NCBI GenBank assembly: GCA_034780895.1 | Contig: JAUZTB010000068.1 | Coordinates: forward strand, 24,437,013-24,501,012 | Length of the DNA: 64,000 nucleotides | DNA from: Rhynchobatus australiae | Lineage: Eukaryota | Direction: 5' to 3' | Part shown: positions 1-64,000 of the stretch, in pieces | Layout of the letters: each line of letters starts with the position of its first letter | How positions within the stretch are numbered: the stretch's first letter is position 1 | Notes under the pieces: generated by a model | What the model saw: only the letters and a program-made list of their open reading frames with translations | Databases searched by the model: none | Told to the model about the DNA's origin: nothing | Translations under genes and position numbers: made by a program

Positions 1-195
1 ATAGCCAGTGTTTGAACAGCCAGGCTGCAAGGTATTGCAGACAAAGTCGCTCTGTTCATCGCCCCATACACTCTCTGCTGCTACTACATAGACCAGAACT
101 CTGAAGATGAAGACCACGGACAGCCAGATCCGCCCAAATCCAGTTGAGTATTTATTCACTCCGCTGATCACACCTTGTAATGTGCCCCAGTCCAT
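1..195 (-). CDS. Beta-class connexin (GJB3/GJB4/GJB5-group paralog), first 65 codons; continues past the window's left edge
   Basis: Manual translation from ATG at 195: [65 protein letters not shown], i.e. connexin N-terminus, TM1 and EL1. Strong Kozak context (gtgccATGG). Absent from the ORF track, presumably because no stop lies inside the window. Confidence 0.95.
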
Positions 196-223
196 GGCAC
201 TTGGAAAGTATCAACTTGTTGAT

Positions 224-250
224 CTAAAATACAAACAATAGAAGACTTTA
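224..250 (-). promoter_or_regulatory. Splice acceptor of the coding exon of the left connexin
   Basis: Minus strand tctattgtttgtattttAG|atcaac, AG at 225-224, 28 nt upstream of the ATG; typical connexin layout (non-coding exon 1, intron, single coding exon). Confidence 0.75.
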
Positions 251-369
251 CTTTTGCTTTTCATTTTTTTATTTAATTAACAGGTAAGCAGGATCTATGA
301 ACAATTAAATCTAAACATCAGAATGGGTGTTCTTAAAAACAGAGAGAGAACAATCATAATTGAGTTTCT

Positions 370-1495
370 ATGAGATTCTGGGCCTCTGTATCTCCCTCTG
401 TAACTGGATCCTCAACTTTCTCATCAGCAGATCTCAATCAGTGAGGATAGCTCACAACATCTCCTCCTCACCAACCACCAGCAGAGGTGCACCTCAAGGC
501 TACGTGCTTAGACCCTGCTCTACTCTCGATACCCACATGACTGTCTGGCTAAGCACATCTTCAATGCCATATACAAATTCGCTGATATCACCACTGGTTT
601 TGGGCAAATCACAGGTGGGAAATGAGTCACTGGAGCAAGATAGGACTTCTGCTTGAGTGGTGCCACAACAGCAACCTTTTGCTTAACATCAGTAAAACTA
701 TAGAACTGATTGTTGACTTCAGGAAGGGGAAGGAGGGTGAACATGTGTCAGTCTACATTGGTGGATTGAGTGTGGAGGGTTCAGCAGTTTTCAATTCCTG
801 GGTATTAACGTATTGGATGAACTATCCTGGGCACAGCACATAGACGCAAACACAAGGAAGGCGAACCAATGTATTTAGCTCTTAGGAGGTTCGGCATGTC
901 ACTGAACACTTTAACAAACTTCTACAGATGTACTGTTGAAAATATCTCGAATGGTTGCATCATGGTTTAGTACAGCAATTCGAATGTGCAAGAATGTAAG
1001 AAGCTCCAGAGAGCAGTGGATGCAGCTCAATATATCATGGGCACATCCCTCCCCGCATCAAAAGTATCTACATGAGGTGCTGCCTCAAGAAGGCAACATC
1101 TATCATCAAAGATCCTTACCATTCGGACCACATCATCTTCGTGCAGCTACCATTGGGCAGGAGGTATAGAAGCCTGAAGTCCCACACCACCAGGTTCAAG
1201 AACAGCTACTTCCCTTCAACCATTCAGTTCCTGAGCTAACCTGCACAACCCTGATCACCACTTTAGTATAGCAACACTATGACCACTTTGACTTCTTTGC
1301 ACTACAATGGACTTGTTTCTTTTTCTGTTCTAATTGTGTTCTTTCTTGTATAATTTTGTATAATTTATGTTTAATTTACATTTTTCTTGTGAATGTTTGT
1401 CTCTAATGCTATGTGCCCGTGATACCGCTGCAAGGTTTTCATTGCACCTGTGAATACATGTACTTGTGCATATGACAATGAACTCGATTTTTGAC
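370..1495 (+). mobile_element. Rex1/Babar non-LTR retrotransposon, 5'-truncated and decayed (RT to 3' end)
   Basis: [44 protein letters not shown] motifs broken by frameshifts, followed by a Rex1-type 3' UTR. Confidence 0.85.
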
Positions 1496-1637
1496 TCTGG
1501 TTAAAAAAAACTGATTCAGATTGTTCCTCATTTTATTNNNNNNNNNNNNNNNNNNNNNNNNNNNNNNNNNNNNNNNNNNNNNNNNNNNNNNNNNNNNNNN
1601 NNNNNNNNNNNNNNNNNNNNNNNNNNNNNNNNNNNNN

Positions 1638-2155
1638 CACCCTCTCTAAAGCTTCCACATCCTTCCTATAATGAGGCAACCAGAACTGAACACAATACTC
1701 CAAGTGTGGTCTAATCAGAGTTTTATGAAGCTGCAACATCACCTCGCAGCTCTTGAACTCAATACCCCAACTAATGAAGGTCAACACACCATGCACCTTC
1801 TTAACAACCCTATCAATCTATGTGACAACCTTGAGGGATCTATAGACATGGATCTCAAGATCCCTCTGTTCCTCCACACTGCTAAGAGTCCTGCCATTAA
1901 CCTTGTATTCTGCCTTCAGATTCAATCTTCCAAAGTGTATCACTTCACACTTATCCGGGTTGAACTCCATCTGCCACTTCTCAGTCCAGCTCTGCATCCT
2001 ATAAATGTCTTGTTGTAATCTACAGCAACCTTCTATACTATCCGCAACACCATCAACCTTTGTGTCATCTGCAAACTTACTCACCCACCCTTCCACATCC
2101 TCATCCAAGTCATTTATAAACTCCACAAAGAGCAGGGGTCCCAGAACAGACCATG
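1638..2155 (-). mobile_element. CR1 LINE RT fragment
   Basis: [64 protein letters not shown]. Confidence 0.9.
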
Positions 2156-3837
2156 GAATCTGAGGTGGCCTAAAGAACATTCTCATGGACAAATGTCACA
2201 GATGGCAGAAATGAGCAGACTTTTTTTGGACAAACTATATTCAGTTTTCTCTCTGTAAGTTCCTTCACCTCTGAAATTCGTGTTTGACTCCAACTCAAAC
2301 CAATGAAACCAAAATCTACTCCCCAGTCTTTATGAATCTACAGAGTGATTACTAATAGTTATTGATGGAAACTGAAAACAGGGTTTAGATGTGAAGAGAT
2401 CTAGTAATTTGTAATTTTGCTGATGATTAAGTTGGTGAAGTGCTCAGTACAAGCACAACTCCCATGGCAGAAGCCCCAGAAGTTGTCACACTCCAAAATT
2501 TGGACGATACTTGGCAGCACACTGAGGCAGCTTACACACATACATCTGCACACATTCTACCCTCAGTCTTCAAACCAAGTGATATATGTGACAGTGTTTA
2601 ATGGTTTTCCTGGCCACAACACCTAGATGTGATGAAAGTTGCTTCAACTATCAACTGACAACTGTTGATCTGAATATGGAATGCCCATGAGACTTAACAT
2701 GTGCAAACTGTTTAAATACAAAGTACATACACTCCTGGACATACTGGAAATCGACACGTATAGGCAACTACAGAATGAGTTAACATGACTTATTCGCGCA
2801 GCTTTTCATTACAACACTGATTGAAATCTCCTATTGGAGATGACCATGACAGATAATCACAGGCAAGCCTGAACAATCTGAGAACTGGCTGTGGTCATGT
2901 TGAAGGAATAGATCACAAAATGAACAACTTTTGCTGGCTTCGGCATAACTGTGGTGTCTGACAGGAAGATGGATTCATTCCAAATGCCTAGACTGGTTAG
3001 ATCGAATGTGCACATTGTGTGATAAAGTCTTAAAGTGGCTTATAGATTTGAAAGTTACTATATGATACCATTGGAAAGAAAGAGAGCTTTATCTTACAGG
3101 TTATGAATCTCTGAAACTCTCACTCTCTCTCCAAAAACTTTTGGAGGTTACGTCAATTGAAAATTTCAAAACTGAATTTGATGGAGTTTTGTTTGGCAAA
3201 AACAGTGAGAAATACAGAACCATGAGGATTAGAAAGATATGGTTGAACCTCAGTCTAATAAGATAAATTAGATAATGAAGTGGGCTCCAGAAATTGAATA
3301 GCCTGTTCCTATGTTGCTAGATAAAATTAACCAAAAGGGAAGTGAAACTTTTTGNNNNNNNNNNNNNNNNNNNNNNNNNNNNGAAATTGAAATGCACCCA
3401 CACCTTTTCTTAAGCTGTTTGAGGGGTGCCTTCAAGTCTACTCCTACCCAGCAACAATAGTACAAAAAGATCAGCATTGTTGATGTGCTGAATTACACTG
3501 AAGTTTAGCAAAATGGCGTCAGGATCTGGACTGTGTTTTCACTCATGGACTTTCTCAATTACACTGAAGTTATATTCCATTCCACTTTAAGTTTAATTTG
3601 CTCTGGTCCAAATTGTACTACTGTCTTCCCATTCACTTAGTCTTTTTTTTGCCACTGTGAAATTTTGGTTATACACCAGGACAGGTGTAATCTTGTTGTC
3701 ACCTCACCAGCTCTCATCTTCACCCCAAGCACTGTAAAATATCAAGTACAATCACAGTAGAGTGTACAGATGTTTGTTATGGAAAAAAGTCAGTTCTTTT
3801 CTTTGTATGTAGAGTTTAACATTGTTGTTGCCTATCA

Positions 3838-3995
3838 GCTGCGGCTCTGTTGGTGGTACTCTTGCATCTGTTTGAAAAGCTTGTGGGTTCAAATCCCACT
3901 CCAACAGTTTAGGCACAAGTATCTCAGCCGACACGCCAGTGTGGTAGCAAGGGAGTAAAGGAAGTGCAAAGGGACAATGCCATTTCTTCAATACA
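3838..3995 (+). mobile_element. Deu-domain (SacSINE1-like) SINE head fragment
   Basis: ggtactcttgcatctg...ttgtgggttcaaatcccactcca...gccgacacgccagtg: tRNA-like head with a B-box, resembling shark DeuSINEs. Confidence 0.55.
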
Positions 3996-6339
3996 GGATA
4001 AATGGTGACGTTTTCTATTTTTAACTGTAAAAATGTTAAATCAAGCTCCTCTCAGTGAACACAGAGAGGTTGCAAGTTGAGGGAAGAGAGGTCAAAACAA
4101 TTAGGAGATTTATTCAAACACTATCAAAAACCTTTTAATAATAGCATTTTAAACATCAACAATATGACGTGGATATTGAGAGAAATGTTCTCCCAAGATG
4201 TCAAACCCCAACAAATTCTCTGGTTTGACTAAAAGGTTAAATCCAAGACTGAAATATTAGCCTTTGAGCTTTTTCCTGGTTCACTGGAACACATTCACCA
4301 TTAACCTGGTTTAAAGTAATGTCAGTAAAGGTTTACGAATTGTAGTTTTACTGACTTAATGGTGTGACTTTAATTCACTAAAACAGAATGCTTAAGAAGT
4401 ACTCAATACTTGAGAAGTTTGTTTAAACAGTATATTTACAAAATGGAACCATTATTCAACAGAATAATGATCAGCGTACATACCACATCCTTTATCTATC
4501 AGTTTATTCCCTCATTAGCTTCCAGAGCCGGCTCTAATGAGGTACAGATATGAAAGGAACAAGACAGCTAAAGGGAATTGTTTGTAAAATGAATCACCTC
4601 ACATTTCATTGATAAATTATTTTTGGAATCATTTCAACGGGAGAATCTGTTTAACAGGCAGACGTTTATAAATGTATAATTCTTTTACAAAACAATTGTT
4701 TGTCAGAGAGACCAGACAGAGCTTCAATTCAAAATCTTTTCTGAATTCTAGCACCTCCAACAGTCCCTTGGTATGACACTGTAACTCACTGGACAGTCGG
4801 GTTTTAGACATGAGTGTGCGGATATTTTTAAAATACCGACCGGACACCTTGGGTCCAGTAAACATTAACCTTCTGTTCTCCAATTACCACTTTAGTGTGG
4901 CGGTGTCAGCTATGGCAGCTATTTAGAAGAGTTTAGAACATTAGCTAAACAAGCATCTGGACTCAAAAAGCAGAACTATTCCTTTTTATTTGCCTCAAGC
5001 AAATGAAGGAAGCTTGAAGGACATAAAAGTAAGACTGTTCAGAGAAACTTACCAGAAAATTTAGAAGCTACAGGTTTCCAGTTCCACAGCCTCGCACAGG
5101 CACCAAATTAAATAAGTAGTAATTGCAGCATACTACAATTTTCTTCGCTATCTGTGAATCTATTGGCTGACTTTCAGATTTATTCATGTTACCACCTGCA
5201 CTATAATGGGGTGGGTCTGGATGTTTTTTTTGGTTTGGGTTGGGACAGAGAATGGAGGATGGTTTTGAAAGCATTACGTAAATGTGCGTATATCATCATT
5301 AGCATGAGTCGTTTCCCTGGCACTTAAAATACATTCCACTTCAAACTCATTGCCTCATGAGTTATTTCTTTGCTTCAGATTACAGAAGTGAACAATTGAA
5401 AGTGCTGACAGTGGAATTAGCCTGGAAAGATATATTTTTTATGGGATCTTTTCAGTCTCAGTGCTGCTTGATCTTCATGATTATCACTTTATATTGAGCA
5501 GTAGTTTCAAACACACCCTGTTCAATGATAGCGTGATATAATGCTCGACAAAGATTCCTCTACCTTGTCCAAAAATGCAGCAAATCCACTTTCAAAAGGA
5601 GGCTCTCCCTTAATGACAGTTAACCATCTTTATTTTCTGAACCTGCCATCCTTTTACCATCAATCCACTGTTCCCATTTTTACTATTCAAAAGAAGATGA
5701 GCACAAGGTAATTTTCCCCGATAGTACCTCTGCCTCTGTACTTTTCTTTCAAATTAGCAAATGGAGAAACATAGGTCTGAGTATGTGGCATTTAATTATT
5801 GCTTTGGATCTTTCTCCTTTGTCTGAGACTGCCAATAGCATTTGAATTTGCTACAAGCAGCAGATAAGGAAAAGAAATATATCAGTATCCTAAAATTTGA
5901 GGAACATAAGTTGATTTCCACATTTTCAATTTAATGCAACAATAGTAACTCTTTTTCAAAAATATATACTTCCTCTTCAAAGAGCACAAAGGTCTTATTA
6001 GCAATCTGTATTTTGTTAATGAATTAGGAGAAGTTTAATGTTAGAGACATTAAGAAAGCTTCAACTTTCANNNNNNNNNNNNNNNNNNNNNNNNNNNNNN
6101 NNNNNNNNNNNNNNNNNNTTAAGTCTGACCCCACTGAAATTCAGCATGCTATTGTAACATGAATAACTTACCCAGGTATCAGATTCTACAAGTGGCTTCT
6201 GTTAGGTTCCTTTTAAATTCATTGTTGTATACTTCCTCTTGTTCTCAGAATCATCGAGGAAGTGAAGTCATCCCTTGCCAGTCCCTGTTCAGGAACAGAT
6301 GAAGGATCCAGGAAGTGAAAAAAAGTCTGTAAGTGTGTC

Positions 6340-7090
6340 AGTGTGGGCTTAGTAGAGGTAATCCCATCCCTGAGTCAGAAGTCATGCCAGCGACTTGAGC
6401 TCATAATCGAGGTTCACATTTCAGTAGGTAAACAGTATTATTAGATGAAGTTATTTTGATTATGTTGTAAATGGAGAATTTCTCTGCCTTCTCAGTTCAG
6501 AGAAAAAACATCATGGTCCTATTGAGAGTTGATTAGGAGAGTTCTCTTTGTGCCCTGAATACATGCTGTTCCCCACGCCTTGCCGTACAGTAGTGCAGCT
6601 AGTAGGGTCACTGCCTCACAGCACCAGAGACCCGGATTTAATGCTGACCTTGGCTGCTCTCTGTGCCGTGTGGATTTTTTCCATGTGTTCCAGTTTCCTC
6701 CCACATTTGTGCAGGTTGATAGGTTAATTGGTCACTGTAAATTGCCTCTAGTGTGTAGGTGAGTGGTAGAATTAGAGGGGAGTTGATGGGAATGTTGGGG
6801 GAATAAAATTGGAATTGATGTAGGACAGGTGAAAATGGGTGATTGGGGTAGTGCAGACTCAATTGACCGAAGTGCCTTTTCTGTGCTGTATCTCTATGTG
6901 ACACCAGGAGAAACAGAACAACTAATTATGTACCATCCTGCCATTTGAGCAATTTGCTGCATACAAACTGAAGGTCACAATTCTCTGTTCTCCAGCAGTG
7001 AATATGTTTAGAAAAGTACTTGATATGCTGTAAGACAGTCTGGATTTTTCTGAGGTTGTGAACGATATGATATAAATGCAGAGTCACTTT
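6340..7090 (+). mobile_element. Old Deu-domain SINE split by a younger V-SINE
   Basis: Head ctgagtcagaag...gacttgagc at 6370-6400, body to ~6575, resumes at ~6905 and ends ctgaggttgtgaacgatatgatataaatgca. Confidence 0.6.
6577..6900 (+). mobile_element. V-SINE (HE1-like) with CR1-type tail
   Basis: ctgcctcacagcaccagagacccgg head, gtttcctcccaca V-domain, tail gaccgaagtgccttttctgtgctgtatctctatg. Confidence 0.75.
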
Positions 7091-7496
7091 AAGCATATTG
7101 AATTCACTGCTGCAAAGATTACGTCATTCCTGCTGGTGGTGCTGTTGCATGTAGTGACTTCCAATTGATTAGCAATGCCACCCGCAGGAAGTCAATCATG
7201 TTGGGAGTGAAGGGCTTTTCTGCTCTGATGGACCGGTCACATAAATGAATGATGAGCACAGATGTGCAAGAAGATCAACAGCTGAATTAGAAGGCGATAA
7301 AGGTAGAGTGGTACTTTCTGGCTGGATAGACTCAGCTATGGATGAAGCTTACTGAGGATCCCTGAAACATGTAAATAAGATGAGAGTCACCGCTCTCGAC
7401 AATTCTTTACTGAGGCAGTTTGAAAGTAATGTTGCCCAATGACCCCATACCAGCTTCAAGCAGAACAATCCCATCAATCCAATTCCTCCTCATCTT

Positions 7497-7628
7497 GGAG
7501 ACACAAGTGATGGCAGATGGCAAAAAGCAGTCGAGATGAAGGGTCTTGAGCTGAAATGTTGACTGGCCATTTCCCTCCACAGATGCTGCCTGACCCACTG
7601 AGTTCCTCCAGCAGTTTTTTTTTGCTCC
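7497..7628 (+). mobile_element. Penelope-terminal short unit with hammerhead-like motif
   Basis: cagtc-gagatga-agggtcttgagct-gaaa-tgtt-gactg followed by ccacagatgctgcctgacc..ctgagttcctccagca; recurs about 10 times in the window. Confidence 0.7.
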
Positions 7629-7651
7629 CCCTTATCTTGTAGCCTCATAAC

Positions 7652-7954
7652 GCCGGCATGACTGTGTAGCGGTTAGCGTAACGCTATTACAGTGCCAGCA
7701 ACCCGGGTTCAATTCCGGCCGCTGTCTGTAAGGAGTCTGCACGTTCTCCCTGTGTCTGCGTGGGTTTCCTCTGGGTGCCCCAGTTTCCTCTCACATTCCA
7801 AAGACGTACTGGTTAGGAGCTGTGGGCATGCTATGTTGGTGCCGGAAGAGTGGTGACACTTATGGGCTGCCCTCAACACATTCTCAGTAGTGCAAAAAGA
7901 TGCATCACTGTGTGTTTTGATGTACATGTGACTAATAAATAAATATATTATCTT
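7652..7954 (+). mobile_element. Full-length V-SINE with Rex1-like 3' tail
   Basis: A-box-like tagcggttagcg, B-box gggttcaattcc, V-domain gtctgcgtgggtttcctctgggtg, tail tcactgtgtgttttgatgtacatgtgactaataaa. Confidence 0.85.
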
Positions 7955-8109
7955 AATGTGTTCACTCTTATGTTCCTATTAACTTCCCTCTTTATGTCAA
8001 ATATTTCTCCCACGTCTTCCAACAGGCAGTCTACTGTTGCCAATTAACCTGGTAGCACAACTTTGGGATGTGGAAGGAAACCCACATGGTCACAGAGAGA
8101 ACATGCAAA

Positions 8110-9518
8110 CTCTGCAAAAAAAAAATAGTGGAGTTGTGGATAGTGAGGGAAGTTGTCAAAGGATGGATACAGCAGGATATAGATGTTAGAACTATGGGCA
8201 GAAAAATGGCAGATTAAATTTAATCTGGACGAGTGTGAGGTGTTGTACTTTGAGAGGTCAAATGTAAGAGGAAGGTATACAGTAAATGGCAGGGTAAGGC
8301 AGTGGATGTTTTCTATTTGAACTTTTAGCAAGGCCTTTGAAAAGGTCCCACATATTGGCTGATCTGGAAGGGTAGTCCCATGGAATCCAGGGAGAGCTGG
8401 ATAGATGGATTCAAAATTGGCTCAGAGGTTCGGAGGTAGGACGCAGAGGGTGGTGGTTGAAGGTTGTTTCTCAGAATGGAGGCAAGTGATTAGTGGTGTG
8501 CCGCAGGGGTCAGTGTTGGGACCCTTGTTATTTGTTATTTATATAAATGATTTGAATGCTAATGCACAAGGCTGGATCAGTAAGTTTACGAATAATACGG
8601 AATTAGGTGTTGTTGATGGTGAAGAAGGTTATCGTCTATTACAGGGGAATCTTGATCAGTTAGGGAAGTGGGCCTAGGAGTGGCAAATGGATTTCAATAC
8701 AGATAAATGTGAGACGATGCATTTTAGAAAGTCAAACCAGCATACACTATGAATGGTAGGGCACTAGGAAGTGTAGTGGAACAGAGGGGCCTAGTACAAG
8801 TGCATAATTCATTGAAAGTAGTGTCACAGGTAGATAGGGTGGTGAAAAATGCATTTAGCATGCTGGCCTTCATCAGTCAGGGCATTGAGTATAGGAGTTG
8901 GGACATTATGTTGCTGTTGTATAAGTCATCGGTGAGGCCGCACTTGGAGTACTCTGTACAGTTTTGGTCACCCTGTTATAGGAGAGATGTGGTTAAACTG
9001 GAAAGAGTGTAGAAAAGACTTACTAGGATATTGCTAGGACCAGAGGGCCTGAGTTATAGGGAGAGGTTGGCCAGGCTAGGTCTTTATTTCTTGGAATGCA
9101 GGAGAATGAGGGGTGACCTGATAGAAATGTTTAAAATTATGAGAGGAATGTTCATAAAATAATGAAAATTATAAGGTGGATGGTAACAGCCTTTTCTCCA
9201 GGGTAGTTGAGTCCAAAAAGAGGGGCCATAGGTTTAGAGTGAGAGGGGAAAGATATAAAAGGGACCTCAGGGGCAACTTTTTCACGCAGAGGGGGTAAGC
9301 ATATGGAATGAGCTGCCAGAGGAGGAAGTGGTTGAGGCAGGTGCAATTGTATCACTTAAAAAGCACCTGGATAGGTACATGGAGGGGCGGGGCTTGGAAG
9401 GATATGGGCCGAATGCAGGAAATTGGGACTAGCTGGATGGGCACTGTGGTTGGCATGGACTCACTGGGCCGAAGGGCCTGAACCTGTGCCATATTGCCCT
9501 ATGATTCTATGACTCTAT
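8110..9518 (+). mobile_element. CR1 LINE, RT to 3' tail (composite of two fragments)
   Basis: [43 protein letters not shown]; tail gggccgaagggcctg...ctatgattctatgactctat. Confidence 0.9.
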
Positions 9519-9519
9519 T

Positions 9520-9730
9520 AGTGAAGTGGTTGTCGTCCAGAAACATGGGAGCTACAGTGTGCACAGCAATCACCAAAACAGCAATGTCACACTGACTGAA
9601 AATTCTATTTTAGTTACACCGATTGGGTAATAAATATTATCCATCATAAACAAACAAACTCAATTCCCCTTCTCATGCCAAGGGACCTTTCACAAATGCC
9701 TGAGCAAGTAGACAACACCTTGCTTTAAGT
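9520..9730 (-). mobile_element. Deu-domain SINE fragment
   Basis: Reverse complement resembles the Deu body (cccttggcatg...aatatttattacccaatc...acattgctgttttgg...gctgtgcac). Confidence 0.5.
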
Positions 9731-9879
9731 TTTCTGATCTTATATTAGTGGAGATAATTCAAAGGTAATACATTTGTTTGGAGGTATGAAGGTCATTAAA
9801 ACTAGTAAAACAATGGGGAGCTTTATTAGTTTATATCTATCGTACTCTCATACAATCTCCAATTTAAAAATAGGCTCAG

Positions 9880-10010
9880 AACCTGGGCGTTAACACCTTG
9901 GATGACCTGTTCTGGGCCCAACACAGAGGTGCAGTGATGTAAAAAGCACGCCAGTGCCTCTACTTTCTTAGAAGCTTAAAGAGATTTGGCATGTCACCAA
10001 ATACTCTACC
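9880..10010 (+). mobile_element. Rex1/Babar fragment running into a gap
   Basis: Encodes KARQCLYFLRSLKRFGMSPNTL, a typical Rex1 post-RT motif. Confidence 0.75.
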
Positions 10011-10699
10011 NNNNNNNNNNNNNNNNNNNNNNNNNNNNNNNNNNNNNNNNNNNNNNNNNNNNNNNNNNNNNNNNNNNNNNNNNNNNNNNNNNNNNNNNNN
10101 NNNNNNNNNNNNNNNNNNNNNNNNNNNNNNNNNNNNNNNNNNNNNNNNNNNNNNNNNNNNNNNNNNNNNNNNNNNNNNNNNNNNNNNNNNNNNNNNNNNN
10201 NNNNNNNNNNNNNNNNNNNNNNNNNNNNNNNNNNNNNNNNNNNNNNNNNNNNNNNNNNNNNNNNNNNNNNNNNNNNNNNNNNNNNNNNNNNNNNNNNNNN
10301 NNNNNNNNNNNNNNNNNNNNNNNNNNNNNNNNNNNNNNNNNNNNNNNNNNNNNNNNNNNNNNNNNNNNNNNNNNNNNNNNNNNNNNNNNNNNNNNNNNNN
10401 NNNNNNNNNNNNNNNNNNNNNNNNNNNNNNNNNNNNNNNNNNNNNNNNNNNNNNNNNNNNNNNNNNNNNNNNNNNNNNNNNNNNNNNNNNNNNNNNNNNN
10501 NNNNNNNNNNNNNNNNNNNNNNNNNNNNNNNNNNNNNNNNNNNNNNNNNNNNNNNNNNNNNNNNNNNNNNNNNNNNNNNNNNNNNNNNNNNNNNNNNNNN
10601 NNNNNNNNNNNNNNNNNNNNNNNNNNNNNNNNNNNNNNNNNNNNNNNNNNNNNNNNNNNNNNNNNNNNNNNNNNNNNNNNNNNNNNNNNNNNNNNNNNN

Positions 10700-10905
10700 C
10701 CGTGTCTGCATGGGTTTCCTCTGGGTGCTCCGGTTTCCTCCCACATTCCAAAGATGTAAGGGTTAGGAAGTTGTGGGCCTGCTATGTTGGCACTGGAAGC
10801 GTGGCGACACCTGCGGGCTGCCCCCAGAACACTCTACGCAAAAGATGAATTTCATTTTGTGTTTCGATGTGACTAATTAAGATATCTTATCTCTCTCATC
10901 TTATC
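10700..10905 (+). mobile_element. V-SINE 3' part, same subfamily as 7652-7954
   Basis: Closely similar to 7750-7950; ends gatgtgactaattaagatatcttatc. Confidence 0.85.
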
Positions 10906-11194
10906 TGTGTTCTTGTAGCTTCAATCATGAAGATTGGTGAACTGTCCATCACAGCCGAGCTCTGTTATACCACATGATTTCCCTCTGAATCCCAAAGATG
11001 AGTAAAAGTAGTTGCAAAATGCTTGTTACTGTTGGTGAGGAGTTTTAAAGCACTATGTCGTCATGGAAATGTTTCCTTGGATAAGGATGTCATGTATGAA
11101 AGCGTGATGCCCAGTTTAGTGCAGGGTGTGGAGGGAATGCAGCTTTTGAAAGTGTGCTGCTATGCCACATCAGAACAGTGGGAACAATTATTAT

Positions 11195-11465
11195 GTGGTA
11201 ACATGTTCACTGAAATCCTTTCCAGAGGCCAGGCCATTGATCTGGAGACATGAATTTGAATCCCACCAGGGTAGCTTAAATCTAGATAATTAAGTACATT
11301 TGAAATAAAGAACTGGCTTCACTAATGGTGAATATAAAGCCGCATCATCATCATAAAAGGCATTCATTTCAGGGGAAGAAATCTCTCAGCCTTACCCAAT
11401 CTGGCCTACATGTGATTCTGTATTTACAGCAGTGTGATGATTACCTGTCTTTTGAAGTGACTCAG
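11195..11465 (+). mobile_element. Decayed tRNA-derived SINE of a third family
   Basis: tccagaggccagg...ttgaatcccacca head; ggaagaaatct...ccttacccaatctggcctacatgtga body. Confidence 0.5.
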
Positions 11466-13239
11466 TGAGTGATAACGGGTCAAGTCGATCTCTAATAATT
11501 AAAAAGAGATCAGGGCCTCCTAACTGCTGAATTGCATTTTCTTTTCCAAAGTGAATTTTCCTGTTGTCCAGTCCGTTGTTATCTAATATGGCAACCGTTA
11601 GCCTAAACCCTTTCAAGCTAAAAGTACAAATCCTCTTTTACATTGCCTCTGTGCTGTGTCTGTAAAGGGATCTGTTCTCTCCCTAGGACTTCCTGTCCAA
11701 ACCTCAGCAATAGTGACTGACAAGCACACTTTTACAATAGAATCAATGTAGGTGTCCCCTTAAGACACGGGAGCTACTTTCCCAAATATCCTGTGCCTCT
11801 GGCTCCACACTGACAGCACCTGGGATAGTCAGCACGTGGAAGCCGTATTAGTTAAGTAAGACAATATTGCAAATTCCTGGGCCTTATCGGGTACCTACAT
11901 TTGTGCCTGAAGCAGAGGCAGGAAGTCGAGCTGGATATTCACAGACTTGGATAGTGGAAACTATTTTAAGCTAGTTTAAAACTTATGGAAAGAAAACTTA
12001 TTGATTATGCCAATGGAGGATTTCATCGGACTCATGTTTCAGACTTCAGGTTCTGCCACAACAAAGGTAAGGTGAACTGGTTTTGATCACTTGAGGGAGA
12101 AGGAAAGAAACTTTCTTGGTTATTTTCTTTACCCGTACTGGTGTTGTGTTTGTCTCTTGTTTTTTGTTTGCCTTGCTCAGAAGATTACATGCTGGGGGGA
12201 CTTGGACAAGTACAGCCAAGGTGCTCCAGCCTGCAGCAGTAAGAGTGCAGCCTGGCTTGTTGGACCAGGTACAGGCCGATCTCAGGTTACCAATGGGCTC
12301 CATTTTTACAAACATCCTTAAGGCGATTTTGTCCATATGTCAGAAAATACACAAAATCACTGGATACCTCCACAGTGCTATAATGAATGGCATCAAAAGT
12401 ACATAAGACTGATAAGAAGGAACAATTACTAAAAGTGGAGAGAGAGAGAGAGGAAACTAGTTCTGCTGTTAGTAGTTCTGCTGTTAGTTAGCATGTCAAA
12501 CTTTTAAATTTAGTAATATTATGGGACCTCGTTCATATGTCGGGGGTGTCCATAATAGAAGACAGCCTGTAATCCATTCTTGGCTGTTGTTTCCATAGAT
12601 ACATATTTCAGCTTCTCTCTTCAGAATGAACACTGGTAAAATCTCATTTCTGATCATTCGCCTTCAAGGCTCAAATGCTGATTGACTTACTTTCTGGAGA
12701 CGTACTGAACAATCACTTTTGCCACGTTCCTGTGGTATTTCCAGGTGATGCCCCAGCGCCATCCATTTCCCAACTGTATTTGCCGATCCTGACCCTTTGT
12801 TGCTAGCTCTTATAATGACTGTAACTTAATACTCGAGATGATCTTGGAATACTTCTTCCTGATGGTTGCTTATTCTTTTCCCTGCTATCAATCACTTTCT
12901 TGTGCGTGGACATTGGCCTTTAGGTCTTTTTTTAGGACTCTAAATGTGTCCTGTGCCTGGTGCTAGCTCCCAAGCTGAAGAAGGATCTGTTCTCCATCCT
13001 GGGACATCCTATTCTGCTCCCCTCCATTAAACCCCAGCCTGTGTGTTTCACAGATGGCAGCTGCACACTGGACTTGCACCAGCAATAGCATTCACCTGCA
13101 CACTTTGGGAAGAAGGTTGGTGCTTTTCAAGAGATCTCTCCAAGGCTGCCTTAGATGGCATGGGAATGGTGGGGATAGGCTTGTGGTTGGATTGTGGAAA
13201 ATGGAGGGAGTAAACAGGGGTGGGATGGAATAATGGAAG

Positions 13240-14125
13240 ATTATGGAGAATGGAAGAGTAGACAGCCAGTGCCTCTTTCCCAGGGCACCAATGCTCAAGA
13301 CAAGAGGGCATGGATTTAAGGTTATGGGTGGGAAATTCAGGGGAGATGTCAGAGGGAGGTTTTTCACCCAGAGTGGTTGGTGCATGGAATGTGCTGCCTG
13401 GGGTGGTGGTGGAGGCAGATACGTTGGACAGGTTCAAGAGATTTTTGGATAGGCATATAGAGGAATGTGGAATAGAGGGATATGTGGGAGGAAAGGGTTA
13501 GATAGTGTGAGGGTTGCTTTGATGGGTGGCACAACATGGTGGGCTAAAGGGCCTGTATTGTTCTATAAGTCCCCATGGCCTGACAGAATATTCCCCAGAC
13601 TGCTCTGCGAGGCAAAGGAGGAGATTGCTGAGCCTTTGACTAGGATCTTTGAGTCCTTGTTGTCCATAGGAATAGTACCAGAGGATTGGCAAATGTTTTC
13701 CCCTTATTCAAAAAAGGTGGTAGTGATAGTCCAGGGAATTATAGACCAGTGAGCATAACATCTGTGGTAGGTAAGCTGTTGGAAAGGATTCTTAAGAGAT
13801 AGGATCTATGGGCATTTAGAGAATCATGGTCTGATCAGGGACAGCTAGCATGGCTTTGTGAAGGGCAGATTACATCTCACGAGCCTGATAGTGTTCTATG
13901 AGGAGGTGACCAGACAGATTGAGGGTAGTGCAGTAGATGTGCACTTATTTAGTGCAGTAAATGCTGCTTTCTACAGGCAAGCCAATTCTAATTTCACATG
14001 GACAAGCCTCCCTGGATCCCATGGCCTCTGACCTTCTGCAGAAGCCTGGCATTTGGAACCTTGTCAAATGCCTTGCTAAAATCCATGTAGACTACATATA
14101 CTGCACTACCCTCATCAATTCTCCT
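13240..14125. mobile_element. CR1 cluster: 3' end (+, 13240-13565), RT segment (+, 13565-13940), inverted RT segment (-, 13960-14125)
   Basis: TRGHGFKV.GGKFRGD; KSPWPD.IFPRLLCEAKEEIAEPL...VPEDW; minus strand IDEGSAVYVVYMDFSKAFDKVP. Confidence 0.85.
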
Positions 14126-14127
14126 GG

Positions 14128-15065
14128 CCGTGGAGGAGGCCAAGGATTGACATATCAGTGAAGTGGGAGGAGGAGATGGTGACTGGCAACAGGGAGATGC
14201 AGATCGTGGGTATGGACAGCGTGCAGGTGTCTGCAAAGCAGTTGTCTAGTCTGTGTTTGGTCTCACCAATGTAGAGGAGGTCATACTTAGAGCACCAAAT
14301 GCAATAAATGATACGAAGGGAGGTGCAGGCGAATCTGTCTCAACTGAAAGGACTGTCTGGGTTCCTGGTTAGGGGTGGTGTGGAGGAAGTGTTGCATCTG
14401 TGGCAGGGGCAGTGGAAAGTTCGTGGGATGGGTTGAGTGGGGTGGGGGGAAGAGTGAACTGGGCAGTCACAGAGGATCCCTGTGAAAGGCAGAAAGGGGT
14501 GGGGAAGAGAAGATATGCTTGGTAGTGGGATCCTGTTGGAGATGTCAGATGTGTTGGATTTGTAGGTTGGTGGGATGAAATGTGAGGACAAGGGGGACCC
14601 TATCCCTGTCGGGTCTGGGAGGGGTGGAAGTGAGTGGAAGTGCAGGAAATGACAGATATGGGTGCGAGCTCTCACAGTTGGGGGGGGGGGTGGAAAGCCC
14701 CAGTTAGAAAAGAAGTTGTACATCTTGGATGTCCTGGAGTGGAAAGCCTTGTCATGGTAGCAGATGTGGTGGAGATAAGAAATTGAGAAAAAGGATAGCG
14801 TCCTTTCAAGAGACAGGGTGGGAGGATCTATAATTGAGGTAGCTGTGGGCGTCAGTGGGTTTGTAGAAGATGTTGGGTGGATAAGGAATCTCCTGAGATG
14901 GAAAGATTGAGGAAGGGGAGAGAGGTGTGAGAGATAGTCCAAGTGAATTGGAGAGCAGGGTGAAAATTAGTGATGAAATCTATGAAATTGTCGCATTCTG
15001 CATGGGTACAAGAGGTGGCACAAATGAAGTCATCGATAGAGCAGAGAAAGATTTGCCAGAGGAAG
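14128..15065 (-). mobile_element. Penelope-like element: RT C-terminus plus GIY-YIG endonuclease, decayed
   Basis: SIDDFI...NFHPALQFTWTISHTSLPFL.LSISGD (PLE RT), FHSRTSKM..FF..WGFP, and IYCIWCSKYDLLYIGETKHRL at ~14310-14245 (GIY-YIG). Confidence 0.88.
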
Positions 15066-15215
15066 TGTAGATGTGGATACATTTACAACATTTAAAAGAC
15101 ATTTGGACATGTACATGGATAGGAAAGGTTTAGAGGCATACAGGCCAAATGCAGGCAAATGGGCTAGCTAGGTTGGCATGGATGAGTTGGGCTGTTTCTG
15201 TGCTGTATAACTATC
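15066..15215 (+). mobile_element. CR1 3' tail
   Basis: acatttaaaagacatttggaca...gaaaggtttagagg...tgtttctgtgctgtataactat. Confidence 0.8.
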
Positions 15216-18200
15216 TCTTAGCAGAGTTGGGAATGACTGGAAGCACCGATTCAATTAAAAAAAATTGGAGGGGAACTACTTTGTATGGCAATTCTTAGAA
15301 GGATCACATAGAGGAGCATCAATTGATCAATTAAGAGACTATGAAGTGGTTGTCAGGAGGAGGTTTCATGCATTTGTTTCAATTGATACGTTATCTCCAG
15401 ACTCAAGTCTCAAGAGCTGCTCCTGACCACCTGGATATCACTTTGTTGCCACCTCAGGTGGGTCTGGCTTGCTGGTGGGACATNNNNNNNNNNNNNNNNN
15501 NNNNNNNNNNNNNNNNNNNNNNNNNNNNNNNNNNNNNNNNNNNNNNNNNNNNNNNNNNNNNNNNNNNNNNNNNNNNNNNNNNNAGGAAACATGATCAGTA
15601 CAACTGGTGCTCATGTCCACTGGAAAGCAGCAAGCTGAAACACCTCAGAAAGAGCTCTTCATCATGATGTGTCTTTGGCAAGCGGAAGCTGGTTGTAAAC
15701 ATGTCTAACAATGGCTGTGTATTACTGTAGAAATTTAACTCCACCTATGTATTGCATGCATGTAATTACAGAACACTTGGTGACAGAACATCCAAGTATT
15801 CCTCATGTCTGGGTTTGAGGTTAGCACAAATTTCTAAAATAAAAGATTTGCAGAGTTTTAGGAAATGAGCGTGATACAGTTTGAACCCAATTTCCTCTGG
15901 GTACACAACCATAATACTGATTCATCAAAGGGATAACCACACAAATGAGAGCTCATCATGAGTAATAACCATTTGTGCAGGTAAGAGGGCGTGTGCCATT
16001 CATGAATGCTATTGTGAGGTATTATTTAGAGAATAATGCTGCCTCTGTGATATTGGGAGGGTCTGATAAATTGCAGGAATCTGTAAATGCATAAATCTAC
16101 TCAGTATAATGTGGATAACTCTGTCTCCATTGCATTATAGTCAGCCTTACTAGAGTCTATAATCTCTCTCAGTAAGAGCTTTGTGTTTCTTCCATATGCT
16201 CAATCATATTCTNNNNNNNNNNNNNNNNNNNNNNNNNNNNNNNNNNNNNNNNNNNNNNNNNNNNNNNNNNNNNNNNNNNNNNNNNNNNNNNNNNNNNNNN
16301 NNNNNNNNNNNNATACATGCTGGTGTTTCATCAGGAAGTTACATCAAACTACTTGCAATATTTTGTTTAAAATTACATTTGGATCAGTGGATGCTTTTTT
16401 GATGAATATATACATGAGTTTAAAGAAAAACATTCAAAACTAAAATGTGTATAATAAATTCAAGTATATTAAAAAAAACTTACAAAACATTTCATTGGAG
16501 TAATGAAGCCAGTAAAGAGATTATATTGGGTAACTGAAAGCCAAGTTGAAGAGAAACGTGAGAAAGTTTTGTATGAACAATTTAGTTGGATAGATTAAGA
16601 GTCTCATTGCCATTACGCTGAAAGTCACATGTTGAATACAAGTCAGAAGTATAATAAAGGAATATCATTGGGAATTTTAACTCCCAGATTGGAACAGACC
16701 AATTGGAAGGTGGAATGAAAGGTTTGGTGCATTTTAATGGATGGCATCCCTAAAATGCAATAGACAAGCAAATTATCTGAAGCAAGTACCAAAAGACCAC
16801 TTAACCTATCACAAAAGTCACTTGAGGTGGATGATAATCTGAGGACACTGAGTTAGGAAATGGGGTAAAGGGGCGGAAACCAAGTGGTAGCAAACCAACT
16901 CTTCCTTTTGAGAATCAAGGGAGCACTTTTACTTCTTCTGATCTCATACGTTAAGTTATGACCCTATCCATCCATGTCTAAGTTCAATGTCCAGTCATCA
17001 AAATCGCTCAGTATATGGTAAAATGGCCATTTAACTGTTGGAGAAGGTTTGCTAAATAGGGCCATGGCTCACTTAAATTCTTGAGGTTTCCAGCTGAGGC
17101 AGGTGCATTTGCCGATTTAAAATATTATGACAGCTTTTGCTGAAGATTTTACATCCAAAAGGCTTGAAGGGAGAAAATTAGGAGCTGAATGATTTGTATC
17201 CATATTTGTTCCAATCCACATTGTTCTGGGAGTTTTGTCTCCTTTGATTCACCAAAGAAAAGGCAGTTGGACAATAAAATAATGTTGATTGCTATTTTAC
17301 CATAATTAAGCCAAATTTCAGACTGAAAGGTGACAGTGCTGATTCCTGACAGTGTTGAGTTCATTGCATCATGAGCTCCATAAAAGAGTTAAAATTAAAA
17401 ATTATCCAAAGCTTTTTTTCATCCTTTACCCGGATAACTTCATAATTATGATTCTGCAACTTGCCATCTACTTCAAATCACAAAAGAATCCTCGTTTGCT
17501 TGTTTCGCCTAGTCAATTCATTCCCTTAATCTTTCCACCACAAGCCTTCAGATATTTTAGCAGAACAAACTTCTTGATGCAAAGTTCACTTGTGGACTAA
17601 ATTCACACCACCATTCACTTCAACCCTACAGTGGTTGCAAATGGCCATCACTTTACTTCTTAAAGCAGTGGGGTGCTTATGCTTCATTCTGCTTACCAAA
17701 ACACTGTCCAAGAACTTAATTCTCCCTAGTGGTGAGGGATCCTAGAGGAAAATTATTTGTGCATATTTGCTTGGTCTTGTTCTTCATACAACTTCAGCCT
17801 TGTGTGCAGTAAAATGTGAAAACCTGGGGCCTTAGTACAAACCCAACATGGGCCTCCCATCTATTATCACTTTAACATGTATTTTTACACACATTAGCAT
17901 TTCTAGTCTAAAACCATTACCTTTTGTGTGTGAGATGGGAGGCAACCTGTTCCCAATTCCAGGGGGGGGGTGTTCACCAAGACAATAGATGACTTTTCCT
18001 CTCAGCAGCATCTTCCTATCCTGTGGAGACCTTTCCTCTGCAGTCTCAGCTGCCTTGGGGTAATAAGGAGAAGATTGGTGGTGGAGGCTAATGGTTGTCC
18101 TGCAGTTGATCAGTGGGGAGTGATTTGCTGGCCAGTGTGCAGTAGAGTATAACTAAGGGAAAGTGGTGGTAAGATTATAGTGTGGAGACTGAGGAGATGA

Positions 18201-20110
18201 TCAGAGAGCTGGGGGGGGGGGAGAAATCATTAGAATATGCTGGGAAGATGATTGGAGAGCCTAGGGAGAAGCTCTTGAGGGCTGGGAGGAGAATGGAAGG
18301 AGACTGAGAAAGTCAGGGTAGAGGTTAGTGAGGAGATTAGGGATTCGAGGAGAAGACTGAGACATTTCTGAGAAGATCATGGAAAGGGGCAGAAAATGGT
18401 CAGTGGTGGAGACAGGTTAAGTATTGGTAGGAAAAGATTCAGTGAGCCATGGAGGACATCAGAAGGAAGTAGAAGCTGTTTCTGAGATGTAGGAAGTGGT
18501 TAGTGGAAGATGTAAAGCGAATGCATGAATTTAATTAATGGATCCTCAGAACCTTCACTTTTGGGTTCCCTGGAGACAAGCCAGGTAGGGTTATGATAGC
18601 TAAGGCCTGTGGTATTCATTATTTGAACATGCACAGTAAAAAAAAAAGCAGACAAATAATTAGTACAAAAAATGTAAGTAATCTGTTGCACTGGTTGGTG
18701 ACAATGTACTATATGTACCCAATGGCTAAGCAAATAGCTTTCTGATAAGATCTGTCTATAAAGCTTTTATATGTGCTTAAATATCTTTCATGTCCCAAAG
18801 CACCAAAACCAATTACTCAAAAATCACTCTTGGTTTCTACAAATTCTACTTAAAAGCTGCCTTCCACTTCAGTGGATTTAGCCTAATCTTTGATAGACAG
18901 ACACTGGGCTAGAATGAAATGGCACCAATTAATGACATTCAAGTTGGCTCCAAAGCCAAGCTACCTATTTACTCTGTTTGCCTCAGGCAATACTTCCCTG
19001 GGTGTAAGACAGTCCCCACATTTCTAAACCTGGTTGTCTTATGTCATTTTCCTTAATAGACTTATGGATGCTGCAAAAACTGGCAACAGTATGCAGACAA
19101 AATTTGTTAAATGATAGATTAGTTTCATTGGTTGAGTATGACTACAACTTGTCAGGTTCAGAGTAAAATTTTGGCAATGGAGCAGACTGAAATTTCACAA
19201 GTCTTGGAACTGCAGCATGAGCCAGCTACACTGTGAAGATCATTGTTTCTAACACTTGCTTTTTGCAACTATTATCTGATTAAACACATCCTGCCAAGTA
19301 TGTTATTCACTTGTGGGTGAACATGTAATTAATAATTAATCAAGGTTACTGGGCTCTCCCATTACGGATGATTATTAAGGGTACTTTCCAACCAGTTTCA
19401 TGCTCCTGGCCTGATTTCTTTGCTTGTACACCTTAATTTTTTCTGACAAGAGGCCAGAATTGTAAGAGCAAAGATGACAGTTGTAAGGCAGGCTAAACAG
19501 GTGTAGGCAGCCCATACAGATAGGGAGGGGCAAGTAGATGAAGGGATCTGAAAACAAGGATGAGAATGTTACAATAAAGGGGTTGCCGGAGCAGAAGCAA
19601 TATAAAACAATGCACACAGGAATGCTAAATGCACACAGGATGATGCAACTTAGGGTATGGACAGTGGAATTTTGGCCATGTTACAAGGCTCATGAACATT
19701 AAAGCATTGTGGTGTTCACTAAAAATCATTAATACACTGGTGTTCAAAACAGTATTTAAAGACCCACATTTTTAAAATACCCTATTCTATCTTTATGAAC
19801 ACCTTAACATGCTTCACATACAATAAAAAATTAATATATGCTATGTAGACAAGCACATGGTCCTTGAAATTTGATTGTTCCTACTTTTGGTGCACCAAAA
19901 CCTTGTTACAGTTAATTCTAGCAGAACAAAGGTATGTTGCTGCCCCCACCTCCCCACTCACACACCTCTTCATCATGAGCAGGGTCTCACTCTGACTTGC
20001 AGGGTGCTTAAAGAAATGGGAACTGGCACCTGTGATTCAGGGTTGTGTCCAGGTCTGGAGGTTGAAATGATGATAGTGTGGTTTGGGTAGCAGCAGATCA
20101 TTTAATTACT

Positions 20111-20244
20111 GTCTTCCAGATGAAGGGTCTTGACCCAGAATGTTGACTGTCCTTTTCCCTCCACAGATGCTGCCTGATACAGAGTTCCTCCAGCACCTTG
20201 TTTTTTTGCTCCAGATTCCAACATCTGCAGTCTCTTGTGTCTCC
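20111..20244 (+). mobile_element. Penelope-terminal short unit with hammerhead-like motif
   Basis: cagatga-agggtcttgaccc-agaa-tgtt-gactg...ccagattccaacatctgcagtctcttgtgtctcc. Confidence 0.75.
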
Positions 20245-20814
20245 ACTGGAGAGATTGCCCAGTGTGCAAGCTTAGGACATTGTTGACTCGACAAGAGAGA
20301 ATGCCATTTAACCTTCTGTCGCAGCCTTTCATTCAGCACATTCACCTGTGGTCCACATTCACCCATCCGGACTGCTCCATCAATTGGCCTTGGGCATCAG
20401 TTTAAAGCCAACTCATCCAGGGCAAGAGCTTCCCATTGTTCATCAAGGATAGCCATAACAAAAATCAAAATGAAAGGGAGCAAGCGTCCAGCAGTTATAC
20501 TGCTGCCATAGAGGCAACACTGCAATATTACCCCAGGATGACTGAATCCACCAATAAGATTGTGAAAAGAAAAAAGGCACCAAGGTGCTTAACTCTACAG
20601 ACAAACGTTATAATAGACTGTTCATGTATTATTTGATTCTGCTTTGACATAAATGATTCTCAATACAATATATAACATTCAGATACATTCTCACTGAGTT
20701 CACAATACATGTTTTAGTGCGCACAGATAAGAAAGGTTGGTGTGGCAGGTGCTGGCATCATTGTCTACCCCAAAATGTCTCAGCTGGAGGGGTTGCCAGC
20801 ATCATGCACCTCAT

Positions 20815-21220
20815 GACAAAGAAAATAGAACAAAGAACACTACGGCACAGGCCTTCCGCCCACAACATTGTGCCGACATTTTATGCTGCTCTAATGTCTA
20901 TCTAAACCTTCCCTCCCAAACATTAACCCATTCATCTGGCTATCTAAGAGTCTCTTATATGGCCCTAGTATATCTGCCCCCACAATCTCTGATGGTAGTG
21001 CATTCCACGCACCCACTACTCTCTGTGTAAAATACTTACCTCTGACATCCCCCTTATACCTTCCTCCGATCACCTTAAAATTATGGCCCCTTGTGTTAGC
21101 CATTTTCACCCTGGCAAAAAATCTCTGACTGTCCACTTGATCTATTGCCTCTTATCATCTTGTGCACCTCTATCAAGTCAACTCTCGTCCTCCTCTCCAA
21201 AGACAAAAGCCCTAACTCTA
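20815..21220 (-). mobile_element. CR1 3' end
   Basis: TRGHNFKVIGGRYKGDVRGKYFTQRVVGAWNALP plus tail. Confidence 0.9.
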
Positions 21221-21559
21221 TGAAAATGTTGATCGTCACTACACTGTGAATAATACTTTTCCGATGAAAATGATTGTTTCACCACAGTGCATTATGTGGT
21301 AATGCCATTGTTTGGTGGAAGTCAGAGCTGCCTGCTATTCTGGTAAAGTATGAGTCTGACATAGTGAGAAGCTGAGTCATCTTGAAATTTTTCCTTCCCA
21401 CTTCGAGTGCTCTTGCAATATTTATGGCTACATCTGTCGAGAGGTGGGGAGCCTCTGACGAGAGGCTGTGAAATATGAGCAAAGCTGCACGGTTAAACTG
21501 AACACCTGCTCTGCACCACGCATTCTTCAGGAACCCTCATTAAGCACGGAATCGAAAGC

Positions 21560-21920
21560 AACAGAAAGAGTATCAGAGAGATACAGCATGGAAACCAGTC
21601 CTTTGACCCACTGCATCTGCACCAAACATCAAACACCCATTTTTACACTAAACCTACCTTAATCCATTTTATTTTCCCCACATTTCTATCAACTCTCCCT
21701 AGATTCTACCACTTATCTGTGCATAAGGGGCAATTGACAATTGCTAATTAAACCAGCAGCTCGCATATTTTTGGGACTTGAGAAGAAACCAGAACACCGG
21801 GGGGGTAACCCACATGGTCACAGGGGAAACTCCACAGAGGTTACACTGGTGTTCAGGACTGAACCCAGGTTACTGGAGCTGTGAGGCAGCAGCTCTACGA
21901 GTTGTGCTACTGTGTCACCC
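21560..21920 (-). mobile_element. V-SINE (HE1-like) with CR1-type tail
   Basis: Reverse complement of a gctgcctcacagctccag head, V-domain, and ccatgctgtatctct tail. Confidence 0.75.
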
Positions 21921-22369
21921 TACTTCCATTGTTCTATTGTGCACCTCAATGGTCAGTTAGTAAAATGGCTTAAAAATTTCATATCCATAGGGCATTGAGG
22001 GTGGACTTACGTATGTGTCTTAAAAATTTAGACTGTCAATGCATCACCCTACTTTGTGTTAATCTGATCAAAATATAGTGATGTCCATTGCATCAAGTAC
22101 AATGGTAAATAGCCATCATTGATGTGCAGCTCTTGACAATACTTTATATCTGTAAAGTGGACATCTGCCTAACATATTTTGTGTGGAGGACAGAGTCCTT
22201 TAAACTTTGCCCACTCTTCAGGAAATACTGTGTATAGTAACATGCCATTTAGGTAATTAGAACAAGGATTCATTTATGCATGCATTATAATCAGTAGAGG
22301 TAGAATTACAAAGCAGGATGTAGAAGAATATTTTGCAATATCGGAAGAATATCTCTCTCAGCTGATTAT

Positions 22370-23290
22370 TGGTAAATTGGTAAAGTGATACATTGTTTTT
22401 TTTATTGTCACATGTACCAAGGTACAGTGAAAAACTTTATTTTGCATGCCATCGATACAGATCAAGTGTTGCAGTTACAGAGAAAGTGCAATGCAGGCAG
22501 ACAATATGGTCCAAGGCCATAACGAGGCAGATTGTGAGGTCAAGAATCCATTTTATCATACTAGGGGAACGTTCAATAGTCTTATAACAGTGGGATAGAA
22601 ACTGTCCTTGAACCTGTTCGTATGTGCTTTCAATCTTTTGTTTCTTCTGNNNNNNNNNNNNNNNNNNNNNNNNNNNNNNNNNNNNNNNNNNNNNNNNNNN
22701 NNNNNNNNNNNNNNNNNNNNNNNNNNNNNNNNNNNNNNNNNNNNNNNNNNNNNNNNNNNNNNNNNNNNNNNNNNNNNNNNNNNNNNNNNNNNNNNNNNNN
22801 NNNNNNNNNNNNNNNNNNNNNNNNNNNNNNNNNNNNNNNNNNNNNNNNNNNNNNNNNNNNNNNNNNNNNNNNNNNNNNNNNNNNNNNNNNNNNNNNNNNN
22901 NNNNNNNNNNNNNNNNNNNNNNNNNNNNNNNNNNNNNNNNNNNNNNNNNNNNNNNNNNNNNNNNNNNNNNNNNNNNNNNNNNNNNNNNNNNNNNNNNNNN
23001 NNNNNNNNNNNNNNNNNNNNNNNNNNNNNNNNNNNNNNNNNNNNNNNNNNNNNNNNNNNNNNNNNNNNNNNNNNNNNNNNNNNNNNNNNNNNNNNNNNNN
23101 NNNNNNNNNNNNNNNNNNNNNNNNNTGTTGTCATGACACCATACTACCAGGCTCTCTATTTCCTTCCTGTACTCTGACTCATCATTATTTGAGCTTCACC
23201 CCACTATGATGGTGTCATCTGAAAACTCATAGATGGAGTTAGAGCAGAATATGGTTATGCAGTCATGAGTCTACAAGGAGTAGAGTAGTG
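22370..23290 (-). mobile_element. Rex1/Babar 3' portion spanning a gap
   Basis: LKAHTNRFKDSFYPTVIRLLN at 22650-22570; ..F.DDT region at 23200-23290; tail tcactgtaccttggtacatgtgacaataa. Confidence 0.85.
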
Positions 23291-23444
23291 GTAATTTGTT
23301 GTAATGATTGTACTATGGAGAGGGTTAGCATTAGGGATTACGATTTTGCAAGCTACATGGGAGAAGAATCCCTCTATCTGAGTGTCCCACATTGTCTGTT
23401 TGGATGACACCTCCCTCCTCTGCTCAGCTGGGCGATTATCTTGT

Positions 23445-23845
23445 CAGCACTCAAGGGCTTGAATTATAGGGAGAGTTGGGAAGGTTAGCACTTTATTTAT
23501 TGGAGCGTAGGAGACTGATGGGTGATCTTATAAAATCATGAGGTGAATAGATAGAGTGAACGCACACAGTTTTCGTCCCAGAGAAAGGGAATCATAAACT
23601 AGAGGGCATAGGTTTAAGGAGAAAGGGGAAAGATTTAAAAGGGACCCGAGGGGCAACTTCAGGAACATAACAATAACAGCACTTAAAAGACATTCTGATA
23701 GGTACATGCCTAGGAAAGGTTTAGAGGGATATGGGCCAAATGTGGGCAAATGGGATGAGCATAGATGGGCATCTTCGTCAGAATGGACAAGTTGGGTCAT
23801 GGGTCCCGTTTCTGTGCTGTATTACTCTGAATCCATGACTCCATT
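23445..23845 (+). mobile_element. CR1 3' end
   Basis: actagagggcataggtttaagg...gtttctgtgctgtattactctga. Confidence 0.85.
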
Positions 23846-24384
23846 ATGCAGGTAGTCCCTCTAAATATGTGATATACATATGACATATGGCTACGTGCAT
23901 AGAGAGAATTGAATAAATAATATGCATGAGTTTTAGCAGCTCTCCGTGTCCTTTGTGATTCAATATATTTCAGGTACTATAAGCAGTTAGGAGCAGGAAC
24001 CACATGGACATTATAAATTGGTAATGAGGATTAAAGTGTAGGGCATGTGTGAAGAGGAAAGGCGAATGGACTTTGTGTGGAAAAGAATGGACTTTGAGTC
24101 AAGCAAGAAGAGACTTACCTGCAAATGGATGGCACTGGTGACCATAGGGGCCATGTGAGGAAGCTGCAGCAGTGTTGAAATTAGCAGCAGCTAACCCTGA
24201 GCGAGCACTGGCAACTGTGGACATGGGAGGGAATGCTGGCAAAAACTCCAGGTGAGAATGGGGAGCAAGATTGCTTCAGACATTCCTGGCAGGTAATTAG
24301 GGAACAGACCAACACAACTGTTGCAGAGAAAATTCATGCCATACAGTTACATTGGGGTAAAACTAATTTGTTTCTCTTGCTCAT

Positions 24385-24480
24385 TCTGACAAAGGGTTTT
24401 GAACCTGAAATATTAACTCTTTCCCTTTCCACAGATGCTCCTTGTTTCCAGCATTTTTCACATTTCCAGCATCTGCCTTA
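24385..24480 (+). mobile_element. Penelope-terminal short unit, degenerate
   Basis: ctgacaa-agggttttgaacct-gaaa-tatt-aact...tccacagatgct. Confidence 0.6.
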
Positions 24481-25293
24481 TTTTAAATTTCAATCAACTT
24501 ACAGTGTGACTGTGCAATGGGAATTGTACAGAATTCTTGACGGATGCAACAACATTGTGAAGAAAGGTATTGCGGACTTCCCCACACTGGCATATGTACT
24601 CATCATTTCCAAATATCCAGCCATGAAAAATAGATCAGGAATGGGGAAAATAGTATCAATATTTATAAAAATATTTCTACTGGCAAGAGTGATTATTTTT
24701 TCATAATGGTCGTGCTGATTTGTCTTGAGGTCTCAACCAAAGTATGTGTGGCGTTCATGATGACGGTACACATTGAGGCTTCAATTTCCAACCAGTCTGA
24801 TTTAGGCTTGTTTGGATGTCTTGTCTGGTTTTACAGTATCTGCTTCTCATCCTCTATTTGTTGTACTAAGCGATTGCTCTGTTTGCAGGTATATTATGAT
24901 TAAATGGTAGAAAGATCAATGTATTTCCAGAATGTTGTCACAATGTTGAGCAAAGAGCAAGCTCACAGAGAACCCAAATGCGGCACACTGGTACAAGACT
25001 GGAGTCAGGATNNNNNNNNNNNNNNNNNNNNNNNNNNNNNNNNNNNNNNNNNNNNNNNNNNNNNNNNNNNNNNNNNNNNNNNNNNNNNNNNNNNNNNNNN
25101 NNNNNNNNNNNNNNNNNNNNNNNNNNNNNNNNNNNNNNNNNNTCTCTGGGAAGAAACTTTGGAATAAGACATATAGTTCATCTGCTGACTGGCTTTCTCT
25201 CTGCTTCAGAGAAACAAGCAGAGAATTATCAGTTTTCTAAAGGAGGAAAGAATTTTGTTCTTTCTCAGATTAATAAAGGTTAAATAAGACACA

Positions 25294-25317
25294 TTTATTT
25301 ACTTGAAAATATTTATT
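25294..25317 (-). terminator. Candidate polyadenylation signals of the GJB3-like gene
   Basis: Two AATAAA on the minus strand (25317-25312 and 25299-25294) followed by GT-rich gtgtctt, at the end of a repeat-poor AT-rich tract downstream of the stop codon. Confidence 0.4.
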
Positions 25318-28300
25318 TTAATGAATTATTAGTTTGTTCAAAAATGTACACAATATAAATAAGGGATGAAATACAGTGCATAACAATTTAAGAAAACTGC
25401 AGATAATTTGTCAAATGCTTTCTTTCAATGACAGTATTTCCATGGGAAAGTTTTGACATAAATAACATTCATCTCCACAGATAAAACATTTGATCCATGT
25501 AACAAGAAAAAAATGGATGAAAGCACAAGATGCTTTCAACAGATCATTTTCCCTTGGAGTGTGAACAATCAAACCATATTTTCATACCCCTGACGTTGTC
25601 CATGTACCTTTCTTGTCATAGATAGTATGATGTGTGTGTAAACAACCAGTACCTTTACNNNNNNNNNNNNNNNNNNNNNNNNNNNNNNNNNNNNNNNNNN
25701 NNNNNNNNNNNNNNNNNNNNNNNNNNNNNNNNNNNNNNNNNNNNNNNNNNNNNNNNNNAAACAGGGTTAATGCAATGTGGCTGTCACAACTAACTGACCT
25801 TAGTAAACATCTATAACTCTCTGTTTTACATATATTGATATAAAATAGGCAGTGGTAGGTAATCAGCCCAGTGTGCACTTTTAGCTTGGGATTTCCATTC
25901 AACTCAATAATCAGGCAGGTTTATTGAGTTCCAACATGTAATGTTTCCGACATTGCAACAGTAATGACTCTTCAAAACAAGTTAATTCGATGTACAACAT
26001 TTTGGGATAGCCTGAACATATGAAAACCCCTTTCTAAATGAAAGCCTTTATTTGACCTTCACGCCCTACCAAAGCTGATAGTTCTGTCCAAAATAATGCT
26101 TGTATTTAATAAGTGCAAGGGTAGATTTTTAACTTGCTCCTCAGTTTACAACTGCCATTGAGGATCTTTTATTGAGGATCAGTTTCATACTTGATTGCAA
26201 ATTGAAAATTAATCTGCAACCTATTAATGTATTTTTGTTTGTGTCAATCTTACCTTTAAAGTGTGACTTAAATAACATTTCTCATTTTAATATTCAACAA
26301 TAGTATTGTACAGTAACAAACAACGGTATGTTTCATCAATTAATTTTCCTGCATTGAAACATAAGGATGACTCAAAACTCTGACAGATCTCGAGTAAATA
26401 TTAACGACAAGTTCCTGTTTCAATGTTTATCTCTTATTCATATAGGCTAAAATGTTATGAAATGTACTATTTTTAGATTCTTTGTAAATTCTGGCAGCAT
26501 AAATTTGACAATTAACAAAATAACCTCATAGCAAAATGCAAGGAAAGATTTGATGAAGTACACAATATAATATATTAACATAAACTTTGAAATGTTCATT
26601 TGCCCTTCCAGAAATGATACACATTAATATTTCTGCAGCAGGTGTTGTTAATGTCATANNNNNNNNNNTTAATGCATATTGCTGCTATGCAAACAGTCGA
26701 TGAATTGCAAACATCATTGTTTCTTTGTTTCAAACAATATTAAATTGAATTAAGTCAGCTAAAGTTATGTTCATTTGGGAACCTTAATTGGGTTATAATT
26801 ATCTACAGATGGAGTGGCTGTATTTGATTATCATGTGCTACAACAGCATGTTTGCCGAAGTTAAAATAAGCAAAAGATATACCAAACCTACACTTCAGCC
26901 TGCCAACAAAATACTTAAAGAGTACATGAAATCTATTAGGTTTTAGAGAACTTATTTGATTATCCATTAAATTGTATCCTGACAGAGGATGAAATTTTAT
27001 CATCAAAGATAAAGAAATTGACCTGTTCTAAAACATGGAGTTGGGATAATGGTACAGTTCTGGCTCTCCTATGCCTTGATGTTGCAATTGCTCAAGTTCT
27101 TGCACTCATTACCCTAAAGTACTTGCTGTGCGATATACTACTGTTTCCTTGTCTATCATACATTGAGAAATTTGTAATTTTTAACGTTTTAAGGATCAGT
27201 TTGCCCTGCAAACAAATGCTAAAATCTATGTAGTATTATTTCTGTGAGAAAGAGAATTATTATAAGATTTAATTGATCCAAAAAGGCTTTTGGACAGTGG
27301 AAGACTGTGTGCTAGTTAACGTTTCAGTTCTATTTCTCCTGATAAAACAACCTTTGTCCTCAGCCATTGGAGCAGATATATTTTGTACATTTGCTCCTAT
27401 TTCTCTTTGTTCAACATGCAAATATCTTGCAATTTTAGCACGACATGTAGTTATAAGTTTTATATGTGGGTGATAACTGTGGAGGTGGTCACACTTAAAT
27501 TCTATTAAACCAGTAGCCAGAACTTCAATTATTTTGTACTTTACAACCTTACTCTTATATATTGCTTTGAAACACTGCTTGCAGATAAAATTACCATTGA
27601 AGATGTTGTAACAGATCCTAAGCTAAGTCATCACAACTACTATTTTAAGTTTTGGCCTCCTGCTGCTGATTCCTTTTAAAATGTAATGGCACAAAAAAAG
27701 ACTGGCTTTAAAGTGTTGACTCAAATAATTGAGCTTGTGATGATCTTGTTTTAAGAACTGAATCTTGGTGACTTTATCAGAGCTATTGACTAGAAAAGTG
27801 AAAATTATGGCAGAATTGAAATGAGACCAATNNNNNNNNNNNNNNNNNNNNNNNNNNNNNNNNNNNNNNNNNNNNNNNNNNNNNNNNNNNNNNNNNNNNN
27901 NNNNNNNNNNNNNNNNNNNNNNNNNNNNNNNTTGATACAGAACCTAAGTATTTTAGCCATCACATTATTTCAAAGTGAATGAATTTATATTCCTATTTTT
28001 GGATTCAGTAACCACCTTTATTAATTCTACTAGTGACATTATCTTCCACATTGTGAATTATCTGGCATAAATGAAAAAATGTTTAAAGATAAAGGTAATA
28101 ATTTATAGTCTAATTTCAAAATTTGGTACTCATAAACTTTTCCTTTAGCACCATTTTGGTAGGTTTTCATTTTGCTTGCTCTTTGTAGATGAAAAAGGAA
28201 TGATATTACAAATTATAAATAAGAAATTGACCACATTACGTTGTTGCCTGACATACTCTGTTGAAGCTGTGATGATAAGCAAGATACAGCTGGGTGTGGT

Positions 28301-28550
28301 AAATGCTCCGAGCGTGAAGGTGGAAGACCCTACTCCATGAATACATCCATAATGTTCCATCAGAGCTTGTCTTTAATTGCCCATCAAGAAGCCCAAATGA
28401 CAGGTATGGGAAAGTTCCCTCTCTCCAAAGCCCACACTAGAGAATCCAATCGTCTAAAAAAAATCCCGAATCACTCATCCAATTGATCAGATGTGTCATT
28501 TGTACAATGCTCAATGCTGTTGTAATATCACTTACAGATTAAAAAGCGCA

Positions 28551-29348
28551 TTACATTGAAGAAAGATTTGGGGCTGAAGCATGAATGAAGTCCAATGATT
28601 TCCCATTTTGCATGTAATTTGTATGAGTCAAGCTGTGGCCANNNNNNNNNNNNNNNNNNNNNNNNNNNNNNNNNNNNNNNNNNNNNNNNNNNNNNNNNNN
28701 NNNNNNNNNNNNNNNNNNNNNNNNNNNNNNNNNNNNNNNNNNNNNNNNNNNNNNNNNNNNNNNNNNNNNNNNNNNNNNNNNNNNNNNNNNNNNNNNNNNN
28801 NNNNNNNNNNNNNNNNNNNNNNNNNNNNNNNNNNNNNNNNNNNNNNNNNNNNNNNNNNNNNNNNNNNNNNNNNNNNNNNNNNNNNNNNNNNNNNNNNNNN
28901 NNNNNNNNNNNNNNNNNNNNNNNNNNNNNNNNNNNNNNNNNNNNNNNNNNNNNNNNNNNNNNNNNNNNNNNNNNNNNNNNNNNNNNNNNNNNNNNNNNNN
29001 NNNNNNNNNNNNNNNNNCTGGGTGCTTCACATGATACTTTCTCTCTTTGTCTTTTCTGTAGGCGACGTGCATCACCACCAATAAGGAAGGTGTAGAGATG
29101 AAGATCAATTGCAAAGCCCAGAGCCTGATGTGGGAGATGGGGAAATAGTGGTCGAAACAGACATTGGTGCAGCCAGGTTGCTTGGTGTTGCAGTCAAAAT
29201 CTTTCTGATCATCACCCCATACTTTCTCTGCCGCCACTACATAAACTAACACTCGGAAGATGAAGACAACCGACAGCCATATCCGACCAAATCCTGTGGA
29301 ATATTTATTTACGCCACTAAGGACACCTTGCAACGTCTTCCAGTCCAT
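28551..29348 (-). CDS. GJB3: Gap junction beta-3 (connexin 31)-like protein, ~265 aa; TM3-EL2-TM4 hidden in the N gap 28642-29017
   Basis: MDWKTLQ...[56 protein letters not shown] and the C-terminus ASAPNL closely match recalled mammalian Cx31; the frame is preserved across the gap. Confidence 0.92.
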
Positions 29349-29374
29349 ATTATCTGGCGGTATTAACGTTCAAT

Positions 29375-29402
29375 CTACAACAAAAAAGCAAACACAAAAA
29401 AA
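29375..29402 (-). promoter_or_regulatory. Splice acceptor of the GJB3 coding exon
   Basis: tttttgtgtttgcttttttgttgtAG|attgaac, AG at 29376-29375, 26 nt upstream of the ATG. Confidence 0.8.
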
Positions 29403-30449
29403 GTCTGCATAATTATTCATTCCATATAGATATACCAAAATGATTTTGTTTCAAACAATGTACTCTATGTATATTTTCTCTATGGACTCTATGAAGTGAA
29501 TTAGACTGTTGTGTGAAAATAGAAAGAACACTTCAATTCTCTTGCAAAACAAATTTCCCAGTACAAATTGTTCTGTGTGCTGTGTCACGCATTGAACAGT
29601 CTGCAAATGGTATATCAGGTGGTGAATATTACATAAAATATACTATTATAATTTCCCGGCTTCTCCCCAATTTTGTTACACCTGTCACCATTTTGGTCTG
29701 GGATCAGGGCCCAGTCAATTACAGCATATCCTGGGAGTTTCATCAAGACAAACATATTGGGGTCTTTTATGATATCAGTTGGACCTCAGGGCCATTTTGA
29801 TCCACCTTAACTTGGTGTTGCAGCCACTCATTAGTACCAAATTGTGTGGAGTGTAAACACAATATTCTTATCAGAAGAGCTAAAGGAACTTATATCTGAA
29901 AATGATTGGACTACAATTCTGCTTTTTGGCTTATCAATTATTTCATTAGAACAATAAGTGTTTTCTTCACTGAAGGATATGGCTGTTTATGGCTGTAGGG
30001 TTAGGACCACCAACAGCAACTGGAGAGAGGATCTTTATGAACCAAATTTAGCCATCTGGACCCTTCCCCAGTGCAGCCATTTTGAAATCTGCTGAATATT
30101 GCAGAGGGATTTTGAGTCAAATACTACAGCTGACACTTCATTGAATCTTGTGTTTAATATGATCAAAGTCCTCCTTAACTTTCTACGCATAGAGTCAATT
30201 TAAGGTGCCAGGAAGAGATATATACAATCTACCTCAGGCCAGATTACATCCATGCATAAAAGATTCTATGGAGGAACTAAATTGGTCTCATTTCCTAGAA
30301 GTCAGTAGGGAAGGATTAAAGGTTTTGCAGCATCCCACGACTGAAATTCTGGTCCCTGTAATTAACCGTGGGATCTTTATAGTGTTAGTTATTATATCAA
30401 TAAGTTTCATTTACATTGCAACTTTAACATGTGAAAGTACCTCAGGATT

Positions 30450-30640
30450 ATAACTAAGCAATATTTCTGATTGAGTTATTGAAGAGAAATTAGGATTGAT
30501 GAACAAAGTTTGATCAAAATAGTAGATTTGAAGGAGCCACCTGGAAAAGGAGAGTATGGTAAATAAATAGCGCTATTTTTTTGAGGAAATTCTGGAGCTT
30601 TGAGTCCAGAGTTGAAGCCATGCCCACTAATGGTTGAAAG
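30450..30640 (-). mobile_element. Ancient L2-like LINE 3' fragment
   Basis: Degenerate ctccagaatttcctc...ctccttcaaatc...ctttgttcatc pattern typical of L2 ends. Confidence 0.4.
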
Positions 30641-32642
30641 AAGAAAAGCATGGATTTAAATGTGTTTTCTTCCCAGAATTGTTGGTTGAGAGCAGGTATT
30701 TGTTCTCATTATGAAATAAGCCACAACAATCTTTCCACTTTTTTCACGAGTTACCTTTCTGTGGCTGAGAAAATAGACAGGTTAGGGATATTTGTGAGGA
30801 ATGTTTCCTTCCTGCTTGAAGAAAATAAACTACCAAGAGGACACATGCCTGAACTGGAATGTTACAACGTGCAGGAATTTGGAAGTGATCAGATCAGATC
30901 AACACGTACCAGCTTGATCATACTTCCAAACAGTACTTTTAAATGATACAATGGAATGATAAACACTGAACAGGTAACTTGCCCCAATCACTCTTTCATG
31001 TCATACAAAAGGATTGCAATAAATTCCATATCAATGCAGCCATATTTTAAAATCTGCAATGCATATCGAAATAAAAATGTGATTTTTGAATATAAGATCA
31101 ATATCTGCATAATTGTGTTGCAATCTAGATATATAGTAGATAAAATTCCTCAAACCATATGGTGTGATAGCTTCTGACTTGATTAGGATTTTACTAGAGT
31201 TAAAGGGGGAGTTTGTTTAGAGTGTACGTTTAACAGTTCTATTTAGATCCACTGAAGAACAGAAGGTGCAGTTTTGTACTGCTTCTACTGTATCCCCATT
31301 CAGTCAACTGGAATGATGTCATCACATTGCACTTTCTGGTGAGATATTGATAAGATCAGTACATTTTACATACTTTATAGGAGTTTCTTGAGTTAGTCAA
31401 TAACACATCAGACTACTAACAACTAAATACACTTGGTGGCATTTGGGTGTGCTCCCATGAATAAAATGCCAAAGGGAAATGTCAGGTTGCTTGCAATTTG
31501 TATAGTATCACTAAACACCCTGTAATGCATTTCCTTACAGATANNNNNNNNNNNNNNNNNNNNNNNNNNNNNNNNNNNNNNNNNNNNNNNNNNNNNNNNN
31601 NNNNNNNNNNNNNNNNNNNNNNNNNNNNNNNNNNNNNNNNNNNNNNNNNNNNNNNNNNNNNNNNNNNNNNNNNNNNNNNNNNNNNNNNNNNNNNNNNNNN
31701 NNNNNNNNNNNNNNNNNNNNNNNNNNNNNNNNNNNNNNNNNNNNNNNNNNNNNNNNNNNNNNNNNNNNNNNNNNNNNNNNNNNNNNNNNNNNNNNNNNNN
31801 NNNNNNNNNNNNNNNNNNNNNNNNNNNNNNNNNNNNNNNNNNNNNNNNNNNNNNNNNNNNNNNNNNNNNNNNNNNNNNNNNNNNNNNNNNNNNNNNNNNN
31901 NNNNNNNNNNNNNNNNNNNNNNNNNNNNNNNNNNNNNNNNNNNNNNNNNNNNNNNNNNNNNNNNNNNNNNNNNNNNNNNNNNNNNNNNNNNNNNNNNNNN
32001 NNNNNNNNNNNNNNNNNNNNNNNNNNNNNNNNNNNNNNNNNNNNNNNNNNNNNNNNNNNNNNNNNNNNNNNNNNGGATTATCAACCACTTGCCTATTAGT
32101 TATTGATTGATTTCTCCTGACTGCTATTACAAATCAACAAAAGTTTGTTTCTTTGAAAAGTCGTTTAATGTTGACTAATCTACAAGGTATGGTAAGCCAC
32201 ATTGCACTTTTGCACAGATCAATTGCTCCCAGATGTGGGTGCATGAGTGGACATTCCCCTTGGAGTACACCATGACTGGGAGAATGAGTAGACTGCAGAC
32301 AGATCAGATCTAGTCATTAGAAGAAGCAGTAGGAAGGGGAAAGGGGTCTGAGCAGGACCCTGTCACAGCAGAGATCTTCAAGGAGAAATTCTCAGCAAAT
32401 GTGGCTTCTGTACATTAGCAACGATGCCCTAAGCATAATATGGAAACTGTCTCAGCAGTTTTGGAGCAGGGTGAGGAAGTGTTTTGCTGTTGGCTGTCAC
32501 AACCATCAAACCCATGAATTTGCATGGGTGCCTTCCTGGCTGGAGTTCGACATATCTGCAAAATATGGCATTTTGCTGGCCACTATTGTATAATGATGAT
32601 CACTGCCACGATCTGCCCTAGAGAACTGAATACATTTCATTC

Positions 32643-32775
32643 TTTCCGGATGAAGGTTGTTGACCAAAAGTGTTGCCTGTCCATTTCCCTCCACAGATGC
32701 TGCCTGACTATTGAGTCCCTCCAGCAGTTTGTCCTTTTGTCCCAAATTCCAGGATCTGCAGTCCCTTCTGTCTCC
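32643..32775 (+). mobile_element. Penelope-terminal short unit
   Basis: cggatgaaggttgttgacc...tccctccacagatgctgcctgac...ttccaggatctgcagtcccttctgtctcc. Confidence 0.7.
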
Positions 32776-35700
32776 ATTTCATCTTCCTTTGTTTGGGAGC
32801 AGTAGGTAGTTAGCTTGTGACCTCATGAGAATTACAGGCTGCCCCATGGTGCTGTATTGCTTCTTTGGCATTTGAAGTGAGCCAGGGAAAGGATTATAAC
32901 CAAAAACAAATTCTGATTCCTCACCTAGCTGGTGCGTGACCATACACAGAACATCATGCAGATCATTGCCTGGTTTATTTTCCCCTGTTACAGTGCCTTT
33001 ACTTTGCGCCAGTTTGTATTTGAGCTGTACCACAAAACCAAAGGGTGGCTGTCAAGATCATAACAAATGCCATACTGCTGCATTAACTGATATCACAGGT
33101 CACTTGCATTCAATAGCTGCCTAGGTCTCTCTGAAGAACCTTGCTCTAAGAAGTAAGAAGCTCTAAGGTGAGCTGCTAGATTTTGCACAACCTCCTCATC
33201 ATGGGGCCTCAGAACTTACAGGCAGCTATAAGGTGAACAGCTCTGAGGGAGGAGAGGAATGAAGTAAATAAGAAAGGAGGAAACCTAAACAGTCCCCTAT
33301 CATGCAGGTTCAAGATCAAATCATTTGACTTCACTGCCAATAAACACAACTTCAATTCCCCACTCACCAACAAACCCATACCTCATCTTTCCTCAGTCGT
33401 TCACCATCATTGGCTGAATTCTTAAAGTAAAGCCCCAAAACAAATATTCTAAGTCTACTTTATTAATCAAAGCTTAACATATTTACAATGGCAACTAATT
33501 ATTCTTGTGCATTCCGTCTATGTTGTTGTGTGCCTTTTCATGGCCTTGTGTTCCCACTCTATACTACTCTATAGGTTGCAAAAGGGGCATTGCAAGATCT
33601 TGAATGATGATTTTGCAGAGCTCTGGTCCTAGAAGACCCTAGCTTTGGACCACACCTTCTCAGCAGGAGCTGCAGCTTTCTGGACTTGCTGGTTGTCAGA
33701 CAACTGCAAAGGTTCCAGTGGAATGATACGGGAAGATCACAAATACACTGATCCTGAGAGAGGGATCAGATTCATGCTGTGTAGAATCACCATCATCTTC
33801 TGAAGGAATGCCTCAGTAACCCTCAAAGGGTAGGATTGTGTTATTGGGAAGTCAGGAGAAAAATAAGAATTACATGCTTATGTCACTGGCAAAAGATAAA
33901 TCAGATTAGGTTGTGGTAGAGATGGGATGTGAAAAAGTGGATTTCTTATGTTTAATGGTCTCAACTTTGTTGCTGGCTCAAGACTTCATAATAAATGCTC
34001 CAATTATGGTGACTATTCTCTCTGCCACAGCCCCCTACACCACACTGTCTGTCCCTCTCTCCACCTCCTTCCTGTGAACTGCTGCTCTTGGTATCGTTGT
34101 CCCTTATTCTACAAGAATGTTAGACGTGTTGGTGAGTAGTGGTCATGAATTTAGGAGATGTACTTGTTCTATTTGAATATTTGTGAAATTTGTGAAAGCT
34201 ATGAGATATAGGCTTGAGATTTTCAGCAGTGCTAGGTGTCAGCAGGTGTGATAGAATTCATGAACATTTGACTTGAGCCTTATCAATAGTGTTCATTGAT
34301 AGGTGAATGTTGAAAATGTGGAATATTGAGTGTCCTAATGGTGCACTTGATAGGATTCTTTGTACTGGACCACAAGGTCAAAGTCATTAAACCTTTTGCA
34401 GCTTTACGTTCACATCTTGAGGTCATGGCTTCTGACATTCACTTCCACAACTACCTCCTCACACTGTGAATACAGAACATTCCTCTCCACCTCTTAAACC
34501 AAGACCTCCAGTGCAAAATCAGAATAATACATAGACTATTTTCTCCTGTGATATGCCACAAGCTATTTGGCAGGTCCCACCCATGAGCAACTCGTCTTTA
34601 AGAAGTATAGGTTGACTAAGAAATAAGTAGTCTAAGATAGCTTGTACTGGTGCTTGCCACTCATAAAGCTAAGACCCTGCAGAGGCATTTGGCACTTCAG
34701 AATCTTGTTAGCGTTATACTGAATAGTCATTACATATTGGTTATTGTGCCCTTAATGTATCAAAAGGGTAACAGTTAATTCAACATCAACATCCCCTTNN
34801 NNNNNNNNNNNNNNNNNNNNNNNNNNNNNNNNNNNNNNNNNNNNNNNNNNNNNNNNNNNNNNNNNNNNNNNNNNNNNNNNNNNNNNNNNNNNNNNNNNCA
34901 TCCCCTTTTCCAGGCACTTTCCATTTAGCCCCAAAGTATGCATTCAGAGTTAGATTGAACTCTGGTGCAAAATTAACTCTAAATATCCAAGACTGTTAAT
35001 TTTCCTGTAATTCTATCCAACATTGTTCTCAAGAGATAATCTCTCTGCCTTCCATTAATGTCTGTTCTCTGGAATGGAGAAAGAGTCTGTGGCAATTAGT
35101 TATAGACCAGACTGTAACCGGTAGACAATTATAACTAGAGAAAAGCAAGAAGTAGAATCTTAGGGACAAAGGTCAGCCATTCAGCTCATTGGCCCTGTTC
35201 TGCCAATCAGCTAGATTGCAGCTGATCCATATCTCAACCGTTTTCACCTGATGTTCCTCAAATATAAGTTCATATGGCAAGGTGAAATATGGTGGCACTG
35301 CTGGAATTTCCAATAACTATGATTAAAACCAAGTTGAAATCCAGGCAATCAACCTTGTTTGAAATAACTGCTGCAAGCTTATGATACATAACTAAGATTA
35401 TAACATGTTTTATAAATGGCAGATGTTAAATACCAGATAAACATTCTTCCTTATTTGTGTTCTCCATTGAGAAAGTATTTCATTCTTTGCTTTCTAAACA
35501 ATTAATAGTGTCTCAAATCATTTGATCCTGGCAAACTTTGCTTTCTTGACAAGCCAGTGATATATTTAGCTAACAAACAAATGAAGCTGCTAGCCAGTTG
35601 GAGGAACCGACAAACATTAGGTAATAAACATATAAACTAATGAATCATTAACCAAAGAATTAAAATCTCAGACTCAAAGATCTGTTAATCTGAAGGAAAT

Positions 35701-36889
35701 TAATTTGTAGGCTTGATTTATTCATGCTACATTTAAGTATTGTCCATTGCTTTTGTCCATTTGCTGTAGGGAAAGTGTCTATTAATTATATTTGGGGGAA
35801 ATATCATATATATCTTATTTTACCACATACCACTGATTTTTTTAAGCATCTGACTTTCAAGACTGAATTGAAATTTGGTATATCTTCATTGAGGCTGTGA
35901 TGTCAAACTATGAGTATGGCCTTCCTTCCATTTTCCAGCTTTTTAATTATACTGTATTGTCTGCTTCCATCTCTAAGCCACTAGCTGTTGAATGCTTCAA
36001 ACCTCTTCTGAATGATATGCAAGGCACTCTCAGTAATTGTGACTTCAATCTCTCCAAGATCTTTCTCTCCTTGTGGAACCACAGACACAGCAGACAAGGA
36101 AGCTATTCTACTCAGTATATCCATGCTGGATGCCAATGCTTCTCCCCTGATGTTTCCTCCCTTGCCTATTTGTTTATAACTGAAGATTTGTCAACAGTAC
36201 ACATCTTGATACCCTCCAGGGGTTTACCTTAGCTCTTTCTTATTCCTCAAGCTGGCCTTGACAACATCTACAGAAATGGAAGGAGGTTCCCTGTGAACAC
36301 TTACACCAGCCAGTTCAGCCTCTCCTCCATTTTTCAATCCCTTCACCAGCTTTACCACTTTGCTTGTCCAAGATGTGGAGTGGTATGTGTCTTAACTTTC
36401 TCCAGGCTGTGAAGTGCAAAGCCATCAACTTTACATTTTAGCTACCAATCTATTTCTCTCCCTAGCTAGTTTTGTTTTAAAAATCCAGAGCAGACTGGTC
36501 AGTGTTGACGTCTTATTCAAACATGAACTTAACTTTTGACCCAGGCCACCTTCATCATGAGGACTACTTACTCCTACCTCTGTGAGACTGCCCACTTTGG
36601 CCTCTGTGTCCAGCCATCTGCAGATGAAACCATCATGGAAGTGCCTCTAAACCCAAATACTTTAATCTTCTTCCTGTCAGTTTCTCCTCTTCCGCACTAT
36701 AAGCTTAAATTAATTAAAAATCCACAGCCAATGTCATATCTTGGATCAAGTCCTGCCCAAGCATCATACTATAATTACCAATGTACGTTAGCTGCTATAC
36801 TTCATTGAAAGTTGTTGCCATTGTCTTTAAACCCTTTAAATGTGTTACTGCTCTTGATATCTGTAGCTTTTTCAGCCCAGAACCCTTCC

Positions 36890-36990
36890 TACATGACTGT
36901 TTACTTCCCTCCATAGATGCCGCCTGACCTGCTGCAGGCAAATAGGATNNNNNNGTGTGTTGCAGCATTTGCAGAATCTCTTGTGCCTTC
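36890..36990 (+). mobile_element. Penelope-terminal short unit, partial
   Basis: gactgtttacttccctccatagatgccgcctgacctgctg...gcagaatctcttgtg. Confidence 0.6.
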
Positions 36991-38129
36991 CTACTCTATG
37001 TTCCTCCATTTCCAGCCTCTGAATTGTTCCTTCTTTTTGGGCTACCATTAGTGGTTGCATCTTCAAATGCCAACATCCCATGGTCTGGCTTATTTTCCAT
37101 AGACTTCTATCCAGCAACCAATGTAGGTCAGAAAGGTTAATGTGAGCAGGACTAAGAGCAAGATGATTTAAGCTTTTAGGAGACTGGCAAGGCTAGTATT
37201 GTATTAATCCAATTGTATAACTCTCCATCATCTTCTCACCTTTCTATGTGAATGTTTATGTGATTCCATCTGCTCTTCTCATCACTGAGAGCTGTGAATT
37301 GGAATTCCTTTCTGAAACATCTATAATGGCAACCACCAATCTGCATTAAACCAAACTTTTGGTCAACCCTTTGCTGACTTAGTTTCCATTTTACCTAATG
37401 GATTGGTGAAATTCAGTTGAACATTTTAATGAGCAATGAGATCAGTATCGAGGATGTTGTATAAAATTGTTGTGATAGTGTTGCTGAAAAGGCCTGCCTG
37501 TTGCTAGTGCTCAATATAATTTGTTATATTACAGTACTTCCAGTGCTATATTATAATGTAAGCTCCTTCAAGGAAAGAGATTTCCCTGTAATGTCCTGTA
37601 CTGTACCAAACACAAACATAATTGCAAGACTGCAACAGAATGCCAGTCCTTGTTCATTCTGTTGGACATTGCTGGCTTGTTCAGAACTTTATACCATGTC
37701 AGACAAAATATATGGCCAGAAACTTAAAACTGCATTTGTGACAGTCTATTGTGTTCTTACTGACATCAATGTGCATGAAGAGTCAGCCTGAAAGGAACTG
37801 AAGGGCACTCCATGCCAGTGTTAGTCTCAGAAGATCACCATACAATGAATTTATGAATAGTATGAATTTAAACATTGCAAATTCTATTTCCAAAGAAATA
37901 TTGCCATAGTCCTTCCATTGTTTAACCTTCAGCTTTCTTGACATGTACTGCTGAATTCTTTTTTATGCTTTGGATACTCAAGATAAAATGTAAGACTAGT
38001 TAGTTACTCTTTTCAAGTTCAATATCTCCAGTAGAAATAACTTCACAGCACAAATATTCCAAAATAGAAACACAAGTAGAATTAAGAATAAACATTTGGT
38101 CCTTAAAAGGTAATTTCATTAAAAATAAA

Positions 38130-38278
38130 CTGTACCCTTCCCTGTAGCTGTGACTCTTCTGTATTCTGTTATTATTTTTATCCTGTATCACCTCAATGCA
38201 CTGTATAATGAATTGATCTTAATGAACAGTATGCAAGACAAGTTTTTCACTGTACCTTGGTACAACTGACAATAATAA
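38130..38278 (+). mobile_element. Rex1 3' tail
   Basis: tgtattctgtt...ttttcactgtaccttggtacaactgacaataataa; matches 54400-54520. Confidence 0.75.
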
Positions 38279-38897
38279 NNNNNNNNNNNNNNNNNNNNNN
38301 NNNNNNNNNNNNNNNNNNNNNNNNNNNNNNNNNNNNNNNNNNNNNNNNNNNNNNNNNNNNNNNNNNNNNNNNNNNNNNNNNNNNNNNNNNNNNGAGTTCC
38401 TTCCGCAAAAGTGAGAATACCATGTCTGACAGACAACAGATCATACTTAAATCTCTCTGAAATGGATTTCCTGCCTTCCACTTTCCCTGTGATTCAACAT
38501 GTCATTTTCAAGAATTATAGTTAAACTTCCTTAAAATAAATTAGTTTGTATTGAGATATATTTCTTACCAGAATTAACTGTGCCTTTAATTTGAGGATCC
38601 CTTTATGTACCTGGTTTGCCTGGTAAAATAATTAAAAATTATTTTGAATTAATTGAATGTATTCTAGGACAATAGCAATAACTGAAAATATAGTTTTATT
38701 AACAACTCTGTTGGAACAAAGTATAAATGTGAGTTCTTTTACTCCTGTATGTATGACACCATCAATATAAATTCAAAGATAGTAAATTATACTTCCAAAA
38801 TAATGTTGTAATATTCTTTCAAGTTTTTAATAGTTAACTTTTACATTTTATGAAATATACTGATGAGTTTTGTTTTAGTCTGAAAGTAAAATGAAAG

Positions 38898-39140
38898 ACT
38901 TACCAATAAACAGATCTTTACAAGTTTAATATCCCCGGGCAGACGAAGGAAGCAGTATAAAAGTTCTAAATCAGAGTACTCTGTAGCAGACTCTCCTAAC
39001 AAGGCTGCTCGACTGAACTTTGCATGAGGCAATCTGACTCTCCAGTTTCTTCTTGTTTTCTGGGGTGGGGCGTTCTTAAGTAATGCTGCCTTTATACAGA
39101 CGACATTATCAGTAATCCTTAAAGGAACATTGACGTCGGA
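38898..39140 (-). promoter_or_regulatory. Candidate promoter and non-coding exon 1 of GJB3
   Basis: Minus-strand TATAAA at 39096-39091, CRE-like TGACGTC at 39131-39137, GC/CACCC box at 39062-39072, donor TTG|GTAAGT at 38904/38903; locally more CpG and repeat-free. Confidence 0.45.
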
Positions 39141-40299
39141 GTGACAAGTGATGAATAAATCTTTGTTTCCGCTGGGCATGGCACCTCCCACCACTTTCAC
39201 ACTCCCCAAGATTAAAATATGTATGCTGGTGATGCATTAATATGCATATCTGATTATTTAATCTCCATGTCCTTTGGCATGCTAAATCCTCCAGACTCAT
39301 TGAAGTGCTCTGCCCATTTTGTGGAAAAATCTCTCAAGTTTGATCCGAACTGTCACCATAATTTTATCTACCTTCCACTCTTAAGCTTTTCTAGAGTGGA
39401 TGTGGATTTAAGAGTAAAGGGAAGTGTGCCTGCTCAGCGTTATTGCTTTGTGATGACAAATGCTTTGGTCATTTCTATCAGATGCAAACATTGAAAATTT
39501 ACGTGCTGCCCGTGGTTGGAGGAGAATGTCATATGTTATTTGTTTGTGAAATGGCAAGTAACATTGCATGCTTATAAAAATTNNNNNNNNNNTCTCTGCA
39601 TGAACTGCCTGCCTATCCCAGTGACACTCCTTGAATTTTGATCCAGCTCCTCAGCATTGATCTTAATCCCACTCCACAAAGTAATACCCCTAACCTTGAG
39701 CACACTAGTTAATCCAACCCCCTTATATATCTATTCCTACTTCACTAAATAAACCCCCATAACTGATGTCATTACTCAGATAAATCTCCCTTGAGTTCAC
39801 ATCATGGAATAACATCACAATCCAAGTCCTGTTCTCAATCCTCAGTTTCCAGACTTCTGATCTTGCCCTCAGACTAATCTCTGAATCTCATTTTTGGACC
39901 AAATTCCAGATTCCAGGACCTCTCCTCAGCTTAAATCATGATCCTGATCCTTTGCTACAGTTAAATCTTCACAACCTAATTCTACCCCTTTGAACGTATT
40001 TCCAATGACATTCGGCAAACTAATCTTCAACTCCTGGTCCCAGTTTTCTGATTAATCCCTTAATCTTCCAAACTGTCCATCCCATCAGTCATAAAATCTG
40101 CTCTGCAAATAAATTAGTTCATCATTTCTTTAGACTAACTGGGAAGTTGTTATGCTGTTGATGGGGAGACTGAGCCTAAAGGTGGGTTAATGACCTTTGG
40201 CAGTGGGAATGTAAAGGGCCAGGATGCCCCTTGGATCAGCCAATGGAAAGCATGAACCAGGATGAGGATGGTGATTGGCTAGCTGGTTATTATCAGGGC

Positions 40300-40445
40300 A
40301 GATTGCTTTCATCAGCAGCCCACCCCCCAAGCCAACAATCACCTCAGGCTCCTGACTCACCACTGCCCCTCTCCTCCTTATACTGGCCATCTTCCTTCTC
40401 CACTCTGAGTCCTGATGCAGGGTTTCGACCTGAAATGTTGAAGAC
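40300..40445 (+). mobile_element. Penelope 3'/pLTR fragment ending in a hammerhead-like motif
   Basis: Pyrimidine-rich lead-in, then gagtc-ctgatgc-agggtttcgacct-gaaa-tgttg. Confidence 0.65.
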
Positions 40446-41579
40446 TTGGCAACACATTGATCATTGAATTTCTTCCTGTAATCTGTCCACATTAGGGCAA
40501 CACTTCCTGCAGTAATCTCAGCTACTACTTCCCATTGTGGCTTGACCATGGGGTTGGAAGGTGTCCTGTCACTTGTAGATACAGAATACCTCTCTTCTGT
40601 TTCATCTCTTCCAGTAAGGTGTCTGAATGTTTTATGCATCTTACCTATGGTTGGATACTGATCAAAGTGTCTGAGCTCAAATTCAGCAGTCAGCTGATTC
40701 TAACTAATCCTTACAGCCACAATGGATGTCCCTTTGAAGAGATACAGTTCAATTTTAAGTACACTAGGCATTCCAGGCATCTGGCATTTGCTGATGTGAG
40801 CAGCCAATGAAAAACCTGCAGATTATTCATTAGAATGTGAGGCAGCACAGATTTAACAGATGAGCACTGGAGGGAATCGNNNNNNNNNNAAGGGAAAAAC
40901 ATATTTGCACAGAGACAGGAACTTTGTGTTGTTGGCACCAGGTCTCTGAAGGAAAGGGATTGGGAGAATGGGGAACATTCTGCATGGAGAATATGCATAC
41001 CTCTACAATGATTACAATCCAAATTACAATGGTTATCACACCAGGAAGTTCCTGGTGGACTTTCTGGAGTAACAAGAAATTATCTGAAGTGGTCTGAAAA
41101 GAAAAAAAAATCTTTTCTAAAAGAAAACAACAAAATAGAATTTCTCAACTTAAGTTCTTAGATCTTATTCACCTCTTCCATATGGGAGTTTATCAAAGGT
41201 TTTGGGGAAATTTAAATATATTACATCAATTACATTACATTTATCTGCCCAATCTAATTAATTCTTCATGGAGTTCAGACAGCCATAATTTCCCTTCCGG
41301 AATCTATGCTGCCTATTCTTTTTACATTAACTGCTTCCGTGTATTATTCCATTACATCATTAAGGAAGAATTCTATCATCTTTCCTACCCAGCATCACAG
41401 TAATAGGTTAATGATCACAAATGACTTGTCTAGATCCCTATACAAGAGGGGCAGCCAGGGCCAACTGTGTTGTGTTGCTAGAGGTAAGTTTTTTTTTAAA
41501 TTGACACTAGGTAGACAGAATAAAAAGCATTTGCTATTAATCTTTTCATAAATTTGGACAATAATTTTATATAGATTTT

Positions 41580-41720
41580 TGCACCACAAGGTTTTGGGGA
41601 TCAGGCTGTAAAGTGGAGATGAGGCCAATGATGAGCTCAGCCATGATCTTATTGAATGGTGGAGCAGGGTCAAGGATCCGCATGGCTGAATCCTGCTCCG
41701 GCTTCTTAAGTTCTTGTACA
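41580..41720 (+). mobile_element. CR1-type 3' tail
   Basis: tcagccatgatcttattgaatggtggagcagg...ggctgaatcctgctcc. Confidence 0.7.
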
Positions 41721-42439
41721 GTAATTTTATTCGCTGTCTGGATGTTAATTCTCCCTATTCTAATAAATTATTATACCCACTTGCTATCTATTCCCTATCT
41801 TTTTTTTTAATATGTATGGAAGTCATCCATCCAGCCAAGAAGTTGGACCCTGTGGGAGTAACTTATGCTTCATGGAGTTTGGGAATGAGGCAGTGATGAC
41901 AAGGCCAACACTGTGTCGTGGATGTCTTGCACACATCTGTTCCCAGTCTCAGTGTCATCTTGTCAGCGGTAAGGAGAATGAATCAATGGTGTTCCTATTG
42001 TCGATTGCAGGCCTTCTTATAAAAAGTAGTGGTGAGTTGCTTGTTGCAATCACTGGGCCATTGATCAACCTGCAGCTCATGGGGATGTTTGTGGTATGGG
42101 ACTCAACAGGACTGTTTAGCTATATAGGTTTATATATAAACACACTGGAGATCACCATGTCTCCCCTCCCCTGTGTTTCCTCAGCCTTTGTGACAGCCCT
42201 TTCTGCAGTTAGAATAGGTAAGAATAGGGAGGATTCTTTAACAGCTGACCTGCTTCTTAGCACAGCCATGATGTCGCAACTATGAGCTCAGCACACTGCT
42301 CCCAATGGGAACTGTACAGGTTCTGATTAGTGCATGAATCTCTGGGTCAACTATCACAATACTACTTTTAAGGTATTTTACCCAATTTCTCAAATATTTC
42401 CAAATCAAAGTGGGTTTTTGCATTATAAATATAGCGTGA

Positions 42440-43740
42440 AATCAATTTCTCAGCTACAAAACACTTTTCTTTTGTCATTTGTGAGTGTGTTGAATGCCTT
42501 ATATATTCCATGACACTGTGGTTTGTCCTGCCTTTCTTCACCTACTAATTTTCCCTTTGTTATTCTCTATTTGGTTGTCTACATTATACATTGTAAATAT
42601 TGCACATTGCATACACGTCTTCCTTTAGATTCAATTTTATTCTTATTTCTTTGCTCACCCAAGATGTGCCATTATCAGCTAGATTTACCTTGCTTTTTGG
42701 TGCGGCATGTTTTCCAGGATTCTATTAATCACTGTTTAAAATGTTTTCCAATATTCCCTCTCAATGTTTATCATTAAAAAATTACTTTCCATTGATTTAA
42801 TACCAAGTAAATTGCATCTTACAACTTTTCATCTCAATTTTACATTTTCTTCTCAATAAAATCTCAGTATCTTATGATCGCTATTGTCCAGACGTTCTGA
42901 TACACTTACAGCTCTTACTTGTCTTGTTGCACAACATTTCTAGTAGTTGTCCCTCTCGTGCTGATTTCTATTACCTCTTCCTGTCTATATGATGCTGTCA
43001 AATCATTGAAGACTATTATTTATGCTCCATTCATGCTTTTCTGTAATTTCCCCCTACGTTTTCCAGTATTAGGTGAACTATGCTAAACCTCTATTAATGT
43101 GACTGATCCAAATCTATCTTTTATTTAAATTCATTTGGTGTCATTTTCTAAACCTCTTGCTAGTTATTCGCCACTGCCACCCTATTGGTTTATTAGTTGT
43201 CAATAAAGATGTCTCTTCTTCCTTTCCTATTATTTTAGTTTATGTTGTAACTACAATATTTTCTATCTTATCTCTCATATGTTTCAACTATTTCAATAAT
43301 ATCTTTCCCCTCTACAGATTAGAGCTCCAGTTTTATTTTGGATGTTATGTACGAAGCTCTGGGGGTGACTTAGTTTATCATTAATAGTTCATATTCCATT
43401 ATTTTTTTAAGCCTTCTTTTATGCTGATTTTTGTCTGCTGACTGTTCATGCTGCTCTCATTCTATAATTTGACCTATCCCCTTCAGGTTTTCACCATAGG
43501 CCTCCTCATCTTGTTGGTTTTTGAGCACTATTGACAACCCTAGTTAACCTTTCTGCTTAGACACCGATGCCATTCCAGCTCTGAGGGAATCTGCCTGATG
43601 GTGTGGTTCCCTTGTATCCCATTTTAGGTGTCTGTCCAACTTAAGTGTAAGTTGGAACTCGTCCTTTCCACACCAGCCATCCAGATACACTTTTCAAGAT
43701 GGCAGCCTTTACATGAATAACATTTATATTTTTAACTTCT
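42440..43740 (-). mobile_element. Highly decayed CR1 (ORF1 end and endonuclease region)
   Basis: Pyrimidine-biased tract with remnants resembling the CR1 endonuclease; no intact frame. Confidence 0.4.
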
Positions 43741-44504
43741 TTGGGCTGGTTTACCTGTTGTTAAAAATGTACGCAGGAGAAAGGAAGTGAGAANNNGCAG
43801 ATCTATCATGTTAAATTCCCTACAACATGTATTAAATTTTCTTCTAAGGAAAAGAAATATTCATGGTGGCAGCATCATCTTGATTCATGACCAAGTAGCA
43901 ATAGAATGTGCTTCAGTCATTTCTTTATTCTACTAAACTTTGATGAATGGATTTTTCATAGTCACTTAGTCAAGCAATATATATTATTTTACAGTAGTCC
44001 AATTTACACGATGACAACAAAAATATTGCATCATTCACTAGGTGAACACTCACTTAACAGCCCTTGCATTGGGTATGGAGATTATGAGTCAAGAAATCAA
44101 AGTGCATAACTGCAGATAAATTAGCTCTGATCTACTTTGAATGGCAAGATAGGCTTGATCTTTAAACAGCTTAACCTTTTCCTAAGATCTTGCGATAATT
44201 CTTGTGTTCTAATCTTTGGTGTAGGATCAGTAGAAATTTGTTACAGCTGGTTTTTTGGTGAGTTATGTCTGAGTAGTTTTATCAATGATCTAGTGATTAC
44301 TACTACACTGACATTTCAAGTATATATGTGAATTCTATACTATAAAATATCATAATCAACTGACATCAATTGTCTTTGCTGTGGTTTTATTCGATTACTT
44401 TTCATAACTAATTTGCACAATAAAACAAATGGTAACCCCTAGAGCATTATATTTGCCCACATTCATCTGCTTCTTCCCTCCCTCTATTATGTGCCTCTCT
44501 TCTC

Positions 44505-44561
44505 TTCAACTTGGACCCACTGCAGTTCGCCTACCGCCACAACAGGTCTACAGCGGACACA
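44505..44561 (+). mobile_element. Rex1 RT start running into a gap
   Basis: LDPLQFAYRHNRSTADT. Confidence 0.85.
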
Positions 44562-45219
44562 NNNNNNNNNNNNNNNNNNNNNNNNNNNNNNNNNNNNNNN
44601 NNNNNNNNNNNNNNNNNNNNNNNNNNNNNNNNNNNNNNNNNNNNNNNNNNNNNNNNNNNNNNNNNNNNNNNNNNNNNNNNNNNNNNNNNNNNNNNNNNNN
44701 NNNNNNNNNNNNNNNNNNNNNNNNNNNNNNNNNNNNNNNNNNNNNNNNNNNNNNNNNNNNNNNNNNNNNNNNNNNNNNNNNNNNNNNNNNNNNNNNNNNN
44801 NNNNNNNNNNNNNNNNNNNNNNNNNNNNNNNNNNNNNNNNNNNNNNNNNNNNNNNNNNNNNNNNNNNNNNNNNNNNNNNNNNNNNNNNNNNNNNNNNNNN
44901 NNNNNNNNNNNNNNNNNNNNNNNNNNNNNNNNNNNNNNNNNNNNNNNNNNNNNNNNNNNNNNNNNNNNNNNNNNNNNNNNNNNNNNNNNNNNNNNNNNNN
45001 NNNNNNNNNNNNNNNNNNNNNNNNNNNNNNNNNNNNNNNTCTCCAGTAGCACTGACCTTCTTCTTCTCAAAGTCCTGGCCCATAGTTCCATGCCACTTGC
45101 TACAGATCAGATTTTAATAAAATACTTCTTTCCTTCCATTCTTATAGTATGTCCAGGATCAACAATTTCAGCAACTCTTAAATTCAAACACTCCTCCACA
45201 TCCTCTGTACCCGTCTCTT

Positions 45220-46780
45220 GCTTCTGACACTATCATCCTCAACCCCTCAACCCCTGCTTGTGTTTTCACCGTCCCTTCTAACCTTACCCTTACTGGTGTT
45301 AAATGATCAGCAGAGACCTCAGCTTCATTCCCAAATATCCCCATCAGATGAACTTAGAGCGTAACATGATATCAAGCTCCTCTTCTGCCGCCTTTGCCTA
45401 AATGCTGATTTCTTTGGCCATACGGTGGATCCTTTCTCCTGCCTTCAGAATCCCCAAACCACCCCAGCCTCTCCCTTTGGTCTCTTAATCCTTTCCAGAT
45501 CTATTCATCACTAACTGGTGATGGTGCATCGATCATCTCAATTTTTCCAAAACCAAGCTGCAGGTGCTTTTAGTTAAAAAAAGGAAAATACTTGCCTTCT
45601 TCTCATTGCTGTCATTAGGGAGGAAGTATGGAGCCTAAAGATGCACACTCAGTGATTTAGGAACAGCTTCTTCCCCTCCACCAACAGATTTCTGAACGGC
45701 CCATGAACCCATGGACATGACCTCGCTATTCCTTTTTTTTGCACTATTTATTTATTTTGTAATTTATAGTAATTTTATGTCTTTGCACTGTACTGCTGCC
45801 GCAAATCAACAAATTTCACGACATATATGTCAGTGATAATAAACCAGACTCTGATAGTCCGCAGATCCGACAGCATCTCAAGAGAAAGAAGTAGAATTAG
45901 CATTTCAATTTGATGACATTTCATCAGAAATGAAAGTTCAGTATCCTGAAGCATAAGCTCTATTTTTGTCTCTCCACAGTTGTTGCCTGACTGGCATTTT
46001 CTGTTTGGATTTAAACTTTTTCACTTCATTTACTCACTCTAGTCTACCCCCACTGAGCGTCCAGCACCCTGCTCACTGACAACTAATTCTAACATTATCA
46101 TTAAAATTGCTGACAAAGCCACATTGATGTTGCATGGTGTATCATCCAGAGGAAAATAACTCCTCATGCTTCATTAAGCCATAACCCCACTAACAACACA
46201 TCAGACCCTTGTTTCCCCAAACCGTTACTGGCCCCATCTTCCTTCATAGCCTCCAATCTCATAGTCATCAAATAATTCAGCCTGTTTCAATATCCTTTAT
46301 AAAGTGCACAAACAGAATAGCTGCAGTTTATTCAACATATCAGCCTATTCTCGTCTCAAAGAATTTACTTCCTTCTACTAGAACTGCTTTCTTTCTCCTT
46401 TTTATCAAGTCTCTAACCACCCATACCTCTGAGGCACCACCTTAAAAGCTTTCCATTCCCTCTGGCCATCCAGGTGTAAGATGGAGATGAGCTTGCTGAT
46501 TGAATGGTTGCACCAGGATGGCTTGTGAACCCTCCAGCTACTTCCCTCTACCAGCTACCCAACCAGTACATCCCCTCACTCTCTCTAAACAATCCCACCA
46601 GCAGCACCCACTCTTGCCTGTTCTCATATTGAAAATCTCCTTTAATAAAAATAGGTAAAATGCTGGGGGAGACAGGATGCCCACATACCCATGCCTTCTG
46701 GAGGTCTGCCTATTTCCTTCTTTGCAACATTACCCAACTTTGCCACTACCTCTGCTTATTTTCTGCTAAAATTCTCATCC
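45220..46780 (+). mobile_element. Old Penelope element (N-terminus and RT remnants) interrupted by a Rex1 tail (45600-45855) and an inverted terminal-unit pair (45860-46020)
   Basis: LSFIP...LLFCRL.L.A.FF at ~45320-45420; NSNIIIKIADK at ~46085; Rex1 tail aacagcttcttcccc...gtcagtgataataaacc. Confidence 0.6.
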
Positions 46781-46849
46781 NNNNNNNNNNNNNNNNNNNN
46801 NNNNNNNNNNNNNNNNNNNNNNNNNNNNNNNNNNNNNNNNNNAACATCA

Positions 46850-47090
46850 GGTCATCCATAACTTAGCAACTAACTTCTTCCAGTGTCCTGTTCATCTGTA
46901 ATCTGTCTGCTTCCTCATCTGCATATTGTGTTTTAATTTTAAGATTCTCACTCTGCCTATGATCTTCCCTCTCTTTACTGATTCATCTCCTGACATATGT
47001 ACACACTTCAAATTATGAATTCCTGATCACCCCGAACTTTATTTACTCCATCACTAGTTTGTATGTCTACAGCTTCCAAGATGTTACTTC
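46850..47090 (+). mobile_element. L2-like 3' fragment
   Basis: Degenerate 'LP...I.FKIL.L' coding remnant (ttttaagattctcactc). Confidence 0.45.
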
Positions 47091-47554
47091 AATTCAAGGT
47101 TAGGGTCATGATCTCCAATTTCTCCTTGTGTGATTTCAGATTTGTTGTAAAGTTATCTAGAGAATCTAGAGAAGATTCGTTGTTCAGTTTTTGAATATAA
47201 CTTAGACTTTCAAGCCTTGTGGGGACCTCTTTTGAATTATTATCAAAATCTCTGATTTGGTGACTAAAACGCAGATATTGGCTGACATTGTTATGTTTTT
47301 AAGGGTTTTTCCTTGTTTTTTCTATCAAATGGCTTTGGTTTTTGGTAGTGGGTGTAGATTTTTTATAATAAAATATTTCAATTTTTTTACATTCATTAAC
47401 TATTACACGTGATTATTAATTTAAAGTATTGTGACCTTGTATGATTTAACACAACATATTCAATAATATTTTTACTCTCTTTCTTGATGCATGTACTCTG
47501 TATTTTTTCATGGATTTAATAAAAAATATTGTAAAAAAAAGATTTGTTGAAAAG

Positions 47555-48030
47555 TTATGACACAGAAAGAGGTCTTTGCCCCACTGTGTCAGTACAATGG
47601 AGTGATCCAGCTTAATCCCAATTTCTGGCACAAGGCCCATAGTCCTACAGGTCACGGCTCTTCAAGGGCCTGTCCAAAGACTTTTTTTTACCAGAGGTGA
47701 GTATTTCTTCCTCTATACCCTTTAAAGCACTGTGTATCAGAGGCTCTAAATGAAAAAAGATATTCCACAATCTCCCTCTAATCCTTCTGCTATTTACTTT
47801 AAGTCTATGCCTTATGCTATTTTTGACAATTCTGTTGAGGGAAATTAGTTCTTGTTATTTAATCTGTCTAGGCCCCTTATAATTTTACACACCACAGTTA
47901 AGTCTTCCTTCAGCCTCCTTGTTCCAAAGAAAACAATCTCATTGTATCCAATCTTTCCTTATAGATAAGATCTTTCAGGCCTGACATCTTCCTCATTAAT
48001 CTCTGTTGTATCCTCTCCCATACAATCAGA
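47555..48030 (-). mobile_element. CR1 3' region, decayed
   Basis: Reverse complement of a ggctgaaggaagac...gtgtaaaattataagggg...gacagatt pattern. Confidence 0.65.
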
Positions 48031-48174
48031 TCTTTTTTTCATGTCATAAAGAGAACTATGCCCTGTGCAGTTGTTATCATTTTGTGCTTATGAATTCTCC
48101 TGTATGGAACCTTTGCCATGTTAAAAAGCCATTTACATGAACTTATTGCTAACATTACGAACGTTGTCTTTCTT

Positions 48175-48252
48175 TTCAGGCAAAGGATGACTTGCCTCCA
48201 CGCTGCTAGTGTGGGTTCTGAGGTGGATGATGAGGCCAATGTGGGAACTGCA
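48175..48252 (-). mobile_element. RTE-clade LINE 3' end
   Basis: CSSHIGLIIHLRTH C-terminal motif followed by gcaagtcatcct. Confidence 0.75.
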
Positions 48253-49723
48253 NNNNNNNNNNNNNNNNNNNNNNNNNNNNNNNNNNNNNNNNNNNNNNNN
48301 NNNNNNNNNNNNNNNNNNNNNNNNNNNNNNNNNNNNNNNNNNNNNNNNNNNNNNNNNNNNNNNNNNNNNNNNNNNNNNNNNNNNNNNNNNNNNNNNNNNN
48401 NNNNNNNNNNNNNNNNNNNNNNNNNNNNNNNNNNNNNNNNNNNNNNNNNNNNNNNNNNNNNNNNNNNNNNNNNNNNNNNNNNNNNNNNNNNNNNNNNNNN
48501 NNNNNNNNNNNNNNNNNNNNNNNNNNNNNAAGGGAAAGTGAAAATAAAATGGAACACCTATTAACAATGGAACACCTTTGCATCAATGAATAGGTTATAC
48601 AGGCAGCACCTAGGACACATAAGGTTTCCTTTCCTGAGAACTGTCTGTAAGCCAATTTCTGTATGTCAGAATCTTCCATTTTCTATAGAGAACCATATCG
48701 TATTGCTCTACATTTGCTACAATTCTTTCATTTCTCTGAAGATTCACCCTAATTACAATCCATAATTAAAGTAATGGAAGACGTACTGTATTTAGTCATT
48801 AGTGAATACCATGAAACATATATTATTATTATTATTATTATTACTGGCTTGAAAATGCATTAAAAATTTATGGAAGAATTTGAATAAAGTTAGATTTCTG
48901 TAAGTTAGGTCATTTGGAACTGGCGGGAGCTCCTGTATACTACAAATTTGTTACTTTTCATTGATTTTCTGAAATTCTGTATCTATTAAAGATGAAGATC
49001 CAAAATTTCAGGCTATTTTTGATATTACAAATTCAAAATAAATCTATAGATCTCCTACACATCTCAATCAGTATTTTAAGAAAACACACTTGTTGGCAAT
49101 GATAGGAGAAAAACATATTGGTTACTCATACTTCATTCTTGGGTTGCTTGTTCTAATATGAGCCTCAATTTGCTTACTACAGCCTGTCCTCTGAAATAGT
49201 GGATGCAGGAACGAATATGACCAGTTTAGAAAGAAGGCAGAATTGGATTTAAATAGCGCATTTTATAATCTCAGAAGGATTATACCGTACATCACAGTTG
49301 TTAAAGTACTTTGGTTGTGGAGTCATTGTTGCTTTCCTGGGATGGTGGAGATGTGGATTCTGAGCTGGCTAACAGGGTCAATGTGGGAACCACTATTCTT
49401 CCACAGGAGGGATAGGAGGTGTTGACTAGGTGGGTGAGTGGTGGTTTGTGAGATTTTCCACTTCTTCTGCTGCTTATGTAGGGCCTCTGTGTGTTCCCGA
49501 TCATAGCCTTGAGGTTCTCAATACCATTCTGAATGCATCTTCTCCACTTTGAATGGTCATGTATGAGAGCTTCCTGGGAATTAGCGGAGATATTACATTT
49601 ACTCAACACATGCTTGACCACATGCTTGAATTATTTCCTCAATCCATCTAATAATGTCATCCCATGATAGAGCCCAGAACAGAGTATCTGTTTTGAGAGT
49701 TAAATGTTGAGAATGCAAATGTT

Positions 49724-49870
49724 GGGGCGGCACGGTAGCATAGTGGTTAGCACAACACTATTACAGCACCAGCGACCCGGGTTTGATTCCCACCGCTGTC
49801 TGTAAGGAGTTTGTACGTTCTCCCGTGTCTGCGTGGGTTTCCTCTGGGTGCTCTGGTTTCCTCCCACATT
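49724..49870 (+). mobile_element. V-SINE head inserted in the RTE element
   Basis: ggggcggcacggtagcatagtggttagc...gacccgggtttgattccc...gtctgcgtgggtttcctc. Confidence 0.9.
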
Positions 49871-50419
49871 NNNNNNNNNNNNNNNNNNNNNNNNNNNNNN
49901 NNNNNNNNNNNNNNNNNNNNNNNNNNNNNNNNNNNNNNNNNNNNNNNNNNNNNNNNNNNNNNNNNNNNNNAAGAGAGAGGGAGATGTGGGAGGAAGGGGT
50001 TAGATAGTCTTAGGTGTAGTTGGAAGGTCAGCACAACATGGTGGGCTGAAGAGCCTGTATTGTGCTGTATTGTTCTATGGTATATTCCAGTGCCTTGAGG
50101 TGCCTGCTATATGTAGTCAGGAGCATCTCGAGGAGCAGTGATCTTTACAGCCTGGTAGAACACTGGTATAGTGCCAGGTCTGAGTTGTGATCTTCAGACA
50201 CACTTATCCTCAATCAACCAAGGCTGTGCTGACGTGTTGAAAGCGATTCATCATCGATGTTGCCATTGCCGAGAGCTGGCTCAAAGATACATATTGGAAA
50301 TGGTCAACGTTTTCCATAATCCCACTGTGAACGTTCATTGTTGGAGGGGCATTGTTGTGTAGTAGGGGCCCGTTGGTCTTGTGGTTGTGTGACCTATTCT
50401 ACTCCTATTTGTTTTCTCT

Positions 50420-50562
50420 CCTTACCAAGGGATTGGGGGATAGTGCTGGAAAATGGTGGACAGGTAGAAGTTCAACCATCATCTTGGTGAATGATGGAGC
50501 AGGTCTGAAGAGCCATGTAGCCTATTTGTGTTTCTATTTCTTATGTTATGTTATGTTATGTT
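50420..50562 (+). mobile_element. CR1-type tail ending in (TTATG)4
   Basis: gaatgatggagcagg...ttcttatgttatgttatgttatgtt. Confidence 0.7.
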
Positions 50563-50939
50563 AACATTGCAGCAAGAACTATTGAGAGAAGTGTTGAAGC
50601 AAGGGCACAGCCTCGTTTGACACCAATCTTCTCTGTGAATAATTGTAGACTCACTGGTTAATATCATGGCTTGCATGTCATTGTGGAGCAAATGTAAAAT
50701 GGAGGCGAATTTAGATGGGCAGTTAAATCTGAGGATGATGTTCCTCAATCCTTCCTGACTGAAGGAGTCAAAGGCTTTGCTTAAGTCACAAATGGCCATG
50801 TCTGTGGCTGGTGCTGCTCCCTGCATTGTGATGAAGATAATGCCCACTGTCCCTCTGGATGGAAGAAATCCATCCCGTGAATCGAGTAGCAGCTCTTTTG
50901 CCACTGGGAGAAAGCAGTTAAGGAGGATCCCAGTGGCTC

Positions 50940-51480
50940 CCCTATCGGATGCTATGACATTGATGTTGATATAAACATCAACAAAGGGCAGACATCAACA
51001 AACATCAACAAACCTGCGGCACAAAGGGCAGGAGGTAGCCAGTTTAAAGAAAAATGCAGTAAGTATAACTCTTTCTGGAGGGGCAAACAGGAAAGGAATG
51101 TTATCTTCATGGAGTGGACTTTTCCATCAAGAATGATTGTATCTCAGCAACTCANNNNNNNNNNNNNNNNNNNNNNNNNNNNNNNNNNNNNNNNNNNNNN
51201 NNNNNNNNNNNNNNNNNNNNNNNNNNNNNNNNNNNNNNNNNNNNNNNNNNNNNNTGATTGTATCTCAGCAACTCAACTTAACCTTATGATTCTTCAGCTC
51301 CCTCTAACACAGGACCAACACATGATAGTCCTCAGTGCATACACTCCAGCCCTGGAAGCCTTTGACAGAGCCAAAGGCCTATATTCCAACCTTGAAAACA
51401 TCCTGGTTCATATTCCACAGGGAGACAAAATGTTTTTCCTGGGTGACCTCACCACCAGAGTGGGAAGAAATGAACTCTTT
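50940..51480 (+). mobile_element. RTE AP-endonuclease fragment, opposite orientation to the adjacent RT
   Basis: YDIDV, FWRGK, HGV, LM.L.LPL.......LSAY.P.L, IPQGDK...LGDLT.RVG. Confidence 0.8.
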
Positions 51481-52339
51481 GCCAATATCTTACCTGCCAC
51501 TATAAAAGGATTAATACTTAAAAAGCAGGGTCATAAAATTTGAAAGTTGCATCATTGCCTTTATACTACAATCTTACCAATGGGAAATTATTAATGTACA
51601 TGATACATTTATTAAAAAATAAATTGTATGCCAAGTCCATTAGGCACCAATTACTGTATTGGGTTGGAAAATGGGCATGTTTCAGAATCCTGTTCAGTGT
51701 TTATCATGGAATATAGAGATCAAAAGATAAATTTCTGATGTACAATTTGTATAGAAGTTCTACAGTCTAGTGATTTCCTTGTAGAAGTTATCGGACATTA
51801 TCAACAAATGATATCAAAACTCTTCCTAACACAAACAGCTGGATAATGCTGAACCTCCACATGCCTTCACACTCCAAGGGAAGATGCAGAGGGCTGATTT
51901 CTCTGGCCCACTCCATGCTCTCTGGCATTTACAAACTATTAAAATTGATGTAAATAATTAAAACAAAAGATTAGAAAATAAAAAAGCAGTGGGGCCACCA
52001 GACTTTGTGAGTGGAGGCTGTATGGAATTTGTAACTTTGTTTACCAACAATATCTGAGAAACCATTATTGTCAGGAGAGGCCAGTGCTGTGACTGCTTTA
52101 CCAAGCAGAAGGCCAATCTTCACCTGTCACTAGAGCGGGATTGTGACAAGTGCTTTGCTTATGTAAGACATAAGGGGATGATTTTAACCTAACTTACTTT
52201 TTAAGAAACTGACAGGTTCAATGAGCACATGCTAATTGGTTGCAATTCTAGTTGTTCACTCTATGAAGTAAATTGAGCGTAACATTGGACAGGGTGTAGA
52301 ACAGAGTTTCCATCCATTCCTATCAGTTTCTTGCCAAAT

Positions 52340-52715
52340 GATTTAAGCTATGATGGGTGATTTCATTGAACTCTGCAAAACTCCTGCAGGGATTGACACG
52401 TCAGGTGCATGAATGATATTTCCCCTGGCTGAGGAATTTAAAACCAGGGATCACAGTCTTAAAATAATTGATCAACCATTCAGGACAGAGATCAGAAGAT
52501 GTTTCTTCACCAAGAGGATAGTGAGTCTTTTGAATTCTCTGTCCAAGAGGGTTGTGAGGGCTCAGAACTAAATATGTTCTGGACAAGGTTTGACAGAATT
52601 TTGGATTAGTGCAGGAAAATGACACTGAGGTGAAAGATTAGCTGTGATCTTAATGAATGGTGGGTATGAGGGGTTGAATAGCCAATCTGTGTTTCTATTT
52701 CTTATGTTCTTCATA
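52340..52715 (+). mobile_element. CR1-type 3' end
   Basis: aaaccagggatcacagtcttaaaata...tttcttcaccaagaggatagtg...ttcttatgttctt. Confidence 0.75.
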
Positions 52716-53429
52716 TAACATTGCCCCATTTTGGNNNNNNNNNNNNNNNNNNNNNNNNNNNNNNNNNNNNNNNNNNNNNNNNNNNNNNNNNNNNNNNNNN
52801 NNNNNNNNNNNNNNNNNNNNNNNNNNNNNNNNNNNNNTTTTGAATTCCCTATGATTTCATGAAGAGGCTCTGCACACAATCACATATAACGTATGGCACA
52901 GGAACAGGGCATTTAACACAACCAATCCATGCTGGTAGTTGCACACCAATCACTTTCTCTCATGTAAATCTTTCTGCGTGGAGCGCAGATACTGATTGTA
53001 GTCCTGCATATCAGTATCTAATCTGAACTACTGGGCTAGAATTAGTAGTGAATGTCTGTGTCCCCTTAGCTATCTTTACAACAAGGAAGGCTTCAGTTCT
53101 TTTTCCCAAGAAAGATGCCTTCATGGGTCAAATATGACAGCTCTTGTAATACCTAACTCATATATTACCACATCACTTAGGCTGCTGGCCTTTCCAGGGA
53201 CTCTGTTTCTTGCCTCTGTGTTTGCTGTGTAAGTCAATGGGTTTTGACAGCTGCTCTTCAAACCTGAACAGGTCTTAAAAGTATGCTCCTTCCTTAAAGC
53301 CTTATTTCTTAGTGATCTTGCTCAGTTCCATTTGTCCGATTTATGGCCAGAAACAGCACGTAGTTTCCTAATCTGTACAGTTGTATGGTTGGAATCACCA
53401 GGCTCTACATGGTCAAAGATCTCATTTTA

Positions 53430-54635
53430 TATTTCTCACAACATAGGAGGAGACCATTTGGCCTATCTACTCTATGCCAGCTCTCAGATCAATCCCCCAC
53501 TCATTTCCCTGTTCTCTCTCACATGCCCATCAACTCCACCCTGAATTCCCCTGCACTAGGACAGCTTACAGTGGCCCATTATCCTACCCACAACCAGATG
53601 TAGGAGGAAACCAATACAACTAGTGGGAATCCCCTAGTTTGCAGATAACACCACTGTAGTGAGCTAGATCTTAAACAATATCGAGATGGAGCACAGGAAG
53701 GTGATAAGGAGCTTAGTGGCATGGTGTCAAGACCGCAACCGTTCCCTCAATATCGGCAAAATGAAGGAGCATGTCATTGACCTCAGGAAGTGGAGTGGAA
53801 TACATGACCCTGTTTGTATCAATGCTGCTGAGGTGGAGATGGTTAAGAGATTCAAATTCCTAGGTGTAAATATCACCAACAATTTGTCCTGGTCTAACCA
53901 TGTGGATGCTATGGCCAAGGAAGCACACCAATACCTCTACTTGTCTCAGAAGGCTAAGGAAATTCGGCATATCCTTGGACACTCTCACCAGCTTTTACAA
54001 CGCACCACAGAAAGCATCCTATCCAGATGCATCACAGCTTAGTATGGCAACTGCTCTGCCCAAGACCTCAAAAATTGTAGCGAGTTGTGAACATGGCCCA
54101 GTCCATCACACAAGCCAGCCTCCCCTCCATTGACTCCCTGCTGTCTTGGGAAAGCAGCCTGCATAATCAAGGCCCCCACCCACCCTGGTCACTCTCTCTT
54201 CTCCCCTCTCCCATCATGTAGGAGATACAAAAGCTAGAGAGCACAAACCATCAGGCTCAAGAACAGCTACTATTCCACTGTTATCAGACACTTGAACAGA
54301 CCTCTCATATGCTAAAAGATGATATCTTGATCTCCCAACCGATCTCATTGTGGCCCTTGCACTTTATTTGTCTACCTGTACTGCAATTTCTCTTTAACTG
54401 GAACACTTTATTCTGCATGCTGTTTCTCTTTGTACTACCTCAATGTAATTATGTATGGATGTCTGTTTGGCATGTAGACAAAAGCTTTTCACTGTATCTT
54501 GGTACATGTGACAATAATAAATCAATGCCAATACCAGATGCTGACAGGGAACATGTGTAAACTCCACACAGACAGCACCAGAAATCAGGATCGAACCTGA
54601 GTGGCTGGAACTTTGAGGCAGCCACAGTGCTTCTG
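53430..54635 (-). mobile_element. V-SINE split by a Rex1 insertion (tail 53430-53635, head 54537-54635)
   Basis: The V-domain breaks after ggaggaaacc and resumes at acagggaacatgtgtaaactccacacagacagcacc. Confidence 0.7.
53636..54535 (+). mobile_element. Rex1/Babar 3' portion
   Basis: FADNTT, LVAWCQD...LNI.K.KE.VID.RK, FKFLGVNITNNLSWSNH; tail tcactgtatcttggtacatgtgacaataataaa. Confidence 0.9.
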
Positions 54636-57539
54636 ATAGATAATAATAAGCAACCATGAGAAACAAAGGCATTGTGCATTAAAATGGCTTCTGTGACTAA
54701 TGGTGAAACTCCCATCCAGTTCTTTTCAGATTGAAAAAGGGAGTATCCGACATTACATTGAACTGAGTGGATGGAAAATTGCTCTAAGCTTCAGAAAAAC
54801 ACGTCATGCATTTAAATGAAGATTTTACCTCTTTCTGCTAACACTGCTAAAATTCCTGCTGGTAAAGCAAAGCAGTGCTGATCCATTTACTTCGATATCT
54901 TGTGCTTCTAGCATTTGCTCCACTCATTCACCACTGGTCCCATTGTCTTTGATTGACAGAACTGGTTTTAACCACTTCTCTCTCCATCTCAGGAGGAATG
55001 TTGTGTGAGAGGCATTAAAATCTAAAGATTATCCTTTCTGGCTCTTAACAACTGCCTTCCAGGTTGTTTACATGATTATGATCGTAAATCATCAACAAAA
55101 TGCCTGCAACAGATCAGGAGTTTAGTGAACATTGAAAAACCACAACAGATGCCACATCTGAAAATTGGTGAGAGCAGCCAGCTGCCAAAGGTGTTAAAGA
55201 AATAATTTGTTGAGAATTCTTTCTTGGCCTGGAGCAACAGGAATACTCCACCCAAAGGTCTCCCAAGACCACATCTTGATCCTGTTGGACCTTTTTCCTC
55301 ATGATGAAGGACCACTCCTCCAGGTCTCTGCCTATTGGCAGCTGCTGTCAACTGAACAGGTGGATGATCTAGTTGGGTGTCAGGATTACATGAGAAGTAA
55401 ATGAATACTTGCCAGATTAGTATTCTGTTTCTTAGCTCCTCTGCATGTTCCTGTTTCCCAATGACATTCAGATCTCTCGCGTTCTGTTCTGCATTGATAG
55501 CTCTATACACGCTATCACCACCCAACAACCATCACTCCCTGACCTCAACCACCAGATTGCTCTGTCCCATTCAAAACAAAGCTAAGACAAAATATGCTGT
55601 CTGTACTTGAACACCCACATGGAGTCCAGGAAATTGATGTCTATCCTAAAGGGGTTGCTTTTCACTCTGTGATTTTCTCTCACATTTTTTTGGAGAATTC
55701 TGCTTGGTGTTTCTGACACTCCAGTAAAGTGGAAAGCTCATTATATGAGGTTATTGTAGAGAAGGGCTTATTCTTCTTTATACTTACCAACAGGGTTCAC
55801 TTAGCTTGTAGCAGAGCCTTAGTCATGATTCTTCAATAGTGAACCAGGCAATTTCTCATTTTCAAACACCAGGACCAAAATAATCACCTCTTCCTTATGA
55901 GCCTTCTTCTCAGTTCAATTGTGGTGGTCTGGCAACCAATAGTAACTTTCTTTCATTCACTTTCTTCTAACTTCATGTGTTGAAGTGCAGATCTACTTTC
56001 AGGTCAGGAATTCTCCAATTCATGGGACACCATATTCTTAGTTCAATGTGCTGAATGGTCAGTTTGTCTAATCACTTTCATAGCTACCCAGAATAATGTG
56101 GCAACAGTAAAGGTGTAACAGTACAAAAGGCATTCTTAAATCCAAGCAATATTCTAGGTTGTGTACTTTGTGTTTTTCACCAAACTCTCTGACCCAAGAG
56201 CAACACTGGCAAAATCTTCAAAAACACATCAAGTATACTTGCATCAAAGAATAACTACAAAGAAAGCTATTTCTTTCCACTCAAGTACAAGCCTTGCCCT
56301 ATGTGATGTTCTCAACTGACTGAGAACTAGTGGAATCTAAGAATAAAGGTTTATAGGTTTTGCTAAGGCATGATGTATTGTAGCACAGAGTCCAGTGCCC
56401 ACTGAGTGTTGTGTCCACGGAATGTGGACTTTAGAAAGGGATGATTAATTTTATATATTTAATTTTTTAATTAACTATTAGATCCTCTTAACCTTGAGTT
56501 TTCATTTGCAGTGGTAAACAAGTTGTATAAAGTGGTAAGCAACTAGGCTGCAGCTTGCCAGTTAATGGGCAACCAGTTAGGGTGGAAGTCACCTGAATCA
56601 GATCCAGTGAAACCCAAGAATATATATTTGTGNNNNNNNNNNNNNNNNNNNNNNNNNNNNNNNNNNNNNNNNNNNNNNNNNNNNNNNNNNNNNNNNNNNN
56701 NNNNNNNNNTAGGGATAATGGTGTTGCGCTATGTTTGAAGAAATATGTATATTACATTTTAAAATAAGACAGGTGTACAGGTGGTGTGAAAACCAATGTG
56801 ATGTGACCACACCTGCAGTAAATGTCCACAGCACAAGCAAATTCAGCTCCGGGTTGATGAGTTGGAATCTGATTCTGCGGATGTGATTCATCAGGAAGAG
56901 GGAATGTTACCTGAAAACTTGTTCCAGGAAGAAGTCGACATCCTCACATTAGGTATTGCAGAATTGATCAGTCCTGAGAGACAGGGAGGTGTAACTATGA
57001 ATTAAGCAAGTATGAGGATCCAGAAGGTCACATTGGAGCAACTTGTTCTTGCCCAGCAACTCTGCAGAATATGTGGAAAGTACAGGAACTGTCGGGACAA
57101 TGAGTAAACTTACCACAGCACCATGGTACAGGGAGTTGTACAGATTGGGGGAAGTGAAAAGAGATGGAGTGATGATCGAGGGGAGTATGGTTGTTCTCTG
57201 CAGTTGTAAGTGTGACTTCTGAAAGCTTTCTTGTTTGCTCAGTGCTGGGGTTAAGGACATTTCCTCAGAGCTCTGGAGGACCAGGGTTGGAGGGGAAAGA
57301 CCTGGTTGTTCTGGTCCATTTGAAAACNNNNNNNNNNNNNNNNNNNNNNNNNNNNNNNNNNNNNNNNNNNNNNNNNNNNNNNNNNNNNNNNNNNNNNNNN
57401 NNNNNNNNNNNNNNNNNNNNNNNNNNNACCTCACAATGAGAACCATGAATGAAGTTCTCTTGAAAGGGTCTGACCAACTAGGGTCCAAATTTTAAAAAAA
57501 TGCAGAACCACAAAGGTAACAATCTCTGAATTGAAAATT

Positions 57540-57665
57540 AAAAACTGCAGATCCTGGAAATCTGAAATAAAATAGAACTTGCCGGAAATACTCAGCAGGT
57601 CAGGCAGCATATGTGGAAAGAGAAACAGAGTTAAGTTTCAGGTCAAAGACACTTTGTCAGAACTC
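57540..57665 (-). mobile_element. Penelope-terminal short unit with hammerhead-like motif
   Basis: Minus strand gagtt-ctgacaa-agtgtctttgacct-gaaa-ctt-aactc, then tccacatatgctgcctgacctgctgag. Confidence 0.75.
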
Positions 57666-58589
57666 GTAATCTCTGGATTATAACAGGGCCACATACATGG
57701 GCTCAACAAGATCAAAGAGTTGAATGTGTGGCTCAGAGATTGGTGTGGGAGGGATGGGTTTCATTTGATGGGGTGCTGGAACTAATGCTGGGGAACAAAG
57801 GAGCTGTTGTCTTGGGGCAAGTTTCAAGCAAACTGTTTTAGGATCCAGATTGCAACGAATCAAGTAACTGGGAGCGTATAATGTACACTCGCAGTTTAAA
57901 TTAATGGTATGGAGGGTAGGGTAGGCAGATAGTACAGAATAGAGAAATGGGTAATGATAATCAGAATCTGTCAGGAAGACATCATATTCAAACATGAAAT
58001 TATACCTGGAATTAGAATCAGAGCAGGGAAAATGGTAAGAAGGCATGACTAAAGGTTCTTCATCTGAAAGCATTTAGCATTCCTAATAAGACAGATGAAT
58101 TAATGGAACAAATAGAAATAAATGGTTATGATCTCATATCCATTACAAATACATGATTGCAAAATGACCAAGGCTGGGAATTAAATAATACAGGATACTC
58201 AACTTTTAGAAGAGGGGCAGGCAAATCAGAAGAGAATAAGGACTAGCCTTAATAATAAAGGCACTGGAGAAAAGGAACATAGATTAGAAAATCAAGAAGT
58301 AGAACCAGTTTGGGCAGAGGTAAGAAGCAGCAAGAATAGCAGCAAGACCCCCAAACAGCAATGATAAAGTAGCTCATTATGCATATCAGGATATTAGAGA
58401 TTCATGTACCAAGGGTTAGATGGTACTCATCATAGATTCAATCTACATTTAGACTGGGCAAACCGAAGTCTCATTAGTAGTCTGGAGATCAAATTCACAG
58501 TGTGTATAAGAAATGGGTTTCCACATCAGTGGGTTGAAGGACTTCAGAACTGATATTACACAATGAGCAAGCATCTGATAATAATATGA

Positions 58590-58895
58590 AAAAAATACAG
58601 ATAATGGAAGTCTGAAACAAAAACAAAAAAGCTGGAAATACTCAGCAGTCCAGGCAGCATCTGGGAAAGTGGAAAACAGTTAATATTTCAGGTTAAAAAT
58701 ACTTCTTCTGAAAAGAACAAGGGAGAAAACACATCACTACTGAAAATTAATGTGTTTTCCCTCTTTCTCAACTCTGATGAAGGGTCTTGGACCTGAACCA
58801 TTAACTATTTTCTTTCCACAGATACTGTCTGACCTACTGAATGTTTACAGTATTTTCTTTTTTGTTTCAATTTTCCCTCATCAATGGATTTTTGA
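58590..58895. repeat. Head-to-head inverted pair of Penelope-terminal units (~300 bp imperfect palindrome)
   Basis: Left arm is the reverse complement of the unit; right arm begins ctgatgaagggtcttggacctgaac; the centre gaaaacacat...atgtgttttc is self-complementary. Confidence 0.75.
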
Positions 58896-59354
58896 TTTTC
58901 ATGTTTTAAATGAAAATGAGTTATTTTCAGGTTTTGAAGTTATAACAAGCGGGGAGCCACAGGGATCAGTTCTTGGGCTGTTCACAATCGACGTCAATGT
59001 TTTGGATCAGAGAATCAGGTGAAAAATGCAGAGAGGCTTCAGAGGGAAGAGATGAGCTAAGTGAATGGGCTACCACAGAGCAGGTGGAAAATGAGGTGAT
59101 AAAATATGAAGTCATCCACTTTGGAAGAAAATAATAGAGAAGCAGAGTACTTTTTTAAATGGTGAGAGACTGAAAATTGTTGGTATTCAGAGGGTTATAA
59201 ATGAATCATTTAAGGTTAATGTGGAGGTGCAGCAGGTTTTAAGATGACAAATGGTCCATTCACTTTTATTGCAAGAGGAGTTGATAAAGTCTTCTGACTC
59301 TGATTACGTAAGGTGCTGGTAAAAAGAGACTTGGAAATCTCACAATCAAAATCA

Positions 59355-59460
59355 AACATCCTGTGTATGCTGAAAATCTACAATAAAAATGAAGGAATGC
59401 TGAGCAGGTCAGACTGCATCTGTAGAAAGAGAAACAGAACGAATGTTTCAGGTTGAAGAA
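59355..59460 (-). mobile_element. Penelope-terminal short unit
   Basis: gagcaggtcagactgcatctgtagaaagagaaacagaacgaatgtttcagg. Confidence 0.65.
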
Positions 59461-62344
59461 TATTGTGTGCAGGTCTGATCTCTGTATCTAAGGAAAGAGA
59501 TACATATGATAGAGGGAGTACAACAACACTAACCAAATTGATTCCTGGGATGAATGTTTTATCCTATAAGGGGACATAAGGCAGACTGAGTTTATACTGT
59601 CTTGAGTTTAGAAGAGATGACCTCACTGCAACATACAAAATTCTTATGGGGCTTGACTGGGTAAGCACAAGATTTCATGTTTCTCAAGGTAGGGATGTCC
59701 AGGACCAAGTCTCAAAATAAGCAGTCAATCAATCAGGAGTAGAATGAGAAGGAACTTCACAAAGTAGTGAATCTTGGAAATTTTCTATCCAAGAAGCAAG
59801 GTTCAGTCCTCAAATAGAATTAACACAAAAAATTACATGTTCTTGGACATTGAGGAAATCAAGAGATTGGTAATTGGTTTATTATTGTCACATGCACGAA
59901 GAGCCAAAAGGCCTGCTCTTATTACTGCTTACGTTCTTATTCTCTTATGTTTATGTATGTCCACCCTCACCAACCCAGCCAGTGAGTGCTACCTGATATT
60001 CCACCTGTCCCTGACTGCTAAGTATAACAGGGCTCCTCTTTGTTTCTGCACTGTATGAGATCCAAGGCCGAACATGGCTTGTGTTTCATTCCAACAACAG
60101 TGAACATGCAAAGCAATTGTTTCAAAGAGTATGGGTGTGTGAAATTTTTCTGCCAGAGTCTTAAATTAGTCTAAGGAGAGCTGCCTGTGTTAGTTTCTGA
60201 GGGTTTTAAGAGCCTCCTTAGTTTTGACATTACAAACAAACATGCATTATATCATTAATTATATCTTTGTTTAATATATAACCACATGTTGACCTTTATT
60301 GGCATTTATTTTAAACTCATGAAGCTGAGGGATGTGGTAGATTGGAACAACTTAAGCTTGAGCAGCCAGTAGCAATGTTAAATATCTCCAGAGTGAGGTG
60401 GAGTATAAAGAAATAAAGATACTTCTACCCCCTTCAACAACATAGAGCTGAACAAGGGCAAACTGAATCAAATAAAGGAGGAGTGAGAGTAACATAGAAC
60501 TAAAACCCNNNNNNNNNNGATCCACATCAAGTCTAATGTGACATCATTGTCCAATTCGTTTCACCTACCTAGTTAACTGATTAAAATGTTTGAAGAGATA
60601 ATTTCTGTCACAAATGACCATGAAATGATTGGATCCAATGGTGAAACGGAACAATCTGCCTTCATGATATTAATTGATGCTCTTTGCAACTCCCTGATAA
60701 TGGCTCTGATCCTGTGACATTATGATATCCCAAACCACTATTAAATTTCTAACTTTGTCTGTTTCATTCCTATGTGCTTATTTGTTACATTATTTCTATT
60801 TTTATCCGTTTACATCTGTTGTACGAACTAAATAAACCTAACATTTAGTTTTAATATGACAGGTATCAAAAGTAAACCTGATGTTGTAATTGTGTGTTTG
60901 ATTTGCTGTTCATTTGAATGTATGTGATGTAAAGGTATTTCCAATGTATGGGATAGTCTTTAACTTTGACAGTGCAAAGGAACAGACCGTGAAACCCATT
61001 TACCTTTTATCTTTATTAATTGCAAAGAAAAAGAAAACCAGACTCTTAATTCTGTAATACCCATAGTACAAGGTGTTAGAAATTTTAAAAATGCAATGTG
61101 CTCCTATTCATTTTATTCCTGCTGTGTAGGGACATAATTTTTACAGCAAAAAATCTTCATTGATATTGGTAACAGCTTACAATAGAAATGCTGCTCAAAG
61201 GCTATCACTTGGTACTGACACTATGTCACTGTAAATGCTTCATTTGCTTCAATATCACATTTATCGTATCCACATATATTCTGTGCCACATGTTTTCTTA
61301 TCATTTAACATTTAAAATAAACAATGAAAGATATTATTGATGATAACATATCAACAATCACCCTATATGCTCACCTCTGTTTATTAATATGATAATGTGT
61401 CAATTAAACTAATAAATTGCTTCTGGAAATTTATTGCTACCTTGGTTTCTCTTTTGCAGAATGAATTTCCGCTTGCTGGCATCTGTAACTTATTCATAAA
61501 GCTAATGTGTTTGGAGTTTCAAATTAGATTATGGAGGTTATAATATTGTTGCATTTTCTAAAAGCAGTGAGAATGGGAGCCTGGATGCAAAACCAAACAA
61601 CGCAAAAGCAGGGACACAAGAATCATTCATGATATCCAGTAATGTACCAAATATGATTTAAAATTCTAACAATTGTAAGAATTACCTTTGCATTAGGTTT
61701 TGAATGAATAATTTTGTGCACAGGTGACACCACAAAGATATATTCATTGACATTTATTTCTCACTTGTGAGATCTTGATCTGGCAATGTGTTTTGGTATT
61801 TGTCTGACCAAAAGTATTTCATTGACATTTTTTGTGAAATTCTGGAGGCATAAAAGGCAGTGGATAAATTCAAGTCCCTTTGCTTTCCTCCTGGATGTGA
61901 CTGGATAAGTCAGGATGTCAGGTTCCAAACAGCAGCCAAAGAATAAGATGTAAAAGCATTGGAGAAAAATCATTCTGATTTTGCACATTTAAGCCTTTGG
62001 CCATTCCAAGCATCCCATATTTCTAAGCCACAAAACCATTTCACTACCTGCATCTAAGCCAAGCCATAATAGTTATGCCAAATAAAATCAAATGCAGATT
62101 CAAATTCACTTTAACGATGTTAACTGGGTTTCTCATTATTTTGAATGTATTGTTTGAATTACTTATTTATTTAGACCATCACATTTAATTGTACAATATA
62201 CAGTACTTGAAATGACACATATTACTGATCAATCAGTACAATAAATATTAACCAGCTAACACAAACTGCTGAAGTCAGATGCACAAATGCTGTCACTTTA
62301 AAATTATCTTTTTTTAAAAAAAGGTGCATCATTCTGTTAAAGAT

Positions 62345-62505
62345 TGAATGTAAGATTACCATGTACAGCAGGCCATTCACTATCTCAAGACATCTCAAAA
62401 TACTTATCTTGACTGAAACCCTTTTGAAAAGTAGCCACTCTTTCAATGTAGCAGACAAGGCAGCCAATTATGCAACAGGGAGCCTCATCCAGCAAAGCAA
62501 TAATG
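62345..62505 (-). mobile_element. Deu-domain SINE 3' part
   Basis: Reverse complement aattggctgcc...ctacattgaaagagtggctacttttcaaaag...ttttgagatgtcttgaga. Confidence 0.6.
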
Positions 62506-63750
62506 GTCATAGAGTCATAGAGCACTACAGCACAGAAACAGGCCTTTCGGCCCATCTAGGCCATGTCAACCTGATCTTCTGCCTAATCCCATCTACCTGC
62601 ACATGGACCATAGCCCTCCAAACCCCTCCCATCCATGCACCAATCCAAACTTCTCTTAAATGTTCCAATTGAAGCCGCATCTACCACTTCTGCTGGTAGT
62701 TTGTTCCACACTCACACCACCCTCTGAGTGAAGAAGTTCCCCTCAGATTCCCTTTAAATCTGGACTGAGAGTACTGTGTCCAGTTCTGCTCACCTCATTA
62801 TAGAAGGAATGTGGAAGCGTTGGAAAGGGTGCAGAGGAGATTTACCAGGATGCTGCCTGGGTTGGAGAGCATGCATTATGAGGAGAGACTACGGGAGCTA
62901 GGGCTTTACTCTTTGGAGAGAAGGGGGATGAGAGGAGACATGATAGAGGTGTACAAAATATTAGGGGGAATAGATAGTGTGGACAGCCAGCACTTCTTTC
63001 CCAGGGCACCAATGCTCAATACAAGAGGGCAGGGCTTTAAAGTAATGGGTGGGAAGTTCAAGGGAGATATCANNNNNNNNNNNNNNNNNNNNNNNNNNNN
63101 NNNNNNNNNNNNNNNNNNNNNNNNNNNNNNNNNNNNNNNNNNNNNNNNNNNNNNNNNNNNNNNNNNNNNNNNGTGATCTGGGGAATAAAGTCCTAATCTG
63201 TTCTATCTTTCCCTATAACTCAGGTCCTCAAGTCCTGGCAATATCCTTGTAAATTTTCTCTGCACCCTTTCAAGCTTATTGATATCTTTCCTGTGGGTAG
63301 GTGACCAGAACTGCACACAATACTCTACAACTTCAACATAACATCCCATCTCCTGTATTCAATGCCCTGATTGCAATTTTTGCACTAGCCTCCCACAAGG
63401 TCCGAGGTTCACCTTGTCAAGCCCTGGGGATTTAGACACCTTAATTTGCCTCAAGACAGTCAGCACCTCCTCTTCTGTAATCCAGGTATGGTCCATGACT
63501 TGACTACTCCTTTTCCTCAGTTTTATAGTCTCTGTGCCTGTCTCCAGAGTAAATATGGTTGCAAAAAATTCATTTAAGATCTCTCCCATCTCTCTCGGTT
63601 CCATGTATAGATGACCACCCAATTTTGTCCCTTGCAATCCTTTTGCTCTTAATATAGCTATAGAAACCCTTGGGATTCTCTTTCACACTGTCTGCCAGAG
63701 CAACCTCATGTCTTCTTTTATGCCCTCCTGATTTCCATCTTAAGCAATGT
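62505..63750 (-). mobile_element. CR1 LINE (minus) with a nested plus-strand CR1 at 62761-63072
   Basis: Minus tail ctctatgactctatgac, EILNEFFATIFT and KSPGLD on minus; the plus insert encodes EALERVQRRFTRMLPGL. Confidence 0.85.
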
Positions 63751-64000
63751 TAGGTGNNNNNNNNNNNAATGAGTTCATTGACCTTGATAGAGACTTGCCC
63801 TTCTTTGATGTAGTATAATAGAAAAATTTACTTGCACCTGAGCTGACAATTTAGCATTGTATCTGTAAGACAACAACACCAAAGGCACAGCACTCCCCTA
63901 CACCTGTACTGGGAATGACAATAATGAGTCAGATTCTGGTATTGTACATAATAATAAGAACATAATAAGAAGTAGAAGATGGAGTGGGCCTTTTGATCAT

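What the first reader, a model, noticed from the sequence alone, without database searches (positions are those of the whole stretch)
7528..59460. Dispersed ~130-bp Penelope-terminal units carry a minimal hammerhead ribozyme fold with covarying stem I
Seen: about 10 copies (7497, 20111, 24385, 32643, 36890, 40405, 45860, 57540, 58590-58895 twice, 59355). Together they give stem I-CTGANGA-stem II (GGGTC..GACCC)-GAAA-YGTT-stem I'. Stem I is CAGTC/GACTG at 7528-7565 but GAGTT/AACTC at 57665-57628, a compensatory change at two pairs. CTGATGA is intact at 58774 and GAAA at 7553, 40432 and 57639. No single copy has a perfect core; several changes look like CpG decay. Established: Penelope-like elements carry minimal hammerheads with a tiny palindromic stem III that work as dimers. 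Coding Penelope relics lie at 14128-15065 and 45220-46780. Inference: at least two subfamilies of a non-autonomous, ribozyme-headed (retrozyme-like or solo-pLTR) retroelement spread at roughly one per 6 kb.
Basis: partly seen in the sequence, partly recalled or inferred. Interest (0 to 1): 0.7.

Follow-up and report, generated by a model that had tools for sequence, protein, structure and literature searches.

The report
Penelope leader stubs with hammerhead ribozyme
These ~130-base repeats are the ribozyme-bearing ends of ordinary Penelope-type jumping genes, and their shared start point with an extra G likely marks the capped, uncut front of the RNA that was copied, so the ribozyme is probably not needed for copying.

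Summary
The repeat is real: 12 copies in the window, 1 per 3.9 kb in 734 kb of unselected genome, none in a reversed control. It carries the known minimal hammerhead of Penelope-like elements (PLEs). It is not a retrozyme. It sits just downstream of PLE RT/GIY-YIG sequence (19 of 29 coding loci), runs on into the ORF start in three loci, and shows the known 30-40-bp tail and head-to-head pairs (19 of 22 classifiable pairs: one tailed arm, one untailed). Only the inner stem I pair covaries. 5' ends pile up at the first base of the ribozyme, about 30 bp behind a TATA-like box, with an extra G (21 of 83 versus 3 of 120 copies). There is no excess of ends at the cut site. Two large subfamilies amplified with altered cores (U4A, A9C). 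Best reading: dead copies of capped, uncleaved leader RNA made by autonomous PLEs. Cleavage and start site are untested. Earlier scan notes report this repeat in this genome and the start-site G in other genomes; I found neither the G nor the core variants in print.

The parts
7485..7497 (.). Left target-site duplication (13 bp, 2 mismatches) of the 7498-7628 insertion
   Evidence: (row L001)
7498..7519 (-). Short inverted arm made of the tail only (unit positions about +111 to +132)
7528..7628 (+). Untailed copy (-1 to about +101), subfamily A2 type; core reads GAGATGA (C3G on top of U4A)
7627..7639 (.). Right target-site duplication of the same insertion
   Evidence: (row L001)
14128..15065 (-). 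Broken PLE coding relic (RT thumb, linker, GIY-YIG); no unit attached to this copy
   Evidence: L081 no hit; tblastn E 6e-50
20115..20245 (+). Tailed copy from +3, subfamily A2 (U4A core)
24384..24484 (+). Decayed subfamily B copy with internal deletions
32645..32778 (+). Tailed A2-like copy from +3; an 11-12-bp TSD-like repeat flanks it (read by eye)
36870..36985 (.). Plus arm 36895-36985 starting at the predicted cut site (+33), joined through the stem I complement to a weak minus arm 36870-36899 that starts at -1
   Evidence: minus arm score 28, weak; the same junction class in 7 of 30 loci
40392..40441 (+). Subfamily C copy (A9C core) with upstream pyrimidine tract, cut off after +34
45195..45490 (+). 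Broken PLE N-terminal coding relic
   Evidence: (L293 and L296 carry this region about 1 kb upstream of RT)
45834..46012 (.). Old head-to-head pair (minus arm 45834-45932, plus arm about 45928-46012), B-type
57534..57664 (-). Tailed subfamily B copy starting at +1; the extra G at 57665 lies outside a TSD-like 12-mer (57668-57679 / 57521-57532, 1 mismatch, read by eye)
58586..58904 (.). Head-to-head B pair (minus arm 58586-58724, plus arm 58757-58904); both arms look tailed, an exception to the usual pattern
59345..59458 (-). 5'-truncated B copy lacking the first core box

Best explanation
The unit is the terminal repeat of autonomous endonuclease-positive Penelope-like elements, and the short dispersed copies are likely dead cDNA products made when the element's reverse transcriptase starts 95-132 bases into its own RNA and runs back to, or short of, the likely capped start of an uncleaved transcript. 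Shown: the unit is 132 nt with tail or about 95-100 nt without. It begins with a minimal hammerhead layout (+1 to +37, predicted cut after +32). It adjoins coding sequence on both sides. Copies often form head-to-head pairs with one tailed and one untailed arm. 5' ends pile up at -4..+5 with an extra G. Inferred: +1 (or -2..+1) is the transcription start; the G comes from copying the cap or is added at run-off; each strand of a double cut primes one cDNA from one of two start sites, and the two cDNAs join by short complementarity; ribozyme cleavage is not required, so subfamilies with U4A or A9C cores could amplify. Nearly all present copies are decayed and probably inert.
For: Linkage: 19 of 29 RT/EN loci carry the unit on the same strand 36-625 bp downstream. 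EN or RT hits lie upstream of 14 of 17 P, 11 of 123 A1, 5 of 84 A2 and 4 of 30 B-pattern copies (one of those four reads as A1 and one is not adjacent). The unit continues past the tail into N-terminal coding sequence in L292, L297, L300. Tail: bimodal 3' ends, as described in PMC11167929 and PMC8557442. Pairs: 60 of 186 unselected copies are in head-to-head pairs within 80 bp; long/short 19, long/long 3, short/short 0, 8 unclassified, p = 2e-4. One TSD flanks the pair in 11 of 25 rows of younger pairs, three loci counted twice, null 0.8%. Start site: hazard 0.035 per nt at -4..+5 against 0.002-0.015 in other bins in 90 copies picked by a mid-unit motif; 0.061 against 0.002-0.017 upstream in 148 copies; TTTATA/TTTATT at -31/-30. 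Extra G: 13 of 52 and 8 of 31 copies that start here against 2 of 84 and 1 of 36 that extend upstream, pattern-selected copies removed. No G excess at an internal boundary (23 of 87, my count; about 28% expected). An untemplated 5' G is attributed to cap copying for L1/SVA (PMC3287187, passages). No cut-site excess: 34 genome hits with a break at +33 against 87 at control +29, on a background of 4,699, about 0.012-0.016 against 0.014 per nt by my estimate; 7 of 30 read at +33 are stem I microhomology joins. In vitro, ribozyme mutants of the anole PLE still insert (PMC11167929).
Against: No RNA data fix the start site or the cap. C, the native base, is still the commonest base at -1 in copies that start here (31 of 52 and 18 of 31), so the start is heterogeneous or blurred by microhomology. 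The window copy at 40408 extends upstream yet has G at -1. Six ends fall at +31..+35 (p about 0.04), a weak hint of cleaved templates. In old unselected pairs a TSD was found in only 2 of 29 (null 1.1%). Subfamily C had no coding hit upstream in 8 copies. No intact full-length element was found, and Pfam support for RT is below cut-off (E 0.028 and 0.0024). About half the copies extend further upstream and are ordinary 5'-truncated insertions.
Confidence: 0.75

Rival explanations
1. A separate non-autonomous retrozyme-like element: the unit would be transcribed as multimers, self-cleave, circularise and be inserted by PLE proteins in trans.
For: Very high copy number of a short hammerhead-bearing unit. 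Retrozymes related to pLTRs exist in vertebrates, including one chondrichthyan (bioRxiv 2026.07.22.740005, passages and parts 1 and 3). Seven tandem neighbours within 400 bp; two tandem pairs about 170 bp apart are listed.
Against: Head-to-head neighbours outnumber tandem ones 33 to 7. Copies begin 32 nt upstream of the cut site rather than at it. Each subfamily tested except C adjoins coding sequence. Junctions differ between pairs.
Confidence: 0.07
2. The 5' pile-up marks a 3' splice site (pyrimidine tract + CAG) or a microhomology hot spot rather than a transcription start, and the G would be exon-derived or filler.
For: A pyrimidine tract ending in CAG precedes the unit. In D. virilis Penelope an intron ends at the 5' end of helix I (PMC4209133). 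The stem I strands give 5-nt complementarity that is used at some junctions. T precedes the G in many cases.
Against: No shared exon sequence lies upstream of copies that start here. Most ends keep the AG and often the C before it. A TATA-like box sits at -30. The pile-up also holds for single copies (11 of 18 ends have no partner arm).
Confidence: 0.13
3. The ribozyme does cleave the transposition template in vivo, and a minority of copies derive from the 3' cleavage product; U4A and A9C cores would be active with protein help.
For: Six ends at +31..+35 in 90 copies (p about 0.04). The window copy at 36895 starts at +33. The anole PLE ribozyme is protein-assisted (PMC11167929). A U4C viroid variant stays infective (PMC3088659, passage). 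Stems I and II are kept across subfamilies.
Against: Genome-wide break counts show no excess at +33 over +29. Breaks at +33 also occur in copies with A2-type flanks. The window case is a microhomology join.
Confidence: 0.15

Closest known systems
[quoted passage not shown]
   Same: CUGANGA box, one extra base before G10.1, G10.1-C11.1 in subfamilies A, C and P, palindromic 15.2-16.2 with no loop 3, short helix I, thousands of dispersed single copies, opposite-strand pairs, several consensus families per genome.
   Different: Helix II is 4-5 bp, not 7-8. Abundant subfamilies carry U4A or A9C, which the text read does not mention (it reports U3-A8). About 4.8e5 copies by extrapolation against 4,000-9,000 intact motifs reported for coelacanth and Xenopus.
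Poseidon_Ac (PAc) of Anolis carolinensis (Frangieh et al. 2024, PMC11167929; parts 1-2 of 4 read, supplements searched for 4 terms)
   Same: Hammerhead at the pLTR/ORF junction, two RT start sites bracketing a 30-40-nt tail, both target strands extended, uncleaved RNA as main template.
   Different: The linker here has a Cx4CxxC motif (Neptune/Nematis type, absent in Poseidon per PMC8557442). PAc showed no strand difference in start site in vitro, whereas genomic pairs here use one start site per arm. A start-site pile-up with extra G is not reported there.
EN+ PLE insertion structure: inverted 5'-truncated pLTR, one-sided tail, TSD (PMC3846280, PMC8557442, PMC8969392; passages)
   Same: Head-to-head arrangement, tail on one arm, 8-16-bp TSD, TATA/Inr-like motifs in the pLTR, ORF start inside the pLTR.
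   Different: Here both arms are usually under 140 bp, and the one-tailed rule is counted on a population sample.
Animal non-LTR retrozymes (bioRxiv 10.64898/2026.07.22.740005; parts 1 and 3 of 5 and passages; supplements not available)
   Same: Type I hammerhead, kinship to PLE pLTRs.
   Different: Retrozymes are defined by tandem units each with a complete hammerhead; these copies are single or head-to-head and adjoin coding PLE sequence.

Membership tests
Minimal type I hammerhead of PLEs | CUGANGA, GAAA and NUH boxes in register | tested here: met
   Met by the majority sequence of A1, B and P; A2 has U4A and C has A9C. 13 of 84 unselected near-full copies keep all boxes, 1 of 84 keeps boxes and all stems.
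Minimal type I hammerhead of PLEs | Helix II with an extra base before 10.1; palindromic 15.2-16.2 | tested here: met
   Helix II 86% paired in 66 rows; 15.2-16.2 splits into CG/TG/CA as expected for a decayed CG.
Minimal type I hammerhead of PLEs | Covariation in stems | tested here: inconclusive
   One clear two-sided change (stem I pair 1, C-G/U-A) and a G-C / G.U / A-U series at 10.1-11.1, each a single inherited event. Score 0.228, 10 of 500 shuffles as high; slid controls 16-37% paired against 78%. RNAalifold gave no consensus structure.
Minimal type I hammerhead of PLEs | Self-cleavage as dimer or with protein | not testable with these tools
   Folding of majority sequences pairs core bases in the monomer and prefers a stem II duplex in the dimer; this is a model, not an assay.
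Rfam hammerhead families | Match to a curated model | tested here: not met
   No hammerhead family at E <= 10 in the window or in 12 loci with undecayed core sequence.
EN+ Penelope-like element | RT followed by C-terminal GIY-YIG with two cysteines between the motifs | tested here: met
   The 381-aa open frame of L085 has YIDD and YCxxCxxCxxxYIG, read directly. RVT_1 only below cut-off and no GIY-YIG Pfam hit; no PDB hit.
EN+ Penelope-like element | pLTR at both ends of the ORF, optional 30-40-bp tail, inverted 5' copy, TSD | tested here: met
   No single intact full-length copy was seen.
Neptune or Nematis clade | CX2-5CxxC linker upstream of GIY-YIG | tested here: met
   Cx4CxxC in L085, L087, L093; definition from PMC8557442.
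Neptune or Nematis clade | Placement in an RT phylogeny | not tested
   No reference set was held; the clade call rests on the motif.
Non-LTR retrozyme | Tandem units, each with a complete hammerhead | tested here: not met
   7 tandem against 33 head-to-head neighbours among 186 unselected copies. Arrays elsewhere in the genome were not searched for.
Non-LTR retrozyme | Circular RNA and unit ends set by cleavage | tested here: inconclusive
   DNA ends show no excess at the cut site; RNA could not be examined.

The most novel reading that the evidence does not exclude
This genome holds a population-scale record of PLE insertion. A dimeric enzyme copies capped, uncleaved leader RNA from both strands of a cut, one start site per strand, and leaves a cap G. 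Its hammerhead is so dispensable for this that two subfamilies with non-canonical cores (U4A, A9C) each reached tens of thousands of copies; the U4A core also shows in four other sequencing data sets.
Probability: 0.5. Interest if true: 0.6.

Novelty: new member of a known kind. Interest (0 to 1): 0.36.

Why it matters
The ribozyme in Penelope ends, the tail and the inverted copy are all in print, so the finding as framed is ordinary. What may matter is mechanistic. How PLEs make head-to-head insertions, and what their hammerhead does, are open questions. The counts here give direct tests: one start site per arm, a start-site pile-up with an extra G, no excess at the cut site, and natural U4A and A9C cores in successful subfamilies. 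They predict the result of CAGE, of a capped-RNA reaction with PLE protein, and of cleavage assays on natural core variants.

Tried and rejected
Rfam scans found no hammerhead. RNAalifold found no consensus fold on 66 decayed copies. Pfam found nothing PLE-like in 12 frames of the window relics. PDB gave no hit. The protein atlas was not available for this sequence, so the clade call rests on motifs alone. No RNA holder listed; contigs of four coded runs cannot show starts, ends or expression. Rejected: the outer stem I pair as covariation (junction base). Rejected: GAGATGA as its own subfamily; it was enriched by searching with the 7528 copy, was absent from 84 unselected near-full copies and made up 3 of the first 100 exact matches. 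Rejected: a GTGTC stem II variant of B as a family trait, because it came from searching with the 57664 copy. Rejected: 45996-46780 as Penelope. Rejected: HHR-defined 5' ends. One search was meant for subfamily B but missed its 13-nt stem II and returned mostly A1 copies. One search failed on a script slip and was redone. PMC6431247, PMC10018344 and PMC3681739 (passages) gave nothing on an extra G in PLEs. Paper searches for a cap G or start-site pile-up in PLEs, for U4A and for shark Neptune elements found no report; the library lacks most subscription papers, and one supplementary file of PMC4209133 and all bioRxiv supplements could not be searched.
Full report
Observation. An iterated profile seeded on the 7528 copy finds 12 hits at 10 places in the window, aligned one by one. 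In 81 unselected stretches (734,177 non-N bases: the window, 20 flanking and 60 scattered 10-kb pieces) it finds 186 copies, one per 3.9 kb, and none in reversed sequence. Extrapolated, that is about 4.8e5 copies in the 2.23-Gb genome. The host looks like a shark or ray from its repeats; that is my inference, also made in earlier scan notes. Rfam has no hammerhead hit in the window or in 12 loci with undecayed cores.

Anatomy. Numbering from the A of CAGTC as +1, the unit is 132 nt with tail or about 95-100 nt without; 3' ends are bimodal. Positions -1 to +37 hold the minimal hammerhead of PMC4209133: stem I, CUGANGA, one extra base, stem II, GAAA, a CG palindrome, NUH, stem I'. The predicted cut is after +32. 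An ATG at +55 is in frame to the end of the tail and is the likely ORF start (my reading), which fits the 12 to 22 codons described for a rotifer pLTR and tail (PMC3846280, passages).

It is the end of a coding element. Searching with the 14128-15065 relic gave 29 other loci; 19 carry the unit on the same strand 36-625 bp downstream, and 4 of the 10 misses end in a contig end or a gap. L085 has a 381-aa open frame with YIDD, Cx4CxxC and YCxxCxxCxxxYIG, the linker and GIY-YIG layout of Neptune/Nematis PLEs (PMC8557442). Pfam RT support is below cut-off. The window relic matches that frame at E 6e-50. Of 10 other loci found with 45195-45490, three show the unit running past its tail into this N-terminal region and two show the region about 1 kb upstream of RT. 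EN or RT hits lie upstream of 14 of 17 P, 11 of 123 A1, 5 of 84 A2, 4 of 30 B-pattern and 0 of 8 C copies. The stretch 45996-46780 is not PLE-like.

Subfamilies and covariation. Clustering 373 near-full copies from all loci then held gives at least five types. A1 has a canonical core and GUC. A2 has U4A (68 of 95 in its cluster). P has N7 = A, GUU and a mismatch at stem I pair 4. C has A9C (25 of 31) and a 3-bp stem I. B has a 13-nt stem II, GUU, U-A at stem I pair 1 and G.U or A-U at 10.1-11.1. Among 84 unselected near-full copies, 16 have U4A and 18 have C at position 9. The U4A letter makes up 26-50% of depth in 4 of 4 coded runs laid, one of which may be the source. On a 66-row alignment chosen across subfamilies, 78% of cells pair against 16-37% in slid controls; the inner stem I pair reads C-G 35, U-A 17; the outer pair reads G-C once. 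Copies are old: median 11.5% non-CpG divergence, lowest 1.1%; 1 of 84 keeps all boxes and stems; 240 places match a 34-nt A-type core exactly.

Head-to-head pairs. Neighbours within 400 bp are 33 head-to-head, 7 tandem and 5 tail-to-tail. Of 30 pairs within 80 bp, 19 have one tailed and one untailed arm, 3 have two tailed arms, none has two untailed arms, and 8 could not be classed (p = 2e-4 on 22). One TSD flanks both arms in 11 of 25 rows of younger pairs (three loci appear twice; null 0.8%), including 13 bp around the 7498-7628 insertion. In older unselected pairs only 2 of 29 pass. An inverted copy with a one-sided tail is known (PMC8557442, PMC3846280). The anole PLE extends both strands and starts at two sites bracketing the tail (PMC11167929). 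I infer one cDNA per strand, one start site each, joined by short complementarity.

Where copies begin. In 90 copies picked by a mid-unit motif (the first 90 of 8,693 matches, all on one contig), 18 of 58 at risk end at -4..+5, 0.035 per nt against 0.002-0.015 in other bins. In 148 copies that include +1, the rate is 0.061 at -5..+1 against 0.002-0.017 upstream. TTTATA or TTTATT sits at -31/-30, and TCAGTCC fits the initiator consensus as I recall it. Base -1 is C in 2,750 exact matches and non-C in 639; the first 100 non-C read G 39, A 31, T 30 by my count. With those pattern-selected copies removed, G is at -1 in 13 of 52 A/C/P and 8 of 31 B copies that start here, against 2 of 84 and 1 of 36 that extend upstream; 17 ambiguous copies were set aside and 124 lacked a readable AGT or had N. 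At an internal boundary G is 23 of 87, the expected share (my count). For L1 and SVA an untemplated 5' G is attributed to copying the cap (PMC3287187, passages). Against: C remains the commonest base at -1, and the window copy at 40408 extends upstream yet has G.

The cut site. One search shows six ends at +31..+35 (p about 0.04). A genome-wide test did not confirm an excess: 34 matches break at +33 and 87 at control position +29, on a background of 4,699. After removing point changes and correcting for flank composition, my estimates are 0.012-0.016 and 0.014 per nt. Of 30 loci read at +33, 7 are joins to a partner that ends at +1 through the stem I complement; the window case at 36895 looks the same. 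Templates were thus mostly uncleaved, as found in vitro for the anole element (PMC11167929).

Verdict. The repeat and its hammerhead layout are real and belong to a known kind: the pLTR and tail of EN+ Penelope-like elements. A separate retrozyme is unlikely (0.07). The added value is the record of mechanism and the natural U4A and A9C cores. Paper searches found no report of either, within the limits of the library. Earlier scan notes, read after I had noted these ideas, report the same repeat in this genome and the start-site pile-up and extra G in other genomes; they are unchecked AI notes, not support. None named U4A. Cleavage, the start site and the cap remain untested.

Noticed in passing
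window 29019-29348 (-) and 1-195 (-): Two connexin coding starts 29 kb apart, 79% alike; Pfam Connexin E 6e-51 and 2e-27. A tandem gap-junction gene cluster is likely; the first is interrupted by an assembly gap.
   Followed up: partly
window 7654-7884, 10702-10835, 49728-49870 (+): A second dispersed repeat with a tRNA-like head, read by eye as a SINE; one copy starts 15 bp after the right TSD of the 7528 insertion.
   Followed up: no
window 1818-2192 (-), 8874-9493, 13255-13567, 62769-63373: Many LINE fragments; 1818-2192 hits RVT_1 at E 2.5e-7. CR1/L2 type by recall.
   Followed up: partly
unit +50 to +58 and +108 to +116 (majority sequences): The likely start-codon region is complementary to the middle of the tail, and the short 3' end falls in a U/G-rich stretch between them; this may shape the two RT start sites.
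   Followed up: partly
G000:C1:39771401 and 39771562; G000:C1:95408795 and 95408968: Same-strand A2 cores 161 and 173 bp apart: rare short tandems that could form the dimeric ribozyme.
   Followed up: no
L181:1583-1630: Copy with a local fold-back of its own 3' part right after position +84.
   Followed up: no
window 45996-46780: No match to any other locus held beyond 30 nt; identity unknown, not Penelope.
   Followed up: partly
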